Positions 1-64,000 of a stretch of 64,000 bases of DNA are shown here, one piece after another. The notes under the pieces were generated by a model. The model was not told the origin of the DNA. It was given only the letters and a program-made list of their open reading frames with translations, and ran no database searches. This stretch comes from a virus. Within the stretch, counting starts at the first letter, position 1; each line of letters starts with the position of its first letter. The position numbers and the translations under genes were made by a program. The stretch lies in UHGV virus genome UHGV-1455077. One strand, written 5' to 3'.

Positions 1-610
1 TATTAAAAAGAATGAAAATGAAAAATTATCTAATCAAGAAGCATTTAAAAAAGTTCTTGATGAATATTCATCTTACCAAAATTTAAGAAATGTTAGATAT
101 TTGGCTTCAGATAAAAGATTATATATGGATGATATATATCATTGCTTGAGTAATAAAGAAAAGATGAAGTTATTAGGTACACGAAACATTACTGTAATGA
201 ATGACCCATTTGGTACAGCTACAACAGCTTCAAAAACAGGTTCAATTGATTATAACTGTGCAAAAGCAGGTTTTGCAAATTTATATAATACAGGAAATTT
301 AATTCAACTTAAAATTAAAATTTTAGGAGACCCATATTGGTTAGATTTATTTTCTGAAAAAAACATTAATGGTGATATTAAAACAATGATGAATTTGTCA
401 AATGCTAAATATTTTGTATTTGATATGAAAACAGCCGTTGAACAAAATTCTAATGGAAATGGTTTATATGATTTAGAAAATGCTGTTGATATTTCTGGAA
501 TATATCAAGTTTTATATGTAACAAGTTATTTTGAAAATGGTAAATTTACTCAAACTATTGAAGGTGCAATACACGCATCATTTATGCATAGTAATTTTAT
601 GAAGGTTTAA
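1..610 (+). CDS. C-terminal part of a larger protein that continues upstream of the window (structural or baseplate neighbourhood)
   Basis: The reading frame is open from base 2 through the listed ORF 101..610 with no stop. It is adjacent to the tail lysin gene. Confidence 0.5.
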   Translation, partial: IKKNENEKLSNQEAFKKVLDEYSSYQNLRNVRYLASDKRLYMDDIYHCLSNKEKMKLLGTRNITVMNDPFGTATTASKTGSIDYNCAKAGFANLYNTGNLIQLKIKILGDPYWLDLFSEKNINGDIKTMMNLSNAKYFVFDMKTAVEQNSNGNGLYDLENAVDISGIYQVLYVTSYFENGKFTQTIEGAIHASFMHSNFMKV

Positions 611-612
611 TA

Positions 613-2577
613 ATGGCAAGATTAGATACTCATTTAACACAATCTGAAAAACAATCTCGTGATAGAACTTTTGATAAAAGTCGTATTTATATGGCAGAAG
701 TTATGGATACACGTTCTATTTTACGAGGTGGAGAAATTAAAGTATGGATTTTAAGTTCTAATAATGATAAAACAAATCCAACAAATTGGATTACAGCATA
801 TTATGCTTCTCCTTCATATGGAACAACGCCTGTTAGACCAAATCAAACAAATATTGATGCTCCAGTTAGTTTTGGTTGGTGGAATCCAATGCCATATGTT
901 GGTAACTATGTTTTTATTTTTTATGCTTGTATTTCTGGTGAAAACTCAAATCCTTATTGGTTTTCTTGTCCAGTTAATCCTAATATGAATTTTATGTTAC
1001 CAGGTATTCCAGGTGCATACACTTCTGATAATCACGATGCATTATGTGAAGTAAATATGAAATCAACCAATCCTGATGTTAATTCAGATGTTTTAGCATA
1101 TAGAAAAGAACAATATCAAGCACCTTATAAACCAATAATTGATGCGTTAAAAAGACAAGGATTAGATAAAGATAAATTAAGAGGTATCTCAACAGCAGGT
1201 TCAAAACGTGAATCTCCAAGTATGTGTTCTGGATATACATCTCCAACAGGACATTCATTTGTTATTGATGATGGCTGGCTGGAAACAGATAATAAAACAA
1301 ATTGGCTTACTGAAACAACTGACCCAAATATTTTGGGATTAAAAGGAGATAATGGTAAAGACCCATCTCATATTGAAAATTCTTATAGATATGATTCTGG
1401 ATTTCGTTTTAGAACAAGAAATGGAACTCAAATATTAATATTAGACAATGGTAATATCTATATGATTAATAGAGATGGAACTGCTTGGGTAGAATTATCA
1501 GATGATGGTTATATTGATTGTTATTCTAAACGAGGAATTTCAGCTAATACAGATGGAGATATAAATTTTCATTCTGGTGGAAGAATAAAAATGGAAGCTA
1601 AACAAGGTTTTACTTTTAAAACAGATGGTGATATATCAGTAGAATCTGCGGGTAATATAAATGTATCTGCTCCACGCATTGATACCGATAGTATTATTAC
1701 TGCTCCTGAAATAGATACAAATATTGGTAATATTGAATCATTTATATCTGCATCTGCACAAATTAATGGTACATTTTCTGGTACATTACAAGGTATTGCT
1801 GAATATGCAACTAATGCTGGTATAACTCCTGCACCACAACCTATACCTTTAACACCTTCACCAGAAGTTCCTTACCCTGTTATTGAGCAACCACAAGAAC
1901 AAGTTGGAAAAATTGGTGAAACAATTAGTACAATTGTTTCAAGAATACCTACTGCTGAACCTTATGGTGGACACGATAGAAATAATACAATACCTGAATT
2001 AGATACTTCATTTAAAGTACCGACAACAGAATATTATACATCTACACCAACTATTATTTCAAATCAAATTGAAACAACACCATTACCAACTGTATCAACA
2101 GAAAATTCACCAATTCCATCATTGCAATTATCTGAACATTTTACATTGCAAGATTTATGTTACTCATCAACTGCATCTAAATTAGGTATAAATAATACAC
2201 CACCAAGTGATATTATTGAAAAATTAAGATATTTAGCAATTAATGGTTTAGAGCCTATTTATAAACAATTTGGTAAATTAACAATTAATAGTGGATATAG
2301 AGGAACAGCTCTAAATGTTGCTGTTGGTGGAGCAAGTACAAGTCAGCATTGTAAAGGTGAAGCGGCAGATATTGAGGTTTTAGGTGTAAATAATTATGAT
2401 TTAGCTGTTTGGATTAGAGATAATTTAGAATTTGACCAGTTAATTCTTGAATTTGCAACTAATTTATCTTCTGACCCAAATAGTGGCTGGGTTCATTTAA
2501 GTTTGAAATCAGCAAATAATAGACATCAATTATTAACAATTGATAGTTCTGGAACAAAATCAGGATTATTAAAATAA
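613..2577 (+). CDS. Tail-associated lysin or baseplate hub protein with a C-terminal peptidase M15 (D-Ala-D-Ala carboxypeptidase-like) domain
   Basis: 654 aa. The C-terminus LQDLCYSSTASKLGINN...INSGYRG...SQHCKGEAADIEV matches the H-x-D / metallopeptidase M15_3 fold of phage lysins. The gene starts 3 nt after the previous ORF. Confidence 0.6.
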   Translation: MARLDTHLTQSEKQSRDRTFDKSRIYMAEVMDTRSILRGGEIKVWILSSNNDKTNPTNWITAYYASPSYGTTPVRPNQTNIDAPVSFGWWNPMPYVGNYVFIFYACISGENSNPYWFSCPVNPNMNFMLPGIPGAYTSDNHDALCEVNMKSTNPDVNSDVLAYRKEQYQAPYKPIIDALKRQGLDKDKLRGISTAGSKRESPSMCSGYTSPTGHSFVIDDGWLETDNKTNWLTETTDPNILGLKGDNGKDPSHIENSYRYDSGFRFRTRNGTQILILDNGNIYMINRDGTAWVELSDDGYIDCYSKRGISANTDGDINFHSGGRIKMEAKQGFTFKTDGDISVESAGNINVSAPRIDTDSIITAPEIDTNIGNIESFISASAQINGTFSGTLQGIAEYATNAGITPAPQPIPLTPSPEVPYPVIEQPQEQVGKIGETISTIVSRIPTAEPYGGHDRNNTIPELDTSFKVPTTEYYTSTPTIISNQIETTPLPTVSTENSPIPSLQLSEHFTLQDLCYSSTASKLGINNTPPSDIIEKLRYLAINGLEPIYKQFGKLTINSGYRGTALNVAVGGASTSQHCKGEAADIEVLGVNNYDLAVWIRDNLEFDQLILEFATNLSSDPNSGWVHLSLKSANNRHQLLTIDSSGTKSGLLK

Positions 2578-2587
2578 GGATTTAAAA

Positions 2588-3526
2588 ATGGCAAATGGAG
2601 ATGATTCATTAATTTTTGAAGAAGGAAATGAAAAAGATACTGATACATTTAGTGATATTCAACTAATTGATAAGTCGGTATATGATAATTTTGATGATTC
2701 TGAAAAGCCAAATTGGGTAAGATATTCACCTTCATTGCAAAGTCAAGCCTATGCTCAATGGATTGCGGCTCAAAATCAAATGATAAAATTATTTGGAGAA
2801 TTAGGGCCAGTATTTGATAAATTAATGCCATTTACAAAAGGTGGAATGACACTTCAACCAATCCCTTTAACTTCTTTAATTAATTCTATAAAAACGGTAA
2901 CATCAGTTGCAGAAACAATGGGAGACGTTGTTAATACAATTGCAAGTACAGCAATTGTAAATATTGTTGCTGAACCATTAAAAAATTTATTTGGCTTAAT
3001 TGGAGCATTGGGTGGACTAATTTATGCATTATATATGAATCCTTATCAATTTATTGAACCTTATACATCCGCTATTAAAGCAGTTGATTTAACAAATTTA
3101 AAAGAACAATTTAATGCTGAAACAACTCCTAATTTAGATTTATATACAACTAAAGTTGAAGAAATTCCAATTCCAGACCCAGATATTAAAGGAGAAATTG
3201 AAACTGCTAAAAATCAAATAAAAAATTTAAAGCCAACTGCTGAAGATATGCTTGCAACTGCTGATGCATTAAATGAAACAGCAAAAACGTTAGAAGGAAT
3301 TCCTGAAACTTTACAAGCTGTATCTACAATGGGTTGTTCTTGGGCATTTAATGCCGCATTAGATGAATTTAATATTAAATTTGACCAAACAAAATTGCCA
3401 AATGTTGACCCTAATAATCAAGCTAAACAATGGGCGGAAAACGTTAATAATTTAGTTAACAAATTACCAGTTAAATATATTAAAGTTTCAGATTTAGAAA
3501 AATTAAAACAACTTGACAAATCTTAA
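2588..3526 (+). CDS. hypothetical structural protein
   Basis: 312 aa ORF. A GGA SD lies upstream. The middle is hydrophobic and Gly/Ala-rich, and the tail is coiled-coil-like. Confidence 0.5.
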   Translation: MANGDDSLIFEEGNEKDTDTFSDIQLIDKSVYDNFDDSEKPNWVRYSPSLQSQAYAQWIAAQNQMIKLFGELGPVFDKLMPFTKGGMTLQPIPLTSLINSIKTVTSVAETMGDVVNTIASTAIVNIVAEPLKNLFGLIGALGGLIYALYMNPYQFIEPYTSAIKAVDLTNLKEQFNAETTPNLDLYTTKVEEIPIPDPDIKGEIETAKNQIKNLKPTAEDMLATADALNETAKTLEGIPETLQAVSTMGCSWAFNAALDEFNIKFDQTKLPNVDPNNQAKQWAENVNNLVNKLPVKYIKVSDLEKLKQLDKS

Positions 3527-3568
3527 AATATATTATAATATAAGCATAAATGTTTATAGAGTAATGCA

Positions 3569-4009
3569 ATGGTAAAAGAATACAAAAATAATATTTTTGA
3601 TGTAATTAAACAAATTGATAAAAAGAATTATCAATATTTTGATTCTTTAAATGAAGAACAAAAAAAAGAAATTCAACCATACACATTAGCAAGATGGATG
3701 TCAACAGTTGCTGATGAGTATGACCATAAGAAATATAATATGGATATTAATAATAATGTGAATATGTATTTCTGGAATTTATCAAAATATAAAGATTTAC
3801 AATTTAAATTATTATGTACTTGTGGTCAAACAGGTTTTAATAAACATCAATGGATTCCTATTTCTAAATCATCAACAGATAAAATTTTAAATTCAATTAA
3901 AGATTATTTTTTTGGATTAACTGAAAAAGAAATTCAAATGAAATATGGAAGAATGACAAAAGAAGAAATTAAAAATATTCAAAATTTTTTAGGTTCAACT
4001 ATAAAATAA
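3569..4009 (+). CDS. hypothetical protein
   Basis: 146 aa ORF with usage typical of the phage coding strand. Confidence 0.45.
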   Translation: MVKEYKNNIFDVIKQIDKKNYQYFDSLNEEQKKEIQPYTLARWMSTVADEYDHKKYNMDINNNVNMYFWNLSKYKDLQFKLLCTCGQTGFNKHQWIPISKSSTDKILNSIKDYFFGLTEKEIQMKYGRMTKEEIKNIQNFLGSTIK

Positions 4010-4038
4010 ATACTTATATATAATACAAAGGACTTATT

Positions 4039-4539
4039 ATGGAAATATTCACCGATGGTAGTCACTCTTTAAAACCAAGGATGAGTGGAGTCGGTGCGGT
4101 TATTTTGAATAATGGTCACGAGCATCAAATAGGTGCATATACTGATAAATGTGTGGATAATAATGTGGCAGAAGTTGTAGCAATAGCTTTTGCCATTAAA
4201 TATATTAAAGACCATAAAATTATTGATAATTCAAAAGATAAAAATTTAATAATTTATTCTGATTCTGCCAATGCTTTAAGAAAAATTCGTCAATTATCAC
4301 CAGGTAAAGATGAATTTGAACAAACTGCGTTAGATTTTATTCAAGATTTTTTACAAACAACATCAAAAAAAGTTACATTTTTTCAAATTAAAGGTCACGT
4401 TCACGATGGAACAAAATTATCTCACTATAATAATATAGCTGATAGTTTAGCATCTGATTATCGTTATCTTGGTTTAGTTAAATTACAAAATAGATTATAT
4501 AATCAATCTTTAAAACATAAAAAATCTAAATATAGATAA
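4039..4539 (+). CDS. rnh: Ribonuclease H (RNase HI-like)
   Basis: The catalytic D-E-D-D/H pattern is present: TDGS near the N-terminus, AEVVA, YSDSANAL, KGHVHDG and NIADSLA. Confidence 0.75.
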   Translation: MEIFTDGSHSLKPRMSGVGAVILNNGHEHQIGAYTDKCVDNNVAEVVAIAFAIKYIKDHKIIDNSKDKNLIIYSDSANALRKIRQLSPGKDEFEQTALDFIQDFLQTTSKKVTFFQIKGHVHDGTKLSHYNNIADSLASDYRYLGLVKLQNRLYNQSLKHKKSKYR

Positions 4540-4603
4540 AAACTATTGACATTTATTTTTATTCTGTTATATTGTTGCTAACATATATCATAAGGAAAAA
4601 TAA

Positions 4604-5092
4604 ATGTTAAAAATGATTTTATATATTTTAATGAGAAATGATTTGCCATCAATGAATGTTGGTAAAGCAATAGCACAGGCATCCCACGCTTCTGCACAAT
4701 TTGTAGAAAATTGTTCTAATAATTCAAATAAAGCATTTGATATTTGGAAAAATGAAGGTATTGGGTTTGGAACAACTATTGTATTAGAAGGTTCAAAAGA
4801 TTCAATTGATAAACTTATTGATAATGTTAAAACTAAACATTATTGTTTTTATAATGGAGTAATTGTAGATTTTACATATCCATTTAAAGCACAGAAAGAG
4901 TTACTTGATATTGCATCTTTTGAAGCAAAGTATAATATTCAAATTGTTGATGATACAATTGATAAATTTGGTATGGTTTCTTGTACAAGAAACGAACATA
5001 CTTGTTCATATATATTCTTGTCAATAACAGATGAAGAACAAGAAGAATTTAAAAAATTGTGTGAAGAATATAATATATATCTTCATAGATAA
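4604..5092 (+). CDS. Peptidyl-tRNA hydrolase, PTH2 family-like
   Basis: The N-terminus MRNDLPSMNVGKAIAQASHAS resembles the PTH2 motif (R.DL.MG.GKIAAQCSHA). The -10/-35 promoter at 4549 and an SD precede it. Confidence 0.55.
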   Translation: MLKMILYILMRNDLPSMNVGKAIAQASHASAQFVENCSNNSNKAFDIWKNEGIGFGTTIVLEGSKDSIDKLIDNVKTKHYCFYNGVIVDFTYPFKAQKELLDIASFEAKYNIQIVDDTIDKFGMVSCTRNEHTCSYIFLSITDEEQEEFKKLCEEYNIYLHR

Positions 5093-5106
5093 GAGGAGAA
5101 ATAAAA

Positions 5107-5544
5107 ATGTCCAATATAACAATTGAAGATTTTAAAATTTTTAATTATTTATATGAAAAATTTGATAAAAAAATTGATTTGCTTTGGGAAATATTTTATC
5201 ATCCACATATTGATGAAGATGGTGAAGAAAAAGATGATGAATTTGAATATTGGTATCCAGTTTGTAATATTAATAAACATATTAATTCAGATGGAACTTT
5301 AACAGATACAATTGAAATTACAGGAAGTGCTGAAGATGGTTGGCACGATACTTATTATCACTCTATCTATTTGCCTTCGGAGTACATATTTAAAAATGAG
5401 CAAGAATTAAGAGATATTCGTCAAAAACAAATTGAAGAATATAATAAAAGAAAAGAAAAAGAAGAACAAAAATTAGAAAAAGAACAATTAACTAAAGAGT
5501 ATGAAGAATATATCAAGTTAAAAAATAAATTTGAAAAGGAATAG
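5107..5544 (+). CDS. hypothetical protein with an acidic and K/E-rich tail
   Basis: 145 aa ORF with a GAGGAG SD. Confidence 0.45.
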   Translation: MSNITIEDFKIFNYLYEKFDKKIDLLWEIFYHPHIDEDGEEKDDEFEYWYPVCNINKHINSDGTLTDTIEITGSAEDGWHDTYYHSIYLPSEYIFKNEQELRDIRQKQIEEYNKRKEKEEQKLEKEQLTKEYEEYIKLKNKFEKE

Positions 5545-5863
5545 TATGAAAAATATAGCTGATTTAAGAGAAATATATAATAATCATACTGATTTAAATC
5601 ATAAAGTGGAACAAATTTATGAGATATTTAAAAATTGTTCTCATTTTTATGTAGGAATAAGTCAGCCTATTAAAACAGAAAAGCATACATTTGCATTTTT
5701 TGAAATTGCACCAATTGCACCTTTGTTACATATATGGGTTAATTATATAGATGATAAAGGTGAATTAAATTGTTCACCTTTATTAAGAGTGCCATTGGAT
5801 TTTTTATTAAAAAGTAAAGAAGATTTATTAAAAATTAAGGAAGAAAATGAAAGACAAATATGA
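5531..5863 (+). CDS. hypothetical protein
   Basis: 110 aa ORF that overlaps both neighbours by a few nt, as in operon-style translational coupling. Confidence 0.45.
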   Translation: MKRNSMKNIADLREIYNNHTDLNHKVEQIYEIFKNCSHFYVGISQPIKTEKHTFAFFEIAPIAPLLHIWVNYIDDKGELNCSPLLRVPLDFLLKSKEDLLKIKEENERQI

Positions 5864-6035
5864 ATATGAAGAAGTTGAAGAATTTCAAGATGAAATTTTA
5901 AAAAAGCAAAAAGGAGAGTTTGATTTAAAACAAGAAAGACTTAATGCAATTTATAAAAATAAGGAGCAATATAAAAGTTTAAAAATTGCTGAAAGATTAA
6001 GACAGGAAGTATTAAGAGAGAAATCAAGAAAATGA
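5847..6035 (+). CDS. small hypothetical K/E-rich protein
   Basis: 62 aa ORF. It is coupled to the next ORF by an ATGA overlap. Confidence 0.4.
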   Translation: MKDKYEYEEVEEFQDEILKKQKGEFDLKQERLNAIYKNKEQYKSLKIAERLRQEVLREKSRK

Positions 6036-6241
6036 CGAGATATGATGAAAATAAAAAAATAGTTTCAAAAATTTCTGAATTTATTGAACGATGTCCAGAT
6101 ATGAGGTTTATTCAACTTTTATGGGCATTAGGAATTGTAAATTCAGAAGATAGATTTTATGAAGAATCTGAAACAACGTACAAAATTGTGGAAAAATATT
6201 GTAATAAAGTAATTGGAATTGATGAAGATGCAAATATATAA
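6032..6241 (+). CDS. small hypothetical protein
   Basis: 69 aa ORF. Confidence 0.4.
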   Translation: MTRYDENKKIVSKISEFIERCPDMRFIQLLWALGIVNSEDRFYEESETTYKIVEKYCNKVIGIDEDANI

Positions 6242-6521
6242 ATGTATGAAAAATCGTTACATTGATAAACACGGAAGTATCAGGGAATATGTTAGTTTTA
6301 TTCATCAAAAGAAAATGTCAACAAATGAGAAAGAAGATTGCTTTTTTAATGTTAATGATTTAATTGAAAAAACAAATGGTGGGCAATATATTCAATTACC
6401 TGAAAATCAAAAACAATATCAATATTATAAATTGGTATATGATTTGATTAAAGTTTCGGAAGATGGGTTAACAGTATATGAAGTACCAATTAATTTACGT
6501 TTAGAGGAATATAGTGAATAA
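6213..6521 (+). CDS. hypothetical protein
   Basis: 102 aa ORF. It overlaps the previous ORF by 29 nt, so the true start is uncertain. Confidence 0.4.
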   Translation: MELMKMQIYKCMKNRYIDKHGSIREYVSFIHQKKMSTNEKEDCFFNVNDLIEKTNGGQYIQLPENQKQYQYYKLVYDLIKVSEDGLTVYEVPINLRLEEYSE

Positions 6522-6960
6522 TAGATTTAAATATAGATTATGGGATGAACTTGAACAGAAATTTAATTATTATGATTTATTAAATTCTGAAAGTGTATTC
6601 AATTTTGGATATGATATTGAAGAAGATATGATTAATTATAATGGAAGAGTTTCTCTTAAAGATACTGATAAAAGCTTTGTTCGTTTAGAACAAGGTTGTT
6701 CACTTATTGATGAGGATAATAAAAATCTTTATGAAGGCGATATTGTAAGTGTAACAAGATATATCAATGAATGGTCGGATGAAAAAACAGAATATATTGG
6801 TATTATTAAATATTTTTCTGATTTTAATTCATTAGGAATTGAAACTATTGATAAACAATTTAATACAGCATTTGCCATTGATAAATTAATAACAAATATT
6901 AAATTACTGGGAGATATTCATCAAAATAAAGATATTTTAAAGGATTATAATTATGAGTAA
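6514..6960 (+). CDS. hypothetical protein
   Basis: 148 aa ORF with coupled stop/start on both sides. Confidence 0.45.
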   Translation: MNNRFKYRLWDELEQKFNYYDLLNSESVFNFGYDIEEDMINYNGRVSLKDTDKSFVRLEQGCSLIDEDNKNLYEGDIVSVTRYINEWSDEKTEYIGIIKYFSDFNSLGIETIDKQFNTAFAIDKLITNIKLLGDIHQNKDILKDYNYE

Positions 6961-7660
6961 TGAATATAAAGATTGGTTATATGATATTCAATACGATGAA
7001 GCATTTGAATATGCTTATTTTAAGCATTTAAACCAACGAAGAAAATATACAGATGAAAATTATATTAATCATCCAATCAGAGTACAACAAATTTTTTATG
7101 ACCATATGAATACTGCTGAAACTTATGGATATTTTGACCGTAGTGAAGAATTAGCATTATCTTGTGCCTGTATTTTACACGATGTGGTTGAAGATACAGA
7201 TGCAACATTTGTTGAAATTGAAGAAAAATTTGGAATATATGTTAGAAATTTGGTATATTGGTTAACAAATGTTTCAACACCAGAAATGGGTAATAGAGCA
7301 TATAGGAAAAAAATTGATTTACAACATACTTTACAAGCTCCAATTGAAGCAATTTGTATTAAGTTAGCAGATGTTATTGATAATTGCTCAAATATTGTCG
7401 AATCTGAACGATTTTATAATGATAACTTACGATTGGTAACAGAACTTCCTTCAAATTTTGCTGAAAAATATCTTAATGAAAAGAAAACATTTTTAAAAGC
7501 ATTATGGAAACTTAAAAAAGATAAATTTGATAAAATACCATCTACTATTGATTCTAATAGTATGTTTTATTGGAATAGATGGCTAATAGTATTTGAAAAA
7601 TTATATAATGATTGCTATAAAATTATTGAAGAACAATTAAAATTATTAAATAATTCGTAA
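6953..7660 (+). CDS. HD-domain (p)ppGpp hydrolase, a small alarmone hydrolase of the RelA/SpoT hydrolase family
   Basis: HPIRVQQ is followed about 40 aa later by ACILHDVVEDTDAT. This is the His...HD...LHDxxEDT signature of SpoT/Mesh1-type hydrolase domains. No synthetase domain is present. Confidence 0.6.
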   Translation: MSNEYKDWLYDIQYDEAFEYAYFKHLNQRRKYTDENYINHPIRVQQIFYDHMNTAETYGYFDRSEELALSCACILHDVVEDTDATFVEIEEKFGIYVRNLVYWLTNVSTPEMGNRAYRKKIDLQHTLQAPIEAICIKLADVIDNCSNIVESERFYNDNLRLVTELPSNFAEKYLNEKKTFLKALWKLKKDKFDKIPSTIDSNSMFYWNRWLIVFEKLYNDCYKIIEEQLKLLNNS

Positions 7661-7963
7661 ACCGTTTTTCCAATAAAATTCTAAATCATCATCTGAATCA
7701 TACCGAATTTTAGCAAATTGTAAATGGGATATTGCATCTTGTGGAGATATATTAAACCATTCGCCACAAGATTTTTTATCTTTTAAATCTCTATGAATTA
7801 AATGTTCAATAATTCTTACTTTAGAATCTTGAACTTCTTCTTTATAAAATAATTGTAACTTATTCATATTTCCTGTTTGTAGTTGTTTTAATCTTTTTTC
7901 AGGAGTTTTTGAAAAGCCAATTTTAACTTGATTTTCTGTGCCGATTACATATATATAACTCAT
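7646..7963 (-). CDS. T5orf172/MUG113-type domain protein (GIY-YIG-like)
   Basis: MSYIYVIGTENQVKIGFSKTPEKRLKQLQTGN matches the YVYxxG..KIG.T.n...RlkqL signature. It is the only minus-strand gene in this block. Confidence 0.5.
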   Translation of the reverse strand: MSYIYVIGTENQVKIGFSKTPEKRLKQLQTGNMNKLQLFYKEEVQDSKVRIIEHLIHRDLKDKKSCGEWFNISPQDAISHLQFAKIRYDSDDDLEFYWKNGLRII

Positions 7964-7998
7964 AAAAATATTTATTTTTGTATTTTTTGTAAAAAAGG

Positions 7999-8031
7999 TA
8001 TTGACAAATGATTTTATATATAATATAAATA
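7999..8031 (+). promoter_or_regulatory. sigma70-like promoter (TTGACA, 17 nt spacer, TATAAA)
   Basis: TTGACA at 8001-8006 and TATAAA at 8024-8029. Confidence 0.55.
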
Positions 8032-8035
8032 TGAT

Positions 8036-8226
8036 TGTAAAGAGGTTATGGAAAAGAGTTCGCTTGATAGACGATTATTTGTATTTTTCAATTTTTAAAG
8101 CAAATAATACAAGAGGAGATTAAAATTGATGTTCATAACAGGGTGTTAATAAATCCCTAATGCCAGAGGACATAGCGTCTGGATATTTTTAAAGGAGATG
8201 ATTACCTTTCGTCATCTCCTTTTTCT
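8036..8226 (+). ncRNA. Candidate small RNA of about 190 nt, bounded by a promoter and a terminator
   Basis: The consensus promoter at 8001-8029 and the strong terminator at 8192-8226 enclose no ORF above 17 codons. Internal hairpin CCAGAGGACATAGCGTCTGG at 8163-8182. Confidence 0.4.
8192..8226 (+). terminator. rho-independent terminator
   Basis: Stem AAGGAGATGA / TCATCTCCTT with a 10-nt loop, followed by TTTTT. It covers the ATG listed at 8198, so that start is unlikely. Confidence 0.6.
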
Positions 8227-8239
8227 TATAAATAATAAT

Positions 8240-8734
8240 ATGAAATTGAATGAACTTATACATAATACTTTATTAGATTTTTTATTGGAAGCAGAACGAA
8301 GCCATCCGAAAACTTCGTTTGATACTTATAAACAGTTACAAACTTTAAAACGTTATGGTTTTGATTTAAGTAAAGATATTCTCCAAAACCAAATGGATAA
8401 TGATTATGTTGCTCGTGTATATCAAATCATTCATAATCATTGTAAACTACTTAATATTGAAATATATAATTGGTTAAAACAAAACTATCATTTTAGAAAA
8501 ATAAGTTGGCAAGAATCTAAAACAACTATTTCACAATATATTCATATTATTTTAATGAATGGAAAACATATTGATATTCGTATATCTGACCATCGTGGTC
8601 AATTAAATGATAGTAGTAGAATTAATACATTAAACATTTATTATAATACACCATTTAATGATATTCTTAAAAATAAAATTAAATATTTTATTGAAACACA
8701 CTCTGAAAAATCCAAATTTCAAAAAACTGCTTGA
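8240..8734 (+). CDS. hypothetical protein; start moved to the internal ATG
   Basis: The ORF track begins at 8198 inside the terminator hairpin. The ATG at 8240 (MKLNELIH...) is the plausible start. Confidence 0.4.
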   Translation: MKLNELIHNTLLDFLLEAERSHPKTSFDTYKQLQTLKRYGFDLSKDILQNQMDNDYVARVYQIIHNHCKLLNIEIYNWLKQNYHFRKISWQESKTTISQYIHIILMNGKHIDIRISDHRGQLNDSSRINTLNIYYNTPFNDILKNKIKYFIETHSEKSKFQKTA

Positions 8735-8762
8735 CAAATAATTTATCTGTTTTAATATACGA
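8735..8762 (+). promoter_or_regulatory. sigma70-like promoter
   Basis: TTGACA, a 16-17 nt spacer and TAATAT lie upstream of 8777. Confidence 0.4.
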
Positions 8763-8776
8763 TTAGTATTAACTTT

Positions 8777-9505
8777 ATGAAAGAAAAAATTATGTATATT
8801 AAAACAGTTTATGATTTGATTGAGTATTCTAAAAATCATCCAAATTATGAATATACCTATTATGATGGCGATTGGATTGTTTATGATGATAAAGATAATT
8901 TGATTGATGAAAAAGAAGTTAAACTGAACAGTATAATGATGCGACAACTTGCAGATATGAATGTTATATCTTTTAAAGGTTATGTTATTTCACATAGAGC
9001 CGTTAGAAGGTATTGTGTTGATGAAAGTTTTGAAGAAAAAATTGCAATTATCAAAAAAATGCTAACCGATATTATTGTTACTGTTAAAGATGTTAAAATT
9101 AAATCATTAAAACACATTTCACAAATATTTGAAGATAGATATAAAATTTTTGCCGATACTGAAACAGAAGAAGGTTCTTATTGGGGTGGTTGCTATGAAG
9201 TTAGAAAACTTCATTTTTGTAATGATTTAAAATTTTGGGGCAGTAAAGTTGTATGGGAATATACTTACTATGTGGCTGGCAATTGCTTGGGGTCAAAGTT
9301 TTATAAAAATATGATTAATTTGTATTCTCAAGTATTTGGTGGTTGGGATGTATCCAGTAAAAATTATAAAAGATATATTGATGATAAACATAATTCATTT
9401 GTTACTGATGATGAATGGTTTAAACTAAGAGATGAAGCATTTGAAAAATCATATATTGAATGTTTAGAATATGTAAAAGGACATAAAAATGACACAAACG
9501 ATTAA
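8777..9505 (+). CDS. hypothetical protein
   Basis: 242 aa ORF. Confidence 0.5.
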   Translation: MKEKIMYIKTVYDLIEYSKNHPNYEYTYYDGDWIVYDDKDNLIDEKEVKLNSIMMRQLADMNVISFKGYVISHRAVRRYCVDESFEEKIAIIKKMLTDIIVTVKDVKIKSLKHISQIFEDRYKIFADTETEEGSYWGGCYEVRKLHFCNDLKFWGSKVVWEYTYYVAGNCLGSKFYKNMINLYSQVFGGWDVSSKNYKRYIDDKHNSFVTDDEWFKLRDEAFEKSYIECLEYVKGHKNDTND

Positions 9506-9788
9506 TACATTTACTTGGAAAACAGCATCAGGAGAAATTTATACTCTTGACGAACTTAGTACAGAACATATTTTGAATATTATTAAATTTTTGGAAAAAA
9601 GAATGACTATTCATAAAGAAAAATATATTGAAAAGTATGGTTTTACAGAACGTTCGTTAATACGAATGACTATTTCAGCAATTAGAGTTTTTGAAGATGA
9701 ATTATTTGATAGAGGAGTTGATTATTTAACTATACGAAATCACATTGAAGATACATCTTTTTTAAAAAATGTTAAAAATGCCTATTGA
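9489..9788 (+). CDS. hypothetical protein
   Basis: 99 aa ORF that overlaps the upstream gene. Confidence 0.45.
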   Translation: MTQTINTFTWKTASGEIYTLDELSTEHILNIIKFLEKRMTIHKEKYIEKYGFTERSLIRMTISAIRVFEDELFDRGVDYLTIRNHIEDTSFLKNVKNAY

Positions 9789-9812
9789 CAAGTAATTTTT
9801 ATATGTTATATT
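9785..9812 (+). promoter_or_regulatory. sigma70-like promoter; first of three identical 32-nt promoter copies (see 41559 and 61553)
   Basis: CCTATTGACAAGTAATTTTTATATGTTATATT, with TTGACA at 9785-9790 and TATATT at 9807-9812. Confidence 0.6.
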
Positions 9813-9843
9813 CATAATAGTTTTAATTTATTGGAGAAAATTA

Positions 9844-10053
9844 ATGCTTAATAATCATAATGAATATAACGAAAAATTAACAGAGTTATTTTGGAATGGA
9901 TTATTAGAAGATGGATTATATGAATGTAATCTAACCAATGGAACAACAGATGTATATATTTTACGAGATGGAAGTTTTTATAAAACTTCTATTTCTAGTG
10001 GTGAACCTATTGACTTATTTGAAATTATGTCAATTATAAGACAGTTTGATTAG
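9844..10053 (+). CDS. small hypothetical protein
   Basis: 69 aa ORF with a GGAG SD. Confidence 0.4.
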   Translation: MLNNHNEYNEKLTELFWNGLLEDGLYECNLTNGTTDVYILRDGSFYKTSISSGEPIDLFEIMSIIRQFD

Positions 10054-10064
10054 GAGAAATAAAA

Positions 10065-10181
10065 TGAAAAAGAAATTTGTTGTATGGAAAAACCAAGATT
10101 CATTGTGGAAACATATTCGCAAGGCTCGTAAAAAACAGTTTTGGAAAAAAGTTCGTCAATTTCTTAAAACTACTAATTAAT
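10065..10181 (+). CDS. very small basic protein (38 aa, K/R/W-rich)
   Basis: A GGAG SD precedes ATG at 10065 (MKKKFVVWKNQDSLWKHIRKARKKQFWKKVRQFLKTTN). It is below the cutoff of the ORF track. Confidence 0.3.
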
Positions 10182-10192
10182 GGAGAAAAATT

Positions 10193-10375
10193 ATGAGTAA
10201 TGAAAAGATTTTTGATTTATTAGTTTTAGAAGATGGTTGCAATTTTCAATTACCATATTCAATTTTAATTGAAGAAAAATCTAAAAATTTCATTAAAAAA
10301 TTAGATGAATTAGAAGTTTTTGAAAAAATTATGGATGAATCCAATCCATATTTAGAAATTAGACGTATTAAATAA
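10193..10375 (+). CDS. small hypothetical protein
   Basis: 60 aa ORF with a GGAG SD. Confidence 0.4.
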   Translation: MSNEKIFDLLVLEDGCNFQLPYSILIEEKSKNFIKKLDELEVFEKIMDESNPYLEIRRIK

Positions 10376-10394
10376 TTAAAAAGGAAATAATATT

Positions 10395-10814
10395 ATGGCA
10401 TTACATACTGATTATATTCATATAGTTTCTAATTCTGATAAAACTAAAGATGTATATTTTTTTGATGATAAATTAAAAGGAAAACAAAAAAATAATTGGC
10501 AAATATATTTTAATAAAGATTTTTTGAAATCTAAAAATATTGCAACTTTTAAAGTTGAAAATGAAAAATTATTTGCAAAATTTCATACAATTGTTAAAAT
10601 TGAAGAATGGCAAGAAATTGGTGATGCCATTACAAAAGAAAGTATTAAAGAACATCATTATATGAAAATTGAAAACGAAAAAACCAAAGAGGGAAAGGAT
10701 TTATTAAGCCAAAAAATTGCAGATGAAAAAAATGCTTATGATGTTATAATGTATGCTTATTGGAAATTTAAAGAACAATATCCTGAATTTGTAAGAATTA
10801 CTATGCAAGAATAA
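10395..10814 (+). CDS. hypothetical protein
   Basis: 139 aa ORF with an AAGGAAA SD. Confidence 0.45.
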   Translation: MALHTDYIHIVSNSDKTKDVYFFDDKLKGKQKNNWQIYFNKDFLKSKNIATFKVENEKLFAKFHTIVKIEEWQEIGDAITKESIKEHHYMKIENEKTKEGKDLLSQKIADEKNAYDVIMYAYWKFKEQYPEFVRITMQE

Positions 10815-10845
10815 TAAAAATTGTTTAAAATATAAGAGGAAACAA

Positions 10846-12111
10846 ATGAGAACTTATTTAGTTGGCGGAGCAGTAAGAGATATGCTACTTGGAAAAGAAC
10901 CACACGATAAAGATTATGTGGTTGTAGAATCATCAGTAGATGAAATGTTATCATTAGGTTATCAACAAGTAGGTAAAGATTTTCCTGTTTTTCTTCATCC
11001 AATAACAGGTGAAGAATATGCACTTGCAAGAACTGAAAGAAAAACTGGAAATAAACATACTGATTTTGAATTTTTTGCTGATTATGCTGTTACCTTATTT
11101 GAAGATTTAGGTCGCCGTGATTTTACTATGAATGCTATTGCTTTTAATATTGAAAATGAAAGTTGTTGGAGTTGTTGCTTAAATGACCCTTTTAAAGGCG
11201 TAAATGATATTAGAAATAAAATTATTCGTCATATTAGTGATTCATTTAAAGAAGACCCACTTCGTGTTTTACGAGCTTGTAGATTTTCAGCACAACTTGG
11301 ATTTGAAATTGCTTCTGAAACTATGGAATTAATGTCAAATATGGTAAATGATGGAATGTTAAATCATTTAACTGTTGAAAGAGTTTGGAAAGAAACTGAA
11401 AAAGCATTATCTTCTGGCTATGATTCTGAAAAATATTTTGAAACTCTTAATCAATGTGGTGCATTGAAAGTATTGTTTCCAGAAATATATAGACTTGTTA
11501 ATACACCTGAACAAGTAAAATATCATCCTTCTGGAAATACTTTTAAACATACAATGATTGCTTTATCAAGAGTTAAAAATGAAAATTCTTTAACAAAATT
11601 TGCCGTTGTTTGCCACGATTTAGGAAAAGGTACAACTCCTGTTGATATTTTACCTAAGCATAGCGGACACGATGAAAGAGGATTAACAGAAATTGATTCT
11701 TTGTGTGATAGACTAAAAGTTCCAAATAATTATAGAAATTGTGCAAAAACATTTTGTAAAAATCATATGCGTATGGCTCGTTTTAATGAAATGAATGTTA
11801 AAAAACAATATGATATGATTAAAGAATTATCAAATAATTTTAAAGAACAAATGCTTTTGGAATTATATATTGATTGTTTTTATGCTGATTGGACAGGTGA
11901 AAATGAACAAACAGCTTGGAATAATTTAGATGAAGCAGATGCAATTACGACAAAAATGAGAAAAATATTTTCTTTAATGGAAAGAATTACTTTAAAAGAT
12001 TTACCAGAAAAAACACAAGAAGATTTAAGTAAACAAAAAGGTGAAAAATTTGGTAAACTTTATCGTGATGCAATGATAAGTTATTTAAAATATAAATTGA
12101 AAAATTCTTAA
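10846..12111 (+). CDS. cca: tRNA nucleotidyltransferase (CCA-adding enzyme) with an HD domain
   Basis: MRTYLVGGAVRDMLLG...DKDYVV is the canonical class II Pol-beta head motif. RRDFTMNA and a later HD region (CHDLGKG) are also present. Confidence 0.85.
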   Translation: MRTYLVGGAVRDMLLGKEPHDKDYVVVESSVDEMLSLGYQQVGKDFPVFLHPITGEEYALARTERKTGNKHTDFEFFADYAVTLFEDLGRRDFTMNAIAFNIENESCWSCCLNDPFKGVNDIRNKIIRHISDSFKEDPLRVLRACRFSAQLGFEIASETMELMSNMVNDGMLNHLTVERVWKETEKALSSGYDSEKYFETLNQCGALKVLFPEIYRLVNTPEQVKYHPSGNTFKHTMIALSRVKNENSLTKFAVVCHDLGKGTTPVDILPKHSGHDERGLTEIDSLCDRLKVPNNYRNCAKTFCKNHMRMARFNEMNVKKQYDMIKELSNNFKEQMLLELYIDCFYADWTGENEQTAWNNLDEADAITTKMRKIFSLMERITLKDLPEKTQEDLSKQKGEKFGKLYRDAMISYLKYKLKNS

Positions 12112-12192
12112 AAATGTGCAATAAATAGTTCTTGTAAGGATGCCTTATGGGTCTTTACAAGAACTTAACTTGCTTTTTATAAGGAGATAAAA

Positions 12193-12684
12193 ATGACAAA
12201 TAATTTAATGTCAATTTATGATAATTTTTTTAATAACAAAAATTCTTTTGTTGGTTTCAATGATTTTTTTAAAGATTTAAATATGTTTGATTTAATGCTT
12301 GATGAAAGAGGTATTAAAGATTCTTTCCCTGCATATAATGTTTATACAAAGGCAATTAATGTTGCCGCAGAAAATGAAGACCCAATTCTCATTGACCATA
12401 CATTTATTGAAGTTGCCTGTGCTGGATATGGAAAAGATAATTTAGAACTTAATTATGATGAAGATTTCCATATTTTAACAATTGAAGGTAATAAAGTTGC
12501 AAATGATTCAAAAGAACAGAATTATAATTATAAAGGAATTGCAACTCGTTCATTTAAACGTATGTGGAAATTAAATGAAAAATTGAAATTTGTTAAAGCT
12601 AAATATGAAGATGGTATTTTAACAATTGAATTTGAACCAGAAATAAAAGCAACAAGTGAAATTAAATCACTTCCAATTGAATAA
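12193..12684 (+). CDS. Small heat-shock protein (Hsp20/alpha-crystallin family)
   Basis: It has an alpha-crystallin-like beta-sandwich: PAYNVY...DPILIDHTF.EVA.AGY.KDNLEL.YD.D.L.I.G, ending with ILTIEFE. Confidence 0.7.
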   Translation: MTNNLMSIYDNFFNNKNSFVGFNDFFKDLNMFDLMLDERGIKDSFPAYNVYTKAINVAAENEDPILIDHTFIEVACAGYGKDNLELNYDEDFHILTIEGNKVANDSKEQNYNYKGIATRSFKRMWKLNEKLKFVKAKYEDGILTIEFEPEIKATSEIKSLPIE

Positions 12685-12711
12685 AAAAGAGGAGCATTTG
12701 CTCCTCTTTCT
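12685..12711. terminator. bidirectional rho-independent terminator
   Basis: AGAGGAGCA tt TGCTCCTCT lies between convergent genes. Confidence 0.7.
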
Positions 12712-15700
12712 AATCATTCGCACCCCATTTAATTGTATCAATATTTCCATAAATTTCTTTTAAAAACCAACCAAATTTTTCTTTTGTAATTTCTATTGCA
12801 TCATCAATATCGTCATCTTCTGAAATATAGGGCCAAACTAAAACTTCATTGTTATCTCCTAATGTACCAACAATATCACCATCAACATCAGCATATTCCA
12901 TAACTGCACCGTGCATAGCAACGCCAGCATCCCATACATATAATGTTTTTGATTGAGAATTATATACAAATCTAAAAGCTCCATATTCTGTTTTACTAAA
13001 AGTATTTCTTATCCATTCTGCCGAAGGATTTTTCCAAACTTTTAATTGAATATAATTTTCACTATATTCATCATAAACTTCTTCATTAAAATATAATGAT
13101 TCATTTAAATTAAATCTTTTAACATCCAGAACTTGAACATCTTTAGGATTAAATATAACAAAACATCTTCCATCTTGTTCACCAACATAAGTAATACCTT
13201 TAATACCATATTTTAGTAATACCATAGATGCTTTTTTAGAAGTTTCAAAAGCGTAAACCATTTTAGAATAAATTTCTTGACCTGTATCTGTATCTTCAAA
13301 TTCTAAATTAAATATGTTATTAATTTTATACAATTTATCTTTGATAGATGGAAATTGTTGATTTAAAGTTCTGTCTTCATATAAGTACCCATTTTCAGGT
13401 ATATCGCAAGTATAAACATAAGAAGGTTCTTGTTTAATATAATCTAATAATTTTAATTGAATTTTCTTTTGTTTAATTCTTTTTTTGATATTCTCAAGCA
13501 TTTGTGAGTTATTGTTACCCATAGAATTCCAATGTTTTAAACTTAATTCGTAATCTTTTATTAAATAATTCAATTCTTCTCTATAATCTGGAATAGTATA
13601 AGATGTAACATTAGCAAAAAAATTATATAATGTTTCATTATCTTTTTGATTTATTTTTTTATTTCCAAGATAAACACCAGTATCATTCCATTTTATTAAT
13701 TGACCTTTAAAATATGTTTTTTTGTTTACAGAAAATGTTTTAGCATATTTTTCGCCAATTTTTCTATCTAATGCATAATATAATCCCCAACCGTGTGCTT
13801 GATTTCCTTCGCCTGAACCAATAGCAATCAAAGAAGGTTTTTCATACTGTGTTGGAGAACCAGCATAAACTCTCATTTCATTAATTTGATGTTTGCCATT
13901 ATATTTTTCAATAAGAAGTTTATATAATTTTGTATCTAAAAAGTCATCAGTTCTATAATAAACAACAAAATTTTTACAAATAATCATATCATCAAAATAA
14001 TCATTTTTTCTATCAAAAGAAAAATAATCATTTTCATCAATTAAAATAGCAGGAAGATTTTCCCAATATTCATCTTTTTCACGTTGATTTTTAAAATTAT
14101 AATAACCTGCTTGAATAGCATAATCAAATAATTGATTATGTATATTAAATAAAGAATTGCCAATAATATATAAATTTTTATTTGTATCAATTAAAACTCT
14201 CATAGAAGGAATTTTATTAGTTAATTTAATAACATCGTAAACATTATTTGTAATATAAATTGGTGTATGAATAGTTTCAATTGTTTGTAATGATTCTTTT
14301 ATAGTATTATTTGAATCCCACATTTTATGCAATGTATCGTAAATAACTTGTATTTGATGCTCATCAAATTTCCATAATTTACCAATGTTTTCATCAGCCC
14401 ATTCAAAAGGTGTATTTCCGTAATATTCTGACATAGCACACCAATCTGCACACATTTCATATAATGCTTCATCGGGCATTTTACCTCTTACATCTGGTGC
14501 TTTAAAATAACTATTTTTATCCCAATGTTGAGAATGATGAGCATTATTACGATAATGTAATTCTTGAGCTACTTTAAATGATTTCCATTCCTCATCAGTA
14601 CAATTCATTTTACCCCAAATAAAACCTTTAATGTAAGGAATTAATAATTCTTTTGAAAATTTATCAGCATCGTGATTTGGATATTGTTTGTTTATTTTAG
14701 AAGCATATTTATTAACTAAATTTTTATGATTTTCATAATGTTGTTTAAATTCTTTTACATCTTCTTCAGATATTTTTTTATTTTCAACATTTTCATTTAA
14801 ACATTCATCAACATTTTCTGAATAAGGAGACCATAATCCTTTATTATAAACAGATTTAATTTGTGAAGGATTCCAAACAATATATTCATCTATAATATTA
14901 TTTGAACCACCCATTGGTGTACAATTATCAAGTACATTTTTAAAAATTACTCCATCAAATGATTCTTGCTGTATATATTCATCATTTTCTTCATCATAAG
15001 TTTCTAATTTATTAATAATATCATAATATAAATCTTCATCAAATAAATCATTGTTAAAATCAACATTACCTTGTAATGTTGCAATGATGGTATGACGAAC
15101 AGAATGGTTAAGCATACCCCCCTCAAAATCATAAATATAAGGATTTTCAATTTGAAGAAATGATGGGTTAATAGTTGGATTTTCTAATTTCTTTTCTCTA
15201 ATTTCTTCAGCATAAGCATACCAATCTTTTTCTTTGTCTATACCTTTATCATAAAATTCACTTTCTTTTGCTCTTACTTCAGCTTCACCTGAATAATCAA
15301 GAGCGGCATCTTTATCTGATGTGAAATAAAATGCACCTTCTTCATTATTACCTGTGTTTAAACTACAATAATTTTTATCAAATCTTTTAATATTAACATT
15401 GCTTCCGTGATAACAAATTAATGGATTACCATTCACATCAACAACTTTGGAATTACCAAACCATTTCCAGAAATTATCATTTAATAAATATTCTTGTTTT
15501 AATTCTTTTGAATTATTTGAATTAATCTTTTTATTTTCAAAATCAATGTCATCTCCAACATTTACTTTATTAAATGTTCCTTCTCCAAACCAGTTATCTA
15601 TAATTTTTTGATGATACCATTGTCCATCATCTAATTTGATTTGATTTTTATATTTGTCTTCAACAACTGATTCATCTAATAAACCTAAATCGTCATCGGC

Positions 15701-17233
15701 ATATAATTCTTCCCATTTTTCTTTTGGAATAGTATTTGTAGAATTATCTTTTGAATTATATCCTAATTTATTAAACCAATCACTAAATGTAAAACCCCAA
15801 ATATCATAATCATTTTTTCTAAACATTACATTAGCAAAACCATCTCTGAATTTTTTATCAACTGGATAAATGTATCTTCTAAAAATATCATCGTGAGTTC
15901 CGTAATATGCATCCCAAACATAAATATCATCATTAAAATGAGGACCAACAATTGCTCTTAATTGTTTATTCTTGGAATTTTTTAATAAATCATTAAATTC
16001 TTTTTTAGTAGGATTTTTTAAAATAGTGAAAAAAACGTCATCACCTTGTTCATCTTTCCATTGAGATGCGTGATGAATACTTTCTTCTAAGAAACCATTT
16101 TTTATTAAATATTGTGGAACTAATGCATTATAAAAATTAAATTTACTTGTAAAATCTTTTATTGCATCAAGTTTATTACATTCATATATTTTTGTATATT
16201 TTTTATCATTTGTATAGATAATAATTTCAGAATGTTCAGAAATATTATTAGCTTTTTTAATATCTTCCTGTTTAAAATATTTTTCATCAAATACTGGTTT
16301 TTTTGTATCTAAATCAAACATATCAATATTTAAAATTAACGCTGATATTCTATCATATCTTCCATCTTCACTTTCAACAATACATATTTGGTCGCCATCA
16401 GCATCAGTTTTAATATCAGTAATTGTCCATTTAATATTATTTTCATCAATGTAAGACATTCCAACTTCAAATTCAATATAATCATCATCAAACATAACAC
16501 CTGTATTTGCAAATTCAGATTTTCGTTGAACATATCCTTCATCTAAATTTCTTGGAGTCGCATTGCCTATTAATTTAATTTGTTTATTTTCAAATACAGC
16601 ATAATTCTTTGTTCCATTTTCAGTAACTTGCATAGAATTATAAGCTGTTTTAATAATATCTGTATAATCTTCAACAATTTCCCAGTTATTATCTTTTAAT
16701 GGTGATTTTATATATTCATTATAATTAGTAAAATATTGTTCATTACCATTTGCATCTTCATAAGAAAATTTACCAACTTTTTTTAGAAGCCAATTAAAAT
16801 GTGAACGTTCATTAAAAATAAAACATTTACCAATATCTAATTGTGCTTTATAAATGTATTTCCCCCAATTTTTAGCAAATTCAATTTCTGATGTCCAAAA
16901 AATAGATTTTGTATTGAATTCTTTAATGTTTTTTTTATCTGAACCGTGGTAATATATAGAAGCACCAAAACCTTCAAATATTGGACGAGCAATAATTTTA
17001 ACATAATCATTTTCATATACTAATGAAACATTAAGTTTTTCATTTAATAATTTAAATGATTCAGTTAAATTACTTGGTTTTTTAAAAGAAATTTTTTGAA
17101 GATTATTCTTTAATTCTTCTTTTGAAATGCAATTAACAATATTATTATTTTCAATTAAAATATCATCATTTTTAATTTTTAATACATTATAAATTTGATG
17201 TCCGAAACGTATTTTATTACCGATGTTCAACAT
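12710..17233 (-). CDS. Giant 1507-aa multidomain hypothetical protein
   Basis: One uninterrupted minus-strand ORF, rich in N/K/Y/D. It is the only long antisense gene in the region. No diagnostic catalytic motif is recognised. Confidence 0.6.
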   Translation of the reverse strand: MLNIGNKIRFGHQIYNVLKIKNDDILIENNNIVNCISKEELKNNLQKISFKKPSNLTESFKLLNEKLNVSLVYENDYVKIIARPIFEGFGASIYYHGSDKKNIKEFNTKSIFWTSEIEFAKNWGKYIYKAQLDIGKCFIFNERSHFNWLLKKVGKFSYEDANGNEQYFTNYNEYIKSPLKDNNWEIVEDYTDIIKTAYNSMQVTENGTKNYAVFENKQIKLIGNATPRNLDEGYVQRKSEFANTGVMFDDDYIEFEVGMSYIDENNIKWTITDIKTDADGDQICIVESEDGRYDRISALILNIDMFDLDTKKPVFDEKYFKQEDIKKANNISEHSEIIIYTNDKKYTKIYECNKLDAIKDFTSKFNFYNALVPQYLIKNGFLEESIHHASQWKDEQGDDVFFTILKNPTKKEFNDLLKNSKNKQLRAIVGPHFNDDIYVWDAYYGTHDDIFRRYIYPVDKKFRDGFANVMFRKNDYDIWGFTFSDWFNKLGYNSKDNSTNTIPKEKWEELYADDDLGLLDESVVEDKYKNQIKLDDGQWYHQKIIDNWFGEGTFNKVNVGDDIDFENKKINSNNSKELKQEYLLNDNFWKWFGNSKVVDVNGNPLICYHGSNVNIKRFDKNYCSLNTGNNEEGAFYFTSDKDAALDYSGEAEVRAKESEFYDKGIDKEKDWYAYAEEIREKKLENPTINPSFLQIENPYIYDFEGGMLNHSVRHTIIATLQGNVDFNNDLFDEDLYYDIINKLETYDEENDEYIQQESFDGVIFKNVLDNCTPMGGSNNIIDEYIVWNPSQIKSVYNKGLWSPYSENVDECLNENVENKKISEEDVKEFKQHYENHKNLVNKYASKINKQYPNHDADKFSKELLIPYIKGFIWGKMNCTDEEWKSFKVAQELHYRNNAHHSQHWDKNSYFKAPDVRGKMPDEALYEMCADWCAMSEYYGNTPFEWADENIGKLWKFDEHQIQVIYDTLHKMWDSNNTIKESLQTIETIHTPIYITNNVYDVIKLTNKIPSMRVLIDTNKNLYIIGNSLFNIHNQLFDYAIQAGYYNFKNQREKDEYWENLPAILIDENDYFSFDRKNDYFDDMIICKNFVVYYRTDDFLDTKLYKLLIEKYNGKHQINEMRVYAGSPTQYEKPSLIAIGSGEGNQAHGWGLYYALDRKIGEKYAKTFSVNKKTYFKGQLIKWNDTGVYLGNKKINQKDNETLYNFFANVTSYTIPDYREELNYLIKDYELSLKHWNSMGNNNSQMLENIKKRIKQKKIQLKLLDYIKQEPSYVYTCDIPENGYLYEDRTLNQQFPSIKDKLYKINNIFNLEFEDTDTGQEIYSKMVYAFETSKKASMVLLKYGIKGITYVGEQDGRCFVIFNPKDVQVLDVKRFNLNESLYFNEEVYDEYSENYIQLKVWKNPSAEWIRNTFSKTEYGAFRFVYNSQSKTLYVWDAGVAMHGAVMEYADVDGDIVGTLGDNNEVLVWPYISEDDDIDDAIEITKEKFGWFLKEIYGNIDTIKWGAND

Positions 17234-17297
17234 AATACTTGACTTTTCCTAAAAATTGTTATATACAATATTTATAGAAATAAATTTAGGAGATTAT

Positions 17298-17501
17298 ATG
17301 ACATTAAAAGAAATTCTTGAGAAAACGAAAAATGATAATTCTGGTTATGTTCAAAGAAAATCAGCGGCAAAATATGATTATATTGTTATTGATAAACATA
17401 ATTCTATTTTAGATAATAATGGATTTTTAAAACCATTGACAGAAGAAGAAATTAAAGCAACAGATTGGGAAATTAAAAGCTGGGATAATTTAAATGTTTA
17501 A
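17298..17501 (+). CDS. small hypothetical protein; start set to the ATG after the AGGAG SD
   Basis: The ORF track starts at 17256, but an AGGAGATTAT SD precedes the ATG at 17298. Confidence 0.4.
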   Translation: MTLKEILEKTKNDNSGYVQRKSAAKYDYIVIDKHNSILDNNGFLKPLTEEEIKATDWEIKSWDNLNV

Positions 17502-18066
17502 ATGTGAATATTGCGGGAAGGTATTAAAAACTGAAACAGGATTTCAGAAACATATGTGCGAAAAAAAGAAACGCATATTTAATTTTAATTATGGTGCATT
17601 TAATTGCTATATTGATTATATGTGTTTTTCACGAACAAGAATTTCAAAAGACCCTGAAAAACAAAAATTAACTTTTATTAATTCACCACTTTATAAAACA
17701 TTTGTAACAGTTAATGAGTATTTAAAAACTATTGATACTTTATTTCCACATCAATATATTCAATGGCTTGCAAATAATATGATAGAAAGTAAAAAATGGG
17801 CTGATGACCATACATATCATTGCTTTTTATATGATTATTTGCATAGTGAAGAACAAGAGAGAGCAATTCAAAGAAGTGAAGAATTTCTTAAAAAAATAAA
17901 TGAAAATCTTGAAACAATTTCTCCCTATGATTTATATGTTGCGTTATATAATGGAAAAATTAGTTACAAGTATATTCAATATTTAAATTTTGATTATGTA
18001 AATAAAATTGATATTGTGTTATCATCTACTGAATTAAATCAACTTAAATTTTTCTTGGAGTGTTAA
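17494..18066 (+). CDS. hypothetical protein with an N-terminal C2H2-like zinc finger
   Basis: CEYCGKVLKTETGFQKHMC. Confidence 0.5.
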   Translation: MFKCEYCGKVLKTETGFQKHMCEKKKRIFNFNYGAFNCYIDYMCFSRTRISKDPEKQKLTFINSPLYKTFVTVNEYLKTIDTLFPHQYIQWLANNMIESKKWADDHTYHCFLYDYLHSEEQERAIQRSEEFLKKINENLETISPYDLYVALYNGKISYKYIQYLNFDYVNKIDIVLSSTELNQLKFFLEC

Positions 18067-18302
18067 CAATGAGTTTGGAATTATTAAATTTTATTTTTTC
18101 AACTGTTATGTATTGTGCGTGTTCCTATTTAGCAATGGCATTACTTACAGTTGATTGTTTAGATTCTAATTATTCAGATAATTTTTTATTTAAAAATGAA
18201 AAAAGAATAAATTTAGCATTGAAACTATCTCCGATTGCATTACCTTTATTTTTTATATATGGAAGTTTACTTGGATTGAGAGATTGGTTATGGAAAAAAT
18301 AA
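18060..18302 (+). CDS. small membrane protein
   Basis: 80 aa ORF with two hydrophobic helices. Confidence 0.4.
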   Translation: MLTMSLELLNFIFSTVMYCACSYLAMALLTVDCLDSNYSDNFLFKNEKRINLALKLSPIALPLFFIYGSLLGLRDWLWKK

Positions 18303-18886
18303 AATACAATATTCCAGATTTAGACGTTGATATGAGCCAAAAAACACGTGATACAATTATTAAAAAATTGTATCACATTCCTGCATCTAAAATAAATGAT
18401 AAAGGAATCAATCCTCACGGCGTTGGCGTTTATTTTTGTAATATTCCTTATGATAGATTAACAGGATTAGCATCTTTAGATTATAAACACGCCGAAGAAG
18501 ATTTAGGATATATAAAAATAGATTTTTTACATAATTCCATTTATGATTCTTTTGATGATAGACAACAACTTTTTAATGTTATGGAACAAGAACCAAATTG
18601 GAATTTATTATATAAAAAAGATATTGTTGAACAACTACCACATATCAATAATTATTTTACATTATTAAATCAATTACCAAAAATTGATTCTGTTGATAAA
18701 TTAGCAATGTTTATTGCTATTATTCGTCCTGCTAAAAAATATTTAATTTCTGAAGTTACAAACAATGGGTGGGATTCAATTATTGATAAAATATGGATTA
18801 AAGAAGATACTGGATATATGTATAAAAAATCACACGCTGTTGCGTATGCATTATCTATTACTGTTGCAATGAGTAAATTTATTTAG
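18284..18886 (+). CDS. hypothetical protein
   Basis: 200 aa ORF. Confidence 0.45.
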   Translation: MVMEKIKYNIPDLDVDMSQKTRDTIIKKLYHIPASKINDKGINPHGVGVYFCNIPYDRLTGLASLDYKHAEEDLGYIKIDFLHNSIYDSFDDRQQLFNVMEQEPNWNLLYKKDIVEQLPHINNYFTLLNQLPKIDSVDKLAMFIAIIRPAKKYLISEVTNNGWDSIIDKIWIKEDTGYMYKKSHAVAYALSITVAMSKFI

Positions 18887-19284
18887 TAGCCGCAGGCATA
18901 CCAATCAAAACCATCTGTCCACGAATATTTTCCAATAATAATAGAGGTGTTGTTTTTAGTAAAAATAAATGGCGGATAAGCAGTACCTAAACCGTTTTCA
19001 GTTGAATATTTATTTGCACACGAAGTAAATGTATAATTTGTATTTGTAAATGATTTTTTAAATGTAATTGTTTTAGAATTATAGGAATCTCCTGATGTTA
19101 TTAATCCAGTTGTTCCGCCTTGTTCAATCCAGCCATCTGACCAAATACGATACCATTCAGTTCCTTCATTCCAAGTTTCAATTATTCTTTTTGAATTTTC
19201 TAAATTAATTAAACGGTTATTTATTTCATCTAATTTTGAAATTAATTCATCTACTCGTGATATAGGTAATTTACTTGTATCCAT
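18883..19284 (-). CDS. Paralog family member 1: coiled-coil N-terminus with a variable beta-rich C-terminus (possible fibre/adhesin-like protein)
   Basis: MDTSKLPISRVDELISKLDEINNRLINLEN...WYRIWSDGWIEQGG is shared with the genes at 19344 and 36590. The C-terminal 70 aa are unique. Confidence 0.55.
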   Translation of the reverse strand: MDTSKLPISRVDELISKLDEINNRLINLENSKRIIETWNEGTEWYRIWSDGWIEQGGTTGLITSGDSYNSKTITFKKSFTNTNYTFTSCANKYSTENGLGTAYPPFIFTKNNTSIIIGKYSWTDGFDWYACGY

Positions 19285-19325
19285 TTGAATTATCCCCTTT
19301 GTCTGTATTTAATAAATACAGACAA
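19110..19325. repeat. ~215-bp direct repeat copy A (paralog N-terminus plus upstream palindrome), >90% identical to 36820-37035
   Basis: Both copies run from CC(G/A)CCTTGTTCAATCCAGCCATCTGACCAAA through GTCTGTATTTA.TAAATACAGACAAACT. Confidence 0.7.
19291..19313. promoter_or_regulatory. perfect palindrome (operator-like or hairpin) upstream of the paralog gene
   Basis: GTCTGTATTTAATAAATACAGAC, located 6 nt upstream of the minus-strand RBS AAGGGGA. Confidence 0.5.
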
Positions 19326-19343
19326 ACTACACAGATGAATAAT

Positions 19344-19808
19344 TTATGCTTTAAATCCAGCAACAAACCATTTAAAATTACTTGTGTTTGGATTAAGATA
19401 ATGAGAAAATATTGTTATTTGAGAAACTGATGTTGGAATGCCACCAATACCCATTTCAGTATCACCAATAGCACGACCAGAAGATTGTGAAACAAGAACT
19501 AAATAGTTTGTATTTAACATTGTAATATGTAAATTAACTGCTTTTGTTGAGTTTTCATCAATTGTATTTTGTCCACCCTGTTCTATCCAACCATCACTCC
19601 AAATTCTATACCAATCATCTCCATTGGAATATGTTTCAGTTATATATCTTCTTGATTCTAATGTTAATAAACGACTATCTAATTGTAATAAAGAAGAATT
19701 TATATTGGTGATATTTGTATTAATATTAACAATACTATTATTAATTTCTGATAATTTATCAATCAATTCATCAACACGAGAAATAGGTAATTTACTTGTA
19801 TCAACCAT
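19344..19808 (-). CDS. Paralog family member 2
   Basis: MVDTSKLPISRVDELIDKLSEINN...WYRIWSDGWIEQGG, followed by a divergent C-terminus. Confidence 0.55.
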   Translation of the reverse strand: MVDTSKLPISRVDELIDKLSEINNSIVNINTNITNINSSLLQLDSRLLTLESRRYITETYSNGDDWYRIWSDGWIEQGGQNTIDENSTKAVNLHITMLNTNYLVLVSQSSGRAIGDTEMGIGGIPTSVSQITIFSHYLNPNTSNFKWFVAGFKA

Positions 19809-19820
19809 AATATAATCCTT

Positions 19821-19845
19821 TATGGATATTTAATAAATATCCATA
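19821..19845. promoter_or_regulatory. palindrome upstream of paralog 2
   Basis: TATGGATATTTAATAAATATCCATA. It has the same ATTTAATAAAT core as the other two sites. Confidence 0.45.
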
Positions 19846-19867
19846 AACTGTTTAATTCAGCAGATAC

Positions 19868-20179
19868 TTACTTAGATTTTGTTAAATCCAAAAGATTCAT
19901 AAATTTTTGTTTATAGGCTTTATCACCATCTGATAATTCATCATCAGATTTAGATAAAAATTCATCAAAAACATAATTTAAATAAGTTTTAATTTCTTTA
20001 TCGTGGTCTTTAATTGGTTCTTTGGTTGAATAACCATCCCAAATAGATGGAATACTAAATTCTGAAAATAAAGTTTTGCAGTCGTTTGCCAGAACATCAT
20101 TTATATAAATTTTTAAAGGTTCTTTAAATTTGTAAGTTTTTCGTTTATATATAAATTTTTTTATAGGATATACAGCCAT
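19868..20179 (-). CDS. hypothetical protein
   Basis: 103 aa ORF on the minus strand within the minus-strand cluster. Confidence 0.4.
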   Translation of the reverse strand: MAVYPIKKFIYKRKTYKFKEPLKIYINDVLANDCKTLFSEFSIPSIWDGYSTKEPIKDHDKEIKTYLNYVFDEFLSKSDDELSDGDKAYKQKFMNLLDLTKSK

Positions 20180-20186
20180 TTTAACC

Positions 20187-20528
20187 TCAATCTAAATGTA
20201 TTATTTTTCTCTTTATACGCTTTTCTGAAAGATTTTTCAATTTGATTCCTTCAAAGCCATTTGATATAATATAATCATTATTAGAAAGATGCTGTTTACA
20301 ATAGTCAAATTGGTCAAAAATTTGTTGATAATATAAGGAGATAGGAATATTTGGAGAGTTTTTCCACCAGTTATCTGCTAAACGAATAAATTTTTCAACA
20401 TCCATTGGTTTTAATTCTTTAACATTATAAAATGAAATATAATTTTTAGATACTGATTGGATTAAACAGATAATTGATGTTTCAAATTTTTTATTAAATA
20501 ATTCAGTTAAATATGGATATTTTAACAT
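20187..20528 (-). CDS. hypothetical protein
   Basis: 113 aa ORF. Confidence 0.4.
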   Translation of the reverse strand: MLKYPYLTELFNKKFETSIICLIQSVSKNYISFYNVKELKPMDVEKFIRLADNWWKNSPNIPISLYYQQIFDQFDYCKQHLSNNDYIISNGFEGIKLKNLSEKRIKRKIIHLD

Positions 20529-20607
20529 TTTTTCTCCTTAATATGAAAATATTTATAGCCTTCAAACAGTAATTTTTTAATAGAAAAGTTTTTTATAAAG
20601 GATTTTT

Positions 20608-21234
20608 ATGAAATGGAATATAGAAAGAAATGAAAATAAAATAACTTTAGATTATGAATCTTATTTAAAAAATATTAGTGAAAAAGTAATTAAAAAATTG
20701 GCGGTAAAATCAATTTATAGAATTAGTGAAATATTTAAAGTTTCTATTAAGCAAATAATATTTGACAAACATTTAATTTATGTTATCTTAGATGAGGATA
20801 ATGTACCTGTTTTATTTGAGTTTTTATATTCAATTAAGACAGCATTAGATTTATATATTATTGAAAGAGAGGAAAAAATGAAAAATTTGTATCAGTTTAA
20901 ATCTATGTCTGATATGGAAAAGGTTTTTGATAAAATGCGTATTAATTATGACGATGAAGATGAACCCGTATTGACAAATGATTTTATTATTGAAGGAAAT
21001 TCGTCAACTACGTATGGTTGGCTAAAAAATGTTGCAACAAATATTGGTGTAACTAATGTGTATATTCTACAAGAAGATTATGATGGAATTATGGATAGTG
21101 ATTATCAATTTATTGATACTATTTTTTTGGATATTAAGAATATTGATTGGTTATCTTTTAAAAATGAAATTGATATTGCGGCAGATAGAGTAACATTGGA
21201 TAAAAATGGAATGTTATTGCTGTGGTGGGATTAA
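20608..21234 (+). CDS. hypothetical protein
   Basis: 208 aa ORF. Confidence 0.5.
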   Translation: MKWNIERNENKITLDYESYLKNISEKVIKKLAVKSIYRISEIFKVSIKQIIFDKHLIYVILDEDNVPVLFEFLYSIKTALDLYIIEREEKMKNLYQFKSMSDMEKVFDKMRINYDDEDEPVLTNDFIIEGNSSTTYGWLKNVATNIGVTNVYILQEDYDGIMDSDYQFIDTIFLDIKNIDWLSFKNEIDIAADRVTLDKNGMLLLWWD

Positions 21235-21256
21235 ATTAATCCCACTTCTTTTTTAT
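21226..21256 (+). terminator. rho-independent terminator
   Basis: GTGGGATTAA att TTAATCCCAC followed by TTCTTTTTT. Confidence 0.6.
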
Positions 21257-21288
21257 AAATATTATTATAATTTAAGGATGGTAAACAT

Positions 21289-22107
21289 ATGCAAAAAATT
21301 TATTTATTTGTAAAAAAAGGATATTATTATAATTTATCATCTGGTCAAACAGGAGAAACACGTATGTTCAATGTTCCAATGTATAATACTGATTTTAAAT
21401 TATGGAAAGGTATTGATAATAAAATACAATTTTCAATTCGTGACCACGACCGTAAAGCATATCCTTTAAGAGATAGAGAAATATTTTTAAATATTATTAA
21501 TACAAAATTAAATACTAAATTAGTTAAAAAATTATGGTGCTTGGATGCATATAAAGGATTATATGAAACAACTATTACAGAAGTTGAATTAAGAGATTTT
21601 GAGCCAACATCATATCAGGCATCAGTAATTACAAAAGACCCAGAAGGTCAAGAAGATATGTTATATACTGGTGTTGATTGGAATCCATTATTTAATATTA
21701 TTGTTGAAGAAGGTTTTAGAGATGTATTTAAACCATCTGTTGAATTAGACCCATCAACATTTTTACATAATTTTTATATAGATAGAGTTGATGGACAGCG
21801 TTATGATTATTATGTTTCTTCACGTATAAAAGCTGATGAAACAGATTCTCATACATCATCTATTACTGTTAAAGATTATTTTTTAGGTACTATTACAATG
21901 GAAGGTTCAGTTGAAGTTAATCCACAAGAAAATGGAGATACAGATTGGTTTCCAATTGAAACTAAAGAATATACTGATGAAACAAAAGTTGAAGCTGAAA
22001 CATTTCAATTCAATAAACAATTAAGTTGTATGTGGGTACGTTTTAAATATACAATTAAAGCCGCAAATCATAAAGGTATTATTTCTGAAATTCTTTATAG
22101 AAATTAA
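21289..22107 (+). CDS. hypothetical structural protein
   Basis: 272 aa ORF with an AAGGATGG SD. Confidence 0.5.
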   Translation: MQKIYLFVKKGYYYNLSSGQTGETRMFNVPMYNTDFKLWKGIDNKIQFSIRDHDRKAYPLRDREIFLNIINTKLNTKLVKKLWCLDAYKGLYETTITEVELRDFEPTSYQASVITKDPEGQEDMLYTGVDWNPLFNIIVEEGFRDVFKPSVELDPSTFLHNFYIDRVDGQRYDYYVSSRIKADETDSHTSSITVKDYFLGTITMEGSVEVNPQENGDTDWFPIETKEYTDETKVEAETFQFNKQLSCMWVRFKYTIKAANHKGIISEILYRN

Positions 22108-22136
22108 AAAAGAGGATATTTAATATCCTCTTTTAA
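22108..22136. terminator. bidirectional terminator
   Basis: AGAGGATAT ttaa ATATCCTCT between convergent genes. Confidence 0.65.
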
Positions 22137-23310
22137 ATTCACTTCCCCAAAAATTATAATTACCGCCTGAATTATATCCTTTAAAGAAAGAAGCTCTACC
22201 ATATTGGTTATAAGTTTGATAAGTTTTTTGAGATAAACTTATAGCCATCGAAACATCGTGAGTTTTATTTTTTGGATATTTATATACTAAATAATAATTA
22301 CCTTTTTTAGTACGGACATATACCCTATTATTTTTTTCATCATAAAATAATGTTCCGTTTGGTTTTTGAGAATCTTTTACATTTTCACTATTTCCTACAC
22401 GAAATGTTGGAGAAATAGTTATTAATGCATCTCGTAATGCAATATCTCCAATTGTACCCATTCCATCTTTTGGATTTTCATCAAAATAATATATAATATT
22501 TGGAGTTGATTGCCAAGTATTATTAACTTTTTTATATAATGTTTGTAAAATAGCTACACTTGAATACATTCCATTTGTAAATGTATATTGAGATAAACTA
22601 TCAGATTTTGTTAATTGAGCGGCATTAATAAATAAGCCATATGAATCATTAATAGTTGAAAAAACAGGATTATTATTTTTATCTAATAATTTAATAATAC
22701 CTTTTAAAATTAAAGATGTTTTAAATTTAGCAGTAACATAAACTCTATAAATATCATCACTAATTTTTACAATTCCACCATTATTAATTTGAATTTCACC
22801 AAAATCAGTATCTATTTTTTGTATATCAGCAGTATTATTACTAATATTACATAAAACATTTACGCCAAATGTTTCTTTATTGTCCATTAAACATATTGCG
22901 ATATTTGTTAACTCAACAGTTTTAACATATAAACTAAATGTATATGTTGAATTTAAATCATTATAAAAAATATATTCTGCACGATGTTCAGCATTAGTTG
23001 TTGATGCTGTCATTTTTGAACATTGATTATATGGAAATAAAACTAATGGTTCTTTTGTTATTTTTGTATTAGATTTAATCCAATTTGGAGCATTAAAATT
23101 TTCTGAATATTTAATATAATTATATAATCTTAAATATTTCGCATAATAATCACCATTTTCACCAATATCATCTGTTGGTAATTTTTTCTCATTTTTATAT
23201 AAATGCTGGTTAATTCTATCCCATTTAGTTGAATTTTTGACCCATAATGTACCGTCAAATGAAGGGGATATTAAGTCAGTTTTATGGTTAATATTAATTG
23301 AATTTTGCAT
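22120..23310 (-). CDS. hypothetical structural protein (396 aa, beta-rich; possible tail/receptor-binding protein)
   Basis: Long minus-strand ORF ending in the shared terminator. Confidence 0.5.
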   Translation of the reverse strand: MQNSININHKTDLISPSFDGTLWVKNSTKWDRINQHLYKNEKKLPTDDIGENGDYYAKYLRLYNYIKYSENFNAPNWIKSNTKITKEPLVLFPYNQCSKMTASTTNAEHRAEYIFYNDLNSTYTFSLYVKTVELTNIAICLMDNKETFGVNVLCNISNNTADIQKIDTDFGEIQINNGGIVKISDDIYRVYVTAKFKTSLILKGIIKLLDKNNNPVFSTINDSYGLFINAAQLTKSDSLSQYTFTNGMYSSVAILQTLYKKVNNTWQSTPNIIYYFDENPKDGMGTIGDIALRDALITISPTFRVGNSENVKDSQKPNGTLFYDEKNNRVYVRTKKGNYYLVYKYPKNKTHDVSMAISLSQKTYQTYNQYGRASFFKGYNSGGNYNFWGSEFKRGY

Positions 23311-23436
23311 ATTTTTCCTATATTTAAACTAATTATAATAATATTTACCCTTGTATTAAAATAAATTTGTTATTGACATTTTATCTTTTTTCATATAAAT
23401 TGGGTAAATAAAAATACAACAACTTAAAAAGGTTAT

Positions 23437-24141
23437 ATGAAAATATTGAAAAATATTGGGTTTGTTGTTTTGTTTTTATGTATCTTTACATCTCCAATAT
23501 GTTATTCTCATACATTTGCGAATAATTTATTTGGAACAAAGGTGGAAAGTAATATTCAAACAAGTGACCTTCAAACTCAAAAGAAGATAACAATATTAGA
23601 TACCCTTGCAAAAGAGAATTTAATATTAACCGAAGTAAAGAAGTTGAGGAAAAATGAGCAAGAAGATGTGGTGTGTCTTGCTTTAAATATGTACCACGAA
23701 AATAGGGGTTCCTCAATTGAAGATAGAATTGCATCAACATATGTGGTTTTTAATAGGCAATTTGATAAGCCAAATAAATCGCTATGTGATGTTATTTTTG
23801 AGAAATGGCAATTTTGTTGGACAAATAATACAAAAATTTCTGTTCCTAGAGAACTTAAAATATGGAATGAGATACAACAAGATGCTTATAAAATGTACAA
23901 AAATCCTAAATTTAAAACTTTGGCATCACAATTTCGCTTAAAACATTATGTAGCAACATATATGATACCAATGAAAACGAAGCCAAAATGGATTGATAAA
24001 AGATATTTTAAAATAGATATTGGTAAACATTCTTATATTTCATTAAATAAAGATGATGTTAAATATCAACAAACATTAATGAAATATGTTATCCAAGGCG
24101 AAAAATTAATTCACAACAAAATATTTGTTCAAAAGAGATAA
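23437..24141 (+). CDS. Secreted cell-wall hydrolase, SleB/Hydrolase_2-like
   Basis: An N-terminal signal peptide is followed by CLALNMYHENRGSS...STYVVFNR......QFCW. This matches the Hydrolase_2 motif (N.Y.EARGE...V...V.NR...QF..W). Confidence 0.55.
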   Translation: MKILKNIGFVVLFLCIFTSPICYSHTFANNLFGTKVESNIQTSDLQTQKKITILDTLAKENLILTEVKKLRKNEQEDVVCLALNMYHENRGSSIEDRIASTYVVFNRQFDKPNKSLCDVIFEKWQFCWTNNTKISVPRELKIWNEIQQDAYKMYKNPKFKTLASQFRLKHYVATYMIPMKTKPKWIDKRYFKIDIGKHSYISLNKDDVKYQQTLMKYVIQGEKLIHNKIFVQKR

Positions 24142-24160
24142 AGAAATTTATCTCTTTTTT
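24134..24160 (+). terminator. rho-independent terminator
   Basis: AGAGATAAA gaa TTTATCTCT followed by TTTTTT. Confidence 0.65.
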
Positions 24161-24241
24161 GATATAATACTTTATGCTTATACTTTTATAACACTTTATT
24201 TTTAAGTAAATATTTAAAGATATACTTAAAGGATAATTTGG

Positions 24242-24556
24242 ATGAGTTTACAGCAGTATCAATGGAAGATTAAACCAAATCATTTATACATTGTTCGAAA
24301 ATTAAACAGTTTAGTTTCTAATCAGCAAATTGAACCTAATATTATGGTTAATGGAAAAGTTAATGTATATGGTTTAAATTCAGATGTAAAACCAACATTA
24401 ATAGATGAAATGTGTTTGCCTGTTGTTAATCATAATGTTTCTGGTTTTGCGGCGTTTGAAATTATTCCAACATATCTTTATTGTCGTGGAGAAGCAGTTG
24501 AAATTATTCTTACAGGTATTGAAGTATTAGAAGATTTAGGTGAATTACAAGGATAA
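24242..24556 (+). CDS. hypothetical protein
   Basis: 104 aa ORF. Confidence 0.4.
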   Translation: MSLQQYQWKIKPNHLYIVRKLNSLVSNQQIEPNIMVNGKVNVYGLNSDVKPTLIDEMCLPVVNHNVSGFAAFEIIPTYLYCRGEAVEIILTGIEVLEDLGELQG

Positions 24557-24559
24557 TAA

Positions 24560-25684
24560 ATGGTAAAATTATTCCAATATATAAATTACATTGATTATAA
24601 TGAGTTAATCAATAAACCTTTAATTAATAAAGTTATAGTTGAAGGGGATAAATCATTAGCTGATTATGGTATTCAGCCAGCAGGAAATTATGCTCATTTA
24701 AATGAAAATGGAAAAGTTCCATTGGAAGAACTTGATGATTCATTATTAGGTAATTTACAATTTCAAACTTTATGGGATGCTGAAAATAATAATCCTCAAT
24801 TACCATTAGTTCCAACTCAAAAAGGACAATATTGGATTGTTTCAAATGGTGGAGAAAGATTTGGTTTAACATTTAATACAGGTGATTGGTTAGTAGCTGG
24901 TGATGGAGTATGGCAAAAAGTTGATAATTCAGATGCAGTAACATCAGTTAATGGTAAAATTGGTAATGTTATTTTAACTTCAAATGATATTTCTCATAAT
25001 AATGAAACAGTTGCATCTGCTATTGAATCTAAACAGGATAAATTAACCGCAGGAAAAAATATTACCATTAAAAATGATGTTATTTCCGCAGAATTTAATA
25101 CAGCTATTATAGATTATAATTTAACTTATAATAAACCATCAATTAATGGAGTTGAATTAATTAATGCGAAAACTTTAGAAGATTTTGATATACAAAGAAC
25201 TATTAAAGCAGGTGAAAATGTATATTTAACACAAAGTGAAGCTAATAAAATGTCTGATACTGTTAATGTGTATGATGCTTCTGAAACCAGAAAAGGTGTT
25301 TCAGAAATAGCTACACAGGAAGAAGTTAATACAGGTACAGATGATTTTAGATATGTAACTCCAAAAAAATTAAAAATTGTAACAAATGAAATTAATACAA
25401 CAATTCAAAATAATTATGAAACATTAGATACAAAAATTGATGATGAAATATCCAGAGCTAAAAATAAAGAAACAGAAATCAATAATGATTTAACAACACA
25501 TAAAAATTCAACGAATAATCCACATAATGTTACACCAGCACAATTAAATGTTTATACAAAAACTGAAGTTGATAATTTAATACTCGAGTTAACAAAAAAT
25601 TATAATCAAATATCTGAAACTATAATAAAATTAAATGAAAGATTAACAAAATTAGAAAACAATATTGATGGTGGTAACGCTTAA
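24560..25684 (+). CDS. Tail fibre protein
   Basis: It shares the N-terminal module Y(N/D)..INKP.IN.V.L.G.KSL.(E/D)(L/Y)GIQ..G.Y with 26330 and 27457, and has a C-terminal coiled coil. Confidence 0.6.
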   Translation: MVKLFQYINYIDYNELINKPLINKVIVEGDKSLADYGIQPAGNYAHLNENGKVPLEELDDSLLGNLQFQTLWDAENNNPQLPLVPTQKGQYWIVSNGGERFGLTFNTGDWLVAGDGVWQKVDNSDAVTSVNGKIGNVILTSNDISHNNETVASAIESKQDKLTAGKNITIKNDVISAEFNTAIIDYNLTYNKPSINGVELINAKTLEDFDIQRTIKAGENVYLTQSEANKMSDTVNVYDASETRKGVSEIATQEEVNTGTDDFRYVTPKKLKIVTNEINTTIQNNYETLDTKIDDEISRAKNKETEINNDLTTHKNSTNNPHNVTPAQLNVYTKTEVDNLILELTKNYNQISETIIKLNERLTKLENNIDGGNA

Positions 25685-25731
25685 GTTTTAATAAATATTT
25701 TTATAAAATATATTTTATAAGGAAAAATAAA

Positions 25732-26319
25732 ATGATTCAAGGAACAAAAATTTATAGTGTGTCAGTAGCAAATGCCGCTGGAGCTTCAAATGAAGAAAAA
25801 GGATTTTTAGATAATAAAAAAGTTTCTGATTATTCAGATTTTGATATTTCATTACAACCAATTGATGGTGAAACTTTAGAGCAATATAAAATTAAAGCTC
25901 GTGGTTTAGTTCGTTACAATCAAATGTGCTTAAACTTACAAAGAGGTTTAGATTATTTGGGTGAAGTTGTTACAACTGGTGCTAATCATATTACACCACC
26001 AACAAAAATTGAATTTAAATTATCTTACACTCAACCAGATGGTTTAGTTGTTGAAGTTGACAGTTCTGAATTTGCAGAAGATGATGAAATTTTTAAAACA
26101 AGAGATGGCAGAGTATTTTTCAAAGGAACAAAAGCTATTAAAAGATTAATTGCAATGGCATTGGTTGATGATTATATAGTAATTGCAAATTATTTTGATA
26201 ATACTAAAACACCATCTGGAAACCCATTGGGTTGGCAATTAAAAGAATTAGTTGTTAAAGGCCCAAGTGCAAATTTAACTACTGCCGAAGCATTAGTAAC
26301 TGTAACTGAATTATTATAA
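25732..26319 (+). CDS. hypothetical structural protein
   Basis: 195 aa ORF between the fibre genes. Confidence 0.45.
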   Translation: MIQGTKIYSVSVANAAGASNEEKGFLDNKKVSDYSDFDISLQPIDGETLEQYKIKARGLVRYNQMCLNLQRGLDYLGEVVTTGANHITPPTKIEFKLSYTQPDGLVVEVDSSEFAEDDEIFKTRDGRVFFKGTKAIKRLIAMALVDDYIVIANYFDNTKTPSGNPLGWQLKELVVKGPSANLTTAEALVTVTELL

Positions 26320-26329
26320 GGAGTAATAA

Positions 26330-27439
26330 ATGGCAACTGATACTGCTACAAAAATACAATTAAGACGTGATTCTTCTGCAAATTGGTTTGCTAATAATCC
26401 AGTTTTAGCTGAAGGTGAAATTGGTATTGAATTAGATAAAAATAGAATGAAAGTCGGAAATGGGGTTAATGCTTATAATGATTTAGAATACTTTTCTGAT
26501 ACAGTTGACTATAACAAAATGATTAATAAACCTCAAATTAATAGTGTAGGTTTAATAGGTAATTTATCTTTACACGAATTAGGTATTCAGGCTGAAGGTG
26601 AGTATGCAACATCTTTAATGTTAACAGAAGGTTTAGCTAAAAAAGCTGATAAAGAAGATACATATACAAAAACTGAAATTGATACTGAATTTTCATCAAT
26701 TGTTAGATTACCATCAATTGATGGTCACGATGGTGAGTGGTTACACGTTAAAAATGGTACTATTTTATGGGAAAGTCTTTCAAATACTGTTGTTACAAAT
26801 GAAGATTTAGCAAAAACTTTAGAAACTTATGCATTAAAAACAGATATTCCAACAAAAACTTCTGAATTAACTAATGATTCAGGATTTTTAACAAGTATTC
26901 CAGAAGAATATGTAACAGAAACTGAACTTGCATCAAAAGGATATGCAACTGTTGATTCTGTTAATAATAAAGCTGATAAAGCAACAACATTATCAGGTTA
27001 CGGAATTACAGATGTATATACAAAAACTGAATCTGATAGTAAATATGCATTACAATCTTCATTGAATACATATGCAACTAAAGAAGAATTAAATAATAAA
27101 GCTGATGAAACAGAATTATCTAATTATTTAACTAAAACAGATGCATCTTCAACTTATGCAACACAATCTAGTATGACAACAGAATTAGCTAAAAAAGCAG
27201 ATACATCTACATTATCTAATTATTTAACTAAAACAGATGCATCTTCAACTTATGCAACAAAAGCAGAATTGTCATCTAAAGCAGATACATCAGCTTTACC
27301 AGCATCAACTTCTTTAATGAATGGTTCAGCACCAACTGTTTCAGATATTAGTACAGAAACAGTTACAGATATAGCAGGTTTAATTAATGCAATTAATGCA
27401 ATTTTAGCTCAATTAAGAACACGAAATGTTATTGAATAA
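26330..27439 (+). CDS. Tail fibre protein with T(K/S)(S/T)(D/E)LTNDSGFLT and LSGYGI(T/S)D.YTKTE.D.KYA repeats
   Basis: It has the typical phage tail-fibre repeat. The tail LSNYLTKTDASSTYAT is duplicated. The C-terminal ...LAQLRTRNVIE is shared with 27457. Confidence 0.65.
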   Translation: MATDTATKIQLRRDSSANWFANNPVLAEGEIGIELDKNRMKVGNGVNAYNDLEYFSDTVDYNKMINKPQINSVGLIGNLSLHELGIQAEGEYATSLMLTEGLAKKADKEDTYTKTEIDTEFSSIVRLPSIDGHDGEWLHVKNGTILWESLSNTVVTNEDLAKTLETYALKTDIPTKTSELTNDSGFLTSIPEEYVTETELASKGYATVDSVNNKADKATTLSGYGITDVYTKTESDSKYALQSSLNTYATKEELNNKADETELSNYLTKTDASSTYATQSSMTTELAKKADTSTLSNYLTKTDASSTYATKAELSSKADTSALPASTSLMNGSAPTVSDISTETVTDIAGLINAINAILAQLRTRNVIE

Positions 27440-27456
27440 ATTAAAGGAATAATTTT

Positions 27457-28146
27457 ATGACAGAAAGAATTGATATTAAATATGTATTAAAAGATACAAA
27501 AGCAAATTGGGTAAGTTTTAATCCAACTTTGTCAAAAGGTATTATAATTTATGAAACTGATACTAATTTAATTAAGTTATGTGATGGAATTTCTGATTAT
27601 AATTCATTATCATATATTGGTGGAACAGGTGGTTCATCTACAACAGTAGATTATACATCTTTATCTAATAAACCACAAATTAATTCAATTGAATTAACAG
27701 GAAATAAAACGTTAGACCAGTTAGGTATTCAAGCTAAAGGAAATTATTTAGTTTCAACTGATTTAAATAATTATGCTTTAAAGACTGAATTGCCAACAAA
27801 AACAAGTGATTTAACAAATGATTCAGGATTTTTAACAAATATTCCTTCAGAATATGTAACAGAAACTGAATTAAATAATGAATTGCAAGATAAAGCTGAT
27901 AAAGCAACAACTTTATCTGGCTATGGCATTTCTGATGCATATACTAAAACAGAAACTGATGGTAAATATGCAACAAAAACTGAATTAGCAACTAAAGCAG
28001 ATTCAAGTGCTTTACCTGCATCTACATCATTAATGAATGGAAATGCTCCATCAATTGCTGATTTTACAGGAACTGATGCAGAAGAATTAAAAACTGAATT
28101 GAATGCATTATTAGCTCAATTAAAAACTCGTGGTGTAATTGCTTAA
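27457..28146 (+). CDS. Tail fibre protein (short paralog of 26330)
   Basis: It has the same repeat modules and C-terminal LLAQLKTRGVIA. Confidence 0.65.
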   Translation: MTERIDIKYVLKDTKANWVSFNPTLSKGIIIYETDTNLIKLCDGISDYNSLSYIGGTGGSSTTVDYTSLSNKPQINSIELTGNKTLDQLGIQAKGNYLVSTDLNNYALKTELPTKTSDLTNDSGFLTNIPSEYVTETELNNELQDKADKATTLSGYGISDAYTKTETDGKYATKTELATKADSSALPASTSLMNGNAPSIADFTGTDAEELKTELNALLAQLKTRGVIA

Positions 28147-28171
28147 TCAAATTTTTAATTTGTATAAATAA

Positions 28172-28206
28172 AAACACTTGTGATATATTTCATAAGTGTT
28201 TTTTTA
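28172..28206 (+). terminator. rho-independent terminator
   Basis: AAACACTTGTGA...TCATAAGTGTTT followed by TTTTT. Confidence 0.55.
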
Positions 28207-28218
28207 TTGGAGAAAATA

Positions 28219-29496
28219 ATGAAAAAAATTAAATGGTCTGCAATAATTACAATGATTGTTTCATTGTTAATATCAATTGTATCAGGTTATTGTACAGTTG
28301 TTGGTATGGGAAAAGTTTTTGTTTCTGCGGCGGCTGTAACTATGTTTATTGCATCAGTTATTGAATTAGGACGAGTCGTTTTAATTTATGACTTACACCA
28401 TTATTGGGAACAAATGAAATTACATCAAAAAATACCAGGTATTTTAATGTTATTAATTGCAATTACTTTATCAGCTATGGGTATTTTTGGTTTTATGTCT
28501 AATGCTCATTCTCAAAGAACTCAAGAAGTTATTCCAATTGAAATGGAAATTAAACAAAAACAATCAGAAATTAAAATATTAAACGATGCTATTATTGTAA
28601 ATAATCAACAATTAGAACAATTTAATGGAAAAGCATTTGAAAAATATACAGAAATGGGATATGTAACAAAAGCTGTAAATTTACAAAAAGAACAACAAAA
28701 AGTTACAAATAAATTATATGATGATAATCGTTCAAAGCAACAAGAAATTACCAAATTAAATCAAGAAATATTAAATTTACAACTAACAGCAGAACAAAAA
28801 GCTCCCACATTGGCACATTTAAAATATTATGCTAAATTATTTAATGTTGATAATGATACTGCTATTATTATTTTTATTGTAATGATTATGACTGTATTTG
28901 ATACTTTAGCAATGTATTTAATGATAACATCTGATTGGATTTCAAAATTAGATTATAAAAAAGAAGATGAATATGTTAATGATGAACCAGTAAATAATAA
29001 TTTAGTAAATTATAATAATAATGATATTATTGAAAGAATTGAAAATTTACTTAATAATTATAAATCTGAATTGAATGTTGAACAACAGAATGTTGATTTT
29101 TCTCCCGTATTCAATGCCATAAAACAAGATTCAGATTATCAAGTTGAATCATTAAAAAAGGTTGTAAATGAAAATAACAAATATGTATTAAATAAATTAA
29201 ATGAAGAATTTATTAAATTACAACATAATATGAAATCTGATGGTGATTTAGCAGATAAATTACAAGCTATTGAAAAATCATTACAACAAATAAAAAGTAA
29301 AGAAACTTCTGAAAATAATAATGTTATTTTTGACAATGATACCTTAAGAGTGATAAACTTGATTAACAATGGTGAAATATCTATTAGTTCGCCACAATTT
29401 AGGAATTATGTTTTAGCTAATCCATCTGTATTGGAAGATTTAAAAACATATTTCAAAGATAATAAAAAAATATTAACACAACTTAATAAATTATAG
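28219..29496 (+). CDS. Membrane-anchored coiled-coil protein
   Basis: The ATG at 28219 follows a GGAG SD. It has an N-terminal TM helix and a second TM segment near residue 230, with long coiled-coil segments. Confidence 0.45.
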   Translation: MKKIKWSAIITMIVSLLISIVSGYCTVVGMGKVFVSAAAVTMFIASVIELGRVVLIYDLHHYWEQMKLHQKIPGILMLLIAITLSAMGIFGFMSNAHSQRTQEVIPIEMEIKQKQSEIKILNDAIIVNNQQLEQFNGKAFEKYTEMGYVTKAVNLQKEQQKVTNKLYDDNRSKQQEITKLNQEILNLQLTAEQKAPTLAHLKYYAKLFNVDNDTAIIIFIVMIMTVFDTLAMYLMITSDWISKLDYKKEDEYVNDEPVNNNLVNYNNNDIIERIENLLNNYKSELNVEQQNVDFSPVFNAIKQDSDYQVESLKKVVNENNKYVLNKLNEEFIKLQHNMKSDGDLADKLQAIEKSLQQIKSKETSENNNVIFDNDTLRVINLINNGEISISSPQFRNYVLANPSVLEDLKTYFKDNKKILTQLNKL

Positions 29497-29505
29497 TGAG
29501 GAAAA

Positions 29506-29727
29506 ATGAAAACTTATAATCCAAAAAAATCTGGAAATATTATATATGTTATTGATAATGATATTGGAAAAGCATTAAATCGTTTAAGACACGAAACTGC
29601 TCCATTATTGAAAGAATTAAAAATGAAACGTTTTTTTGAATCTAATTCTGAAAAGAAAAGACGTAAAAGAAAAGAAGCAATTACTCGTGAAAAAATGAGA
29701 CAGCGTAAGGCAGAAATGTTTTTTTAA
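29506..29727 (+). CDS. small basic protein
   Basis: 73 aa with a K/R-rich C-terminus. Confidence 0.4.
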   Translation: MKTYNPKKSGNIIYVIDNDIGKALNRLRHETAPLLKELKMKRFFESNSEKKRRKRKEAITREKMRQRKAEMFF

Positions 29728-29734
29728 AAAAGTC

Positions 29735-29770
29735 AAAATGATTCTTTTATTAAGAATCATTTTTTATTTT
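29735..29770 (+). terminator. rho-independent terminator
   Basis: AAAATGATTCTT ttat AAGAATCATTTT followed by TTATTTTT. Confidence 0.6.
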
Positions 29771-29918
29771 TGCGTAAACAATTTGTATTGTGTTATTCTC
29801 ATTTTATCAAAGAAATTTTGATAAATATTTGTTGTGGGAATTTAGAAAAGCTTAATAGAATTTTTTTAGAAACGCACAATAGAATCGCAATTAGACAAGC
29901 ATTTAGGAGAGTAAAAAT

Positions 29919-31070
29919 ATGAGTACAATTGAAGAATTAAGAAAAAAAATTAACGCAAAAATTGCAAAAGCAGAATCAAATTCATCAAGTATTGGTGGCA
30001 CAATTTTTCCATTTAACAGTTTAAAAGCAGGTGATACAGTTGCTATTCGTTTTATTAACGATGGTGAACCTAATGATGTATTCTGGAGAGAAAGACGTAC
30101 CAGAACTTTTGAATTTCCAGCAGTTAGACAAGCTAATGGAATGGTTATTAATAATCGTTGTTTTGTAGATGTTCCAGCTTTTAATTTAAAAAGAGATGAA
30201 GTAATTTATAGTGATTTACCAGAAAGTTATCTTTATAAATCTGATGAAGATGTAATTCAAAAAAGAATTAAAAATTTCTGGGGTGAATCTGATGAAGAAA
30301 AAGCTTTATATTATAAGTTTGCAAGAAGAAAATCTTATGTTTTCCAAGGTTTTGTAAGAAGTGGTTTTGAAAATAATAAAGCATTAGAACCTAATAAACT
30401 TTATCGTTTTTATATTGGTGAAGATTTATTTAATGCTATTAAAACATTTTTGAATCCAACAATGGGTATTAATTGTATGCCAACTGACCCTGATAATGGT
30501 TTAGATTTTATTCTTTCAGTAACCAGTAAGAAATCAGGTAATAAAGAATTTAAGGATTATTCTATTTCTCAATGGGCAAGAACTAATTCAGCATTAACTG
30601 CTTCTGAAAGAGAAACATTAGAAATTACTAAACCTTTTGTTTTGAAGAACTTTATTTATGAACGTCCTTCACCTGAACAAGAAGAAGTAATGATTGAAAT
30701 GTTTGAAGCATCTTATAATTCTGAACCTTATGATGTTGTTAAATGGGGAAAATATTTTAAACCAAATAATATTTTCTTTGATGCTGATGGAAATATTAAA
30801 GATTTAAAATCAACTCCAAATGCAACTCCAGCACAGACAAGAGAAATTCCTGAATCAACTTGGAATGTTCATACTCCGCAACATACATATGAACAACCAG
30901 TTGCACAACCTGCTGTTCAGTATGAACAACCTGTTTCACAATTAGTTGCACAACCTGCTGTTCAGACAGCTCCACAAATTATTTCACAACATACTGAAAA
31001 TGTAAGTGGAGATAATCCAAAAGATGTTATAAATTCTATCTTGGGAAAATATAATATTCAAACAAATTAA
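29919..31070 (+). CDS. Putative ssDNA-binding protein (distant gp32-like) with a Q/P-rich C-terminal linker
   Basis: There is weak local resemblance to T4 gp32 around VAIRFINDGEPN. It lies immediately before a RecA-like ATPase. Confidence 0.3.
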   Translation: MSTIEELRKKINAKIAKAESNSSSIGGTIFPFNSLKAGDTVAIRFINDGEPNDVFWRERRTRTFEFPAVRQANGMVINNRCFVDVPAFNLKRDEVIYSDLPESYLYKSDEDVIQKRIKNFWGESDEEKALYYKFARRKSYVFQGFVRSGFENNKALEPNKLYRFYIGEDLFNAIKTFLNPTMGINCMPTDPDNGLDFILSVTSKKSGNKEFKDYSISQWARTNSALTASERETLEITKPFVLKNFIYERPSPEQEEVMIEMFEASYNSEPYDVVKWGKYFKPNNIFFDADGNIKDLKSTPNATPAQTREIPESTWNVHTPQHTYEQPVAQPAVQYEQPVSQLVAQPAVQTAPQIISQHTENVSGDNPKDVINSILGKYNIQTN

Positions 31071-31150
31071 TAATAAAAAATGGGAAAATAATATTGTTTT
31101 ATTTTCCCAACATAATTTATAATTTAATTGTATATTAAGGAGAATATTAT

Positions 31151-32248
31151 ATGAAACCTATTGATTTAACTAAATTTCAAAAAACAATTACAAAAAGTTT
31201 AGATACCATTTCTGTTGGTTTTACAAATCCAAAAGTTTGGATTCATACTGGTAATTACGCTTTAAATTATCGTATTTCAGGAGATTTCTTTAAAGGATTT
31301 CCGTTAGAAGGTAAAATGACACTATTAGCTGGTGATTCAGGTACTGGAAAATCATTTTTAGCTTCTGGTAATGTTGTTAAATGGTGTCAAGATAATGGTG
31401 TATTGCCAATTATTATTGATACTGAAAATGCATTAGACGAAGAATGGATGAAAAATTTTGGAATTGACCCTCACGGTTATGTAATGAAAATATCTGCGGC
31501 AATGCTTGATGATATTGCAAAAATTATGTCTGAATTCTTATCATCTTATAAGTCTGAATATGGAGATAAAGACTTTGATGACAGACCAAAAGTTTTGTTT
31601 ATTATAGATAGTCTTGGTATGGCAATAACAACAACAGAAGAAGACCAATTTAATAAAGGTGATATGAAGGGCGACCTTGGTCGTAAGCAAAAACAAATTT
31701 ACTCAATTTGCAGAAACTTCATATCTAGTTGTGCGAATGAACCTATTGGTTTGCTTTGTACACAACACACTTATGCATCTCAAGATATGTTCAATCCAGA
31801 TGCAGTTATTGCGGGTGGAAAAGGATTAGAATTTACTCCATCAGTAATTATCGCAATGACAAAAAGAAAACTTAAAGAAGATGAAAATGGTACAAAAACT
31901 AAAGATGTTAAAGGTATAAAGGTATCAGCAATGGTACGTAAAACCAGATATACACAGCCATTTCAGCAAGTTGATTTTACAATTCCTTGGGATACTGGTA
32001 TGAATCCTTATTCAGGTTTATTTGAATTATTTGCTGAACAATTAATGTGCAATGGTAAATTTGTTCTTTCAAAAGAAGGTTCTTGGGTTGCATATTATTC
32101 ACTTTTAACAGGTGAACAAATTTTCAAAAAATATCGTAAAGATATTACAAATGAAGATTATGATATGATTATGAAAGATTATGTTAATTTTCAAAATAAT
32201 AAATTTGATTTAAAACCTGTTGAAAAAAATCCATTAGAATTTGAATAA
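31151..32248 (+). CDS. RecA-superfamily ATPase, putative recombinase (UvsX/Sak4-like)
   Basis: Walker A LLAGDSGTGKSFLA and Walker B-like LFIIDSLG are present. It is 365 aa. Confidence 0.45.
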   Translation: MKPIDLTKFQKTITKSLDTISVGFTNPKVWIHTGNYALNYRISGDFFKGFPLEGKMTLLAGDSGTGKSFLASGNVVKWCQDNGVLPIIIDTENALDEEWMKNFGIDPHGYVMKISAAMLDDIAKIMSEFLSSYKSEYGDKDFDDRPKVLFIIDSLGMAITTTEEDQFNKGDMKGDLGRKQKQIYSICRNFISSCANEPIGLLCTQHTYASQDMFNPDAVIAGGKGLEFTPSVIIAMTKRKLKEDENGTKTKDVKGIKVSAMVRKTRYTQPFQQVDFTIPWDTGMNPYSGLFELFAEQLMCNGKFVLSKEGSWVAYYSLLTGEQIFKKYRKDITNEDYDMIMKDYVNFQNNKFDLKPVEKNPLEFE

Positions 32249-32326
32249 AAAACTCTTGACAATTCTATTTTATATGATAAGTTAATATCCGTAAGTGGTT
32301 ATTAACTTATTTTTTAGGAGAAAATA

Positions 32327-32548
32327 ATGACAGTTAGTATTTTTTGTATTTTAATTGTTTTGGGTATTGTATGTTGTTCATATCTAAAATATAAAAGTTG
32401 GGTTTCTCACGAAGATTTCCGTGAAAAACTTAAAAATGATAAGGGTTTTATGAAATTGTATGAAGAATACAAAAATTTTGTAGAACAGAATCCTGATTTT
32501 AATAAACATAAAACTGAAATTGAAAACTTTATGAAAGGAAAAAATTAA
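32327..32548 (+). CDS. small membrane protein
   Basis: 73 aa with an N-terminal TM helix. Confidence 0.4.
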   Translation: MTVSIFCILIVLGIVCCSYLKYKSWVSHEDFREKLKNDKGFMKLYEEYKNFVEQNPDFNKHKTEIENFMKGKN

Positions 32549-33702
32549 TGATTAAACAATTTGTGGGTATTTTTGGTCTTATTGCTGTTGTCGTATTGGT
32601 TTGGCTATCTGGCTCGTTGTTTGAAACAAATAAATTTGGTAATTATCAGATTAAACAAGCCGCAATGACTGGTACAATTTCTGTAAGAAATGAACCTGGT
32701 TTCTATTGGCAGGGTGGTGGTTCAATTGTAACGTATCCTGTATCAGAAGATGTTAATTTTGAAACAGAAAATTTGAAAGTAAGATTTAATGATGGTTCAG
32801 TTGCAAGTGTAGTTGGTACTGTAAAATTTAAGTTGCCAACTGACCCTGAAAAGCAGAAAGAATTGCATAGAGATTATGGAAATTATGATAATGTTGAAAA
32901 GAACTTGATTGTTCGTAATGTTAGTGAAGCTTTGTCTAATACTGCAACTTATATGGTAGCTGAAGATTCTTATGCATCAGGACGTGCTGTATTCTCTGAT
33001 TTGGCAATGCAACAGTTGAAAGATGGTATTTTTAAGACATCAACTAAAACTGTTGAAGTAATTGATACTGATGGAACTAAATTTAAAAAGAAAGAAATTA
33101 GAGTAGTTTATGATGAAAATGGTAATCCTGTAATTCAGAAACCTTCTTTGCTTAAACATTATGGTATTGAAATCTTGCAGTTTGTTGTAAATGACTTTGA
33201 ATATGATGAAAAAATTAAGGATTTGATTGCTCGTAAAAAAGATGCTGAACAGAATAAAGTTGTAGCTATGGCAAATGCTGAAAAAGCAAAGCAGGATGCT
33301 ATTACTGCCGAAGAACAAGGTAAAGCTCGTGTAGCAGAAGCTCGTGCTAATGCAGAAGTTGAAAAAATTACTGCGGTAGTTGAAGCCCAGAAGAAAGCAG
33401 AAGTTGCAGAATTGGAAGCAAAACAGGCAAAATTTGAAGCCCAGAAAATTGCTGAAAAGGGTAAGGCTGAAGCAGAAGTTGCACGGCAGAAGGTTGCCGC
33501 TGGTTTGACACCATTGGAAAAAGCAACTCTTGAAAAAGAAACAGCTATTGGTGTAGCACAGCAGTTGGCTAATGTTAAATTCCCAGACACTATGGTTATT
33601 AGTGGTGGTTCAGATGGAAAAGCTAATCCTTGGGATGCTGTTGGTTTGAATCAGATGATGGAAATTACAGCAAAAATTAAAAACGCTAAAATGATTCAGT
33701 AA
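32548..33702 (+). CDS. SPFH/band-7 (flotillin/HflK-like) membrane protein
   Basis: An N-terminal TM helix and an SPFH-like core are followed by a long Ala/Glu/Lys-rich coiled coil (AEARANAEVEKITAVVEAQKKAEVAELEAKQAKFEAQKIAEKGKAEAEVARQKVAAG). Local GC is noticeably higher than in the neighbours. Confidence 0.6.
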   Translation: MIKQFVGIFGLIAVVVLVWLSGSLFETNKFGNYQIKQAAMTGTISVRNEPGFYWQGGGSIVTYPVSEDVNFETENLKVRFNDGSVASVVGTVKFKLPTDPEKQKELHRDYGNYDNVEKNLIVRNVSEALSNTATYMVAEDSYASGRAVFSDLAMQQLKDGIFKTSTKTVEVIDTDGTKFKKKEIRVVYDENGNPVIQKPSLLKHYGIEILQFVVNDFEYDEKIKDLIARKKDAEQNKVVAMANAEKAKQDAITAEEQGKARVAEARANAEVEKITAVVEAQKKAEVAELEAKQAKFEAQKIAEKGKAEAEVARQKVAAGLTPLEKATLEKETAIGVAQQLANVKFPDTMVISGGSDGKANPWDAVGLNQMMEITAKIKNAKMIQ

Positions 33703-33704
33703 TA

Positions 33705-33730
33705 AAAAGGTGGGAAAACCCACCTTTTTT
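33705..33730 (+). terminator. rho-independent terminator
   Basis: GGTGGG aaaa CCCACC followed by TTTTTT. Confidence 0.75.
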
Positions 33731-33808
33731 ACAAATAAAATTTTAATATTTGATTTTAAGATAATAAAATGATAAATTCTTTATGTAAAAAATATTAGGA
33801 GATTTTTA

Positions 33809-34045
33809 ATGACTGATGAAGATATTTACTACATATGGAATATATTAAAAGAATTTATTCAATCTAAAGATAGAGAAGAAGCATCATTGGCAATGCTAGA
33901 ATACGTTTATAATAATGATGGTTGCGTTGCTTCAATTAGAGATGCCGCTCAAGAAGAAGATGATGAATTTATAGTTAATTTAATTGATAAACATCAAGAA
34001 GATTTATTAGATGCTTATGATGATGGATATGAGGAAGATTGGTAA
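33809..34045 (+). CDS. small acidic protein
   Basis: 78 aa ORF with a GGAG SD. Confidence 0.4.
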   Translation: MTDEDIYYIWNILKEFIQSKDREEASLAMLEYVYNNDGCVASIRDAAQEEDDEFIVNLIDKHQEDLLDAYDDGYEEDW

Positions 34046-34500
34046 TGCAATATTTTCAATTTATTAAAAAAGATGAAACAAAATTAGAAGAAGTTTTAAA
34101 TTATTTTAATGATGAATATGAATTAGCCCGTGAAGAAATTAAAATTAAAGGAAGATTAAATAAATGTATTGCAGAATTACCTTCCTTATTTGAAATTAGA
34201 TTTTCTCAATTACAAGAATTAGAAGCAATTTTAGCTTATTTTAATAATAAATTAAATGGATTAAGAGGTTCAATTTATAGACAATTACAAGAACATTCAA
34301 AAAGACAGTTAAATTCAACTGATATTAAACAATATGTTGATAGTGATGAAAAAGTTCTTGCAATGCAAACAATTATTAATGAAATTGCATTAGTTAGAAA
34401 TAAATTTATTTCATTGTCAAAAGGATTTGAAACTAAAAATTGGCAGTTAAGTAATTTAACAAAATTACAATGTGCAGGCTTAGATGATATTCAAATTTAA
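34039..34500 (+). CDS. hypothetical protein
   Basis: 153 aa ORF. Confidence 0.4.
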   Translation: MVMQYFQFIKKDETKLEEVLNYFNDEYELAREEIKIKGRLNKCIAELPSLFEIRFSQLQELEAILAYFNNKLNGLRGSIYRQLQEHSKRQLNSTDIKQYVDSDEKVLAMQTIINEIALVRNKFISLSKGFETKNWQLSNLTKLQCAGLDDIQI

Positions 34501-34518
34501 CTAATTTTGTGAGGAATA

Positions 34519-34929
34519 ATGAAAGTTTATACAACTGTTAAAACACATCAAAATTTTAGTAATATTGGTGTTGTTTTGTTAAGTGATAAAAATGACATAT
34601 ATATGATGAATAATTTTCAAGTTTCTGAAAAAGATAATGTCAAATCTCATATTTATGGAATTAAAAGAGCATTGAGTTTTGTTAAAAATATGAAGCTTTT
34701 ATATGCCAAAAATGATATGGAAATATTAATTCCAGAAGACATTGAATTAAAAAAATTTCAAGAAAGTATTGCAAATGATGAATATATTGTAATGGTTTCA
34801 AAACAATTAGATATTAATGTAGTATCAAAAGAAAATTTATTGCCTAATGATGATTACTTTAAAATGATTGCAAAACATCAATTAAAAAATATTATAAATC
34901 CTATTTTTAATATTAAAGAACGAGAGTAA
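34519..34929 (+). CDS. hypothetical protein
   Basis: 136 aa ORF with a GAGGAATAATG SD. Confidence 0.4.
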   Translation: MKVYTTVKTHQNFSNIGVVLLSDKNDIYMMNNFQVSEKDNVKSHIYGIKRALSFVKNMKLLYAKNDMEILIPEDIELKKFQESIANDEYIVMVSKQLDINVVSKENLLPNDDYFKMIAKHQLKNIINPIFNIKERE

Positions 34930-34950
34930 ATAATTAAAAAGGATATTTTT

Positions 34951-35187
34951 ATGAATAAAGAACAAGCATATTTAAGTATTATTAATGCAACTATTCGAAC
35001 ATTGAATGAATGTATTCAAAGAATAGATTCTCACGTCAGAAATTATTCTCAAACTCATCCAGTTTCTTCTAAAGAAAGTGATGAACATATGAATTATGTT
35101 GAAAATGTTATTAAAGTTTTAACTCGTATTGCTAAAGTTGTTAGTTCAAGAGCAAATACTGTATATAAAGCAGGAAAATATGATTAG
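34951..35187 (+). CDS. small hypothetical protein
   Basis: 78 aa ORF. Confidence 0.4.
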   Translation: MNKEQAYLSIINATIRTLNECIQRIDSHVRNYSQTHPVSSKESDEHMNYVENVIKVLTRIAKVVSSRANTVYKAGKYD

Positions 35188-35253
35188 ACTTAATAAATAT
35201 TTAAAGATAATGAAATAAATTGTTATCTGTATAATTTATTTAAGGAGAAATTT

Positions 35254-35985
35254 ATGGGAAGACCTCTTGCTGGTTTTGGATTTTTTAATGCCGAAAAAAG
35301 ATTTGATGCTGAAGCAGAAAACTTTGAAAAAGTTAAAATTCACGCATTTTTAGAACAAGATGCTGAACCTGCTGTATGGGTAAAAAATACTCAATATGAA
35401 GTTGGTGATAAAGTTAAAAATGGTTCAAAATATTATATTTGCACAACAGCTAATTCACAAGCAACATTTAAAGCAAAAGAAACTGCTCCTGCCGCTTGGG
35501 TTGCCGCAACTGCATATAATGTTGGTGATAAAGTAACAAATAGTGGTTTATATTATATTTGTAAAACTGCTCATACTTCAAGTGATGACTTTGCAACTGA
35601 TTCAGCAAATTGGGATTCATACACATTAATTACCTACTGGACAGAATATACTTTAGGTGGTGGTGCAATTGAAGATGCAAAAATTATTAAACAAACAGGA
35701 TATAACAAATATTTAGTATCTGCTTCTGCTGATGTAAATCGTCAAGGTATTGTTATGTTAGTTGATAAAACTGATGCAACTGTTGCTGGAACTGCTTATA
35801 TTTCAGTAACTAAGTTAGCTGATTCATCAACTAAATATGCAAGTAAAATCGTTCGTAATGTTATTGAAACATTTGATGGTGAAGTTTTAACTTATCAATA
35901 TGATTTAACCGAAGAAGATGGCGAATTTTCAGGTGCATTTAATAAAGATAAAACAGTTGTTGAATGTTATCCAGAAGTATTTTAA
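35254..35985 (+). CDS. Structural protein with two tandem CBM5/12-like (chitin-binding-type) carbohydrate-binding motifs
   Basis: The two repeats are AVWVKNTQYEVGDKVKNGSKYYICTTANSQ and AAWVAATAYNVGDKVTNSGLYYICKTAHTSS. Both fit the W..aYttG..V.y.G..Y.C pattern. Confidence 0.5.
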   Translation: MGRPLAGFGFFNAEKRFDAEAENFEKVKIHAFLEQDAEPAVWVKNTQYEVGDKVKNGSKYYICTTANSQATFKAKETAPAAWVAATAYNVGDKVTNSGLYYICKTAHTSSDDFATDSANWDSYTLITYWTEYTLGGGAIEDAKIIKQTGYNKYLVSASADVNRQGIVMLVDKTDATVAGTAYISVTKLADSSTKYASKIVRNVIETFDGEVLTYQYDLTEEDGEFSGAFNKDKTVVECYPEVF

Positions 35986-36060
35986 TTAATATTTGACATT
36001 TAATCTAATTAAACCTATCATTAATTTGATAGGTTTAATTTTTAATATAAGGAAAAAATA

Positions 36061-36564
36061 ATGACAGTTAGAGTTGGTAAATTTGAAAAAATTAGTTTAG
36101 AACAATGGCATAAAGATTTTGACAACGATTCATCTAAAATTGTTGATAAAATGTTAAATGAAATTATTAAAATTCCAACCAGAGCTACAAAAGGGTCGGC
36201 AGGTTATGATATTGTTACACCATTTGATATAGATTTGCAACCAGGTGAATCAAGAAAAATCCCGACAGGATTAAAATGTCAAGTAGATAATGGTTGGTTT
36301 CTTGGTATTTTTCCAAAATCTGGTCTTGGTTTTAAATATTCGTTAAGATTAGGTAATTCAGTTGGTATTATTGATGAAGATTATCATAATAATGAAAACA
36401 ATGAAGGTCATATTTGGGTTAAAATTCAAAATGATGGATATAAAGAAGTTCATATAGATGCTGGTAAGGCATTTTGTCAAGGTATTTTTTTGCCATATGG
36501 TATTACTTATGATGATAAAACAGAAGGTGTTAGACAAGGCGGATTAGGTTCTACTAATTCATAA
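36061..36564 (+). CDS. dut: dUTP diphosphatase (dUTPase)
   Basis: The conserved dUTPase motifs are present: ATKGSAGYDI, PGESRKIPTGL, GIFPKSG, LGNSVGIIDEDY and RQGGLGSTN. Confidence 0.85.
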   Translation: MTVRVGKFEKISLEQWHKDFDNDSSKIVDKMLNEIIKIPTRATKGSAGYDIVTPFDIDLQPGESRKIPTGLKCQVDNGWFLGIFPKSGLGFKYSLRLGNSVGIIDEDYHNNENNEGHIWVKIQNDGYKEVHIDAGKAFCQGIFLPYGITYDDKTEGVRQGGLGSTNS

Positions 36565-36591
36565 AAAGAGGGTTTAATAACCCTCTTTTTT
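36564..36591. terminator. bidirectional terminator
   Basis: AGAGGGTT taat AACCCTCT followed by TTTTT. Confidence 0.7.
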
Positions 36592-36991
36592 AATATCCAC
36601 AAGTGTACCATCTTCTTATATTTAAACCGTTACCAGAATAGAAATGAATTACAAATGAAGAATTAGTTACACTTACTATTGTTGCAGGAATATGCCAACC
36701 TGTAACAGTTTGTGACCAAGCACCATTAAATCCAGTTGTTTGAGTTATAAAATAATCAGAATTTGTATAAGGTTTGTGTAATTGAATTGTAATTTCAGAA
36801 TCAACTGCATTATAAGATTGTCCACCTTGTTCAATCCAGCCATCTGACCAAACACGATACCATTCAGTTCCTTCATTCCAAGTTTCAATGATATATTTTC
36901 TATTTTCTAAATTAATTAATCGGTTATTTATTTCATCTAATTTTGAAATTAATTCATCTACTCGTGATATAGGTAATTTACTTGTATCCAT
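36590..36991 (-). CDS. Paralog family member 3 (N-terminus identical to 18883)
   Basis: MDTSKLPISRVDELISKLDEINNRLINLEN...WYRVWSDGWIEQGG. The first ~170 nt of the gene are nearly identical to 19110-19284 at the DNA level. Confidence 0.55.
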   Translation of the reverse strand: MDTSKLPISRVDELISKLDEINNRLINLENRKYIIETWNEGTEWYRVWSDGWIEQGGQSYNAVDSEITIQLHKPYTNSDYFITQTTGFNGAWSQTVTGWHIPATIVSVTNSSFVIHFYSGNGLNIRRWYTCGY

Positions 36992-37035
36992 TTGAATTAT
37001 CCCCTTTGTCTGTATTTATTAAATACAGACAAACT
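36820..37035. repeat. ~215-bp direct repeat copy B
   Basis: See copy A. The copies are 17.7 kb apart, in the same orientation, and flank the fibre/structural block. Confidence 0.7.
37008..37030. promoter_or_regulatory. palindrome upstream of paralog 3 (same site as 19291)
   Basis: GTCTGTATTTATTAAATACAGAC. Confidence 0.5.
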
Positions 37036-37090
37036 TTATAAAGAAAAAATTATACAATAAATATTATTATATTGATAGGAGAATATACTA

Positions 37091-37609
37091 ATGTTTAATG
37101 AAATAGTTACTCAATATGGTTCATCTGAACCTATTAAATCCTCTGTAACAACTTCTGAAAGTTCGGATAAAAAAATTGTTATTTCTTTTCCTTTATTGAT
37201 GAGAATTATGGAGTGGTGTCACGAAGATGCTAAAGATGATGTTGAAATGCACAAAGTAATGGAAAAATTAATAGCATTTAATGATGGTATGAATCCATTA
37301 ACTATTGATGTTTATGATTGCTTAATTGCAGATGTATCAGAAAATAATTGTCAAGATATGGTAGAACCTATGCAAACAGGTTGTTTTTCTGAATATGATA
37401 TGACTGATGCCGTTAGTGCTGTAAAAAAATCATATGATGAAATGATACCTTTAGATACCAAATCTTTTTCTTGGGAAAAAGGTTTAGATGATAATTCTAC
37501 AACAATTACATTAAATGGTGATGAAGAATGTTCTTCTGAACAACCACAAGAAGTTGATGCAGAATTAGAAGAAGAAATTCAAAATTTAATTAATTTAAGT
37601 AAATTATAA
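37091..37609 (+). CDS. acidic hypothetical protein
   Basis: 172 aa ORF, strongly acidic (D/E-rich). Confidence 0.45.
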   Translation: MFNEIVTQYGSSEPIKSSVTTSESSDKKIVISFPLLMRIMEWCHEDAKDDVEMHKVMEKLIAFNDGMNPLTIDVYDCLIADVSENNCQDMVEPMQTGCFSEYDMTDAVSAVKKSYDEMIPLDTKSFSWEKGLDDNSTTITLNGDEECSSEQPQEVDAELEEEIQNLINLSKL

Positions 37610-37621
37610 TTAGGAATATTA

Positions 37622-40360
37622 ATGGCAATTAATTGGATAACACCTCAAGGAATATTAATAAATGATTATGAAGAAACACCTGTAAATAATTTATTCATAC
37701 AGGTTGAGCCAACTAATGCAATTATTGAAAAAATTGCTGGGGAATATCCAATGAATATGGATTTAAACTACGTTGAACCAGGAAAATATCAATTAGTCAG
37801 TTCAACAGGCAAATTACCAATTGTAAATGAAGAAACAAATTATTATTTCACATTAAGAGCATCTGTTGATGATGAATATTCTGACAGATGGTTTGGAATA
37901 ACAATTTTAAATAAAACAACCGATTGGAATATGCCTGAAACGGCATTTGAATATTCTGAAACATCATACGTTTCATTACAATTAAAATTATTAAATGCTC
38001 AAGGTAATGAAGAATTTTTTAAAATATCTGGTGAATTGCCACCAAATTTATTAATTAATAAAACTGGTTTAATTTATGGAATTGTAAATGAACAAGAAAA
38101 AGAAAAAACATTTTATTTTACAATTGGGGTTAGAAGAAATGATGAAGTTATTTTAACAAAAGATTTTAGTATAAAAGTTGTAAAATTATCTTCATTAAAT
38201 GAACCAATATGGATTACTGAAGCAGGTTTTTTAGGTGTATTAAATTATGATGAAGTTTCAACATTATTTGTAAAAGCATATGACCCTAATAATTTGCCAA
38301 TTACCTATACATTATCAACATCAGGAAATGATAATTTACCACCAGGTTTAACATTAGATACAAATACTGGAAAAATTAATGGTCGTTTGTCAACAAGATA
38401 TACTGATACTTGGAATTTTTCTGTTAATGTAAACAATGGAGAATATACAGTTTCCAGAGATTTTTATATTAATACAAATGTGATTTCTGAAAATAATAAA
38501 ATTGAATGGGTTTCTGAATCATTATTAGGAAATATTGCAATTGGTAATAACGTTTATATACAATTAGAAACTAATTCTAAAAAAACAGTTAATTATACTA
38601 TTGTAAGTGGTCAATTACCAGATGGATTAACATTTTCTTCAACTGGTTCAATAAACGGCGTATTATCATATCAAGATATTAAATCATATTCATTTATTGT
38701 TGAAGCATCAAATGGTTCAAATGTTATTCAAAAAGAATTTACTATTAATGTAGTTAAAGGCTTAGGTCAAAATGCATTAAAATGCTTTTATTATATTAAT
38801 AATGAATATATGGTTGAATATAATGAAATGAAAAATTCTTTTGATGTTGAAACAGCTTATCAACCATTAAATATTAAATATGATATTGCTACAAAACCTC
38901 GTATTGATATTTGTACTTTGAATTGTTTTGATAAAATTTTATTAAAACATTTATTAAACTTTAATACAACTGATACTTATCATTGGAAAAGAACAGTAAA
39001 ACAAAATTTTAATAATGAATATTCTGTATATTATAAAGAATTACAAGAAGATAATAGCGATTCTAATACATATCATATTGCTGGAAATAAAACATTTATT
39101 AAACCATCAGAAACTTCACCAACAGGTTGGGTTACAGAATATAATGATACACCAATTCAACCAAATGATACTTTAGGAAATGATTGGATTGATGGAAAAA
39201 CATATTATATTAACTCATTTAATGAAAAAATTTATATAGAATACTTAAATGATTCTATGTATTATGAAACTGAATCATTAAAAATTGTACCAAGTGGAAC
39301 ACCAATTTTTAAAGAACAAGTATTATTTCAAAATGAATTAATAGAATATCTTTATATATTAAAAGATGGTGTAAAATATTTTGTTACTAATGCGGCTGAT
39401 AATCAATTGTTAAATGTAGAAACACAAACTGTTTTAGCGGATACCCGTGAAAATATTGAACCATTAAAAGATGAAAAAACTCGTAGATGGTTCTTTATTC
39501 CAAATAGTTCATTAAGTATTGTACCAGCATCAGTATCTGGAATTCGAGATATATTGAATACTCAAATATTTGTTGAAAAAAATAATAATGAAAATGTTGT
39601 ATATGATGTTGCAACTCAAGTTATTATTGATGGAATTGATACAAGTAAGAAATTCATTATTAAATGGGATGAAAAAAGAAAAACATATTATACTGAATTT
39701 AATGGGGAAGAAGTATATTTAGATGTTTATGCAATTCTTGATACCGACCCAACAAAAACTCCAATTCAAGTTGAAGGTTTTATCAATGGAACAAATTATC
39801 AATTAGTTCGTGTATGGCAACAATTTAATAATACAGATGTTGATTATTTAAATTATTTAATATATGAAAAAGGAACTAATAAATTAGAAGAAAATATAAT
39901 TTTTGAATTAGATTGGAATCGTGGTAATGAGTTTGTGATTCAAAATGGTGTTGTTCATTTTATTAGTTACATAGATAATCCTTGGATGTATAAACCTGAA
40001 TTAAATGAATCTGTTGGTTATGGAGAAGAAATCGTATTACCTTATATTTTAGATTATGATGTAAGAGATATTGATAGTAAACCGTATATATATTTCTTTG
40101 ATAAAGCCAACGAGTCATTAATTGAATGGAAAGAAAGATATTTTCCAACTCTTGATTTATTTTATTCAAATCTTAATACAAATGTGGTATCATTATCTGA
40201 ATTAAATCAAAAAGAAAGAAAAGGTGAATATTGGACTGGTAAAAAATTTGTATTTTTTGAAGTAACATTTGAACCAATTTATAATAAAAATATTGACATA
40301 TTTGGGATTCAATTTTATAATCATAATCAACCTAATTCACCAGAATTTCAATTAATTTAG
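37622..40360 (+). CDS. Large structural protein with repeated putative Ig-like (dystroglycan/cadherin-type) domains; baseplate or fibre candidate
   Basis: It has three repeated ~90-aa modules, each ending in ...TGxINGxLS...F.V.(A/V).N.......F.I.V (near residues 140, 240 and 340). It is 912 aa. Confidence 0.55.
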   Translation: MAINWITPQGILINDYEETPVNNLFIQVEPTNAIIEKIAGEYPMNMDLNYVEPGKYQLVSSTGKLPIVNEETNYYFTLRASVDDEYSDRWFGITILNKTTDWNMPETAFEYSETSYVSLQLKLLNAQGNEEFFKISGELPPNLLINKTGLIYGIVNEQEKEKTFYFTIGVRRNDEVILTKDFSIKVVKLSSLNEPIWITEAGFLGVLNYDEVSTLFVKAYDPNNLPITYTLSTSGNDNLPPGLTLDTNTGKINGRLSTRYTDTWNFSVNVNNGEYTVSRDFYINTNVISENNKIEWVSESLLGNIAIGNNVYIQLETNSKKTVNYTIVSGQLPDGLTFSSTGSINGVLSYQDIKSYSFIVEASNGSNVIQKEFTINVVKGLGQNALKCFYYINNEYMVEYNEMKNSFDVETAYQPLNIKYDIATKPRIDICTLNCFDKILLKHLLNFNTTDTYHWKRTVKQNFNNEYSVYYKELQEDNSDSNTYHIAGNKTFIKPSETSPTGWVTEYNDTPIQPNDTLGNDWIDGKTYYINSFNEKIYIEYLNDSMYYETESLKIVPSGTPIFKEQVLFQNELIEYLYILKDGVKYFVTNAADNQLLNVETQTVLADTRENIEPLKDEKTRRWFFIPNSSLSIVPASVSGIRDILNTQIFVEKNNNENVVYDVATQVIIDGIDTSKKFIIKWDEKRKTYYTEFNGEEVYLDVYAILDTDPTKTPIQVEGFINGTNYQLVRVWQQFNNTDVDYLNYLIYEKGTNKLEENIIFELDWNRGNEFVIQNGVVHFISYIDNPWMYKPELNESVGYGEEIVLPYILDYDVRDIDSKPYIYFFDKANESLIEWKERYFPTLDLFYSNLNTNVVSLSELNQKERKGEYWTGKKFVFFEVTFEPIYNKNIDIFGIQFYNHNQPNSPEFQLI

Positions 40361-40369
40361 GAGAATGAA

Positions 40370-40642
40370 ATGCCTATGATTTTTTTTGAAGCTGATAAAT
40401 TGAAAGATTTATCAAACATTGACCTTATACATAAACAACAAGAAATAGAAGAAAAACTATCTAATATTAAAAAGAATTTAATTTCACCTGATATTTTAGC
40501 ATCTATGAATATGATGAATGAATATTATAATAATGAAATTGAAAGAAGAATTATTTCTGGTGATTTAGATATGGATGAAATTGAGGAAATTGAAGAAGAA
40601 AACTTTTTTAAGAATTTAAATAATGGAAAATCAAGTAATTAA
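40370..40642 (+). CDS. small acidic protein
   Basis: 90 aa ORF with a GGAGAATGAAATG SD. Confidence 0.4.
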   Translation: MPMIFFEADKLKDLSNIDLIHKQQEIEEKLSNIKKNLISPDILASMNMMNEYYNNEIERRIISGDLDMDEIEEIEEENFFKNLNNGKSSN

Positions 40643-41153
40643 TTTAGGAAATAGAATTATTGATACTGATGGTAATGTTGTCTATTGTATAGACGCATTG
40701 ATTGAATTATTATACAATGGAGAAATACCTTCGGAAATATTATTTCCATATAATAATGAGGATGTTTTATTATTTAATAAATTTTCATATGAAAACTTTG
40801 ATGATATTTTATATAAATTGCCTGAAAAATTATTAACAACAAAAGAAAGACAAAACGATTGGTTTTTTCCTGATTATTATAAAGAAATTAATTTAGAAGA
40901 TTATTTCTTAAATTTATGTCAAACGGATATTGAAAAACAAAGAGTTATTGAAGAAACAAAATTATATAATGAAAAAGGATTTGATAATTTTTTAAGATTT
41001 TGTATATTCTTTTCTGATAAAATTAAAGAAAATAATTGGGTAATTGGCGTTGGCAGAGGTTCATCTTGTGCATCATATCTATTGTATTTGCTAAAAATAC
41101 ATTTAGTTGATTCTATAAAATATAATTTAGATATTAAAGAATTTTTAAAATAA
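40623..41153 (+). CDS. hypothetical protein
   Basis: 176 aa ORF. Confidence 0.4.
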   Translation: MENQVINLGNRIIDTDGNVVYCIDALIELLYNGEIPSEILFPYNNEDVLLFNKFSYENFDDILYKLPEKLLTTKERQNDWFFPDYYKEINLEDYFLNLCQTDIEKQRVIEETKLYNEKGFDNFLRFCIFFSDKIKENNWVIGVGRGSSCASYLLYLLKIHLVDSIKYNLDIKEFLK

Positions 41154-41168
41154 TCAGGGAGAGAATAA

Positions 41169-41540
41169 ATGGATAAAGAATTTTTAAATAATTTATTTCT
41201 ATGGCTTCAAGAACTTTACAATAATACAACAGGCGGACAATTTGGTGAATATGATGAAATAGAAACATATGGTGATGTAAATGAAAATGGCTATCCTGAA
41301 ATAATTAAAATTGAAAAACGCCCAATAGAAGAATTATATGAAATTGTTGATAAGCCAGAAGGAACAAAACAAGAATTTGAGGATGAATGTTATGATGATA
41401 TTCCAACAGCTTATAAATTTTTAACTTATGAGTATTGCGACCAATGGAGAAATGGTGGTTATTCAGGAGATGATTATGCTGGACATATGTATTACCCATT
41501 GCCAGATGGTAAATTTATGAAAGTTTATTATTCCTGCTAA
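41169..41540 (+). CDS. hypothetical protein
   Basis: 123 aa ORF with a GGGAGAGAATAAATG SD. Confidence 0.4.
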   Translation: MDKEFLNNLFLWLQELYNNTTGGQFGEYDEIETYGDVNENGYPEIIKIEKRPIEELYEIVDKPEGTKQEFEDECYDDIPTAYKFLTYEYCDQWRNGGYSGDDYAGHMYYPLPDGKFMKVYYSC

Positions 41541-41558
41541 TTTTTTTTATTTTTCCTA

Positions 41559-41586
41559 TTGACAAGTAATTTTTATATGTTATATT
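41559..41586 (+). promoter_or_regulatory. sigma70-like promoter plus conserved leader (copy 2; an 80-nt block identical to 61539-61618)
   Basis: TTGACA at 41559-41564 and TATATT at 41581-41586. The leader AACCTTATCAAAAACAACAATGAAAGGTTAATAAGATG is identical up to the start codon. Confidence 0.6.
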
Positions 41587-41621
41587 AACCTTATCAAAAA
41601 CAACAATGAAAGGTTAATAAG

Positions 41622-42080
41622 ATGACATTATACATTAACAAAGCACTTTACACCGATGTTCAATCTTGGAAAGTTATTGAATTGGATGAAGAAAAAGGTG
41701 AAGCAACTGTTATTGAAGTTGAAAAAAAGCCTGAAAATTTGAATTATGAGCTTGGTGGTTTTGTAGCTCATTTTAGCAATCTTAATGAAGCTTTTAGAAA
41801 TGCTCCTATTGTTGAAGTTAAAAATGCCAAACCTTTTAAATTGTATCGCAGAAAAAATGGTTGGTTTAAAAAACAAAATGTTGGTTATTCTCTTGACAAA
41901 AGGATTGTTGATTTAAATAATCTTAAAAAAGAACCAAATACAACTATTGTTGTTGATGAATTTTCAGTTCATTTTTTGAAAACAACAAAAACAGGTAAAC
42001 TTAAAGAAACATTCACAAAATTTTGTGATTTAAATGCAATGTCTGAAAATTGCAATTACTTTTACGACTACAATTTTTAG
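41622..42080 (+). CDS. hypothetical protein
   Basis: 152 aa ORF behind the conserved leader. Confidence 0.45.
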   Translation: MTLYINKALYTDVQSWKVIELDEEKGEATVIEVEKKPENLNYELGGFVAHFSNLNEAFRNAPIVEVKNAKPFKLYRRKNGWFKKQNVGYSLDKRIVDLNNLKKEPNTTIVVDEFSVHFLKTTKTGKLKETFTKFCDLNAMSENCNYFYDYNF

Positions 42081-42094
42081 TAAGGATAAAAACA

Positions 42095-42499
42095 ATGCCA
42101 TTGACCGATGATATTTTGGAAATATTAAAAGACCAACTGCAAAAAACAAATGATAACATTGCAGTTCTTGAAAAAAAGAAATTTGAAATTCAAGAAGGAA
42201 TTCAAAAATATATTCTCCAAGCAAAATTATATGAAACAGATTTCGTACCATATAAAGGTCAATGGCTTGATGAAATTACTTTAATTATTGAAGATAATTC
42301 TGGTATTCATCATATACATTATGATGGTGCATCTGTTGATAATAATGCTCATATTTCAGCATATCATACTGGAGAATTTAGTCATTGGGGATATAGTTGG
42401 AGTGATAAAGACCAATCTTATGTATATGATACCTGCTTTGATAATACAAAATTCCCCGTTAAAATAATTGGTTTTTATGATGTTAAAATGGATGAATAA
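42095..42499 (+). CDS. hypothetical protein; start set to the internal ATG (MPLTDD)
   Basis: The ORF track starts at 42050 inside the upstream gene. An AAGGATAAAAACA SD precedes the ATG at 42095. Confidence 0.45.
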   Translation: MPLTDDILEILKDQLQKTNDNIAVLEKKKFEIQEGIQKYILQAKLYETDFVPYKGQWLDEITLIIEDNSGIHHIHYDGASVDNNAHISAYHTGEFSHWGYSWSDKDQSYVYDTCFDNTKFPVKIIGFYDVKMDE

Positions 42500-42844
42500 A
42501 TGCTAATAGAAGATGAAGAATTTTTTAAAAATAGTGCTAAAATTAATAGATTATATGCCGAAAATAAAAAAGGGTGCTGTAAATTTGTTAAAATAGATAC
42601 AGATTATCCAAAAATTATTGATGTTTTAGTTGAAGTTGGTATTGTAGAATCAAAAAGTCAATGCAGAAGATTAATTGAACAAAATGGTATAACAATTGAT
42701 GAATCTTGGGAATGTGAACAAAAACCAACAGATATTAATTGTATTGTTGACTTATCTATAGATGATTTTTTTGATGTTAGAATTGGGAAGAAAAAGCATT
42801 TTAGAATTTTTTGTTTAACTCCTAAAGAATTTTTAAAAAATTAA
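42500..42844 (+). CDS. hypothetical protein
   Basis: 114 aa ORF whose start abuts the stop of the previous gene. Confidence 0.4.
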   Translation: MLIEDEEFFKNSAKINRLYAENKKGCCKFVKIDTDYPKIIDVLVEVGIVESKSQCRRLIEQNGITIDESWECEQKPTDINCIVDLSIDDFFDVRIGKKKHFRIFCLTPKEFLKN

Positions 42845-42980
42845 AAAAGTTTTGGACTTGGAAAAATCTTAATAGAAATAGAATTACAATTAAATTTATT
42901 GATTTAATTTTTCTTAAATGTTATTGGAATATTAAATTATTTAATAAAATAAATATTATCATATTAATAGAGGAATTAAA

Positions 42981-43316
42981 ATGATTGTTGATATTAACTT
43001 AAATAAACCAAATGTTTTTCAAAGTGAAGATTTATTAAATGTTTTGATAATGGATTATAAAAAATTAAAAAATAAAATTAATAATGTTCAAATTTCTATG
43101 ACAGATAGAAATTTATATAAAACTTTACTGCAATATGAAACTTCCTATATGGATGGAGTAGATTTAGAATATTTAGGAGATGGCGGTAATAAACAAAGTA
43201 AAGAATTCTATGTTAATTTTATTGCTATGGTTTTAGAAGCTAAAAAAAGAAATTTGCCATTAAATTATGAAAAATTGATAAGAAATATTGAATATGTTTG
43301 GGCAAATTATTATTAA
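42981..43316 (+). CDS. hypothetical protein
   Basis: 111 aa ORF with a GAGGAATTAAAATG SD. Confidence 0.4.
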   Translation: MIVDINLNKPNVFQSEDLLNVLIMDYKKLKNKINNVQISMTDRNLYKTLLQYETSYMDGVDLEYLGDGGNKQSKEFYVNFIAMVLEAKKRNLPLNYEKLIRNIEYVWANYY

Positions 43317-43388
43317 TAACATTTTTTGTTATTTTTAGTGATATATAAATAGATTCTAAAAATTTTTTAAATTTTTTATAAAAAATTC

Positions 43389-43417
43389 TTGACAAGTAAA
43401 ATTATTTATATTATATA
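43389..43417 (+). promoter_or_regulatory. sigma70-like promoter P1 of a tandem cluster
   Basis: TTGACA at 43389-43394, a 17-nt spacer and TATATA. Confidence 0.55.
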
Positions 43418-43642
43418 TGAATGTACAGAGAGGAAATAAGGTGAAATACCTTATTGAGAGAATTTAGTAAGAAGTACAATGAAAAATTTTCGATGGTGTA
43501 TAAAAGCAACACTCTGACTGCTATAAAAGTATTTTACAATATTTTTAATAGAGATATTATAAAATATTTTTAAGGTTTTTAATTTATTATTATAAATATC
43601 TTATGAACAAATAAATATTTTATGAAAAAAGAAAAAAATTCT

Positions 43643-43670
43643 TGACAAGTAAAATAAATAAGTTTATAAG
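43643..43670 (+). promoter_or_regulatory. sigma70-like promoter P2
   Basis: TTGACA at 43643-43648 and TATAAG. Confidence 0.55.
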
Positions 43671-43867
43671 ATAGATATTGAAAAGGAAAAAAGTGATACA
43701 CAGTAATGTGGAAAATAATTCAAGAGATTATCAAATGTTTGCGATTAAACCTGCAAGCAAAAGGGCTTATATGTAACTATACAAAGGTATAAAATAGATA
43801 CAAAATAAGCTCTAAAAGAAAATCTTTAGAGCTTTTTCTTTTTAATAAAAATAAATTAAAAAAGTTC

Positions 43868-43896
43868 TTGACATTAAAAAATAAATGATGTATAAG
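43868..43896 (+). promoter_or_regulatory. sigma70-like promoter P3
   Basis: AAATAAATTAAAAAAGTTCTTGACA, a 17-nt spacer and TATAAG. Confidence 0.55.
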
Positions 43897-43963
43897 AACA
43901 AACATTGAAAGAAATTGAAAACATAAGTTGAAAAATCTTTCAAAAATAAATTAAAAAAGTTCT

Positions 43964-43991
43964 TGACAAACAAAATTAAATAGTTTATAAA
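43964..43991 (+). promoter_or_regulatory. sigma70-like promoter P4 (its upstream 25 nt duplicate P3)
   Basis: AAATAAATTAAAAAAGTTCTTGACA and TATAAA. Confidence 0.55.
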
Positions 43992-44438
43992 GAACACATA
44001 AAGAACGAAAGTTCTTGTTATAAAAGAAAAAATGGAGACCTTGCTCCTTGATAAACTTCAAATAATCTAAATCACCAAGGGATAACCTGACGACTATATG
44101 GTGTAACAGCAGATATAGAGAACGGTTAGAGGGAGATAGCAAAAACCCCTCAATTTATATAAGTGGTTAATAATGTGGAACTCATAAAAGTAATATTATA
44201 AGTATGCGATAAACGACATAGATGTAAGTGAAAGTAATATGAAATGAACGGAGTTTAAATTCCATAGACCATATGCGAAAAGATTAGGTATGGACACTTT
44301 TTAGTTTATTAACCATTTATATAAATTTATTTGAGCAACAAGATATTCGGGTCTCTACCGAATACGTTAGAACCTTCGGCGATTTTAGCAACAGTTCTTC
44401 ACGATAATTACGATAAGATTATCAAAGATTTTTTTAAT

Positions 44439-44524
44439 GCAGAGTTATACCGTAGGAGTAGCGGGACAGACTGTAAATCTGTTGCCTTTTGGCTCGGGTG
44501 GTGCGACTCCATCACTCTGCACCA
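44439..44524 (+). tRNA. tRNA-Tyr (anticodon GTA), class II, CCA encoded
   Basis: Acceptor GCAGAGT/ACTCTGC. Anticodon stem ACAGA/TCTGT with loop CTGTAAA. Long variable arm. ACCA at the 3' end. Confidence 0.75.
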
Positions 44525-44534
44525 TTATTTTAAT

Positions 44535-44610
44535 GGCACTCTAGCAACCACGGTTGATGCGTCTGTCTGAAGAACAGAATAACTCGGTTCGACTCCGAGG
44601 GGTGCCACCA
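44535..44610 (+). tRNA. tRNA-Phe (GAA)
   Basis: Acceptor GGCACTC/GGGTGCC. Anticodon stem TCTGT/ACAGA with loop CTGAAGA. T-loop GGTTCGACTCC. CCA encoded. Confidence 0.8.
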
Positions 44611-44618
44611 ATTTTATT

Positions 44619-44698
44619 CGGGTAGTTGGGGAGTTTGGTTACCCCGCTTGCTTTGGGAGCAAGAGAACTCGCAGGTTCGAATCCTGCCTACCCGACCA
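44619..44698 (+). tRNA. tRNA-Pro (TGG)
   Basis: Acceptor CGGGTAG/CTACCCG. Anticodon stem CTTGC/GCAAG with loop TTTGGGA. T-arm GCAGGTTCGAATCCTGC. CCA encoded. Confidence 0.7.
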
Positions 44699-44782
44699 TT
44701 TTTAATAAATTAAATGTTCCAATAGTTTCTAACTAGCTAGTAGAATAAAGGATAATAACCTTTTTGGAACGCCGAGTTTCTT

Positions 44783-44860
44783 GGGCCAGTAGTTCAGTTA
44801 GGGAGAACGCCTGCTTTGCAAGCAGGATGTCGTGGGTTCGATTCCCACCTGTGTCCACCA
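44783..44860 (+). tRNA. tRNA-Ala (TGC), possibly defective or pseudogene (acceptor stem mismatched)
   Basis: The D arm (GTTC/GAAC), anticodon arm (CCTGC TTTGCAA GCAGG) and T arm (GTGGG TTCGATT CCCAC) are perfect. The 5' GGGCCAG pairs with the 3' strand only with 2 mismatches. Confidence 0.45.
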
Positions 44861-45146
44861 ATTTTTAAAAAGATTTGTGATAGGTGAAAACTATCATAAA
44901 AATGGGTAAATGCATACCGTTAGTCACAAGCATTCGGAGTCAGCCGCTTCGTTAGATAAGGGTATCGCCGTTTGAGATTTTAAGCGTTATTAATAAATCT
45001 CACCAGTTAGGTAGACAACTCCTGATTTGACTAATCCAGAACATTAGGTGAAGATGTTTTTAATATATATTGAAAAGAGAAGCCGAGCGTCACTCGCTCT
45101 AAAGGAGTAATTGTAAATCGCTCACCAATTTATTTAAGTTTAAAAA

Positions 45147-45491
45147 ATGATAGAATTAAGAAATTGTAAAAAACACGGTTTAACAGAATTTTCATATCAT
45201 AAATCTGGTAATAGATGGAGATGTAAAAAATGTATGGTTGAAGCTGTTAAATTAAGAAGGAAAAAAATTAAAGAAAAAGCTGTCGAATATAAAGGTGGAA
45301 AATGCGAAATCTGTGGATATAATAAATGTATAGATGCATTAGAATTTCATCATTTAAATCCAAAAGAAAAAGATTTTGGAATTGGAGAAAAAGGTTATAC
45401 TCGCAGTTGGATAAAAATTCAAGAAGAACTTGATAAATGTATTATGGTGTGTGCAAATTGCCATAGAGAAATACATAATAAAGATACGTAA
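45147..45491 (+). CDS. HNH homing endonuclease
   Basis: CEICGYNKCIDALEFHHLNPKEK....CANCHREIH is the HNH/Zn motif. It lies inside the tRNA array and ends 2 nt into tRNA-Asn. Confidence 0.65.
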   Translation: MIELRNCKKHGLTEFSYHKSGNRWRCKKCMVEAVKLRRKKIKEKAVEYKGGKCEICGYNKCIDALEFHHLNPKEKDFGIGEKGYTRSWIKIQEELDKCIMVCANCHREIHNKDT

Positions 45492-45565
45492 TTTTTATTC
45501 TGACGTAGCTCAGTTGGTTAGAGCGTTCGCCTGTTAAGCGAAGGGTCATAGGTTCAAGTCCTATC
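45489..45565 (+). tRNA. tRNA-Asn (GTT)
   Basis: Acceptor TCTGACG/CGTCAGA. GTAGCTCAGTTGGTTAGAGC D arm. Anticodon stem TTCGC/GCGAA with loop CTGTTAA. CCA encoded. Confidence 0.85.
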
Positions 45566-45770
45566 GTCAGAGCCAATATTTAATAAAAAATTTGTATGAA
45601 AGCTAGTGAGTAATACAGATAGTTTAACCCATCTGTACTTCAACAGGGTTCTTGCCATAGAAATAAATGGTCGTTGGATAGAAAATGTCAATGTTATGAA
45701 AAGGAACATTCAAAGTTTTAGTTTTTGAGTGGTAGTTACTAAATTAACAAATAAACTACCATACTTTTAT

Positions 45771-45846
45771 GGTTCGGTGACAGAACGATTAATGTACCCG
45801 TCTGCAAAACGGTGTTTAGTGGGTTTGACTCCCACCCGAATCTCCA
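45771..45846 (+). tRNA. tRNA-Cys (GCA)
   Basis: Acceptor GGTTCGG/CCGAATC (one GU). Anticodon stem CCGT/ACGG with loop CTGCAAA. T arm GTGGGTTTGACTCCCAC. CCA encoded. Confidence 0.6.
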
Positions 45847-45875
45847 TTATTGTTTTTTCAAAATTTTTAAGAATG

Positions 45876-45942
45876 GTGAGAAATTGATTTACATAGACTG
45901 GAAATCCGTGTGTAGAAAGTTCGATTCTTTCCCCATCGACCA
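45876..45942 (+). ncRNA. tRNA-like 3'-half module (T arm, acceptor 3' strand and ACCA) preceded by the conserved GTGAG...TTTACATAG leader
   Basis: GTGAGAAATTGATTTACATAG...GAAAG TTCGATT CTTTC CCCATCG A CCA. No matching 5' acceptor lies upstream. The complementary strand CGGTGGG lies downstream at 45948. Confidence 0.4.
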
Positions 45943-45947
45943 TTTAA

Positions 45948-45975
45948 CGGTGGGTAGCTCATTGGTAGAGCAACG
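45948..45975 (+). ncRNA. tRNA 5'-half-like element (acceptor, D arm: CGGTGGG TA GCTCATTGGTAGAGCA ACG); duplicated at 55886
   Basis: It complements the upstream 3' half perfectly, with one GU. It is followed by A-rich sequence and TTATGTTCCTT, as in the second copy. Confidence 0.4.
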
Positions 45976-46652
45976 TAAAATGATAATCAATTGTTATGTT
46001 CCTTCTTAATTTTAAAAGTTTTGGTAGTTGGAAGTTAAGCTTTTGGGGCAGGAGCAACTTAACTTCCATCTATTGATGCGTGTCCTGATTTAATTAATTA
46101 CCTTCTCGTGGTTCAGGATGTAAGTAAGAATTGCAGTTTTTGACATAAGACAATTCTGAAACTAAAGATTAATATTAAAATGATTTAATTGAAGTATAGT
46201 AAATTAAATAAGTTGATTAAATAAGTGAGCAAGATAGAATCAACTAAAGGTAATAATATGCAGATTATATGCCGAACTACTAACGCTTAAGGTAGATGTA
46301 GGAAATAACCTCGGTAGGGCAATTTAATTGTTAATCTCTTAGAAGTCCTAAAAAAATAAACCGTTTTAAAAAACTGCGTTAAATTAAAATTTTGAAATTG
46401 TTGTTCTCCTTTCATTGTTTTTCATACAACAAGAGTAAAAATATTCTTAGTATCGGGAGAGGTAATATCTTATCTCTCTCTTTTTATAAAAATGCTGGCA
46501 ATATTGGTTCGAATCCAATATGTATATCTTATCCTAAAAATTACTATTATAGTATTAGATTTAAATAGTAATGATATGTCAAATTTAATAAGAACGTGTT
46601 ATTGAATTATATACATTAGTTTAATGGTAGAACCCCAGCATTTCTATAAGAA

Positions 46653-46738
46653 GATTTTTATGGGTGTATAAGTCAACGGTTAGACTAACAGCCTTTTAAG
46701 CTGTAGATTCGGGTTCGATTCCTTTATAATCAATAATG
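46653..46738 (+). pseudogene. degenerate tRNA-Lys(TTT)-like element
   Basis: The D arm AGTC AACGGTTA GACT and the anticodon arm ACAGC CTTTTAA GCTGT are perfect. The T stem and acceptor cannot be paired. Confidence 0.3.
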
Positions 46739-47219
46739 TATAAGAAAAATAACAAATTTCTTTCTTGATAATTAGGTAATGAAATTAATGCCTAATTATG
46801 ACAAGTATTTAACAAAATTTTCTGACTCTAATCAAAGAATTAGTGATTGATAGTTTAAGAATTATCTGTATACGTGAATGACACCCTTTATCAACGTTTG
46901 CATACATAACTGCATAAATCAAGATGGGTTAGGTGGTCGTTTATCCGTTTCACCTTTCATATGATAAACAAAACGAAAAACGGATTGCATTTTTTATAAT
47001 ATTCAAAATGGGTATTAGATAAGATATTGGTAGCTAGATAACCCAATATATGATAAAAACCATTATTGATAAGGTTTAAGATTTCGACCTTTAACCCAAT
47101 GGAAATCCAGTTTATCTATTGTACTTGGTTAACAATAGCGTAGAATTGGTCATTCTCAAAAAGGTACGTAAGCCTTTTTATATTAAATAAATATCTTATA
47201 TAATTTATGAGGTATTAAA

Positions 47220-47642
47220 ATGAAATTAATTGACATATTAGCATTATTTAAAGCTATAAAAAATACTGCTAAAAAATATCATTGGAAAACTGTTGGCACA
47301 ACATTTATGTCTGACCATTTATTATTTGATAGAATTTATGATGATATTGATGATGACCAAATTGATACAATTGTTGAACAATATTATATGGGTCTTGGAA
47401 GAAAAGATATTGATGATTTAGATAATTTAATTGCATTATCTGCTCAATATGAAGGACAGTCTTTTACTGCTTCTTCTGAAAATTTATTAATGATGTATCA
47501 AGAATTAGCAAGAATGATGAATACATTTTTAGTAAATGTTGAAAAATTAAATTTATTAAGAGGTATAAATTCTGAATTAGATAATATTGCATCAACAATT
47601 ACTCAATTATATGGTTTAGTAACTGCAAGATTAATTCAGTAA
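47220..47642 (+). CDS. hypothetical protein
   Basis: 140 aa ORF with a GAGGTATTAAAATG SD, inside the tRNA island. Confidence 0.45.
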   Translation: MKLIDILALFKAIKNTAKKYHWKTVGTTFMSDHLLFDRIYDDIDDDQIDTIVEQYYMGLGRKDIDDLDNLIALSAQYEGQSFTASSENLLMMYQELARMMNTFLVNVEKLNLLRGINSELDNIASTITQLYGLVTARLIQ

Positions 47643-47673
47643 TTTATAAATTTAATATTATAAACATTTAAAT

Positions 47674-47750
47674 GACCCCATCGTCTAAATGGTTAGGATA
47701 CCACCCTTTCAAGGTGAAGATTACGGGTTCAAATCCCGTTGGGGTCGCCA
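47674..47750 (+). tRNA. tRNA-Glu (TTC)
   Basis: Acceptor GACCCCA/TGGGGTC. Anticodon stem CACC/GGTG with loop CTTTCAA. T arm ACGGGTTCAAATCCCGT. GCCA at the 3' end. Confidence 0.75.
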
Positions 47751-47978
47751 ATTTTGGTTGCTATCGGAAATCAAGTGCGAATTTATGATATGATATATCG
47801 GATAAATCATATGGAAAAATGGTAACTTGTGGTACGCCAAACTTAATATGTACCGATAATGTATTAAGTTAAAAATAGCGTTTTAATATTCAATTTGTCC
47901 TTGCCTTTACTTTATAAAGGACTTACAGGCGAGGGGGTGGTCTGGAGTTTAAATAGAGGAAAGTCCCCCAACATTTTT

Positions 47979-48052
47979 GGTGTATTAGTTTAATGGTAAA
48001 ACTCCCGACTGTCTATCGGAAATCAAGGGTTCGATTCCCTTATACACCGCCA
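47979..48052 (+). tRNA. tRNA-Asp (GTC)
   Basis: Acceptor GGTGTAT/ATACACC. Anticodon stem CCGA/TCGG with loop CTGTCTA. T arm AAGGGTTCGATTCCCTT. GCCA at the 3' end. Confidence 0.75.
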
Positions 48053-48377
48053 TTTTTTATTTTATGGGAATATTATCATTCGATATTATATTTTTATCTA
48101 TCAAATAGTGATAAATCAACAGCTTAAGATTAGGACACTTAATAAATGAAACAATGTAATTTTTGTGTGTAGTAAAATTTATTGGTAGTAATTTATTAAT
48201 ATATGGAAAATCTAATGAATCATTAATGTAGAAATACACAACTTTAATGATAGTGAAAAATAATTGTCAATGGTATTTCAAACAATTGTTTGATTTGATA
48301 TATAACCACGATATAATTATATAATCAAGGTTTTACCTTGGTATTCCCCACCAAATTTATTAGAAGGATTTTTAATA

Positions 48378-48704
48378 ATGAAATATAAAAAGAAATATAT
48401 TGTAGTTGGTGCATACAAGATGAAAGATAATACAATTAATTATTCTTTTTATTATATGAATGAATGCTTTTTAAATACTTTTGCAACAACTTATTCATTA
48501 AATGAAGCTAAAGAAATTGTTAAACAGCTTTATAAAAATGTTAAAAAAGTTAATAAGCTAAAGAAAAATCGAAAAAGATATACATATTTCATTGTTAAAG
48601 CACATACATCAAAAACAAAATTATCTAATGGAAAATATTTATATATTAATAGAGATATACTTGATGAATTTAGTTCATATTGTATTAAATGTGAAATTAA
48701 ATAA
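48378..48704 (+). CDS. hypothetical basic protein
   Basis: 108 aa ORF with an AAGGATTTTTAATAATG SD. Confidence 0.4.
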   Translation: MKYKKKYIVVGAYKMKDNTINYSFYYMNECFLNTFATTYSLNEAKEIVKQLYKNVKKVNKLKKNRKRYTYFIVKAHTSKTKLSNGKYLYINRDILDEFSSYCIKCEIK

Positions 48705-49021
48705 AAATGAGATATATGCCTAATGTTTTCGGTAAAAAATCAAGAAAACAAATGCCTAAATGGTCAAGACATATATCAATAGTCTGTGGTACCAAATTCC
48801 GTAAGGTTCAGCGGGAACTCCTGTATTTATACTTTCCTGCTGGTAAAAAGTTCAGTCATCGAACATAGAATGACCAAACCAGCGATAAAGGTGGAAAGCC
48901 TTTAACAATATATGTGTAGATATGGCGAAAGTTGGTAAAAGCTCCGAGTGATATTGGTTTTAGGTTGTTTGAATTTTGAAGGTTAAAATTCAATTCCTTT
49001 TTCTATGTATATAATTAATTT

Positions 49022-49097
49022 GGGTGTGTAACTTAATTGGTAGAGAAACTGACTCTTAATCAGTATGATGAGGGTTCGAGTCCCTCTGCACCCACCA
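49022..49097 (+). tRNA. tRNA-Lys (CTT)
   Basis: Acceptor GGGTGTG/TGCACCC (two GU). Anticodon stem ACTGA/TCAGT with loop CTCTTAA. T arm GAGGGTTCGAGTCCCTC. ACCA at the 3' end. Confidence 0.7.
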
Positions 49098-49113
49098 ATA
49101 TGTAAATTTAATT

Positions 49114-49189
49114 GCACCCATAGGCTAATTGGACAAACCCAAAGTCTTCTAAACTTTTATTACAGGTTCGAGTCCTGTTGGGTGTGCCA
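49114..49189 (+). tRNA. tRNA-Arg (TCT)
   Basis: Acceptor GCACCCA/TGGGTGT. Anticodon stem AAAGT/ACTTT with loop CTTCTAA. T arm ACAGGTTCGAGTCCTGT. GCCA at the 3' end. Confidence 0.75.
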
Positions 49190-49201
49190 TTTATAAAAAA
49201 T

Positions 49202-49324
49202 GATGAAACGGTGTGGCGGTGTACACGTCTGAAAGTAATAGACCTAGACTTTTAGTTTGAAAGTGAAAGCTAAACAAAGGTATTACCGTTAGAGGAAGTA
49301 AGAAGTCATTGGTTCAACTCCAAT
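49202..49324 (+). ncRNA. Elongated (~123 nt) tRNA-like gene; a tRNA with a ~50-nt insertion, or a tRNA-like sRNA
   Basis: Acceptor GATGAAA/TTTCATC is perfect. D arm GTGT GGCGGTGT ACAC. T arm ATTGG TTCAACT CCAAT. The body is too long for class I or II tRNA. No CCA is encoded. Confidence 0.4.
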
Positions 49325-49329
49325 TTTCA

Positions 49330-49406
49330 TCACAAATGCTCGGTTAGTTCAGTTGGAAGAACACCGCTTTTACACAGCGGGGGTCGGCAGTTCGAACCTG
49401 TCACCG
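49330..49406 (+). tRNA. tRNA-Val (TAC)
   Basis: Acceptor GCTCGGT/ACCGAGT. D arm GTTC AGTTGGAA GAAC. Anticodon stem CCGCT/AGCGG with loop TTTACAC. ACCA at the 3' end. Confidence 0.75.
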
Positions 49407-49415
49407 AGTACCAAA

Positions 49416-49444
49416 AAATATCTTGACAATAAATAAAATAAATT
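49416..49444 (+). promoter_or_regulatory. consensus sigma70 promoter inside the tRNA array
   Basis: TTGACA, a 17-nt spacer and TATAAT, directly upstream of tRNA-Gln. Confidence 0.65.
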
Positions 49445-49449
49445 ATATA

Positions 49450-49525
49450 ATAAAGTTATATTGGAAAGTCATCTAAGGGTAGGATAGCGGACTTTGACTC
49501 CGTTCATACTGGTTCGAATCCAGTC
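49450..49525 (+). tRNA. tRNA-Gln (TTG)
   Basis: Acceptor TGGAAAG/CTTTCCA. Anticodon stem GCGGA/TCCGT with loop CTTTGAC. T arm ACTGGTTCGAATCCAGT. GCCA at the 3' end. Confidence 0.7.
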
Positions 49526-49820
49526 TTTCCAGCCATTTTTTAACTGGGGTTATGACTGTTATTCCCCATTCAGGTAAATGATACAGCTATTGTTATGAAG
49601 TAACACGTTGAGGAATACTATCGTGAAAAAGTATTGGTTTGTTGGTTATTTGTTAGATATGTCAAAGTTTTGGAATTCCCAAAAACCTGAAATCAACAGG
49701 GTATAATAAAACATCCTTGAGTTATATTAAGTTTGTCTTAAAGCATTTAATATAAACATTAAAGTTTTATTCGTGAATACTGAAACAATGTTAAGTACGT
49801 TAATCTTAACAATGTTAATG

Positions 49821-49911
49821 GAATGTTACCCAAGTCTGGTGAAGGGGACTGTTTGCTAAACAGTTAGGAGCAGTAATGTTCGCAGAGGTTCAAATCCTCT
49901 ACATTCCGCCA
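49821..49911 (+). tRNA. tRNA-Ser (GCT), class II
   Basis: Acceptor GGAATGT/ACATTCC. Ser-type D arm. Anticodon stem CTGT/ACAG with loop TTGCTAA. Long variable arm. T arm CAGAGGTTCAAATCCTCT. GCCA at the 3' end. Confidence 0.8.
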
Positions 49912-49942
49912 TTTTGAAAAATAATTTTTCAAAAAAAGTTCT

Positions 49943-49970
49943 TGACAATATAAATTAAATATATTATATT
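49943..49970 (+). promoter_or_regulatory. sigma70-like promoter
   Basis: AGTTCTTGACA, a 16-17 nt spacer and TATATT. Confidence 0.55.
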
Positions 49971-50363
49971 AAGTTCATAAGGAGTTACCATTAGTCCTTA
50001 AATCACAATCATAATGGCGTTAGAATATCACGAGACGATATTTGGTTTGTAGTTATCCAGAACTATAATGTCACAATACGGACATTTCGTAAATTTAAAA
50101 ACTGTATTGCGTGGCTGATTACCCATACCATTACGACAAGATGGTTAAAAAATTTAGGTTAAAATGTGATTCCTATAAATCAAAAAAGACATTCTTTTAC
50201 TATTTTAGAGTTAGAAAATAGCGTTCATAATTAGAGTGAAATTATCGGTGAATTTGATATTACATCGTGATAAAAAATATTGAAGGAAGGAAAACCGTGT
50301 TGAAACCTTATTTAATCATTGTTATAAATGATTCGTGGTGATTCAATAACTATTACGTGAATA

Positions 50364-50441
50364 TAGTTTTTAATAGGCTCGTGGTGTTAATGGTTGGCAC
50401 GTTCGCCTGATAAGCGAGAGGTTTGTGAGTTCGAATCTCAC
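50364..50441 (+). tRNA. tRNA-Ile (GAT)
   Basis: Acceptor AGGCTCG/CGAGCCT. Anticodon stem TTCGC/GCGAG with loop CTGATAA. T arm GTGAGTTCGAATCTCAC. ACCA at the 3' end. Confidence 0.75.
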
Positions 50442-50487
50442 CGAGCCTACCAAATTAAAATTAATTTTTTGTGGGAGTATAAAATAA

Positions 50488-50700
50488 ATGCCAATGGAAA
50501 AGAAAGTTCTTACACAGGAAGAAAAAGAACTTAAAAAGAAAGAACAAGAATTTAATAAACATATGAATCAAGTATGGAAGCTAAGACCATATAAAATTAA
50601 TGGAATTTCTAAGAATGTTGGTAAAGCTCCAAAATGTAATACAAAAGTTAAAACTGAAAGACCAGTTGAAATGGTAAATCAGAAAAAGAAAAAGAAGTAA
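50488..50700 (+). CDS. small lysine-rich protein
   Basis: 70 aa ORF, K-rich at the C-terminus. Confidence 0.35.
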   Translation: MPMEKKVLTQEEKELKKKEQEFNKHMNQVWKLRPYKINGISKNVGKAPKCNTKVKTERPVEMVNQKKKKK

Positions 50701-50841
50701 TTAAAAAATATTTTTAATCGAAATTGAGTAAATCTTGAATATTTTATATTTGCAAGATAAATGCGATAGAGTAGCGAGAATCGAACGCTTGTAACAAATG
50801 TTCGGCTGTTAGAGTTCAGTATAAAAACTCATTTTTCTTAT

Positions 50842-50921
50842 TCTCTGGTAGCTAAACTGGTTGTAGCGGCGGTCTTATAAACCGTGTCTTTATGTGAGTT
50901 CAAGTCTCATCCAGAGAACCA
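50842..50921 (+). tRNA. tRNA-Ile (TAT), reads AUA (possibly a modified Ile2-type or Met-like tRNA)
   Basis: Acceptor TCTCTGG/CCAGAGA. D arm GCTA AACTGGTTG TAGC. Anticodon stem GCGGT/ACCGT with loop CTTATAA. T arm GTGAGTTCAAGTCTCAT. ACCA at the 3' end. Confidence 0.6.
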
Positions 50922-51319
50922 TTTTAAAAAATTTTTCAGAAATATATAAAATGGAACAAATGCTAGATAGTTCAATTCTATCAATCTTGTTAAAGATAAA
51001 GGACGGTATTTGAAAAGGTTTGAAGCCCATTATATTACTGAAATTTGGTTCAGACAATATCCATACAGCCGTATAACGTGTGGTGAGCCAATTAATTTAT
51101 GGGTCGCTCCCAATTAACGAATGGGTCTGATGACTTTTATAATTTTTCAATAAGAAAAAGTGTTGCAACAACCATTGATATAAAATCGTTTGCTAACAAG
51201 TTCGTGTATATCATATATGGTTAATAATGTTAGAGGAATAATTTGATATTTTGACTATGTAGAAAATATCCGATAGATTGGATAATCTTCATAAATCATT
51301 CGTTAAGTGATTATTTTAA

Positions 51320-51392
51320 TGCGGAATAGAGCAGAGGTAGCTTAACTGGCTCATAACCAGGAGGTCGGGCGGTTCGAATCCCCCTTCCGCAA
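51320..51392 (+). tRNA. tRNA-Met/Ile2 type (CAT), no encoded CCA
   Basis: Acceptor TGCGGAA/TTCCGCA is perfect. Anticodon stem CTGG/CCAG with loop CTCATAA. T arm GGCGG TTCGAAT CCCCC with one C-C mismatch. It ends ...A ACA. Confidence 0.55.
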
Positions 51393-51497
51393 CATCTAAC
51401 AAAAGCAAAACCTTTACGTGGTGTTAGATATAAGTAATTCGATTTGAATGAAACCAATTTGCTTAATTATTGAAAAATAGATATTTAAGGTTCAATA

Positions 51498-52163
51498 ATG
51501 TATTACCTAATTTATAAAATAACTAATAATGTAAATAATAAAATCTATATTGGAAAACATCAAACGGAAAATAAAGATGATGATTATATGGGTTCTGGAA
51601 AAATAATAAAAAGAGCTATTGAAAAATATGGTATAGATAAATTTACAAAAGAAATATTATATGAATGTAATTCATTAGAAGAAATGAATGAAAAAGAAGC
51701 AGAAATTGTTGATGAAGAATTTGTTGTTCGTTTAGATACATATAATATTAAATTAGGTGGTCAAGGTGGATGGGATTATGTCCATAAATATACTGATTGG
51801 AATGGATTTAAATATATAAATTCACAAAAGTTAAATAATAAATCGAATCAGTATAAAATATCTGCTGAAAAACTTAAAAATGATGAAAAATATGCAAAAG
51901 AATTTTCTTTAAAAATTTCTAATGGATTAAAATTATATTACCAATTACATAATAATCCATTTAAAGGGAAAAAACATACAATTGAATCAAAAATAAAAAT
52001 TGGTAAAGCAAATGCTATTAAACAAGCTGGTGAAGGAAATTCCAATTATGGAAAATGTTGGATTTATAATGAAGAATTAAAAGAAAATAAATCTATTAAA
52101 AAAGAAAATTTACAATCTTGGTTAGAGAAAGGTTGGAAAAAAGGGAGAAAAATGAAATTTTAA
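51498..52163 (+). CDS. GIY-YIG homing endonuclease (I-TevI/Seg-like)
   Basis: MYYLIYKITNNVNNKIYIGKH...YMGSGKIIKRAIEKYG is the canonical GIY-(10)-YIG module followed by R and E. A basic, DNA-binding-like C-terminus follows. It is embedded between tRNA genes. Confidence 0.7.
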   Translation: MYYLIYKITNNVNNKIYIGKHQTENKDDDYMGSGKIIKRAIEKYGIDKFTKEILYECNSLEEMNEKEAEIVDEEFVVRLDTYNIKLGGQGGWDYVHKYTDWNGFKYINSQKLNNKSNQYKISAEKLKNDEKYAKEFSLKISNGLKLYYQLHNNPFKGKKHTIESKIKIGKANAIKQAGEGNSNYGKCWIYNEELKENKSIKKENLQSWLEKGWKKGRKMKF

Positions 52164-52284
52164 ATTATTTATATAATTTAATTTTTTACTGGTAGGTACG
52201 AAGATAGCTCAAATACCTCGTTAAACTAAATAGTCGTGCTATCCGCAAACCTTTAGGAAGTAAATGGCGTTATAAGTAACTTCC

Positions 52285-52359
52285 TGTTTATAATGGCAAT
52301 GTAGTGAAAAGGTTATCACGACTGACTCATATTCAGTAATTTCAAGTTCGATTCTTGAC
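52285..52359 (+). tRNA. tRNA-Met (CAT), second copy, different sequence
   Basis: Acceptor GGCAATG/CATTGCT. D arm GTGA AAAGGTTA TCAC. Anticodon stem ACTGA/TCAGT with loop CTCATAT. T arm TCAAGTTCGATTCTTGA. ACCA at the 3' end. Confidence 0.7.
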
Positions 52360-52399
52360 ATTGCTACCATTCATTATTAACTTGTGGGATATTAATTTA

Positions 52400-53563
52400 A
52401 TGACAAATTACATTATAAATAATAATATCGTCAGAATTTTTGGCGAAGATGAAATCAATATTAAACCAGAAATTCCATTAGGAACATATTTGGTTAAAGA
52501 AAATGAATTAACAGGTGAATTGTTTTTAGAAAGAACAGCAGATTTTGTAAAGCCTGAAAAAATATATGGAGAATGTGAATTCCAATCTGAACGAATTATT
52601 AAAACATTTAAAGACAGACCTAATAATACTGGAGTTCTTTTAAATGGTGCAAAAGGTTCAGGAAAAACATTTTTAACTAAGTATATTTCCTATAAGCTTT
52701 TAAAAGATAATTATCCAACAATAATTATTAATGATATATTTAGTCCAACAAAGTTATCTTTATTAATTCAAACAATTAGTGAACCTTGTGTCATTATTTT
52801 TGATGAATTTGAAAAAATTTATCAATCAAATAAAAAAGATGATTTGCAAAACCCACAGAATGGTTTACTTTCATTGCTTGATGGTTTATTTCAAACTAAA
52901 AAGCTATTCATCTTTACTTGTAATGATGATAGTAATATTTCAGATTTGATGAAGAATAGACCTGGTAGAATTTTTTATAAATTGGAATTTAAAGGAATTA
53001 CTGAAAAAACAATTGAAGAATATTGTGAAGAAAAATTAAATAATAAATCATATATTTCTCAAATTTTTAGTATTCGTAAAATGATTAAAGATTTTACCTT
53101 TGATATTTTACAAGCAATTGTTGAAGAAGTTAATCGTTATAATGAAACTCCTTTAGATGTTGTTAAAATGCTTAATGTAACTCCAGAATCTTTATATGCA
53201 AAATATACTGTATCAATTAAGCCATTAAAGAATCAACAAATTGTAAAATTTGAAAAATCTTTATGGGTAAATCCATTATCTTCAGAAGAAGAATCAGTAT
53301 GGATTTATAGAACTAAAACATCAAATGCAGATGATAATAAATATGTTGTTGAAGACGAGGATATTAAAATTTGTGAGCTTAGTTGTGAAACTGATGATGA
53401 TGAAGATAATAATGTTAAAACAGTTACTGATTATTTTCCAGTATCATTGCTTACAATGGTATCATCTAACAAAAATACTTATGTGTATCAGAATGAAGAA
53501 TATCAGGTTACTTTAACTAAAAAGATTATTGATACTGATGATATGTGGAAGTATGCATTTTAA
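52400..53563 (+). CDS. AAA+ family ATPase
   Basis: Walker A LLNGAKGSGKTFLT and Walker B IIFDEFEKI are present. The start is set to the ATG at 52400, because the 52355 start of the ORF track lies inside tRNA-Met. Confidence 0.5.
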   Translation: MTNYIINNNIVRIFGEDEINIKPEIPLGTYLVKENELTGELFLERTADFVKPEKIYGECEFQSERIIKTFKDRPNNTGVLLNGAKGSGKTFLTKYISYKLLKDNYPTIIINDIFSPTKLSLLIQTISEPCVIIFDEFEKIYQSNKKDDLQNPQNGLLSLLDGLFQTKKLFIFTCNDDSNISDLMKNRPGRIFYKLEFKGITEKTIEEYCEEKLNNKSYISQIFSIRKMIKDFTFDILQAIVEEVNRYNETPLDVVKMLNVTPESLYAKYTVSIKPLKNQQIVKFEKSLWVNPLSSEEESVWIYRTKTSNADDNKYVVEDEDIKICELSCETDDDEDNNVKTVTDYFPVSLLTMVSSNKNTYVYQNEEYQVTLTKKIIDTDDMWKYAF

Positions 53564-53743
53564 AAAATTATTGACATATAAAAAATATTATGTTAATTGT
53601 TATAACAAAAGGGAAAATAAAAAACGCCCCTCTGTTAGAAATATATGAGTAGAAATAACAAGTCGTTAAGAAGATTCGCCTTATCTAACAAGGTTAAAGA
53701 GTTTTTTCCTAAAGATGATTTAGGTTTGATGATAAATCAGTAA

Positions 53744-53772
53744 AAAATATATTGACATATGTTAATTATTAT
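53744..53772 (+). promoter_or_regulatory. sigma70-like promoter
   Basis: TATTGACA, a 17-nt spacer and TATATT. Confidence 0.4.
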
Positions 53773-54347
53773 GATATATTTAATTATATTTTAATTTTAA
53801 GTAATATATTAAAATCATTTAATAATTGGTTGGCAAGACCAATAGGATGCCTTTTTAAGGCAATGAAAGTAAAATCTTTCTTTTAATATATGAAGATAAA
53901 TTATGTCGTGAATGATTTAGTCGGAGAGATAAGCGACTAAGATAAAATAAAAAAATCTCAAATTCCATAGACGTATGGACGGCATAATAAATTAAATTGT
54001 TGTAACTCAAACAATGGGTAGCCTGCCCATAAGAGTATGCTGGATAATCTGAAAAGATTTGAAGGTAGTTGTGAGTAATACGAATCATAAGGTTGAAATA
54101 GCCACGGTTGGCTAACCGTGAGTGACGTAAGAACCAGACAAATCGTACAGATGAATAGGTCTGATGGCTGTATCTGGTTGGGAGTAGTCATTCTCCCCAT
54201 CCATTAAGCAAAGGAGTAATTAACCTTTGTGGGTGTGACTGAATAATGTGTCGTATGAGGGGCTTGTTGGTAGTCAGGAGTCCAACCAATAATTTAATTT
54301 TAACAGTTTGTGGCAGTCGTTCTGTTTAAAAACTCTGCCTTTTTAAA

Positions 54348-54380
54348 CAAACAGATAGTGATTATTAGATTTACATAGTT
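54348..54380 (+). ncRNA. minimal member of the ATAGTGA...TTTACATAG element family (leader plus T-hairpin only)
   Basis: AGATAGTGATTATTAGATTTACATAG TTCGATTC TAT. Confidence 0.3.
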
Positions 54381-54475
54381 CGATTCTATATTTTTTCATA
54401 TAAAAAGGAAAAATGCCAAAAGGGTGGCGTTTACAATCTAATGAATTTTCTTCTGTTTATTTAAAAATTTTCGAT

Positions 54476-54540
54476 AGTGAGTATAAGATTTACATAGACC
54501 AGACTTTTAATCTGACATTTACAAAATCTTATAGATTGTT
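54476..54540 (+). ncRNA. family member with a Lys-like anticodon hairpin (CAGA CTTTTAA TCTG) but no T arm
   Basis: CGATAGTGAGTATAAGATTTACATAGACCAGACTTTTAATCTGACATTTACAAAATCTTATAG. Confidence 0.3.
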
Positions 54541-54560
54541 CTTCGAATTAATACTTTTTT

Positions 54561-54678
54561 GTGAATAGTGAGATATTAGGTTTACATAGCTAAAGTGGTT
54601 AAAGCATTTGACTTGAAATCAAAGTATTGTAGGTTCGATTCCTACTGTAATTTTAACTTAATAAAATGTTCTTTCACA
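54561..54678 (+). ncRNA. Y-RNA-like candidate: leader GTGAATAGTGAG, an embedded cloverleaf tRNA mimic (54580-54653, anticodon-loop TGA, acceptor GTTTACA/TGTAATT, no CCA) and a 3' strand TTCTTTCAC that can pair with the leader
   Basis: D arm GCT AAAGTGGTTAA AGC. Anticodon stem TTTGA/TCAAA with loop CTTGAAA. T arm GTAGG TTCGATT CCTAC. A canonical tRNA-Ser(TGA) is present separately at 54728. Confidence 0.4.
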
Positions 54679-54727
54679 AATTTAATTATTTGACACTTTA
54701 TTATAAATGTTATATAAATAATAATAT

Positions 54728-54813
54728 GGAAGGTAACTGGCTGGATGAAGACACCGACTTGAAATCGGCTGGGCGTAACTGCTTTGGGGGTTCGAGTCCC
54801 TCACCTTCCGCCA
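54728..54813 (+). tRNA. tRNA-Ser (TGA), class II
   Basis: Acceptor GGAAGGT/ACCTTCC. Anticodon stem CCGA/TCGG with loop CTTGAAA. Long variable arm. T arm GGGGGTTCGAGTCCCTC. GCCA at the 3' end. Confidence 0.8.
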
Positions 54814-54820
54814 TTTTTAT

Positions 54821-55513
54821 TTGGTATTGTGGGATATGATAAAAGTAAGTAGAAAAGAATACGAAAATAATCCAGAAAAATATATTATATATTGTACAAA
54901 ATGTAAAAAACCAATAATATTTAAAGATTATAGACATTATTGTGATAGAGTTAATAAAATTAATATTAGACATCATCAACCATTTTGTTCAAAAGAATGC
55001 TCATATGAATATCATAGATTATTTACAAATAAAGGAATTTGTGATTTTTGTGGTAAAGAGTTTATTAGACAAAATGTTTATGGGGATAAAAGACAAAAAC
55101 ATACATTTTGTTCACAAAAATGTTCTGCAAAATATTTTAATAGTCATAAAAAATTTGGTTATAGAAAATCAAAAGCTGAAGAATATATTGTAAGTCAATT
55201 AAAAAAAAGATTATCCGTATTTAAATATTAAAGAAAATGATGTATCAACAATAGGTAAAGAACTTGATATTTATTTACCAGATTTAAATTTAGCATTTGA
55301 AATTAATGGTATAGTTCATTATAAACCTATATATGGAAAAGAAAAGTTAAATAAAATACAAAATAATGATTTTTTTAAAAAAGAATTATGTGAAAGTAAA
55401 AATATTTTATTGACAATAATTAATATAAGTGATATAAAAGTATTTAAAGAGAATTTAATTATAAATAAATATAATTACATTAAAGAAATTATAAGTAATA
55501 CAATGCCACGATA
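54821..55513 (+). pseudogene. Split homing-endonuclease-like gene: the 54821-55231 ORF (Cys/His-rich zinc-finger N-domain) and a +1-frame continuation 55203-55513 (DUF559/Vsr-like PD-(D/E)XK nuclease motif), joined at an A8 homopolymer
   Basis: Frame 0 ends ...QLKKRLSVFKY*. Frame +1 reads KKDYPYLNIKENDVSTIGKELDIYLPDLNLAFEINGIVHYKPIYGKEKL... The D.YLP...LA.E..G..H motif is typical of the endonuclease-domain (DUF559) family. The run AAAAAAAA at 55201-55208 is the junction. Confidence 0.5.
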
Positions 55514-55580
55514 GCTCAACTGGCAGAGCAACCGATTTGTAATCGGTAGGTTGGGGATTCGACTTCCTCTCGTGGCACCA
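55505..55580 (+). tRNA. tRNA-Thr (TGT)
   Basis: Acceptor GCCACGA/TCGTGGC. D arm GCTC AACTGGCA GAGC. Anticodon stem ACCGA/TCGGT with loop TTTGTAA. T arm GGGGATTCGACTTCCTC. ACCA at the 3' end. Confidence 0.8.
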
Positions 55581-55711
55581 GATTTTAATAAGCTCCCCCG
55601 CTAAAGATACTTTGTGTATACAGCGAATATGGGTCAAAGTTTAAACTTTGCATTAAATTATAATAATTGTACAATAAAAAATTATGTGAGCATTTTTTAA
55701 TTTTGTATGGT

Positions 55712-55745
55712 AATAGTGACTTAAAGAATTACATAGATAACTGAT
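55712..55745 (+). ncRNA. leader-motif copy (AATAGTGACTTAAAGAATTACATAG) with no recognisable tRNA body
   Basis: It matches the family consensus ATAGTGA-N(9-12)-TTACATAG. Confidence 0.25.
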
Positions 55746-55805
55746 TATTGTCTGCCAAAACAAGAAATTCTTTAAAATTATTCTTTACCATTTAAACTAT
55801 TTTAG

Positions 55806-55877
55806 CAATAGTGAGAAAAGGATTTACATAGGTTTGTAACCCGTTGGTAATTGGTTCGAATCCAATCAAGTAATTGA
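55806..55877 (+). ncRNA. tRNA-like 3'-half module with leader (GCAATAGTGAGAAAAGGATTTACATAG ... ATTGG TTCGAAT CCAAT CAAGTAA)
   Basis: It parallels the 45876 module: leader, mini-hairpin GGTT tgt AACC, T arm and acceptor 3' strand. The complementary TTATTTG strand follows at 55886. Confidence 0.35.
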
Positions 55878-55885
55878 AATATATT

Positions 55886-55910
55886 ATTTGTAGCTCATTG
55901 GTAGAGCAAC
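55886..55910 (+). ncRNA. second copy of the tRNA 5'-half-like element (TTATTTG TA GCTCATTGGTAGAGCA ACG)
   Basis: 21 nt are identical to 45955-45975. The downstream sequence is A-rich and contains TTATGTTCTTT, as in copy 1. Confidence 0.35.
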
Positions 55911-55954
55911 GATAAAAAATAATCCTTTATTATGTTCTTTGCTAACAAATATTT

Positions 55955-56070
55955 GGTGATAGTGATTAATTAGGTTTACATAGCTTAATGGTTAGAGCAT
56001 TGATTTAACACATCAAACGTTACAGGTTCAACTCCTGTTGTAATTAATACCTAATTTACTATTCTTCACC
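55955..56070 (+). ncRNA. Y-RNA-like candidate directly upstream of the Ro60/Rsr operon: a long terminal stem (5' GGTGA.TAGTGA.TTAATTAGG / 3' CCTAATT.ACTAT.TCACC with bulges) enclosing a cloverleaf tRNA mimic (55974-56046; acceptor GTTTACA/TGTAATT, anticodon-loop AAC, no CCA)
   Basis: D arm GCTT AATGGTTA GAGC. Anticodon stem TTGAT/ATCAA with loop TTAACAC. T arm ACAGG TTCAACT CCTGT. It is followed by the strong terminator at 56089. Confidence 0.45.
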
Positions 56071-56088
56071 AGTTCAATTTTGCACCCA

Positions 56089-56121
56089 AGAACATATGTT
56101 CTTGGGTATTTTTTTATATAA
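56089..56121 (+). terminator. rho-independent terminator
   Basis: ACCCAAGAACAT ATGTTCTTGGGT followed by ATTTTTTT. Confidence 0.7.
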
Positions 56122-56126
56122 GTTAT

Positions 56127-56156
56127 TGACAAATCATCTATAAATGAAGTATATTA
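56127..56156 (+). promoter_or_regulatory. sigma70-like promoter of the Ro60 operon
   Basis: GTTATTGACA, an 18-nt spacer and TATATT, upstream of 56182. Confidence 0.5.
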
Positions 56157-56181
56157 ATAAAAAACGTAAAAAGAGGTAAAA

Positions 56182-56481
56182 ATGAGCTATATTACAAATG
56201 AAGATGAACATCAACATATGACATTGTTTGTCTATTTTCCTTGTTCATTAGGTTATGAATGTGCAAAAATTATATTGCAACCTGGTGAGAAATTTTTTGC
56301 TAATGATGATGAAATTATTATGAAAATAGATAATAATAAAAATCCATTAAATAAAGATTTTGTAGGAATTAAAAACGGTGTTTTATATGCTGTTGGTCAA
56401 GAAATATATAAATTAGGAATGTTTAGAGAAAAACCTAAACAAATGACATTTGCCACGACAATGTTTAAATATACAGAATAA
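56182..56481 (+). CDS. hypothetical protein
   Basis: 99 aa ORF with an AAGAGGTAAAAATG SD. Confidence 0.4.
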   Translation: MSYITNEDEHQHMTLFVYFPCSLGYECAKIILQPGEKFFANDDEIIMKIDNNKNPLNKDFVGIKNGVLYAVGQEIYKLGMFREKPKQMTFATTMFKYTE

Positions 56482-56505
56482 ATTAATTATAAGGATTAAT
56501 AAATT

Positions 56506-56688
56506 ATGGATTATAATGAAGAATGGACTTTAGCTGATATTGATAATAATCACGATACACAGATGCTCAATGAATATTTTTCACAAAAAAGTATTAAAGA
56601 AAGAATATTAGAAAATAAAGAAAAATATCGTGCAGAACAAATACTTAAAACTAAAATGATTAAAGAAAATTTAGGTCAAAAAAGATAA
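56506..56688 (+). CDS. small hypothetical protein
   Basis: 60 aa ORF. Confidence 0.35.
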   Translation: MDYNEEWTLADIDNNHDTQMLNEYFSQKSIKERILENKEKYRAEQILKTKMIKENLGQKR

Positions 56689-56760
56689 AAAAAGTAGTTG
56701 ACTAATAAAACTAAAAATGTTATAAAAACAATGTAAAATTAACTTATGGAGTGTTGAAAA

Positions 56761-58047
56761 ATGAAAACAAATAAAGCTGAAAAGAAACCAGCAATTTACA
56801 CTAATGAAGGTGGTAAAGCATCTCATATTAGTGATTTAGAAGAATTGAAAAGAGCAACAATGTCTTGTTTGCTTTGGGAAGATAACTTCTATGAAGATGG
56901 TGTATCAATTGCTGACAGAATTACCTCTTTAGTTAAAAATTGTATTGATAAAGGTCATTATGATGATGTAATTGATATTTTGAAAACTGTAAAATTTGAT
57001 ATGAGATTACGTCATTGTCCATTGTGGATGATTGTTGCAATTTATAAAGCAGGTAAAACTATTGATAAGAATGTTATTGCATCTATTCTTACAAGACCAG
57101 ATGATATGGGAGAATTACTTTCTCTTTATCGTAAAGACCAAGCAAATGCACCTATTCCAAATGCTATGAAAAAAGCTATGGCTATTGCCATTACTAAATT
57201 TGATGAATATCAATTGGCTAAATGGAATCGTGATGCTAATTACAAATTGGTTGATATTGTAAACATTTGTCATCCACAAGTAACTGAAGCTATTGATAAG
57301 TTGGTTAAAGGAACTTTAGAAACTCCAAAAACTTGGGAAGTTCTTCTTTCTGCCGCTGGTTCTGATAAAGAAAAGAAAAAAGAAGCTTGGTTGGATTTGA
57401 TTGAAACTAATAAATTACCTGATATGGCTCTTTTGAAGAATATTCGTGGTATGTTGGATGTAGGTGTTTCTAAAAACACATTGGTTGACCGTATTAATAA
57501 TATTAAAAATGGTAGATTATTGCCAATTGATTATATTAGAGCGGCAAATACAAATCCATCATTGGAAAATGAAATTGAAAAGAAATTCTTAAATTGCTTT
57601 GAAAAACCTTCTTTGAATGGTAAGACTGCAATTTTAGTAGATGTGTCAGGTTCTATGGATGGAGAAAGATTAAATTATGCAAATGCATTAGCGATGATTG
57701 GTCGTGAAATGTGTGAAAATGTTGATATTTACTCATTCTCTAATGAAGTCAAATTCATTCCAAATCGTAGAGGATTTGCTTTAGCAGAAGCTATTGATAA
57801 ATCACAATACCATAATGGAACTTATATGTGGGATGCTATTAGTACAGTTGAAAAAGCTCATTACGATAGATTAATTGTTATTACTGATGAGCAAACAATG
57901 GGTATGCCACACAACGCAGTTATTAAAAATGCATACATTATTAATGTTGCACCATATAATAAAGGTGTTGGTTACAATAATGGTTACAAACATATTAATG
58001 GTTTTTCAGATAAAGTATTTAATTATATTACTGAAATTGAAAAATAA
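56761..58047 (+). CDS. rsr: Ro60/Rsr-like protein (TROVE-like N-terminal region plus C-terminal von Willebrand A domain)
   Basis: The vWA MIDAS motif is AILVDVSGSMDG, with downstream ...VITDEQT. The N-terminal segments LLWEDNFYEDG and DDVIDILKT...RLRHCPLWMIVAI resemble the Ro60 family (L.FGSEGGTYY ... EVI.EI ... P.LFALAIA). Confidence 0.55.
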   Translation: MKTNKAEKKPAIYTNEGGKASHISDLEELKRATMSCLLWEDNFYEDGVSIADRITSLVKNCIDKGHYDDVIDILKTVKFDMRLRHCPLWMIVAIYKAGKTIDKNVIASILTRPDDMGELLSLYRKDQANAPIPNAMKKAMAIAITKFDEYQLAKWNRDANYKLVDIVNICHPQVTEAIDKLVKGTLETPKTWEVLLSAAGSDKEKKKEAWLDLIETNKLPDMALLKNIRGMLDVGVSKNTLVDRINNIKNGRLLPIDYIRAANTNPSLENEIEKKFLNCFEKPSLNGKTAILVDVSGSMDGERLNYANALAMIGREMCENVDIYSFSNEVKFIPNRRGFALAEAIDKSQYHNGTYMWDAISTVEKAHYDRLIVITDEQTMGMPHNAVIKNAYIINVAPYNKGVGYNNGYKHINGFSDKVFNYITEIEK

Positions 58048-58416
58048 TTAAATAAATATAATAAACAAACCCGATAGGCTTCTTATTTAATGAGTAGTAT
58101 GGGTATATTGGTTAAAGTTAGACTTGCCCCCCTCTGCTACTCACATCAATAAATGCTTCTCGTTAGTCCACGAAGATTAACCGCCTAGATATTGATGAGT
58201 TTAAATACAGCACAATTATCTTTCTGGAATTGACCAGATAAGTTTATTAATATTCCTAGGTTCAATTAATAAATGGGTAGATTTATTTTTAACTTAATAA
58301 ATTCCAATCAAAAAATTTAATTATAAGTATTAAAATATAAGTTGGAGTTTAGTGTTAATTAATTTAACAAGAAGGATTGATTTCTTTCTTGTTAAATTAT
58401 TTTTGTGAAAAAGGAT

Positions 58417-58641
58417 ATGAAAATGTTAAATTTGAAAAGTATTTTAAATGATAATATGAGAGTTAAATTTGATTTTTATCGTGATGGTGCTTTATGGTAT
58501 TCAACAATGAATGGGTTTCAATTTCCTGTTCCTGTGAGAACTTTAGCCGCAACATCAATATTAAAAGCTAATGATAAAGCAACAGCATTCAGTTATTATA
58601 TTAAAAAATACTATAATGAATTAAATAAAAATAAGGAATAA
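58417..58641 (+). CDS. small hypothetical protein
   Basis: An AAAAAGGATATG SD precedes it. The ORF track start at 58405 is a GTG. Confidence 0.35.
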   Translation: MKMLNLKSILNDNMRVKFDFYRDGALWYSTMNGFQFPVPVRTLAATSILKANDKATAFSYYIKKYYNELNKNKE

Positions 58642-58646
58642 TTTTT

Positions 58647-59066
58647 ATGAAAATGCAATTTTATGTTAGTACAAAAGAAATAAGTGAAAATAATTATTTG
58701 TATGGTGTAATGTCAATGATTAATGATGAACCATTTGATTTTATTGTTGGTCAAATGAATGGAGAAAAGGATGATATTATTAATTTAATATCTAAAAATA
58801 CATTGATAAAAAATAAAACAGTATTGAAAAATAATTATTATACTTTTAAATATGAGGATTTATATACAACAAAAAAAATGTTATCAAAATTTCATACAGA
58901 TGATTTTTATAAATCATATTCAAAAGAACAGCAAACTGATTTAGATGCTTTGCCAGCATTATTTCTTTCGGATACAACAAAAATGATGCCATTAAATAAA
59001 AAGATGAATAATTATAAACAAATGCTTCAATATTATCAGATAACAAAAGAAAAAAATCGGAAATAA
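58647..59066 (+). CDS. hypothetical protein
   Basis: 139 aa ORF. Confidence 0.4.
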   Translation: MKMQFYVSTKEISENNYLYGVMSMINDEPFDFIVGQMNGEKDDIINLISKNTLIKNKTVLKNNYYTFKYEDLYTTKKMLSKFHTDDFYKSYSKEQQTDLDALPALFLSDTTKMMPLNKKMNNYKQMLQYYQITKEKNRK

Positions 59067-59083
59067 AAAATCCGATTTTTTTC
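59054..59083 (+). terminator. rho-independent terminator
   Basis: AAATCGGA aataaaaaa TCCGATTT followed by TTTTT. Confidence 0.65.
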
Positions 59084-59111
59084 TTGACAGTTAATTTTTT
59101 TATGTTATATT
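59084..59111 (+). promoter_or_regulatory. sigma70-like promoter related to the 9785/41559/61553 family
   Basis: TTCTTGACAGTTAATTTTTTTATGTTATATTGACCTTATC. Confidence 0.5.
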
Positions 59112-59219
59112 GACCTTATCTTAAACAATTAAAGGAATATAACAATGATTTATCTTTTCTTTGCCTGCGTAATTTTTTTCATTATTTTTAATGATTCTAT
59201 TGGTTAATGGAGAAAAATT

Positions 59220-59459
59220 ATGAAATGGTACACACAACAAGATATGCCTTATGGAAAAGACCCAATTGTGATTAAAACAATTGATAAACAAATATTTGTT
59301 GGTAATCATCAACATATCCATAATTCAAGTCTTAAGCATAAATTTAAGAATGAAGAACAATGGGTATTAACGACTAATCAAAATAAAATTGAATGGTCAA
59401 AGGTTAAAGAATGGCATTATGTTCGTAAATTTATTGAAGTAATAGAAAGGAATTTTTAA
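59220..59459 (+). CDS. hypothetical protein
   Basis: 79 aa ORF with a TGGAGAAAAATTATG SD. Confidence 0.4.
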   Translation: MKWYTQQDMPYGKDPIVIKTIDKQIFVGNHQHIHNSSLKHKFKNEEQWVLTTNQNKIEWSKVKEWHYVRKFIEVIERNF

Positions 59460-59460
59460 A

Positions 59461-59730
59461 ATGTCAAATTATCTAATAATGGTCTATGGTTTTTCTCATT
59501 GGACTTGGATTTACGATTTTAAAAATAAAAAATGGGATAGATTTAATTGGTGTAATAAAAACGCTAATGAAAAATTTATTGAAGTTGTTAAAACTCATCA
59601 TACTTTATTTTTTAATGCAACTGAAATGGAAGAAGCATATACAAAATTTGATGAAGATGAACTTGAATATATGGGTTTTGAAAATCCTAATTGGAAAGAT
59701 TTTGTAAAGGTTGTTAGTTATGTTTGTTAA
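59461..59730 (+). CDS. hypothetical protein
   Basis: 89 aa ORF. Confidence 0.4.
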   Translation: MSNYLIMVYGFSHWTWIYDFKNKKWDRFNWCNKNANEKFIEVVKTHHTLFFNATEMEEAYTKFDEDELEYMGFENPNWKDFVKVVSYVC

Positions 59731-60070
59731 AAAAATATTGATTTTTTGGATTACATTAATTACACTTGTTTTATGTATTTCTATAAGTGAAGCTAATGCA
59801 AAATATGTTATTGCATCAAGTTATCAATATTCAACTGATGATTTTGCAACACTTATAGAAATTTCTGAATTAAAAGGTTGCCAATTAAAAGGTAATATTT
59901 TTAATATTTCAAATAATGTAATTGGTATATTAATGGAATGTCCTCATAATTTTGATTATGATAAAATCTTTGAAAGATATATGGAAATTATGGATAATGA
60001 ACATATGGAAATTATGGATAATGAACATATTAAAATTGAAATGCCACGAGATATAGGAAGATTTCTATAA
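59711..60070 (+). CDS. secreted or membrane small protein with a tandem duplicated 9-aa unit
   Basis: An N-terminal signal/TM segment is present. The in-frame tandem DNA repeat ATATGGAAATTATGGATAATGAACAT occurs twice at 59981-60034, giving MEIMDNEH twice. Confidence 0.4.
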   Translation: MLVMFVKKILIFWITLITLVLCISISEANAKYVIASSYQYSTDDFATLIEISELKGCQLKGNIFNISNNVIGILMECPHNFDYDKIFERYMEIMDNEHMEIMDNEHIKIEMPRDIGRFL

Positions 60071-60084
60071 ATATTTTAACAATG

Positions 60085-60172
60085 GTGGACGTAGCCAAGT
60101 TGGTCGAAGGCGTTAGATTGTGGCTCTAATACATTAGAAACATCGTGGGTTCGAATCCCACCGTTCACCCCA
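60085..60172 (+). tRNA. class II (long variable arm) tRNA with anticodon loop TTGTGGC (GTG, nominally His; architecture is Leu/Ser/Tyr-like); identity uncertain
   Basis: Acceptor GTGGACG/CGTTCAC (one GU). D arm GCC AAGTTGGTCGAA GGC. Anticodon stem TTAGA/TCTAA. 15-nt variable arm. T arm GTGGGTTCGAATCCCAC. CCCA at the 3' end. Confidence 0.5.
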
Positions 60173-60175
60173 GAT

Positions 60176-60252
60176 GGCTCGTTAGGCGAATTGGCATAGC
60201 CGTCTGTCTTAGGTACAGATGTTTGGGGGTTCGAGTCCCTCACGAGCTACCA
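60176..60252 (+). tRNA. tRNA with anticodon TAG (Leu by anticodon) but class I architecture (short variable arm)
   Basis: Acceptor GGCTCGT/ACGAGCT. D arm GGC GAATTGGCATA GCC. Anticodon stem TCTGT/ACAGA with loop CTTAGGT (G37). T arm GGGGGTTCGAGTCCCTC. ACCA at the 3' end. Confidence 0.55.
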
Positions 60253-60285
60253 AAAATTAAATAATCTATTTTGAGAGTAATATAA

Positions 60286-60843
60286 ATGTCAGACATACAA
60301 AAAGTTAAACAAGAAGAAGTCATTTATTGTGATGATGAATCTAAATGGGATAAAATTAAAGAAAAGTTTGATGATATTCTTTATGAAATATTACCTCGTT
60401 TTTTATATAGATTTTTACATAATTTATTTAATTTATCTATGTGGAGAGGAAAAATTAGAAGATTTTTCCAAAGAATAATAAGAGGATGGGATGATTCTGA
60501 TACTTGGTCATTAGATACAACTTTTTATCAATGGTTTTTACCAAGATTTAAAAGATTTCAAGAATTAAATTGTGGTTATTCTTGTGGTTATGAAACATTT
60601 GAACAATGGGATAATGAGTTAAAAGAAAAAATTTATGAGTTGGAAATGCTTATTAAATATATGGATGATAATAAAAATTTTCCAATTAACAAATATTTAA
60701 CAAGTGAATTTATTAAAGAATTTGATATTGATAATAATAAAATTAAAAATGACAAATCTTATCATAATTTATGGGCATATACAGCTTGTTTAGAAAATTT
60801 TAATAATTGGTTTGGTAAAAAAATTAATCATTTGTGGTGGTAA
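60286..60843 (+). CDS. hypothetical protein
   Basis: 185 aa ORF. Confidence 0.45.
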   Translation: MSDIQKVKQEEVIYCDDESKWDKIKEKFDDILYEILPRFLYRFLHNLFNLSMWRGKIRRFFQRIIRGWDDSDTWSLDTTFYQWFLPRFKRFQELNCGYSCGYETFEQWDNELKEKIYELEMLIKYMDDNKNFPINKYLTSEFIKEFDIDNNKIKNDKSYHNLWAYTACLENFNNWFGKKINHLWW

Positions 60844-60960
60844 AAAATGTTTAAAGATTTATGGTTTGAAATTAAAGAATGGTTATATGCTATTTGTTGG
60901 CTATTTAAATAAAAGTTGGAAAAGAAATTATAAAGGAAAACATCAATAGAAGGAATCATA

Positions 60961-61134
60961 ATGGCAACATTAAGTAAAGATTCTAAATATTATGATATTT
61001 CCAATGGCTCAAGAAAATATATAAAATATATTACCAAAAGAAAAGCCAGAAGAAATTTTAAAAAAGGATTGATGGAAGTTAATTCTAAAAAATTAATTGG
61101 CTGTAAAGAATATTATTTCGATAGATATTGGTAA
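60961..61134 (+). CDS. small basic protein (57 aa)
   Basis: An AGGAATCATAATG SD precedes it. It is below the cutoff of the ORF track. Confidence 0.3.
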   Translation: MATLSKDSKYYDISNGSRKYIKYITKRKARRNFKKGLMEVNSKKLIGCKEYYFDRYW

Positions 61135-61186
61135 ATAAAAAAAGAATTAAAAATAATTATTATGTCAAACTTAATTACTATGTTTT

Positions 61187-61477
61187 ATGGAAAATAAAGA
61201 TAGTTTAATTTTTCAGATGTACCACGTTAATAACGGTAAGTCCTTTGATTCAAAAAATTGTGTGCTTCTAATGGATTCAAAAGTTCATAAGTACCCAGAA
61301 GAAAAGTGTCCGTTTTGTAATAGTGTTCTGGAAGAAGGTCATTCAAAGGATTGTATGATGTATGAATATCCAGAAATATCTATTTGGTGGTTTATTTTAC
61401 CCATATTACTGTTAATTATGACAGGTTATATGTGGTTAAAATTTAAAATAAATGAATATCGTAAGCGAAAAAAATAA
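61187..61477 (+). CDS. small protein with a C-terminal TM helix and a CPFC zinc-knuckle
   Basis: 96 aa ORF. Confidence 0.4.
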   Translation: MENKDSLIFQMYHVNNGKSFDSKNCVLLMDSKVHKYPEEKCPFCNSVLEEGHSKDCMMYEYPEISIWWFILPILLLIMTGYMWLKFKINEYRKRKK

Positions 61478-61552
61478 TTTTTGCAACTAATTTTTTCATT
61501 TTAAGTGTATTACTGCTTGTGAAAGTCGTATACACTTTTTTTATTTTTCCTA

Positions 61553-61580
61553 TTGACAAGTAATTTTTATATGTTATATT
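61553..61580 (+). promoter_or_regulatory. promoter plus leader cassette copy 3 (identical to 41545-41624)
   Basis: TTGACA at 61553-61558 and TATATT at 61575-61580. The leader is identical to the start codon at 61616. Confidence 0.6.
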
Positions 61581-61615
61581 AACCTTATCAAAAACAACAA
61601 TGAAAGGTTAATAAG

Positions 61616-61813
61616 ATGTCTAAAATTGCTAAATTTGTTTTAAGATTTGGTTACAAAGATAAATTTGTTTTAAAAACAGGTAATTTATATTCTGAACGTG
61701 GCGTTAACTCCATTGAAGAAGCTAATCAATTAGTTAAAGAAGCAAATATGAAAATGTTTGATGAGGTAACTTTATTTAATCAGCGTAATTGGAGCATCGT
61801 TAAAAAGTATTAA
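61616..61813 (+). CDS. small hypothetical protein
   Basis: 65 aa ORF behind the conserved leader. Confidence 0.4.
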   Translation: MSKIAKFVLRFGYKDKFVLKTGNLYSERGVNSIEEANQLVKEANMKMFDEVTLFNQRNWSIVKKY

Positions 61814-61816
61814 AAA

Positions 61817-61878
61817 AGACTTGACAATATTGCAACTCCTTGTATAATACCAGTTATACAAGGAGTTTTTTATTTATA
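61817..61878 (+). promoter_or_regulatory. promoter (TTGACA...TATAAT) overlapping a hairpin with a T-run (AACTCCTTGTATAA...TTATACAAGGAGTT TTTTAT)
   Basis: The -10 element lies in the 5' arm of a 14-bp hairpin. This may be a terminator or an attenuator. Confidence 0.4.
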
Positions 61879-61894
61879 AAAAGGAATAAAATAA

Positions 61895-62160
61895 TGTGTA
61901 ACTATGATATTGATGTTTTATATGTCAGATTAGAAAACGCTGAAAAGAAAATTGCAGAATTAACAAATACTTTAAATGAAGTTATTAGAATTAATAACTT
62001 ATTTACTAAAGAATATCCAATAACAGTACCAATGGTAACAAAATTAATGGAAAAAACAGGTGAATGTTATTATACCTGTGAAAAAGCATTAATTAAAAAT
62101 CACGGTGATATGGAAAAAGCATTAGCGGGATTGGTTCGTTATACAAAGGAAGATATATGA
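61895..62160 (+). CDS. hypothetical protein (start at the internal ATG after an AAAGGAATAAAATAATG SD)
   Basis: The ORF track start at 61840 lies inside the hairpin/promoter. Confidence 0.4.
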
Positions 62161-62423
62161 AAACACCAATTAAAATTAAACCCTGTTCTTGTGGTTGTAA
62201 ACATCCAAAATTTTATTCAGAAATGAATAAAGAGAAAACAACTGTCCATAATAATGAAGATGGTATAATGCTAGAAAAAGAAAACTGGTTTCCAGTAGGA
62301 ACAGCTTATTTTGGAACAGTAAAATGTAATGTTTGTGGTAAAACTAATGAAATGATTTCGTGGGGAACATCTTGGGAATCTTGTGCTAAAATTGCTATTG
62401 AAGATTGGAATAAAGACAAATGA
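62157..62423 (+). CDS. small Cys-rich (zinc-ribbon-like) protein
   Basis: CSCGC near the N-terminus, followed later by CNVCGK. Confidence 0.4.
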   Translation: MKTPIKIKPCSCGCKHPKFYSEMNKEKTTVHNNEDGIMLEKENWFPVGTAYFGTVKCNVCGKTNEMISWGTSWESCAKIAIEDWNKDK

Positions 62424-62638
62424 TAGGTATGGAAAAAATTCTTGCTGAAATATTAATTGATAAGCAAAAAGAAGTAATTGCTCAATATGAAGAAATAATT
62501 AAAAAGAAAAATGAACAATTAATAAAAGAAATGAAAAGAGCTAACGAATTGTTTCAATTATCATATAAGAGAAAATTAAGAATTCAAGAATTAGAAAATG
62601 AATTATCTCAACTTAAAAATGAAAGAAATAAATTATGA
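62420..62638 (+). CDS. small coiled-coil protein
   Basis: 72 aa ORF. Confidence 0.4.
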   Translation: MIGMEKILAEILIDKQKEVIAQYEEIIKKKNEQLIKEMKRANELFQLSYKRKLRIQELENELSQLKNERNKL

Positions 62639-63048
62639 AAAAATATAAATGTACTTGGGGAAGTATTGAACAAATAATATGTTGTAATTCAGAAGATGAA
62701 GCAAGAGAGGAATTTGTATCATCTCTTATTTCTGATGAAGAATTAAATAATTTTTATTTTTATGAAGATTTACGTTTTGAAACAAAAGTTCAAGAAATTT
62801 TAAATATTGAAGTTGGTAAATGTTATCTGTCAAGAGATGGTAGAAAATGCTTTGTTTATTCTAAACCAAAATGCTTAAATGATACTTTTTTATTTAGCCG
62901 TGAAGAATTTCCAGATGATGTATTTTGGGAAACAAAATTAGATACAAAATTTTATCAATGCGATTCATCAGGAAAGATTTATAAAGATTATTGTGATAAT
63001 GAATTAAAAGAAATATTTAAAAATTTTGATTTAGTAGAGGAAATTTAA
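62635..63048 (+). CDS. hypothetical protein
   Basis: 137 aa ORF. Confidence 0.4.
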   Translation: MKKYKCTWGSIEQIICCNSEDEAREEFVSSLISDEELNNFYFYEDLRFETKVQEILNIEVGKCYLSRDGRKCFVYSKPKCLNDTFLFSREEFPDDVFWETKLDTKFYQCDSSGKIYKDYCDNELKEIFKNFDLVEEI

Positions 63049-63050
63049 TT

Positions 63051-63293
63051 ATGACAAAAACAGAAATAACTAATAGTGGTATATATGGATTTGGATTATT
63101 AATTATTATATTTTTATTTACACTTACATTAGCAATACCTGGTTGTATAGCTTATGACCAACAAAAAAGTAATCTTCGGTCAGAGGTTATAAATGATTTA
63201 TGCAATCAAAATAATGGAAAATATGATTTTTATGTATTAGATAAAACAACTTATCATTATATTGAAAAGGTCAATGAAAATGGCAGAAAATAA
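63051..63293 (+). CDS. small membrane protein
   Basis: 80 aa ORF with an N-terminal TM helix. Confidence 0.4.
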   Translation: MTKTEITNSGIYGFGLLIIIFLFTLTLAIPGCIAYDQQKSNLRSEVINDLCNQNNGKYDFYVLDKTTYHYIEKVNENGRK

Positions 63294-64000
63294 TAATTAT
63301 ATAAATTTTGATGGTAGTTATCCTCTTGTTAAAGAAGATGATACAGGTATAAGACCTGCGGGAAAACCTGATGAATGTTTTTATTGTGGTAGTAAAGTTG
63401 GTGAACCTCATAAACACGGATGTGTTACAGTTGTAAAAAAAGTTAAGTTAAAAGCAACAATTGAATATGAAAAAGAAGTTCCCGCCGATTGGGATGATGA
63501 ACAAATTTATTATCATTACAATTTAGGCACTTGGTGTGCAAATAATATTGTTGATGATTTAAAAGATTACATTGATGAATTAAATGAATATAATGATTGT
63601 TTATGTCATTATTCTGAAATAGAAGTTATTGAGGAACAAAAAATGAATGATATAAAAATTGAAAAGATAGATGTTAATTGTCCAGCAAGACCATTAAGTG
63701 AAGATTTTCAAGAATATTTTGATAAGTTATATGGTCGTCCTTGTACAGATATGTATGATTTTGAATTTCTTACTCTTGAAGAATGTGAAGAAAAAGGTTT
63801 AGATTGGGGTTGGAAATCTAAAAAGAAAGAAAATATTACAGAAGACCAAAAGATTAAAAAACAACGTGAAAAATATTCATATTTAGATATGAAACCTCTC
63901 ATTGTTACAGAAGAAATGACTAATATATCAACAGGTATAACTGAACAAGTTACAAATGAATTAAAAAAAGTTATTGATGAAGCAATTTTGGAAAGGCTAT
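63280..64000 (+). CDS. hypothetical protein, 3'-truncated by the window end
   Basis: The ATG at 63280 (MAENNNYINFDG...) is open to the end of the window. It carries Cys pairs CFYCG...HKHGC. Confidence 0.4.
   Translation, partial: MAENNNYINFDGSYPLVKEDDTGIRPAGKPDECFYCGSKVGEPHKHGCVTVVKKVKLKATIEYEKEVPADWDDEQIYYHYNLGTWCANNIVDDLKDYIDELNEYNDCLCHYSEIEVIEEQKMNDIKIEKIDVNCPARPLSEDFQEYFDKLYGRPCTDMYDFEFLTLEECEEKGLDWGWKSKKKENITEDQKIKKQREKYSYLDMKPLIVTEEMTNISTGITEQVTNELKKVIDEAILERL

What the first reader, a model, noticed from the sequence alone, without database searches (positions are those of the whole stretch)
18883..37035. Three paralogous minus-strand genes with identical N-termini, divergent C-termini and conserved upstream palindromes; two share a 215-bp DNA repeat
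Genes 18883-19284, 19344-19808 and 36590-36991 begin MDTSKLPISRVDELISKLDEINN...WYRIWSDGWIEQGG and then diverge completely. Each has an upstream perfect palindrome built on an ATTTAATAAAT core (19291, 19821, 37008). They are transcribed against the flow of the surrounding structural genes. Copies A (19110-19325) and B (36820-37035) are near-identical at the DNA level and in direct orientation 17.7 kb apart. This could be a cassette system of swappable receptor-binding or lectin tips on a constant trimerising stem, with the repeats as recombination substrates.
Basis: seen in the sequence. Interest (0 to 1): 0.65.

Follow-up and report, generated by a model that had tools for sequence, protein, structure and literature searches.

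The report
Shuffled phage fibre-tip genes behind palindromes
A giant gut phage carries several small genes for sugar-binding tail-fibre tips; each starts with the same hairpin-forming DNA palindrome and the same short protein stem, and related phages have used this shared start to swap tips between genes.

Summary
A (18883-19284), B (19344-19808) and C (36590-36991) are minus-strand paralogs. A and C share a 214-nt block at 95% identity, and its edges are sharp. A perfect 29-bp palindrome lies 8-12 nt upstream of each start codon.

The C-termini are not unrelated. Both models give the same lectin-like jellyroll, the R-pyocin fibre foot / AP22 gp53 class, on a coiled-coil stalk.

The window is from a roughly 289-kb Rak2-like jumbo phage of the human gut. 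Relatives carry 7-10 such genes scattered round the genome. All share an N-terminal peptide and the palindrome, but they have at least five kinds of C-terminal domain.

The palindrome shows perfect compensatory changes: 14 stem variants, 63 of 64 contexts fully paired, no G-U pairs. It is not a terminator. Its centre is an inverted pair of the clade's late-promoter heptamer ATAAATA.

Relatives show a B/A chimera, head-by-tail mosaics and replaced tips at conserved loci. So the cassette idea holds as evolutionary recombination. There is no sign of programmed switching.

This is a new variant of a known kind. What the palindrome does is still open: a promoter hairpin is my best guess, a 5'-UTR stem-loop the main rival.

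The parts
18883..19284 (-). Gene A, 133 aa: N-terminal peptide MDTSKLPISRVDEL, helix 8-30, then an eight-strand beta-sandwich tip
   Evidence: ORF. AlphaFold model, pLDDT 83. Foldseek hit to the R-pyocin fibre foot, E 3e-4. PF21882 at 19.6 bits, below the cutoff.
19344..19808 (-). Gene B, 154 aa: same head with a 21-residue (three-heptad) insertion in the stalk and a different tip
   Evidence: PF21882 at 17.2 bits, below the cutoff.
36590..36991 (-). Gene C, 133 aa: head almost identical to A, different tip, same fold
   Evidence: Model pLDDT 84.5. Foldseek hit to the R2 pyocin fibre 6ct8, E 1.7e-5.
19298..19326 (.). Perfect 29-bp palindrome upstream of A (arm TTTGTCTGTATTTA; centre T on the gene strand). 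The 3' arm runs into the ribosome-binding site AAAGGGG.
   Evidence: RNA hairpin dG -14.4, z -3.9.
19819..19847 (.). Perfect 29-bp palindrome upstream of B (arm TTTATGGATATTTA): same core, with compensatory changes in the arms
37005..37033 (.). Perfect 29-bp palindrome upstream of C. The centre is A on the gene strand, which gives a gene-strand AATAAATA.
19114..19327 (-). Copy 1 of the 5' homology block (palindrome, ribosome-binding site and codons 1-57)
   Evidence: 214 nt, 95.3% identical to 36821-37034; flanks 30-42%.
36821..37034 (-). Copy 2 of the 5' homology block
19868..20528 (-). Two small upstream genes (103 and 113 aa, function unknown) that form one minus-strand operon with B and A
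   Evidence: The gene order is kept in relatives.
20550..20556 (-). ATAAATA late-promoter-like heptamer 21 nt upstream of the first gene of the operon
   Evidence: Consensus of Rak2-like phages from PMC5259590.
37057..37063 (+). ATAAATA heptamer 27 nt upstream of the divergent gene 37091-37609. This is the 'TATTTAT at -30' motif seen next to many family copies.
36563..36590 (.). Bidirectional intrinsic terminator (AAAAAGAGGG...CCCTCTTTTT) between the dUTPase gene and the 3' end of C

Best explanation
A, B and C are three members of a 7-10-copy family of short fibre-tip proteins in a Rak2-like jumbo myophage of the human gut; I infer, but have not shown, that they are late-expressed.

Protein. 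Each has a conserved N-terminal peptide, M(x)D(T/I)SK(L/I)..R(V/I)(D/N)(E/G)L, which I infer is the piece that docks onto the virion. A heptad coiled-coil stalk of variable length follows. The C-terminus is a lectin-like jellyroll of the Gp53-like_C / R-pyocin 'foot' class, whose variable loops would bind a surface glycan.

Shared 5' module. Every family gene starts with the same module: a palindrome, a ribosome-binding site and about 57 codons ending at WYRxWSDGWIEQGG. Homologous recombination between paralogs, and between co-infecting relatives, uses this module as a portable block of homology. It homogenises heads within a genome, makes chimeras and deletions, and replaces tips at fixed loci. 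That shuffles the phage's repertoire of binding specificities.

Palindrome. It is a selected, hairpin-forming cis element. Its top is an inverted pair of the clade's late-promoter heptamer (T/A)TAAATA. Most likely it is the family's own late promoter built into a hairpin, so that each cassette carries its own expression signal wherever it lands.

Shown: the genes, the repeat, the fold, the covariation, the mosaics and the locus replacements. Inferred: trimer state, virion attachment, glycan binding, promoter activity, and whether the hairpin acts in DNA or RNA.
For: Protein
- Helix plus beta-sandwich models, pLDDT 83-85.
- Foldseek top hits are R1/R2 pyocin fibre foot domains, E 3e-4 to 1.7e-5, TM up to 0.62. 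Next come the LKA1 and phi297 tailspike C-termini and Helix pomatia agglutinin. PMC6363177 groups these same folds with AP22 gp53.
- Family member P0104 passes PF21882 at 35 bits.
- A profile search finds 6662 representatives, mostly the C-termini of 350-2200-aa fibres.

Phage
- UvsX is about 50% identical to those of Atu_ph07, CBB and GAP32. Related contigs are 282-293 kb.

Family
- The pattern TTTRNNNNWATTTAWTAAATWNNNNYAAAGG is essentially confined to this clade in IMG/VR (37 of 39 matches). It gives only chance matches in 185,579 prokaryotic genomes, apart from two phage fragments that had been binned as bacteria.
- Each genome has 7-10 copies, always in front of genes with the shared N-terminal peptide. 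Tip classes include Gp53-like, Phage Tail Collar PF07484 (58-61 bits) and three unknown classes.

Hairpin
- 13 pairs; 6 of them show changes on both sides; 99.4% of cells are paired; 0 of 500 shuffles reach this.
- In pattern matches where six positions were left free, 63 of 64 family contexts are fully complementary. The 43 non-family matches scatter from 0 to 6.

Promoter
- ATAAATA sits 21-35 nt upstream of 7 of the 47 window genes listed, two more have it 5 and 9 nt upstream, and about 1 in all is expected by chance. It is the published late consensus of Rak2-like phages.
- The TAAATA in the palindrome lies about 21-26 nt from the start codon.
- In L008, L009 and L011 a co-directional upstream gene ends in an intrinsic terminator that abuts the palindrome. 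No other room is left for a promoter.

Recombination
- The edges of the A-C block are sharp.
- L004 has a chimera with its crossover inside the 78-nt shared head.
- The head-by-tail table shows the A-type tail on 4 head types and the C-type tail on 4.
- In L020 the C locus has flanks 74-84% identical but a resident gene only 34% identical. In L078 the A/B locus has flanks 79-87% identical but a resident gene 31-35% identical. The A-type tip sits at a different locus in contig 163091.
Against: - A, B and C themselves score below the PF21882 cutoff (19.6 and 17.2 bits, and no hit for C).
- Trimerisation, presence in the virion and ligand binding are untested.
- In 123 of 130 instances the exact heptamer ATAAATA is on the antisense strand. 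The gene strand reads TTAAATA, so promoter activity in the gene direction needs a 6-of-7 variant.
- A promoter alone does not explain why the outer arms must stay complementary.
- A and B sit inside an operon and do not strictly need a promoter of their own.
- No transcription start site data exist.
- The recombination evidence is comparative, between genomes. It is not seen within one population.
Confidence: 0.6

Rival explanations
1. The palindrome acts only in RNA. It would be a 13-bp stem-loop in the 5' UTR just upstream of the ribosome-binding site. It would stabilise the mRNA, set the translation rate, or bind a phage regulator, so that all family genes form one post-transcriptional regulon.
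For: - A stable hairpin is predicted on the gene strand: dG -12 to -15 kcal/mol, z -2.7 to -4.3.
- Covariation is strong.
- In nearly all jumbo-phage copies the 3' arm abuts the ribosome-binding site at a fixed distance.
- A and B are inside an operon, so their transcripts must contain the hairpin.
- The variable stem positions are richer in G+C than the 26.6% GC genome.
Against: - There are no G-U pairs in 14 stem variants. The single mismatch is C-A on the gene strand.
- The ribosome-binding site is not sequestered in the fold.
- In copies that lie directly behind a terminator, the 5' arm may never be transcribed.
- In two other phage contigs (L044, L059) a palindrome with the same core lies 40-57 nt from the start codon, not at the ribosome-binding site.
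- There is no Rfam match.
Confidence: 0.3
2. The palindrome is primarily a recombination initiator. It would extrude as a cruciform or hairpin and be cut by a resolvase or endonuclease. The break would be repaired from a paralog, so that tip exchange is actively promoted. This would be a dedicated cassette-shuffling device.
For: - The palindrome is exactly the 5' edge of the A-C homology block.
- It is a perfect, AT-centred 29-31-bp palindrome with Watson-Crick pairs only.
- The centre base flips (T in 123 instances, A in 7) at five different loci, four of which also have instances with T. A flip equals an inversion of the palindrome.
- Mosaics and locus replacements are abundant.
- A UvsX recombinase is encoded 12 kb away.
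Against: - No nuclease or site-specific recombinase lies next to any copy.
- Ordinary homologous recombination in a T4-like replication system explains the mosaics without a special initiator.
- Crossovers are seen inside the coding head and at the WIEQGG junction, not at the palindrome.
Confidence: 0.1
3. The proteins are not host-receptor adhesins. They would be decoration or 'whisker' lectins on the capsid or tail that bind environmental glycans such as mucus. Alternatively they are not in the virion at all.
For: - AP22 gp53 itself did not inhibit infection, and its role is unclear (abstract of 10.1101/518761).
- Rak2-like phage CBB carries unexplained hair-like tail whiskers (PMC5259590).
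- The proteins are very short (113-240 aa) and their genes are scattered rather than in the fibre cluster.
- Neighbouring genes encode other glycan-binding or Ig-like modules, CBM_5_12 and He_PIG.
Against: - The same domain caps thousands of long tail fibres.
- The sister classes that share the N-terminal peptide have Tail Collar domains typical of fibres.
- Rapid tip replacement at fixed loci is the pattern expected of host-range determinants.
Confidence: 0.25
4. The palindromes are just intrinsic terminators of the upstream genes.
For: They are stable hairpins in intergenic DNA.
Against: - The polarity is TTT...AAA, so there is no U-tract after the stem on either strand. The window's real terminators are AAAA-GC stem-TTTT. 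The terminator scan does not call them.
- C has no upstream co-directional gene.
- In L008, L009 and L011 a separate genuine terminator lies in front of the palindrome.
- The element follows the family gene, not the upstream gene.
Confidence: 0.02

Closest known systems
Gp53-like_C tail-fibre tip (Pfam PF21882; AP22 gp53, PDB 4MTM) and the 'foot' domain of R-type pyocin fibres (6CL5, 6CL6, 6CXB, 6CT8)
   Same: C-terminal lectin-like jellyroll with variable distal loops, preceded by a helical trimerising segment. It has the same sequence signature (W-Y-R-x-W-S-D-G-W-I-E-Q-G-G ... T-N-x-N-Y ... W-Y-A-C-G-Y) and the same structural neighbours.
   Different: Here the domain is a stand-alone protein of about 130 aa with only a 30-50-residue stalk. 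It is not the end of a fibre of about 270 aa (AP22 gp53) to about 700 aa (R pyocin) or longer. It is present in 5-7 Gp53-like copies per genome. The window's own copies score below the Pfam cutoff.
Branched multi-receptor-binding-protein adsorption complexes of jumbo and Vi1-like phages (RaK2 gp098 and gp526-534; CBA120 TSP1-4)
   Same: Many different receptor-binding proteins in one virion, attached through conserved N-terminal modules. The modular design allows domain swapping (PMC10253068). The window's phage belongs to the same broad Rak2-like group by its UvsX.
   Different: In RaK2 and CBA120 the N-terminal modules are folded domains of about 100 aa (D1, XD) on large depolymerases, and the genes are clustered. 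Here the shared part is a 15-30-aa peptide plus a coiled coil, the proteins are tiny, the genes are scattered over the genome, and each has its own palindrome.
Adhesin-domain shuffling in T-even distal tail-fibre genes through conserved linker motifs (Tetart, Desplats and Krisch, 1998; recalled from my own knowledge, not checked here)
   Same: Short conserved sequence blocks that flank variable adhesin segments act as homologous-recombination sites and swap specificity.
   Different: Here the conserved block includes the non-coding 5' element and the start of the gene. Exchange also occurs among 7-10 paralogous loci within one genome.
Late promoter of Rak2-like and T4-like phages (ATAAATA / TATAAATA)
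   Same: The core of the palindrome is TATTTA-N-TAAATA, two inverted copies of the heptamer's last six bases. It lies about 21-26 nt from the start codon, as the ATAAATA motifs do at other genes of the window.
   Different: Ordinary late promoters in the window are not embedded in extended palindromes. Here 8 further base pairs per arm are kept complementary by covariation.
Hairpin promoters of phage N4 virion RNA polymerase, and flip-flop inversions of small hairpin loops in chloroplast DNA (both recalled from my own knowledge; leads only)
   Same: A DNA hairpin at a promoter, and recurrent inversion of the loop of a short perfect inverted repeat.
   Different: No N4-like RNA polymerase was found in the window. 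Nothing here shows that the DNA hairpin actually extrudes.

Membership tests
Pfam PF21882 Gp53-like_C | HMM score at or above the gathering cutoff (24.9 bits) | tested here: not met
   A scores 19.6 bits, B 17.2 bits and C has no hit. Close family member P0104 scores 35.2 bits, and long-fibre homologs P0129 and P0143 score 41.8 and 25.8 bits. Membership therefore rests on transitive homology, not on the window sequences alone.
Pfam PF21882 Gp53-like_C | Lectin-like jellyroll fold shared with AP22 gp53 and the R-pyocin foot | tested here: met
   Foldseek: for A, 6cl6/6cxb at E 3e-4 and TM 0.52-0.62; for C, 6ct8 at E 1.7e-5. Other hits are LKA1 gp49, phi297, Helix pomatia agglutinin and SLL-2. 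PMC6363177 names the same set as structural relatives of AP22 gp53. 4MTM itself was not among the listed hits.
Pfam PF21882 Gp53-like_C | Forms the C-terminal tip of a homotrimeric fibre | not testable with these tools
   The domain is C-terminal and follows a heptad helix. Only monomer prediction was available.
Branched multi-receptor-binding-protein complexes (CBA120 / RaK2 type) | Several different receptor-binding proteins per genome sharing an N-terminal attachment module | tested here: met
   7-10 genes per genome share M(x)D(T/I)SK(L/I)..R(V/I)(D/N)(E/G)L, with at least five C-terminal classes.
Branched multi-receptor-binding-protein complexes (CBA120 / RaK2 type) | The attachment module is a folded D1 or gp10-like (XD) domain | tested here: not met
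   The models show only a disordered heptapeptide and one helix in front of the tip domain. There are no Pfam hits in the head.
Intrinsic (Rho-independent) terminator | G+C-rich stem followed by a U-tract | tested here: not met
   The stem is AT-rich with TTT...AAA polarity, there is no T-run on either strand, and the terminator scan does not call it.
Rak2-like / T4-like late promoter | ATAAATA heptamer about 20-35 nt upstream of a late gene's start codon | tested here: inconclusive
   The exact heptamer is on the gene strand only at C and in 7 of 130 instances. Elsewhere the gene strand reads TTAAATA and the exact heptamer is antisense. The spacing fits.
Rak2-like / T4-like late promoter | Transcription starts a few bases downstream, dependent on the late sigma factor | not testable with these tools
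   No transcript data. Indirect support: terminators abut the palindrome in L008, L009 and L011.
Known structured RNA families (Rfam 15) | Covariance-model match | tested here: not met
   Only three chance-level hits, E 0.78-0.93, far below their gathering scores.
Diversity-generating retroelement target (Mtd-type) | Template repeat paired with the variable region, and a reverse transcriptase nearby | tested here: not met
   No repeat in the window matches any of the variable C-terminal regions. No reverse transcriptase turned up among the roughly 30 larger ORFs of the window that were scanned. The Mtd_N domains of the neighbouring fibres are N-terminal only.
Site-specific gene-cassette systems (integron attC-like, invertase shufflons) | Structured recombination site together with a dedicated recombinase gene | tested here: not met
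   A structured palindrome is present, but no integrase or invertase was found within about 5 kb of any copy examined. The copies are dispersed, not arrayed.

The most novel reading that the evidence does not exclude
The palindrome is a DNA-level hairpin or cruciform that is both the promoter and the recombination handle of a dispersed set of 7-10 receptor-binding cassettes. On this reading the jumbo phage carries a dedicated, self-contained module (hairpin promoter plus docking peptide) that lets any tip domain be plugged in, expressed and mounted on the virion. The hairpin would actively stimulate exchange. The flipping centre base, which decides which strand carries the exact ATAAATA, would act as a small orientation switch.
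Probability: 0.12. Interest if true: 0.8.

Novelty: new variant of a known kind. Interest (0 to 1): 0.55.

Why it matters
Host range in phages is set by receptor-binding tips, and engineering it depends on knowing where tips can be exchanged. This family shows a natural plug-in format. A module of about 214 nt (expression signal plus docking peptide plus stalk) is joined at a fixed junction (WIEQGG) to interchangeable lectin-like tips. It is reused 7-10 times per genome and has been recombined repeatedly in gut phage populations. That gives defined junctions for swapping tips in an uncultured jumbo phage clade. It also gives a clade-specific 31-nt marker for finding all such genes. Finally, it provides a clean natural example of a palindrome with perfect covariation whose level of action, DNA or RNA, can be tested directly.

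Tried and rejected
- Megablast of 18-38 kb against 50,697 phage records found no match. tblastn with protein A found only two unannotated faecal phage contigs.
- A sequence search of the PDB with the family profile gave only chance coiled-coil hits.
- PHROG hits for A, B and C are weak and inconsistent.
- Rfam gave nothing.
- I first took the conserved TATTTAT about 30 nt upstream of many palindromes for the family's promoter. It turned out to be the reverse complement of ATAAATA placed correctly for the divergent neighbouring gene. As a 15-mer it is not enriched in the window: 33 matches against 27.5 expected.
- Sigma-70-type promoter scans around the genes are at background level.
- The terminator reading is rejected.
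- I considered that the A centre base at C creates a promoter that a stand-alone gene needs. This is rejected as a rule, because the C ortholog in L007 has T.
- The neighbour 37091-37609 is not a co-duplicated partner. Its homologs occur only at the orthologous locus.
- Scanning 185,579 prokaryotic genomes for the element gave no clue to the host.

Full report

Yes. The three minus-strand ORFs are at the stated coordinates: A 18883-19284 (133 aa), B 19344-19808 (154 aa) and C 36590-36991 (133 aa). They share MDTSKLPISRVDELI...WYR(I/V)WSDGWIEQGG. B has an extra 21 residues, three heptads, in the helical part.

The repeat finder reports 19114-19344 vs 36821-37051 (231 nt, 93%) in direct orientation, 17,707 nt apart. 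Base by base, the homology block is 19114-19327 vs 36821-37034: 214 nt with 10 mismatches (95.3%). Six of the mismatches sit in one patch and one is the central base of the palindrome. Identity drops to 42% and 30% just outside. The block begins at the outermost base of the palindrome and ends at the GG codons.

The palindromes are perfect, with 14-bp arms and one central base, at 19298-19326, 19819-19847 and 37005-37033. The 13-nt core TATTTAWTAAATA occurs three times in the window, only at these genes. The expectation is 0.17, and none of 100 shuffles reaches three.

**2. What the proteins are**

The C-terminal halves are divergent but homologous. They align with conserved N81, Y84, G100, W128 and G132. 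Across 29 family members the motifs (T/S)N(T/S)(N/D)Y and WYACGY recur.

AlphaFold models of A and C (pLDDT 83.4 and 84.5) have the same topology: a helix at residues 8-30 followed by an eight-strand beta-sandwich. For both, Foldseek against the PDB ranks the receptor-binding 'foot' of R1/R2 pyocin fibres first (E 3e-4 and 1.7e-5, TM up to 0.62). Next come the C-terminal domains of the LKA1 and phi297 tailspikes, Helix pomatia agglutinin and the coral lectin SLL-2. PMC6363177 describes this same set as one lectin-like jellyroll class that also contains the AP22 gp53 fibre. In that class the variable distal loops L1, L3 and L5 bind polysaccharide.

Pfam's Gp53-like_C model (PF21882) hits A and B below its cutoff (19.6 and 17.2 bits, cutoff 24.9). 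It hits family member P0104 and long-fibre homologs above it. A profile search of 1.8 billion representative proteins finds 6662 relatives, mostly at the C-terminus of 350-2200-aa proteins and sometimes in tandem. So A, B and C are stand-alone fibre tips on a short coiled-coil stalk. The trimeric state is inferred from the solved homologs and was not tested.

**3. What the phage is**

The window is 26.6% G+C and carries 21 tRNA genes. It encodes UvsX, a gp32-like SSB, dUTPase, RNase H, a baseplate hub-lysozyme and tail fibres.

Its UvsX is 47-50% identical to those of the Rak2-like giant myophages Atu_ph07, CBB, GAP32 and XaC1. No sequenced isolate is close. Near-identical contigs of 282-293 kb come from human gut metagenomes.

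**4. The family is larger than three**

The family was traced in two ways:

- Protein-based retrieval from IMG/VR shows 5-7 dispersed Gp53-like copies on each related 200-282-kb contig. Every one has the palindrome.
- The DNA pattern TTTRNNNNWATTTAWTAAATWNNNNYAAAGG gives 39 matches in 2.9 million viral contigs, and 37 of them lie on contigs of this clade.

In 185,579 prokaryotic genomes the only perfect palindromes matching the pattern are two phage fragments that had been binned as bacteria.

Each genome has 7-10 genes behind such a palindrome. All begin with M(x)D(T/I)SK(L/I)..R(V/I)(D/N)(E/G)L. Their C-terminal domains fall into at least five classes: Gp53-like, Phage Tail Collar (PF07484, 58-61 bits) and three with no Pfam match.

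A different, smaller contig (L044) has four fibre genes that share an analogous N-terminal peptide (...LIPQNRI..L). It has a palindrome with the same core between two of them. L059 is similar.

The constant parts of the system are therefore the palindrome and the N-terminal peptide. The peptide is most plausibly the piece that docks onto the virion. That is an inference.

**5. The palindrome**

*Evidence that base-pairing is selected*

- Twelve distinct versions align without ambiguity. Of the 13 base pairs, 7 never vary and 6 show changes on both sides (32 cells). 99.4% of cells are paired and none is G-U. No shuffle or slid control comes close.
- An unbiased control comes from the metagenome scan, in which six positions were left free. 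In 63 of 64 family contexts all six are complementary, with 14 different stems. The 43 unrelated matches scatter from 0 to 6.

So base-pairing itself is under selection.

*It is not a terminator.* Its polarity is TTT...AAA with no T-run on either strand. The window's genuine terminators are AAAA-GC stem-TTTT. C has no upstream co-directional gene. In L008, L009 and L011 a real terminator of a co-directional upstream gene stands directly in front of the palindrome. Rfam has no match.

*The core resembles the late promoter.* The invariant core TATTTA-N-TAAATA is an inverted pair of the last six bases of ATAAATA.

- ATAAATA precedes 9 of the 47 listed window genes, 7 of them at 21-35 nt, where about 1 in all is expected by chance.
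- It is the published late-promoter consensus of Rak2-like phages CBB and GAP32, and resembles T4's TATAAATA (PMC5259590).
- The TAAATA in the palindrome lies about 21-26 nt from the start codon, in the same range.
- In the copies that sit behind a terminator there is no other room for a promoter.

This makes a late promoter built into a hairpin the best single reading.

*What does not fit that reading.* The exact heptamer is on the gene strand only when the central base is A, as at C in the window. That is 7 of 130 instances. Otherwise it is antisense. A promoter also does not by itself explain why the outer arms must pair.

*Centre base and level of action.* The centre flips between T and A at five different loci, and at four of them other instances carry T, while the arms stay unchanged. 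A flip is the same as inverting the palindrome. Together with the absence of G-U pairs, this leans towards action in DNA. An RNA stem-loop next to the ribosome-binding site (dG -12 to -15 kcal/mol) remains a serious rival.

**6. Recombination**

The 5' module behaves as a portable homology block. Four lines of evidence show this.

(a) Contig 152892 is 97-98% identical to the window here. It has a single gene made of B's palindrome and first codons joined to A's body. The crossover lies in the 78-nt shared head, and the 521 nt between the two repeat copies are missing.

(b) Among 120 clustered homologs, the A-type tail occurs on four head types and the C-type tail on four. P0072, for example, is B's long head on A's tail.

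(c) At the C locus the flanking genes are 74-84% identical in contig 163091, but the resident gene is only 34% identical, with another tip and another stem. At the A/B locus the flanks are 79-87% identical in contig 143958, but there is one resident gene, 31-35% identical. An A-type tip (84%) sits at a different locus in contig 163091.

(d) Stalk length changes by whole heptads. B has three extra. One OJNH variant has five NFNIINN repeats.

The stem variant travels with the first codons, not with the tip.

No deletion between A and C was seen. Such a deletion would remove SSB, UvsX and the fibre genes. No recombinase, reverse transcriptase or template repeat lies nearby. The cassette idea therefore holds as recurrent homologous exchange in evolution. 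It does not hold as a programmed switch.

**7. Comparison with known systems**

| Part | Closest known | How this differs |
|---|---|---|
| Tip domain | Gp53-like_C / pyocin-foot class | Member by fold and by transitive homology only |
| Overall logic | Branched multi-receptor-binding-protein complexes of RaK2 and CBA120, with conserved N-terminal attachment modules and swappable C-terminal domains (PMC10253068) | The shared module is a short peptide plus a coiled coil, the proteins are tiny, and the genes are scattered |
| Recombination | T-even fibre adhesin shuffling through conserved linkers (my own knowledge) | The conserved block includes the non-coding 5' element, and exchange runs among 7-10 loci in one genome |
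| Palindrome | None found | A covarying palindrome attached to each cassette has no described counterpart that I could find |

**8. Verdict**

The finding is a new variant of a known kind. Interest is moderate to good. The open question is what the palindrome does.

Noticed in passing
window 44535-60252: A cluster of 21 tRNA genes, all on the plus strand, interspersed with small ORFs and repeated sigma-70-like promoters (TTGACA...TATAAT; repeat families D3-D6 and D9).
   Followed up: no
window 41542-41624 and 61536-61618: Two 83-nt stretches that are 100% identical, each holding a strong TTGACA-N17-TATATT promoter, a leader and a start codon. Their 32-nt promoter core (repeat family D6) is also identical at 9781-9812, and a 63% copy of the 83-nt stretch lies at 59067. 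They look like reused early-promoter cassettes.
   Followed up: no
window 45954-46009 and 55890-55945: A 56-nt repeat (82%) that starts like the 5' half of a tRNA (GTAGCTCATTGGTAGAGCA) but was not called by ARAGORN. It could be a tRNA with an intron, or a degenerate tRNA.
   Followed up: no
window 18284-18886 and 40623-41153: Two separate small ORFs (200 and 176 aa) each match PHROG families annotated 'DNA polymerase' (phrog_11778 and phrog_11127), 22 kb apart. The polymerase may be split, or these may be polymerase-accessory fragments.
   Followed up: no
window 12710-17233 (-): A 1507-aa protein with ART-PolyVal (ADP-ribosyltransferase) and DUF5662 domains, preceded by an ATAAATA motif. It is probably an injected virion protein. 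In relative L002 the gene is split in two (995 and 516 aa).
   Followed up: partly
window 24560-28146; L002 619-4724: The tail-fibre cluster (374, 195, 369 and 229 aa; Mtd_N-type N-termini; internal repeats D7 and D10-D15) differs in an otherwise near-identical relative, which has an 820-aa and a 334-aa gene instead. This is a second variable fibre locus.
   Followed up: partly
window 35254-35985 and 37622-40360: The genes flanking C encode a protein with repeated CBM_5_12 carbohydrate-binding modules and a 912-aa protein with He_PIG Ig-like domains. Further glycan-binding or surface modules therefore lie in the same neighbourhood.
   Followed up: partly
L044 700-4400 (IMGVR_UViG_3300028888_000425): An unrelated, smaller phage contig has four fibre genes with a common N-terminal peptide (M..LIPQNRI..L). 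It has a palindrome with the same ATATTTATTAAATAT core between two divergent ones. The design of a peptide plus a palindrome may be more widespread. L059 is similar.
   Followed up: partly
L186, minus-strand offset 6757 (contig OJNH01000001.1): An A-type family gene of 168 aa whose stalk carries five tandem NFNIINN heptads, so stalk length varies through repeat expansion. The centre base of its palindrome is also flipped to A.
   Followed up: partly
window 10846-12684: A CCA-adding tRNA nucleotidyltransferase (421 aa) next to an HSP20-family small heat-shock protein (163 aa).
   Followed up: no
window 22108-22134, 24131-24158, 33704-33729, 36563-36590 and others: The window has 22 perfect hairpin palindromes with arms of at least 10 bp, against about 3 expected. 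Several of the other 19 are A-run/T-run bidirectional terminators placed between genes.
   Followed up: partly

What the first reader, a model, noticed from the sequence alone, without database searches (positions are those of the whole stretch)
45874..55975. Seven-copy family of a ~30-nt leader motif ATAGTGA-N9-12-TTTACATAG, each heading a tRNA-like fragment
Copies lie at 45874, 54348, 54476, 54564, 55712, 55806 and 55946. The downstream bodies range from a bare T-hairpin (54348), through an anticodon hairpin only (54476) and a T arm plus acceptor 3' strand with ACCA (45876, 55806), to complete cloverleaves (54580, 55974). The motif is absent from all canonical tRNAs in the island. It could be a dedicated promoter or processing signal, the 5' strand of Y-RNA-like stems, or the footprint of a mobile tRNA-derived (SINE-like) element.
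Basis: seen in the sequence. Interest (0 to 1): 0.7.

Follow-up and report, generated by a model that had tools for sequence, protein, structure and literature searches.

The report
Seven Y-RNA genes beside phage Ro60
The repeated "leader" is the 5' half of a conserved stem-loop-stem scaffold shared by seven small structured RNA genes, most likely Y RNAs that bind the Ro60 protein encoded just downstream in this jumbo phage; two of them carry a complete tRNA cloverleaf whose anticodon differs between closely related phages.

Summary
The seven copies are real. ATAGTGA-N8-9-TTTACATAG starts at 45873, 54355, 54474, 54565, 55713, 55808 and 55959, against 0.00 expected by chance. Every copy has a 3' partner, giving this layout: outer helix, internal loop (5' UAGUGA, 3' ..GUUCU), inner helix, UUUACAUAG, variable cargo. 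Both helices covary strongly: 95.6% of cells are paired, against 43-53% when partners are slid.

Two units (c1, c6) match Rfam YrlA, with a permuted tRNA-like domain. Two (c4, c7) enclose full cloverleaves. Three carry small hairpins. A TROVE/vWA protein, a Ro60 ortholog, is encoded 0.7 kb downstream of c7.

A relative whose Ro60 is 59% identical has the same array, but with GGCGA(A/G) in place of AGUGA. That is the published Ro60-binding GNCGAA/CGAA motif.

So this is a seven-member Y-RNA family in a human-gut-type jumbo phage. It is not a promoter and not a mobile element. The kind is known. Three things look new: the size of the array, the C-to-U motif variant, and the complete tRNA modules. 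Those modules lack an encoded CCA, and their anticodons differ among near-identical relatives (UGA/UUU/GUU/GUA/GAU).

Binding to Ro60 is inferred, not shown.

The parts
45867..46009 (+). c1: YrlA-type Y-RNA-like gene. Layout: H1 helix TTAAGAA/TTCTTAA; 5' loop UGGUGA; inner helix AATTGAT/ATCAATT; UUUACAUAG; V hairpin; T arm; closed 7-bp acceptor-like stem followed by ACCA; D arm; 3' loop GUUAUGUUCC.
   Evidence: Sequence. Helix partners. Rfam YrlA RF02553 hit at 45890-46003, 42.5 bits, E 1.3e-6. RNAalifold consensus.
54349..54458 (+). c2: Y-RNA-like scaffold (H1 AAACAGA/TCTGTTT; inner helix ATTAGAT/ATCTAAT). The cargo is 65 nt and includes a T-arm-like hairpin, AUAG-UUCGAUU-CUAU.
54468..54549 (+). 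c3: Y-RNA-like scaffold. H1 is only 5 bp (TTCGA/TCGAA, 54470-54547); inner helix TATAAGAT/ATCTTATA. The cargo is a small hairpin with a pyrimidine-rich 7-nt loop, CUUUUAA.
54559..54679 (+). c4: tRNA-type Y-RNA-like gene. The scaffold (H1 TTGTGAA/TTCACAA; inner helix TATTAGG/CTTAATA) encloses a complete class-I cloverleaf at 54580-54653 with anticodon UGA. It has no encoded CCA, and only about 5 bp of its acceptor stem pair.
   Evidence: ARAGORN. Rfam tRNA 61.2 bits. Helices. RNAalifold. 3' ends.
55707..55791 (+). c5: Y-RNA-like scaffold (H1 ATGGTAA/TTACCAT; inner helix TTAAAGAAT/ATTCTTTAA) with a 39-nt hairpin cargo. Its inner motif reads AUUACAUAG.
55802..55945 (+). c6: YrlA-type Y-RNA-like gene. 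Layout: H1 TTAGCAA/TTGCTAA; inner helix AAAGGAT/ATCCTTT; V hairpin UUACA/UGUAA; T arm; closed 7-bp acceptor-like stem (no CCA); D arm.
   Evidence: Rfam YrlA hit at 55817-55931, 35.4 bits, E 1.4e-4. Also.
55953..56072 (+). c7: tRNA-type Y-RNA-like gene. The scaffold (H1 TGGTGA/TCACCA; inner helix AATTAGG/CCTAATT) encloses a complete cloverleaf at 55974-56046 with anticodon AAC. It has no encoded CCA.
   Evidence: (59.3 bits).
56084..56107 (+). Intrinsic-terminator-like hairpin (10 bp, followed by a T run) that closes the c5-c7 array.
56761..58047 (+). Ro60 (Rsr) ortholog of 428 aa, with a TROVE domain plus a weak vWA-like C-terminal region. It is the presumed protein partner of the seven RNAs.
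   Evidence: Pfam TROVE E 2.5e-17, with weak VWA_2 (E 0.0025, below the Pfam cut-off). Near full-length match to Thermus phage phiLo Ro60 structures 9KOP/9L5Y, E 1.9e-13. Relatives from other phages.

Best explanation
The seven motif copies are the 5' halves of seven genes for small structured non-coding RNAs of the Y-RNA kind. These are the RNA partners of the Ro60 protein, which is encoded 0.7 kb downstream of the last copy.

Each RNA is 80-145 nt long and has two modules. The first is a common scaffold formed by pairing its 5' and 3' ends. It consists of an outer helix that closes with an invariant A-U pair, a conserved asymmetric internal loop (5' U-AG-UGA, 3' ..(G)UU-CU), and an inner helix of 7-10 bp followed by UUUACAUAG. 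The AG and CU of the two loop strands pair with each other across a bulged U. The loop motif RGUGA is the C-to-U, AT-rich form of the GNCGAA/CGAA motif that Ro60 recognises on the 5' strand of Y RNAs.

The second module is a variable cargo displayed at the far end of the scaffold:
- a permuted tRNA-like domain of the YrlA type (c1, c6);
- a complete cloverleaf in normal tRNA order (c4, c7);
- a small hairpin (c2, c3, c5).

By analogy with characterised Y RNAs, the scaffold docks on the Ro60 ring. The cargo then recruits or mimics a second partner, such as tRNA-binding enzymes or exoribonucleases like PNPase.

What is shown here: the repeat, the pairing and its covariation, the YrlA and tRNA similarity, the adjacent Ro60 gene, and the motif's equivalence with GGCGA in a related array. 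What is inferred: transcription, Ro60 binding and the downstream function.
For: 1. Seven copies against 0.00 expected.
2. Every copy has a 3' partner. On 17 distinct scaffolds from the window and three related phages, 95.6% of cells form pairs, against 43-53% when partners are slid. 14 of 16 pairs show changes on both sides. 0 of 500 shuffles reach the observed score. The MFE folds recover the outer helix in all seven units and the inner helix in six; c1's MFE takes an alternative pairing.
3. c1's A-to-G change (AUGGUGA) is matched by UUCU-to-UUCC, which supports the AG/CU pairing.
4. Rfam YrlA hits c1 (42.5 bits, E 1.3e-6) and c6 (35.4 bits, E 1.4e-4). RNAalifold finds a T arm, a closed 7-bp acceptor-like stem and a D arm, with covariation.
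5. ORF 56761-58047 is a TROVE/vWA protein. It matches the solved phage Ro60 structures 9KOP/9L5Y over residues 14-427.
6. Three phages whose Ro60 is 86% identical each carry seven syntenic copies.
7. A phage whose Ro60 is 59% identical (L124) carries five units directly upstream of Ro60. Their 5' motif is GGCGA(A/G)-N7-8-TTTACATAG, with GG pairing to CC. GNCGAAN0-1G is the proposed Rsr-binding motif of YrlA/YrlB (PMC4201824). A 'stem, internal bulge with CGAA, stem' layout describes the Ro60-binding Yrl1/Yrl2 of Thermus phage phiLo (PMC12135203).
8. GC-rich phages whose Ro60 is about 36-39% identical (L126, L129, L127) carry U(A/G)GUGA(A/G) next to Ro60; L126 also shows the 3' ..AUGUUCC.
9. 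Units are packed 7-10 nt apart. This resembles the polycistronic Y-RNA precursors of M. smegmatis and D. radiodurans (PMC4201824).
Against: - No expression or binding data exist.
- Both YrlA hits are below Rfam's gathering score (69 bits).
- The window's motif differs from the published GNCGAA at the C position (U here), and its sixth base is not conserved.
- c1 lies 10.8 kb from the Ro60 gene, outside the 4-kb neighbourhood used by Chen et al.
- c4 and c7 score as well as ordinary tRNAs, so they could simply be tRNA genes with unusual leader-trailer helices.
- The role of the invariant UUUACAUAG is not explained by published Y-RNA models.
- The 3' partners used for the covariation count were chosen by a script that maximised pairing within an anchored window. 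This inflates the paired fraction somewhat.
Confidence: 0.8

Rival explanations
1. tRNA processing signal. The leader-trailer helices are recognition structures for an endonuclease (RNase III-like or phage-encoded) that excises tRNAs and tRNA fragments from the polycistronic island transcript. Ro60 plays no part.
For: c4 and c7 are good cloverleaves enclosed by the helices. Units are tightly packed in arrays. The island must be processed, because promoters are few.
Against: Five of the seven units contain no tRNA to release. The 22 other tRNA-like genes of the island lack the scaffold. The helices are 5-7 bp (outer) plus 7-10 bp (inner), interrupted by a large loop, which is short for RNase III. 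The conserved loop motif is interchangeable with the Ro60-binding GGCGA motif in L124. The family travels with Ro60 across about 36-86% protein identity.
Confidence: 0.1
2. c4 and c7 are ordinary decoding tRNAs (Ser-UGA, Val-AAC), and the shared upstream motif is only a remnant of tandem duplication of a tRNA 5' region.
For: Rfam tRNA scores of 61.2 and 59.3 bits lie within the range of the island's other tRNAs. The anticodon loops keep 7 nt, with U33 and a purine at position 37, in all variants. A CCA-adding-enzyme-like gene is present at 10846-12111.
Against: - No CCA is encoded, whereas 19 of the 22 other tRNA-like genes in the island encode it.
- The acceptor stem is only about 5 bp, with a U-U or A-C mismatch, and decays to about 3-4 bp in the L124 ortholog.
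- c4 has a class-I body with a serine anticodon. From established tRNA identity rules, bacterial SerRS needs the long variable arm. A proper long-arm tRNA-Ser(UGA) sits 75 nt downstream of c4's cloverleaf, at 54728-54809.
- The same body carries UGA, UUU, GUU, GUA or GAU in relatives.
- The 3' partner motif and the covarying helices are not explained by a duplication remnant.
Confidence: 0.07
3. The motif is a phage promoter (TTTACA as the -35 element), or the units are a mobile tRNA-derived (SINE/MITE-like) repeat.
For: TTTACA matches TTGACA at 5 of 6 positions. The units have inverted-repeat ends and varied tRNA-like contents.
Against: No -10-like hexamer follows TTTACA at 16-18 nt in any copy (sequence; scans). 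The inverted ends differ between copies and covary, so it is structure that is conserved, not sequence. No target-site duplications are evident. Copies are confined to the Ro60 neighbourhood and are syntenic in relatives. IMG/VR hits outside this phage group are single chance matches.
Confidence: 0.03

Closest known systems
YrlA (Rfam RF02553), the tRNA-mimicking Y RNA of Salmonella, Mycobacterium and mycobacteriophages (Chen et al. 2014, PMC4201824)
   Same: c1 and c6 share several features with YrlA. They have a Ro60-module stem formed by the 5' and 3' ends. They have a V hairpin, T arm, closed acceptor-like stem and D arm in the same permuted order. They are encoded on the same strand as Ro60. 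Like M. smegmatis YrlA, which is cut by RNase P and receives CCA, c1 has a 7-bp acceptor-like stem, here followed by an encoded ACCA.
   Different: The scores (42.5 and 35.4 bits) are below the family's gathering score of 69. The units have an extra outer helix. The Ro-motif sits in an internal loop and reads RGUGA instead of GNCGAA. An invariant UUUACAUAG follows the inner helix.
Yrl1/Yrl2 of Thermus phage phiLo with phage Ro60 (PMC12135203; PDB 9KOP, 9L5Y)
   Same: These are phage-encoded Y-like RNAs directly upstream of a phage Ro60 gene. They have a stem / internal bulge with a CGAA-type motif / stem architecture. The window's Ro60 is homologous over nearly its full length.
   Different: phiLo has two RNAs and the window has seven. 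The phiLo RNAs are not reported to contain tRNA-like or full tRNA modules. The motif here is GUGA. No binding data exist for the window's RNAs.
Deinococcus radiodurans Yrn1/Yrn2 (PMC4201824)
   Same: Yrn1 has its ends at the acceptor side, with a T arm, D-like features and an 'anticodon arm' between them. This is the same orientation as c4 and c7. In D. radiodurans several Y RNAs and a tRNA are co-transcribed near rsr.
   Different: Yrn1's anticodon-like loop has 6 nt and its D arm is doubtful. By contrast, c4 and c7 are complete cloverleaves that pass the Rfam tRNA threshold, with a 7-nt loop, U33 and R37.
[quoted passage not shown]
   Same: c2, c3 and c5 have a Ro-module stem plus a short hairpin. 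c3's loop, CUUUUAA, is pyrimidine-rich. c2 carries a T-arm-like hairpin, as M. smegmatis YrlB does.
   Different: There is no sequence similarity, and the assignment rests on architecture only.
Permuted tRNA genes (e.g. in Cyanidioschyzon merolae; from my own knowledge, not checked here)
   Same: In c1 and c6 the T arm and acceptor 3' strand precede the acceptor 5' strand and D arm.
   Different: No anticodon arm is reconstituted. Only a 3-bp stem joins the domain to the scaffold, so no functional tRNA can be made by circularisation.

Membership tests
Y RNA (Ro60-associated ncRNA, bacterial/phage type) | Encoded close to a Ro60/TROVE gene and on the same strand (within 4 kb in Chen et al. 2014). 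| tested here: met
   c2-c7 lie 0.7-2.4 kb upstream of the TROVE ORF at 56761-58047, on the same strand. c1 is 10.8 kb upstream, outside the 4-kb criterion, but it is syntenic in three relatives.
Y RNA (Ro60-associated ncRNA, bacterial/phage type) | 5' and 3' ends pair into a stem interrupted by an internal loop or bulge (stem-bulge-stem). | tested here: met
   Covariation count on 17 scaffolds: 95.6% paired, 14 of 16 pairs with double changes. MFE folds show the outer helix in all seven units and the inner helix in six.
Y RNA (Ro60-associated ncRNA, bacterial/phage type) | Conserved Ro60-binding motif on the 5' strand (GNCGAAN0-1G / CGAA; GGUCCGA in vertebrates). | tested here: inconclusive
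   The window has (A/G)GUGA(N): U in place of C, with a variable sixth base. The orthologous arrays in L124 have GGCGA(A/G) at the same position. L126 has GGUGAAG and AGUGAAG. Equivalence is inferred from position and context.
Y RNA (Ro60-associated ncRNA, bacterial/phage type) | Physical association with Ro60, and stabilisation by it. | not testable with these tools
   Needs EMSA or co-immunoprecipitation.
YrlA (Rfam RF02553) | Covariance-model score at or above the gathering threshold (69 bits). | tested here: not met
   c1 scores 42.5 bits and c6 35.4 bits. The E-values of 1.3e-6 and 1.4e-4 indicate real but divergent similarity.
YrlA (Rfam RF02553) | tRNA-like module consisting of a T arm, a closed acceptor-like stem and a D arm, in that order. 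| tested here: met
   cmscan alignments. RNAalifold on six sequences shows covariation in the T and acceptor-like stems.
tRNA (for c4 and c7) | Cloverleaf scoring above the Rfam tRNA threshold. | tested here: met
   61.2 and 59.3 bits against a gathering score of 29. ARAGORN calls both.
tRNA (for c4 and c7) | 7-bp acceptor stem ending in a free 3' NCCA (encoded in this island's tRNAs). | tested here: not met
   About 5 bp pair, with a U2-U71 mismatch. The 3' side runs into the scaffold helix. No CCA is encoded, whereas 19 of the 22 other tRNA-like genes encode it. Post-transcriptional processing and CCA addition cannot be excluded.
tRNA (for c4 and c7) | Anticodon consistent with body identity and conserved among orthologs. 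| tested here: not met
   The c4-type carries UGA, UUU, GUU, GUA or GAU, and the c7-type AAC, AAU or UGA, on near-identical bodies. Neither has a long variable arm to go with the Ser or Tyr anticodons.
Sigma-70 promoter | -35 and -10 hexamers at 16-18 nt spacing upstream of a transcript. | tested here: not met
   No -10 element follows TTTACA at that spacing. The motif lies inside a covarying RNA structure.
Mobile SINE/MITE-like repeat | Conserved terminal repeats, target-site duplications and dispersed or polymorphic insertion sites. | tested here: not met
   The ends differ in sequence and covary. Copies occur only near Ro60 and are syntenic in relatives. IMG/VR hits elsewhere are chance singletons.

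The most novel reading that the evidence does not exclude
The tRNA-type units (c4, c7) are Ro60-docked RNAs that display a genuine anticodon stem-loop whose anticodon is turned over rapidly: UUU, GUU, GUA, UGA, GAU, AAC and AAU on near-identical bodies. They might act as decoys or sensors for host tRNA-targeting defences (anticodon nucleases) or for anticodon-modifying enzymes. In that reading the Ro60/Y-RNA particle is a phage counter-defence or tRNA-surveillance device with exchangeable 'bait' modules.

The evidence is only suggestive. Anticodons differ among relatives while loop architecture (7 nt, U33, R37) and the stem are kept. However, only 4 of 26 variable columns fall in the 7-nt loops, against about 1.5 expected (my Poisson estimate is P about 0.07).
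Probability: 0.12. Interest if true: 0.85.

Novelty: new variant of a known kind. Interest (0 to 1): 0.55.

Why it matters
Y RNAs and Ro60 are conserved from bacteria to humans, and Ro60 is a major lupus/Sjögren autoantigen. Even so, what the variable Y-RNA module does is still poorly understood.

This phage group occurs in human-gut metagenomes. It offers a natural series of seven paralogous RNAs with one common Ro60-type scaffold and three kinds of cargo, including both orientations of tRNA mimicry in one genome. That makes modularity directly testable: swap the cargo, keep the scaffold.

It also extends the sequence definition of the putative Ro60-binding motif from CGAA to YGA(R) in an internal loop. 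This should help find Y RNAs in AT-rich genomes, where Rfam's YrlA model falls below threshold.

For annotation, it shows that two 'tRNA genes' called by ARAGORN and Rfam in this island are probably not decoding tRNAs.

Tried and rejected
- BLASTN of 54300-56100 against INPHARED phages found only generic tRNA and homing-endonuclease matches, with no close relative.
- The loose DNA pattern in IMG/VR returned more than 119 loci. Apart from the window's own contig and one relative, these are single chance matches without the 3' partner.
- A structure-aware scan (RGYGA plus two helices) gave three extra window hits, at 20725, 32111 and 48252. Two lie inside ORFs and the third runs into one. None has UUUACAUAG. 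The control rate was 15 hits in 2 Mb, so I treat them as chance.
- I considered a pseudoknot between ACAUA of the 5' motif and UAUGU of the 3' loop. It is possible in c1 and c6 but not conserved in the other units, so I dropped it.
- I considered a k-turn or box C/D reading of AUAGUGA. The 3' strand has no GA, so I dropped it.
- I considered hammerhead and other ribozyme cores. There were no matches (Rfam).
- I considered true permuted tRNA genes for c1 and c6. I rejected this because no anticodon arm can be formed.
- c1's acceptor-like stem has G3-U70, A73 and CCA, which are alanine identity elements. The feature is not conserved in the L124 units, so I treat it as possibly coincidental.
- The test for an excess of substitutions in the anticodon loop is only marginal.
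- Two Y-RNA reviews (PMC10870794, PMC6047535) are not held in the library.

Full report
**1. Observation**

The window carries a tRNA island on the + strand: 21 ARAGORN tRNAs between 44.5 and 60.2 kb. The motif occurs seven times on the + strand. Five copies have an 8-nt spacer (45873, 54355, 54474, 55713, 55808; up to 1 mismatch) and two have a 9-nt spacer (54565, 55959). Shuffles give an expectation of 0.00.

The spacer is really N8-9, c1 reads ATGGTGA, and c5 reads ATTACATAG. None of the other tRNA-like genes has the motif.

The window corresponds to IMG/VR contig 3300045988_152892, a 216.8-kb jumbo-phage genome. It differs from that contig by 5 small changes across 54300-56120.

**2. Anatomy: each copy has a 3' partner**

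Reading the flanks shows that each copy is the 5' half of a larger unit. The layout is as follows:
- An outer helix H1 of 5-7 bp. Its sequence differs in every unit, and it always closes with an A-U pair.
- A 5' loop UAGUGA plus 2 nt.
- An inner helix S of 7-10 bp, again different in every unit.
- UUUACAUAG, followed by the cargo.
- The 3' strand of S, a 3' loop ending in (G)UUCU, and the 3' strand of H1.

A script that anchored on T[TA]C[TC]T found partners with 12-14 of 14 positions paired for all seven units, and for all 21 units of three related phages. The spans are:

| Unit | Span |
|---|---|
| c1 | 45867-46009 |
| c2 | 54349-54458 |
| c3 | 54468-54549 |
| c4 | 54559-54679 |
| c5 | 55707-55791 |
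| c6 | 55802-55945 |
| c7 | 55953-56072 |

Unconstrained MFE folding recovers the outer helix in all seven units and the inner helix in six; c1's MFE takes an alternative pairing in place of AATTGAT/ATCAATT.

On 17 distinct scaffolds (alignment A1), the named structure gives these counts:
- 95.6% of cells are paired, against 43-53% when 3' partners are slid by 1-3 columns.
- 14 of 16 pairs have changes on both sides, 83 cells in all.
- 0 of 500 shuffles reach the observed covariation score.

The single A-to-G change in c1 (AUGGUGA) is matched by UUCU-to-UUCC. This supports two further pairs (AG/CU) across a bulged U.

One caveat applies. The 3' partners were chosen by maximising pairing within an anchored window, so the paired fraction is somewhat optimistic. 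The sequence diversity of the helices is not affected by that choice.

**3. Cargo**

c1 and c6 match Rfam YrlA (RF02553) end to end: 42.5 bits with E 1.3e-6, and 35.4 bits with E 1.4e-4. Both are below the gathering score of 69. With orthologs, RNAalifold predicts a V hairpin, a 3-bp connector, a T arm, a closed 7-bp acceptor-like stem and a D arm. The T and acceptor-like stems show compensatory changes. c1's acceptor-like stem is followed by ACCA; c6's is not.

c4 and c7 enclose complete cloverleaves (Rfam tRNA 61.2 and 59.3 bits). RNAalifold places a 4-5-bp acceptor stem on top of the S helix, with a 5-6-nt 3' bulge. It also finds a D arm, a covarying 5-bp anticodon stem with a 7-nt loop, and a T arm.

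c2, c3 and c5 carry short hairpins. c2's is T-arm-like (AUAG-UUCGAUU-CUAU), and c3's has a pyrimidine-rich loop.

**4. Context**

ORF 56761-58047 (428 aa) lies 0.7 kb downstream of c7 on the same strand. It has a TROVE domain (E 2.5e-17) and a weak vWA-like region. It aligns over residues 14-427 with the solved Ro60 of Thermus phage phiLo (9KOP/9L5Y, E 1.9e-13).

A strong terminator-like hairpin (56084-56107) follows c7, and a near-consensus promoter (56126-56155) follows that. Units within the arrays are separated by only 7-10 nt.

A PolyA_pol-family protein, CCA-adding-enzyme-like, is encoded at 10846-12111.

**5. Relatives**

Ro60 homologs were found in 11 other viral contigs.

Three jumbo phages from the same metagenome have Ro60 86% identical to the window's. 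Each carries seven units, six within 1.3 kb upstream of Ro60 and one about 8.7 kb upstream. The motifs and the order of unit types are the same.

L124 (Ro60 59% identical) has five units behind a TTGACA-16-TATATT promoter directly upstream of Ro60. Their 5' motif is GGCGA(A/G)-N7-8-TTTACATAG. GG pairs with CC across a 1-nt bulge, exactly where the window has AG/CU. Rfam finds YrlA there too (37.9 bits), along with a tRNA-like unit orthologous to c4.

L126 (38% identical, 58% GC) has four units with U(A/G)GUGAAG ... AUGUUCC and GGUUUCAUC. L129 and L127 show the same 5' motif, and in L127 it sits in front of a tRNA-like body.

A metagenome scan added 11 loci, several of them from human-gut assemblies.

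**6. Interpretation**

Chen et al. 2014 (PMC4201824) reported the following:
- YrlA-type RNAs lie next to Ro60 in 254 bacteria and 22 phages.
- GNCGAAN0-1G near the 5' end is the likely Rsr-binding motif.
- Each locus has several Y RNAs, often made as one precursor.
- An M. smegmatis YrlA with a 7-bp acceptor stem is cut by RNase P and receives CCA.
- D. radiodurans Yrn1 has the opposite orientation, with an anticodon-like arm.

The phiLo study (PMC12135203) describes Ro60-binding phage Yrl RNAs as a 5'-3' stem flanking an internal bulge that carries CGAA.

The window's scaffold has this architecture, and its RGUGA occupies the place of GGCGA in L124. Binding, expression and function are inferred by homology.

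**7. Are c4 and c7 real tRNAs?**

Several points argue against it:
- No CCA is encoded, whereas 19 of the 22 other tRNA-like genes encode it.
- The acceptor stem is weak, and it decays in L124.
- c4 has a class-I body with a serine anticodon, while a long-arm tRNA-Ser(UGA) lies 75 nt downstream of its cloverleaf.
- The anticodon is not conserved on near-identical bodies. The c4-type carries UGA, UUU, GUU, GUA or GAU; the c7-type carries AAC, AAU or UGA.

Some points argue for it. The Rfam scores are good, and the loop architecture (7 nt, U33, R37) is kept in all variants.

I consider them tRNA mimics of the Yrn1 orientation, but processing into tRNA-like molecules cannot be excluded.

The concentration of substitutions in the anticodon loop is only marginal: 4 of 26 variable columns against about 1.5 expected.

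**8. Rivals**

- Promoter: no -10 element follows TTTACA, and the motif lies inside a covarying structure.
- Mobile element: the ends are not conserved in sequence, the units are syntenic in relatives, and they are confined to the Ro60 neighbourhood.
- Pure processing signal: five units contain no tRNA, and the motif is exchangeable with the Ro60 motif.

These are rejected or ranked low.

**9. Novelty**

The kind is known: phage Ro60 plus Y RNAs, including tRNA mimics. The library searches turned up no description of any of the following:
- A seven-member paralogous array on one shared scaffold.
- The GUGA loop variant and the invariant UUUACAUAG junction.
- YrlA-type and complete-cloverleaf tRNA-type modules coexisting in one genome.
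- Non-conserved anticodons on the tRNA-type modules.

I rate it a new variant of a known kind, of moderate interest.

Noticed in passing
window 51394-51466 (+): There is a weak match to the HDV-like ribozyme family RF02682 (21.1 bits against a gathering score of 44; E 0.049 in a 201-nt search). It starts 2 nt after the Rfam-defined end (51392) of a tRNA-Met(CAU) gene at 51320-51392, one of the few tRNAs in the island without an encoded CCA. The P1 helix AUCUAAC/GUUAGAU and the core ACCUUUACGUGGUG align with the model. It could be a tRNA-3'-end-processing HDV-like (theta-type) ribozyme.
   Followed up: partly
window 45771-45843, 44441-44519, 54728-54809 (+): Three tRNA-like genes were missed by ARAGORN but found by Rfam: 46.8 bits, 29.8 bits, and a long-variable-arm Ser(UGA)-like gene whose best hit is tRNA-Sec at 30.7 bits. 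The last sits behind a sigma-70-like promoter (TTGACA...TATAAA) at about 54691-54718.
   Followed up: partly
window 10846-12111 (+): This ORF has a PolyA_pol head domain plus an RNA-binding domain (E 7e-20 and 6e-11). It is probably a phage CCA-adding enzyme, which would be relevant to the CCA-less c4, c6 and c7.
   Followed up: no
window 45932-45956 (c1 acceptor-like stem): The closed acceptor-like stem of c1 is 5' CGGUGGG / 3' CCCAUCG. This gives a G3-U70 wobble, A73 and an encoded CCA, which are the alanine identity set also used by tmRNA. The feature is identical in the three close relatives and absent from the L124 units, so it may be coincidence.
   Followed up: partly
window 54821-55500 (+): A zinc-finger ORF (54821-55231) is followed, in another frame, by a region resembling a DUF559/Vsr-like endonuclease fold (my reading of the translated sequence, not tested with a tool). 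The IMG/VR contig lacks one A of the A-run at about 55201. The gene may therefore be a frameshifted or sequencing-error-split homing endonuclease sitting between c4 and c5. Other homing-endonuclease-like ORFs in the island are GIY-YIG at 51498-52163 and HNH at 45147-45491.
   Followed up: no
window 48251-48290 (+): An isolated exact ATAGTGA is followed by a hairpin-capable ATAATTGT...ACAATTGT, but there is no UUUACAUAG and no clean 3' partner outside an ORF. It is probably chance, or possibly a decayed eighth unit.
   Followed up: partly
window 52355-53563 (+): A 402-aa AAA/STAND-like NTPase ORF begins inside the 3' end of the tRNA-Met gene at 52295-52369, within the tRNA island. Its function is unknown.
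   Followed up: no
L127 3880-3965: In a GC-richer phage (Ro60 39% identical) a tRNA-like body (Rfam tRNA model positions 3-68, 36.3 bits) is directly preceded by UAGUGAG, downstream of Ro60 inside another tRNA island. This suggests that tRNA-type Y RNAs are not confined to the window's clade.
   Followed up: no
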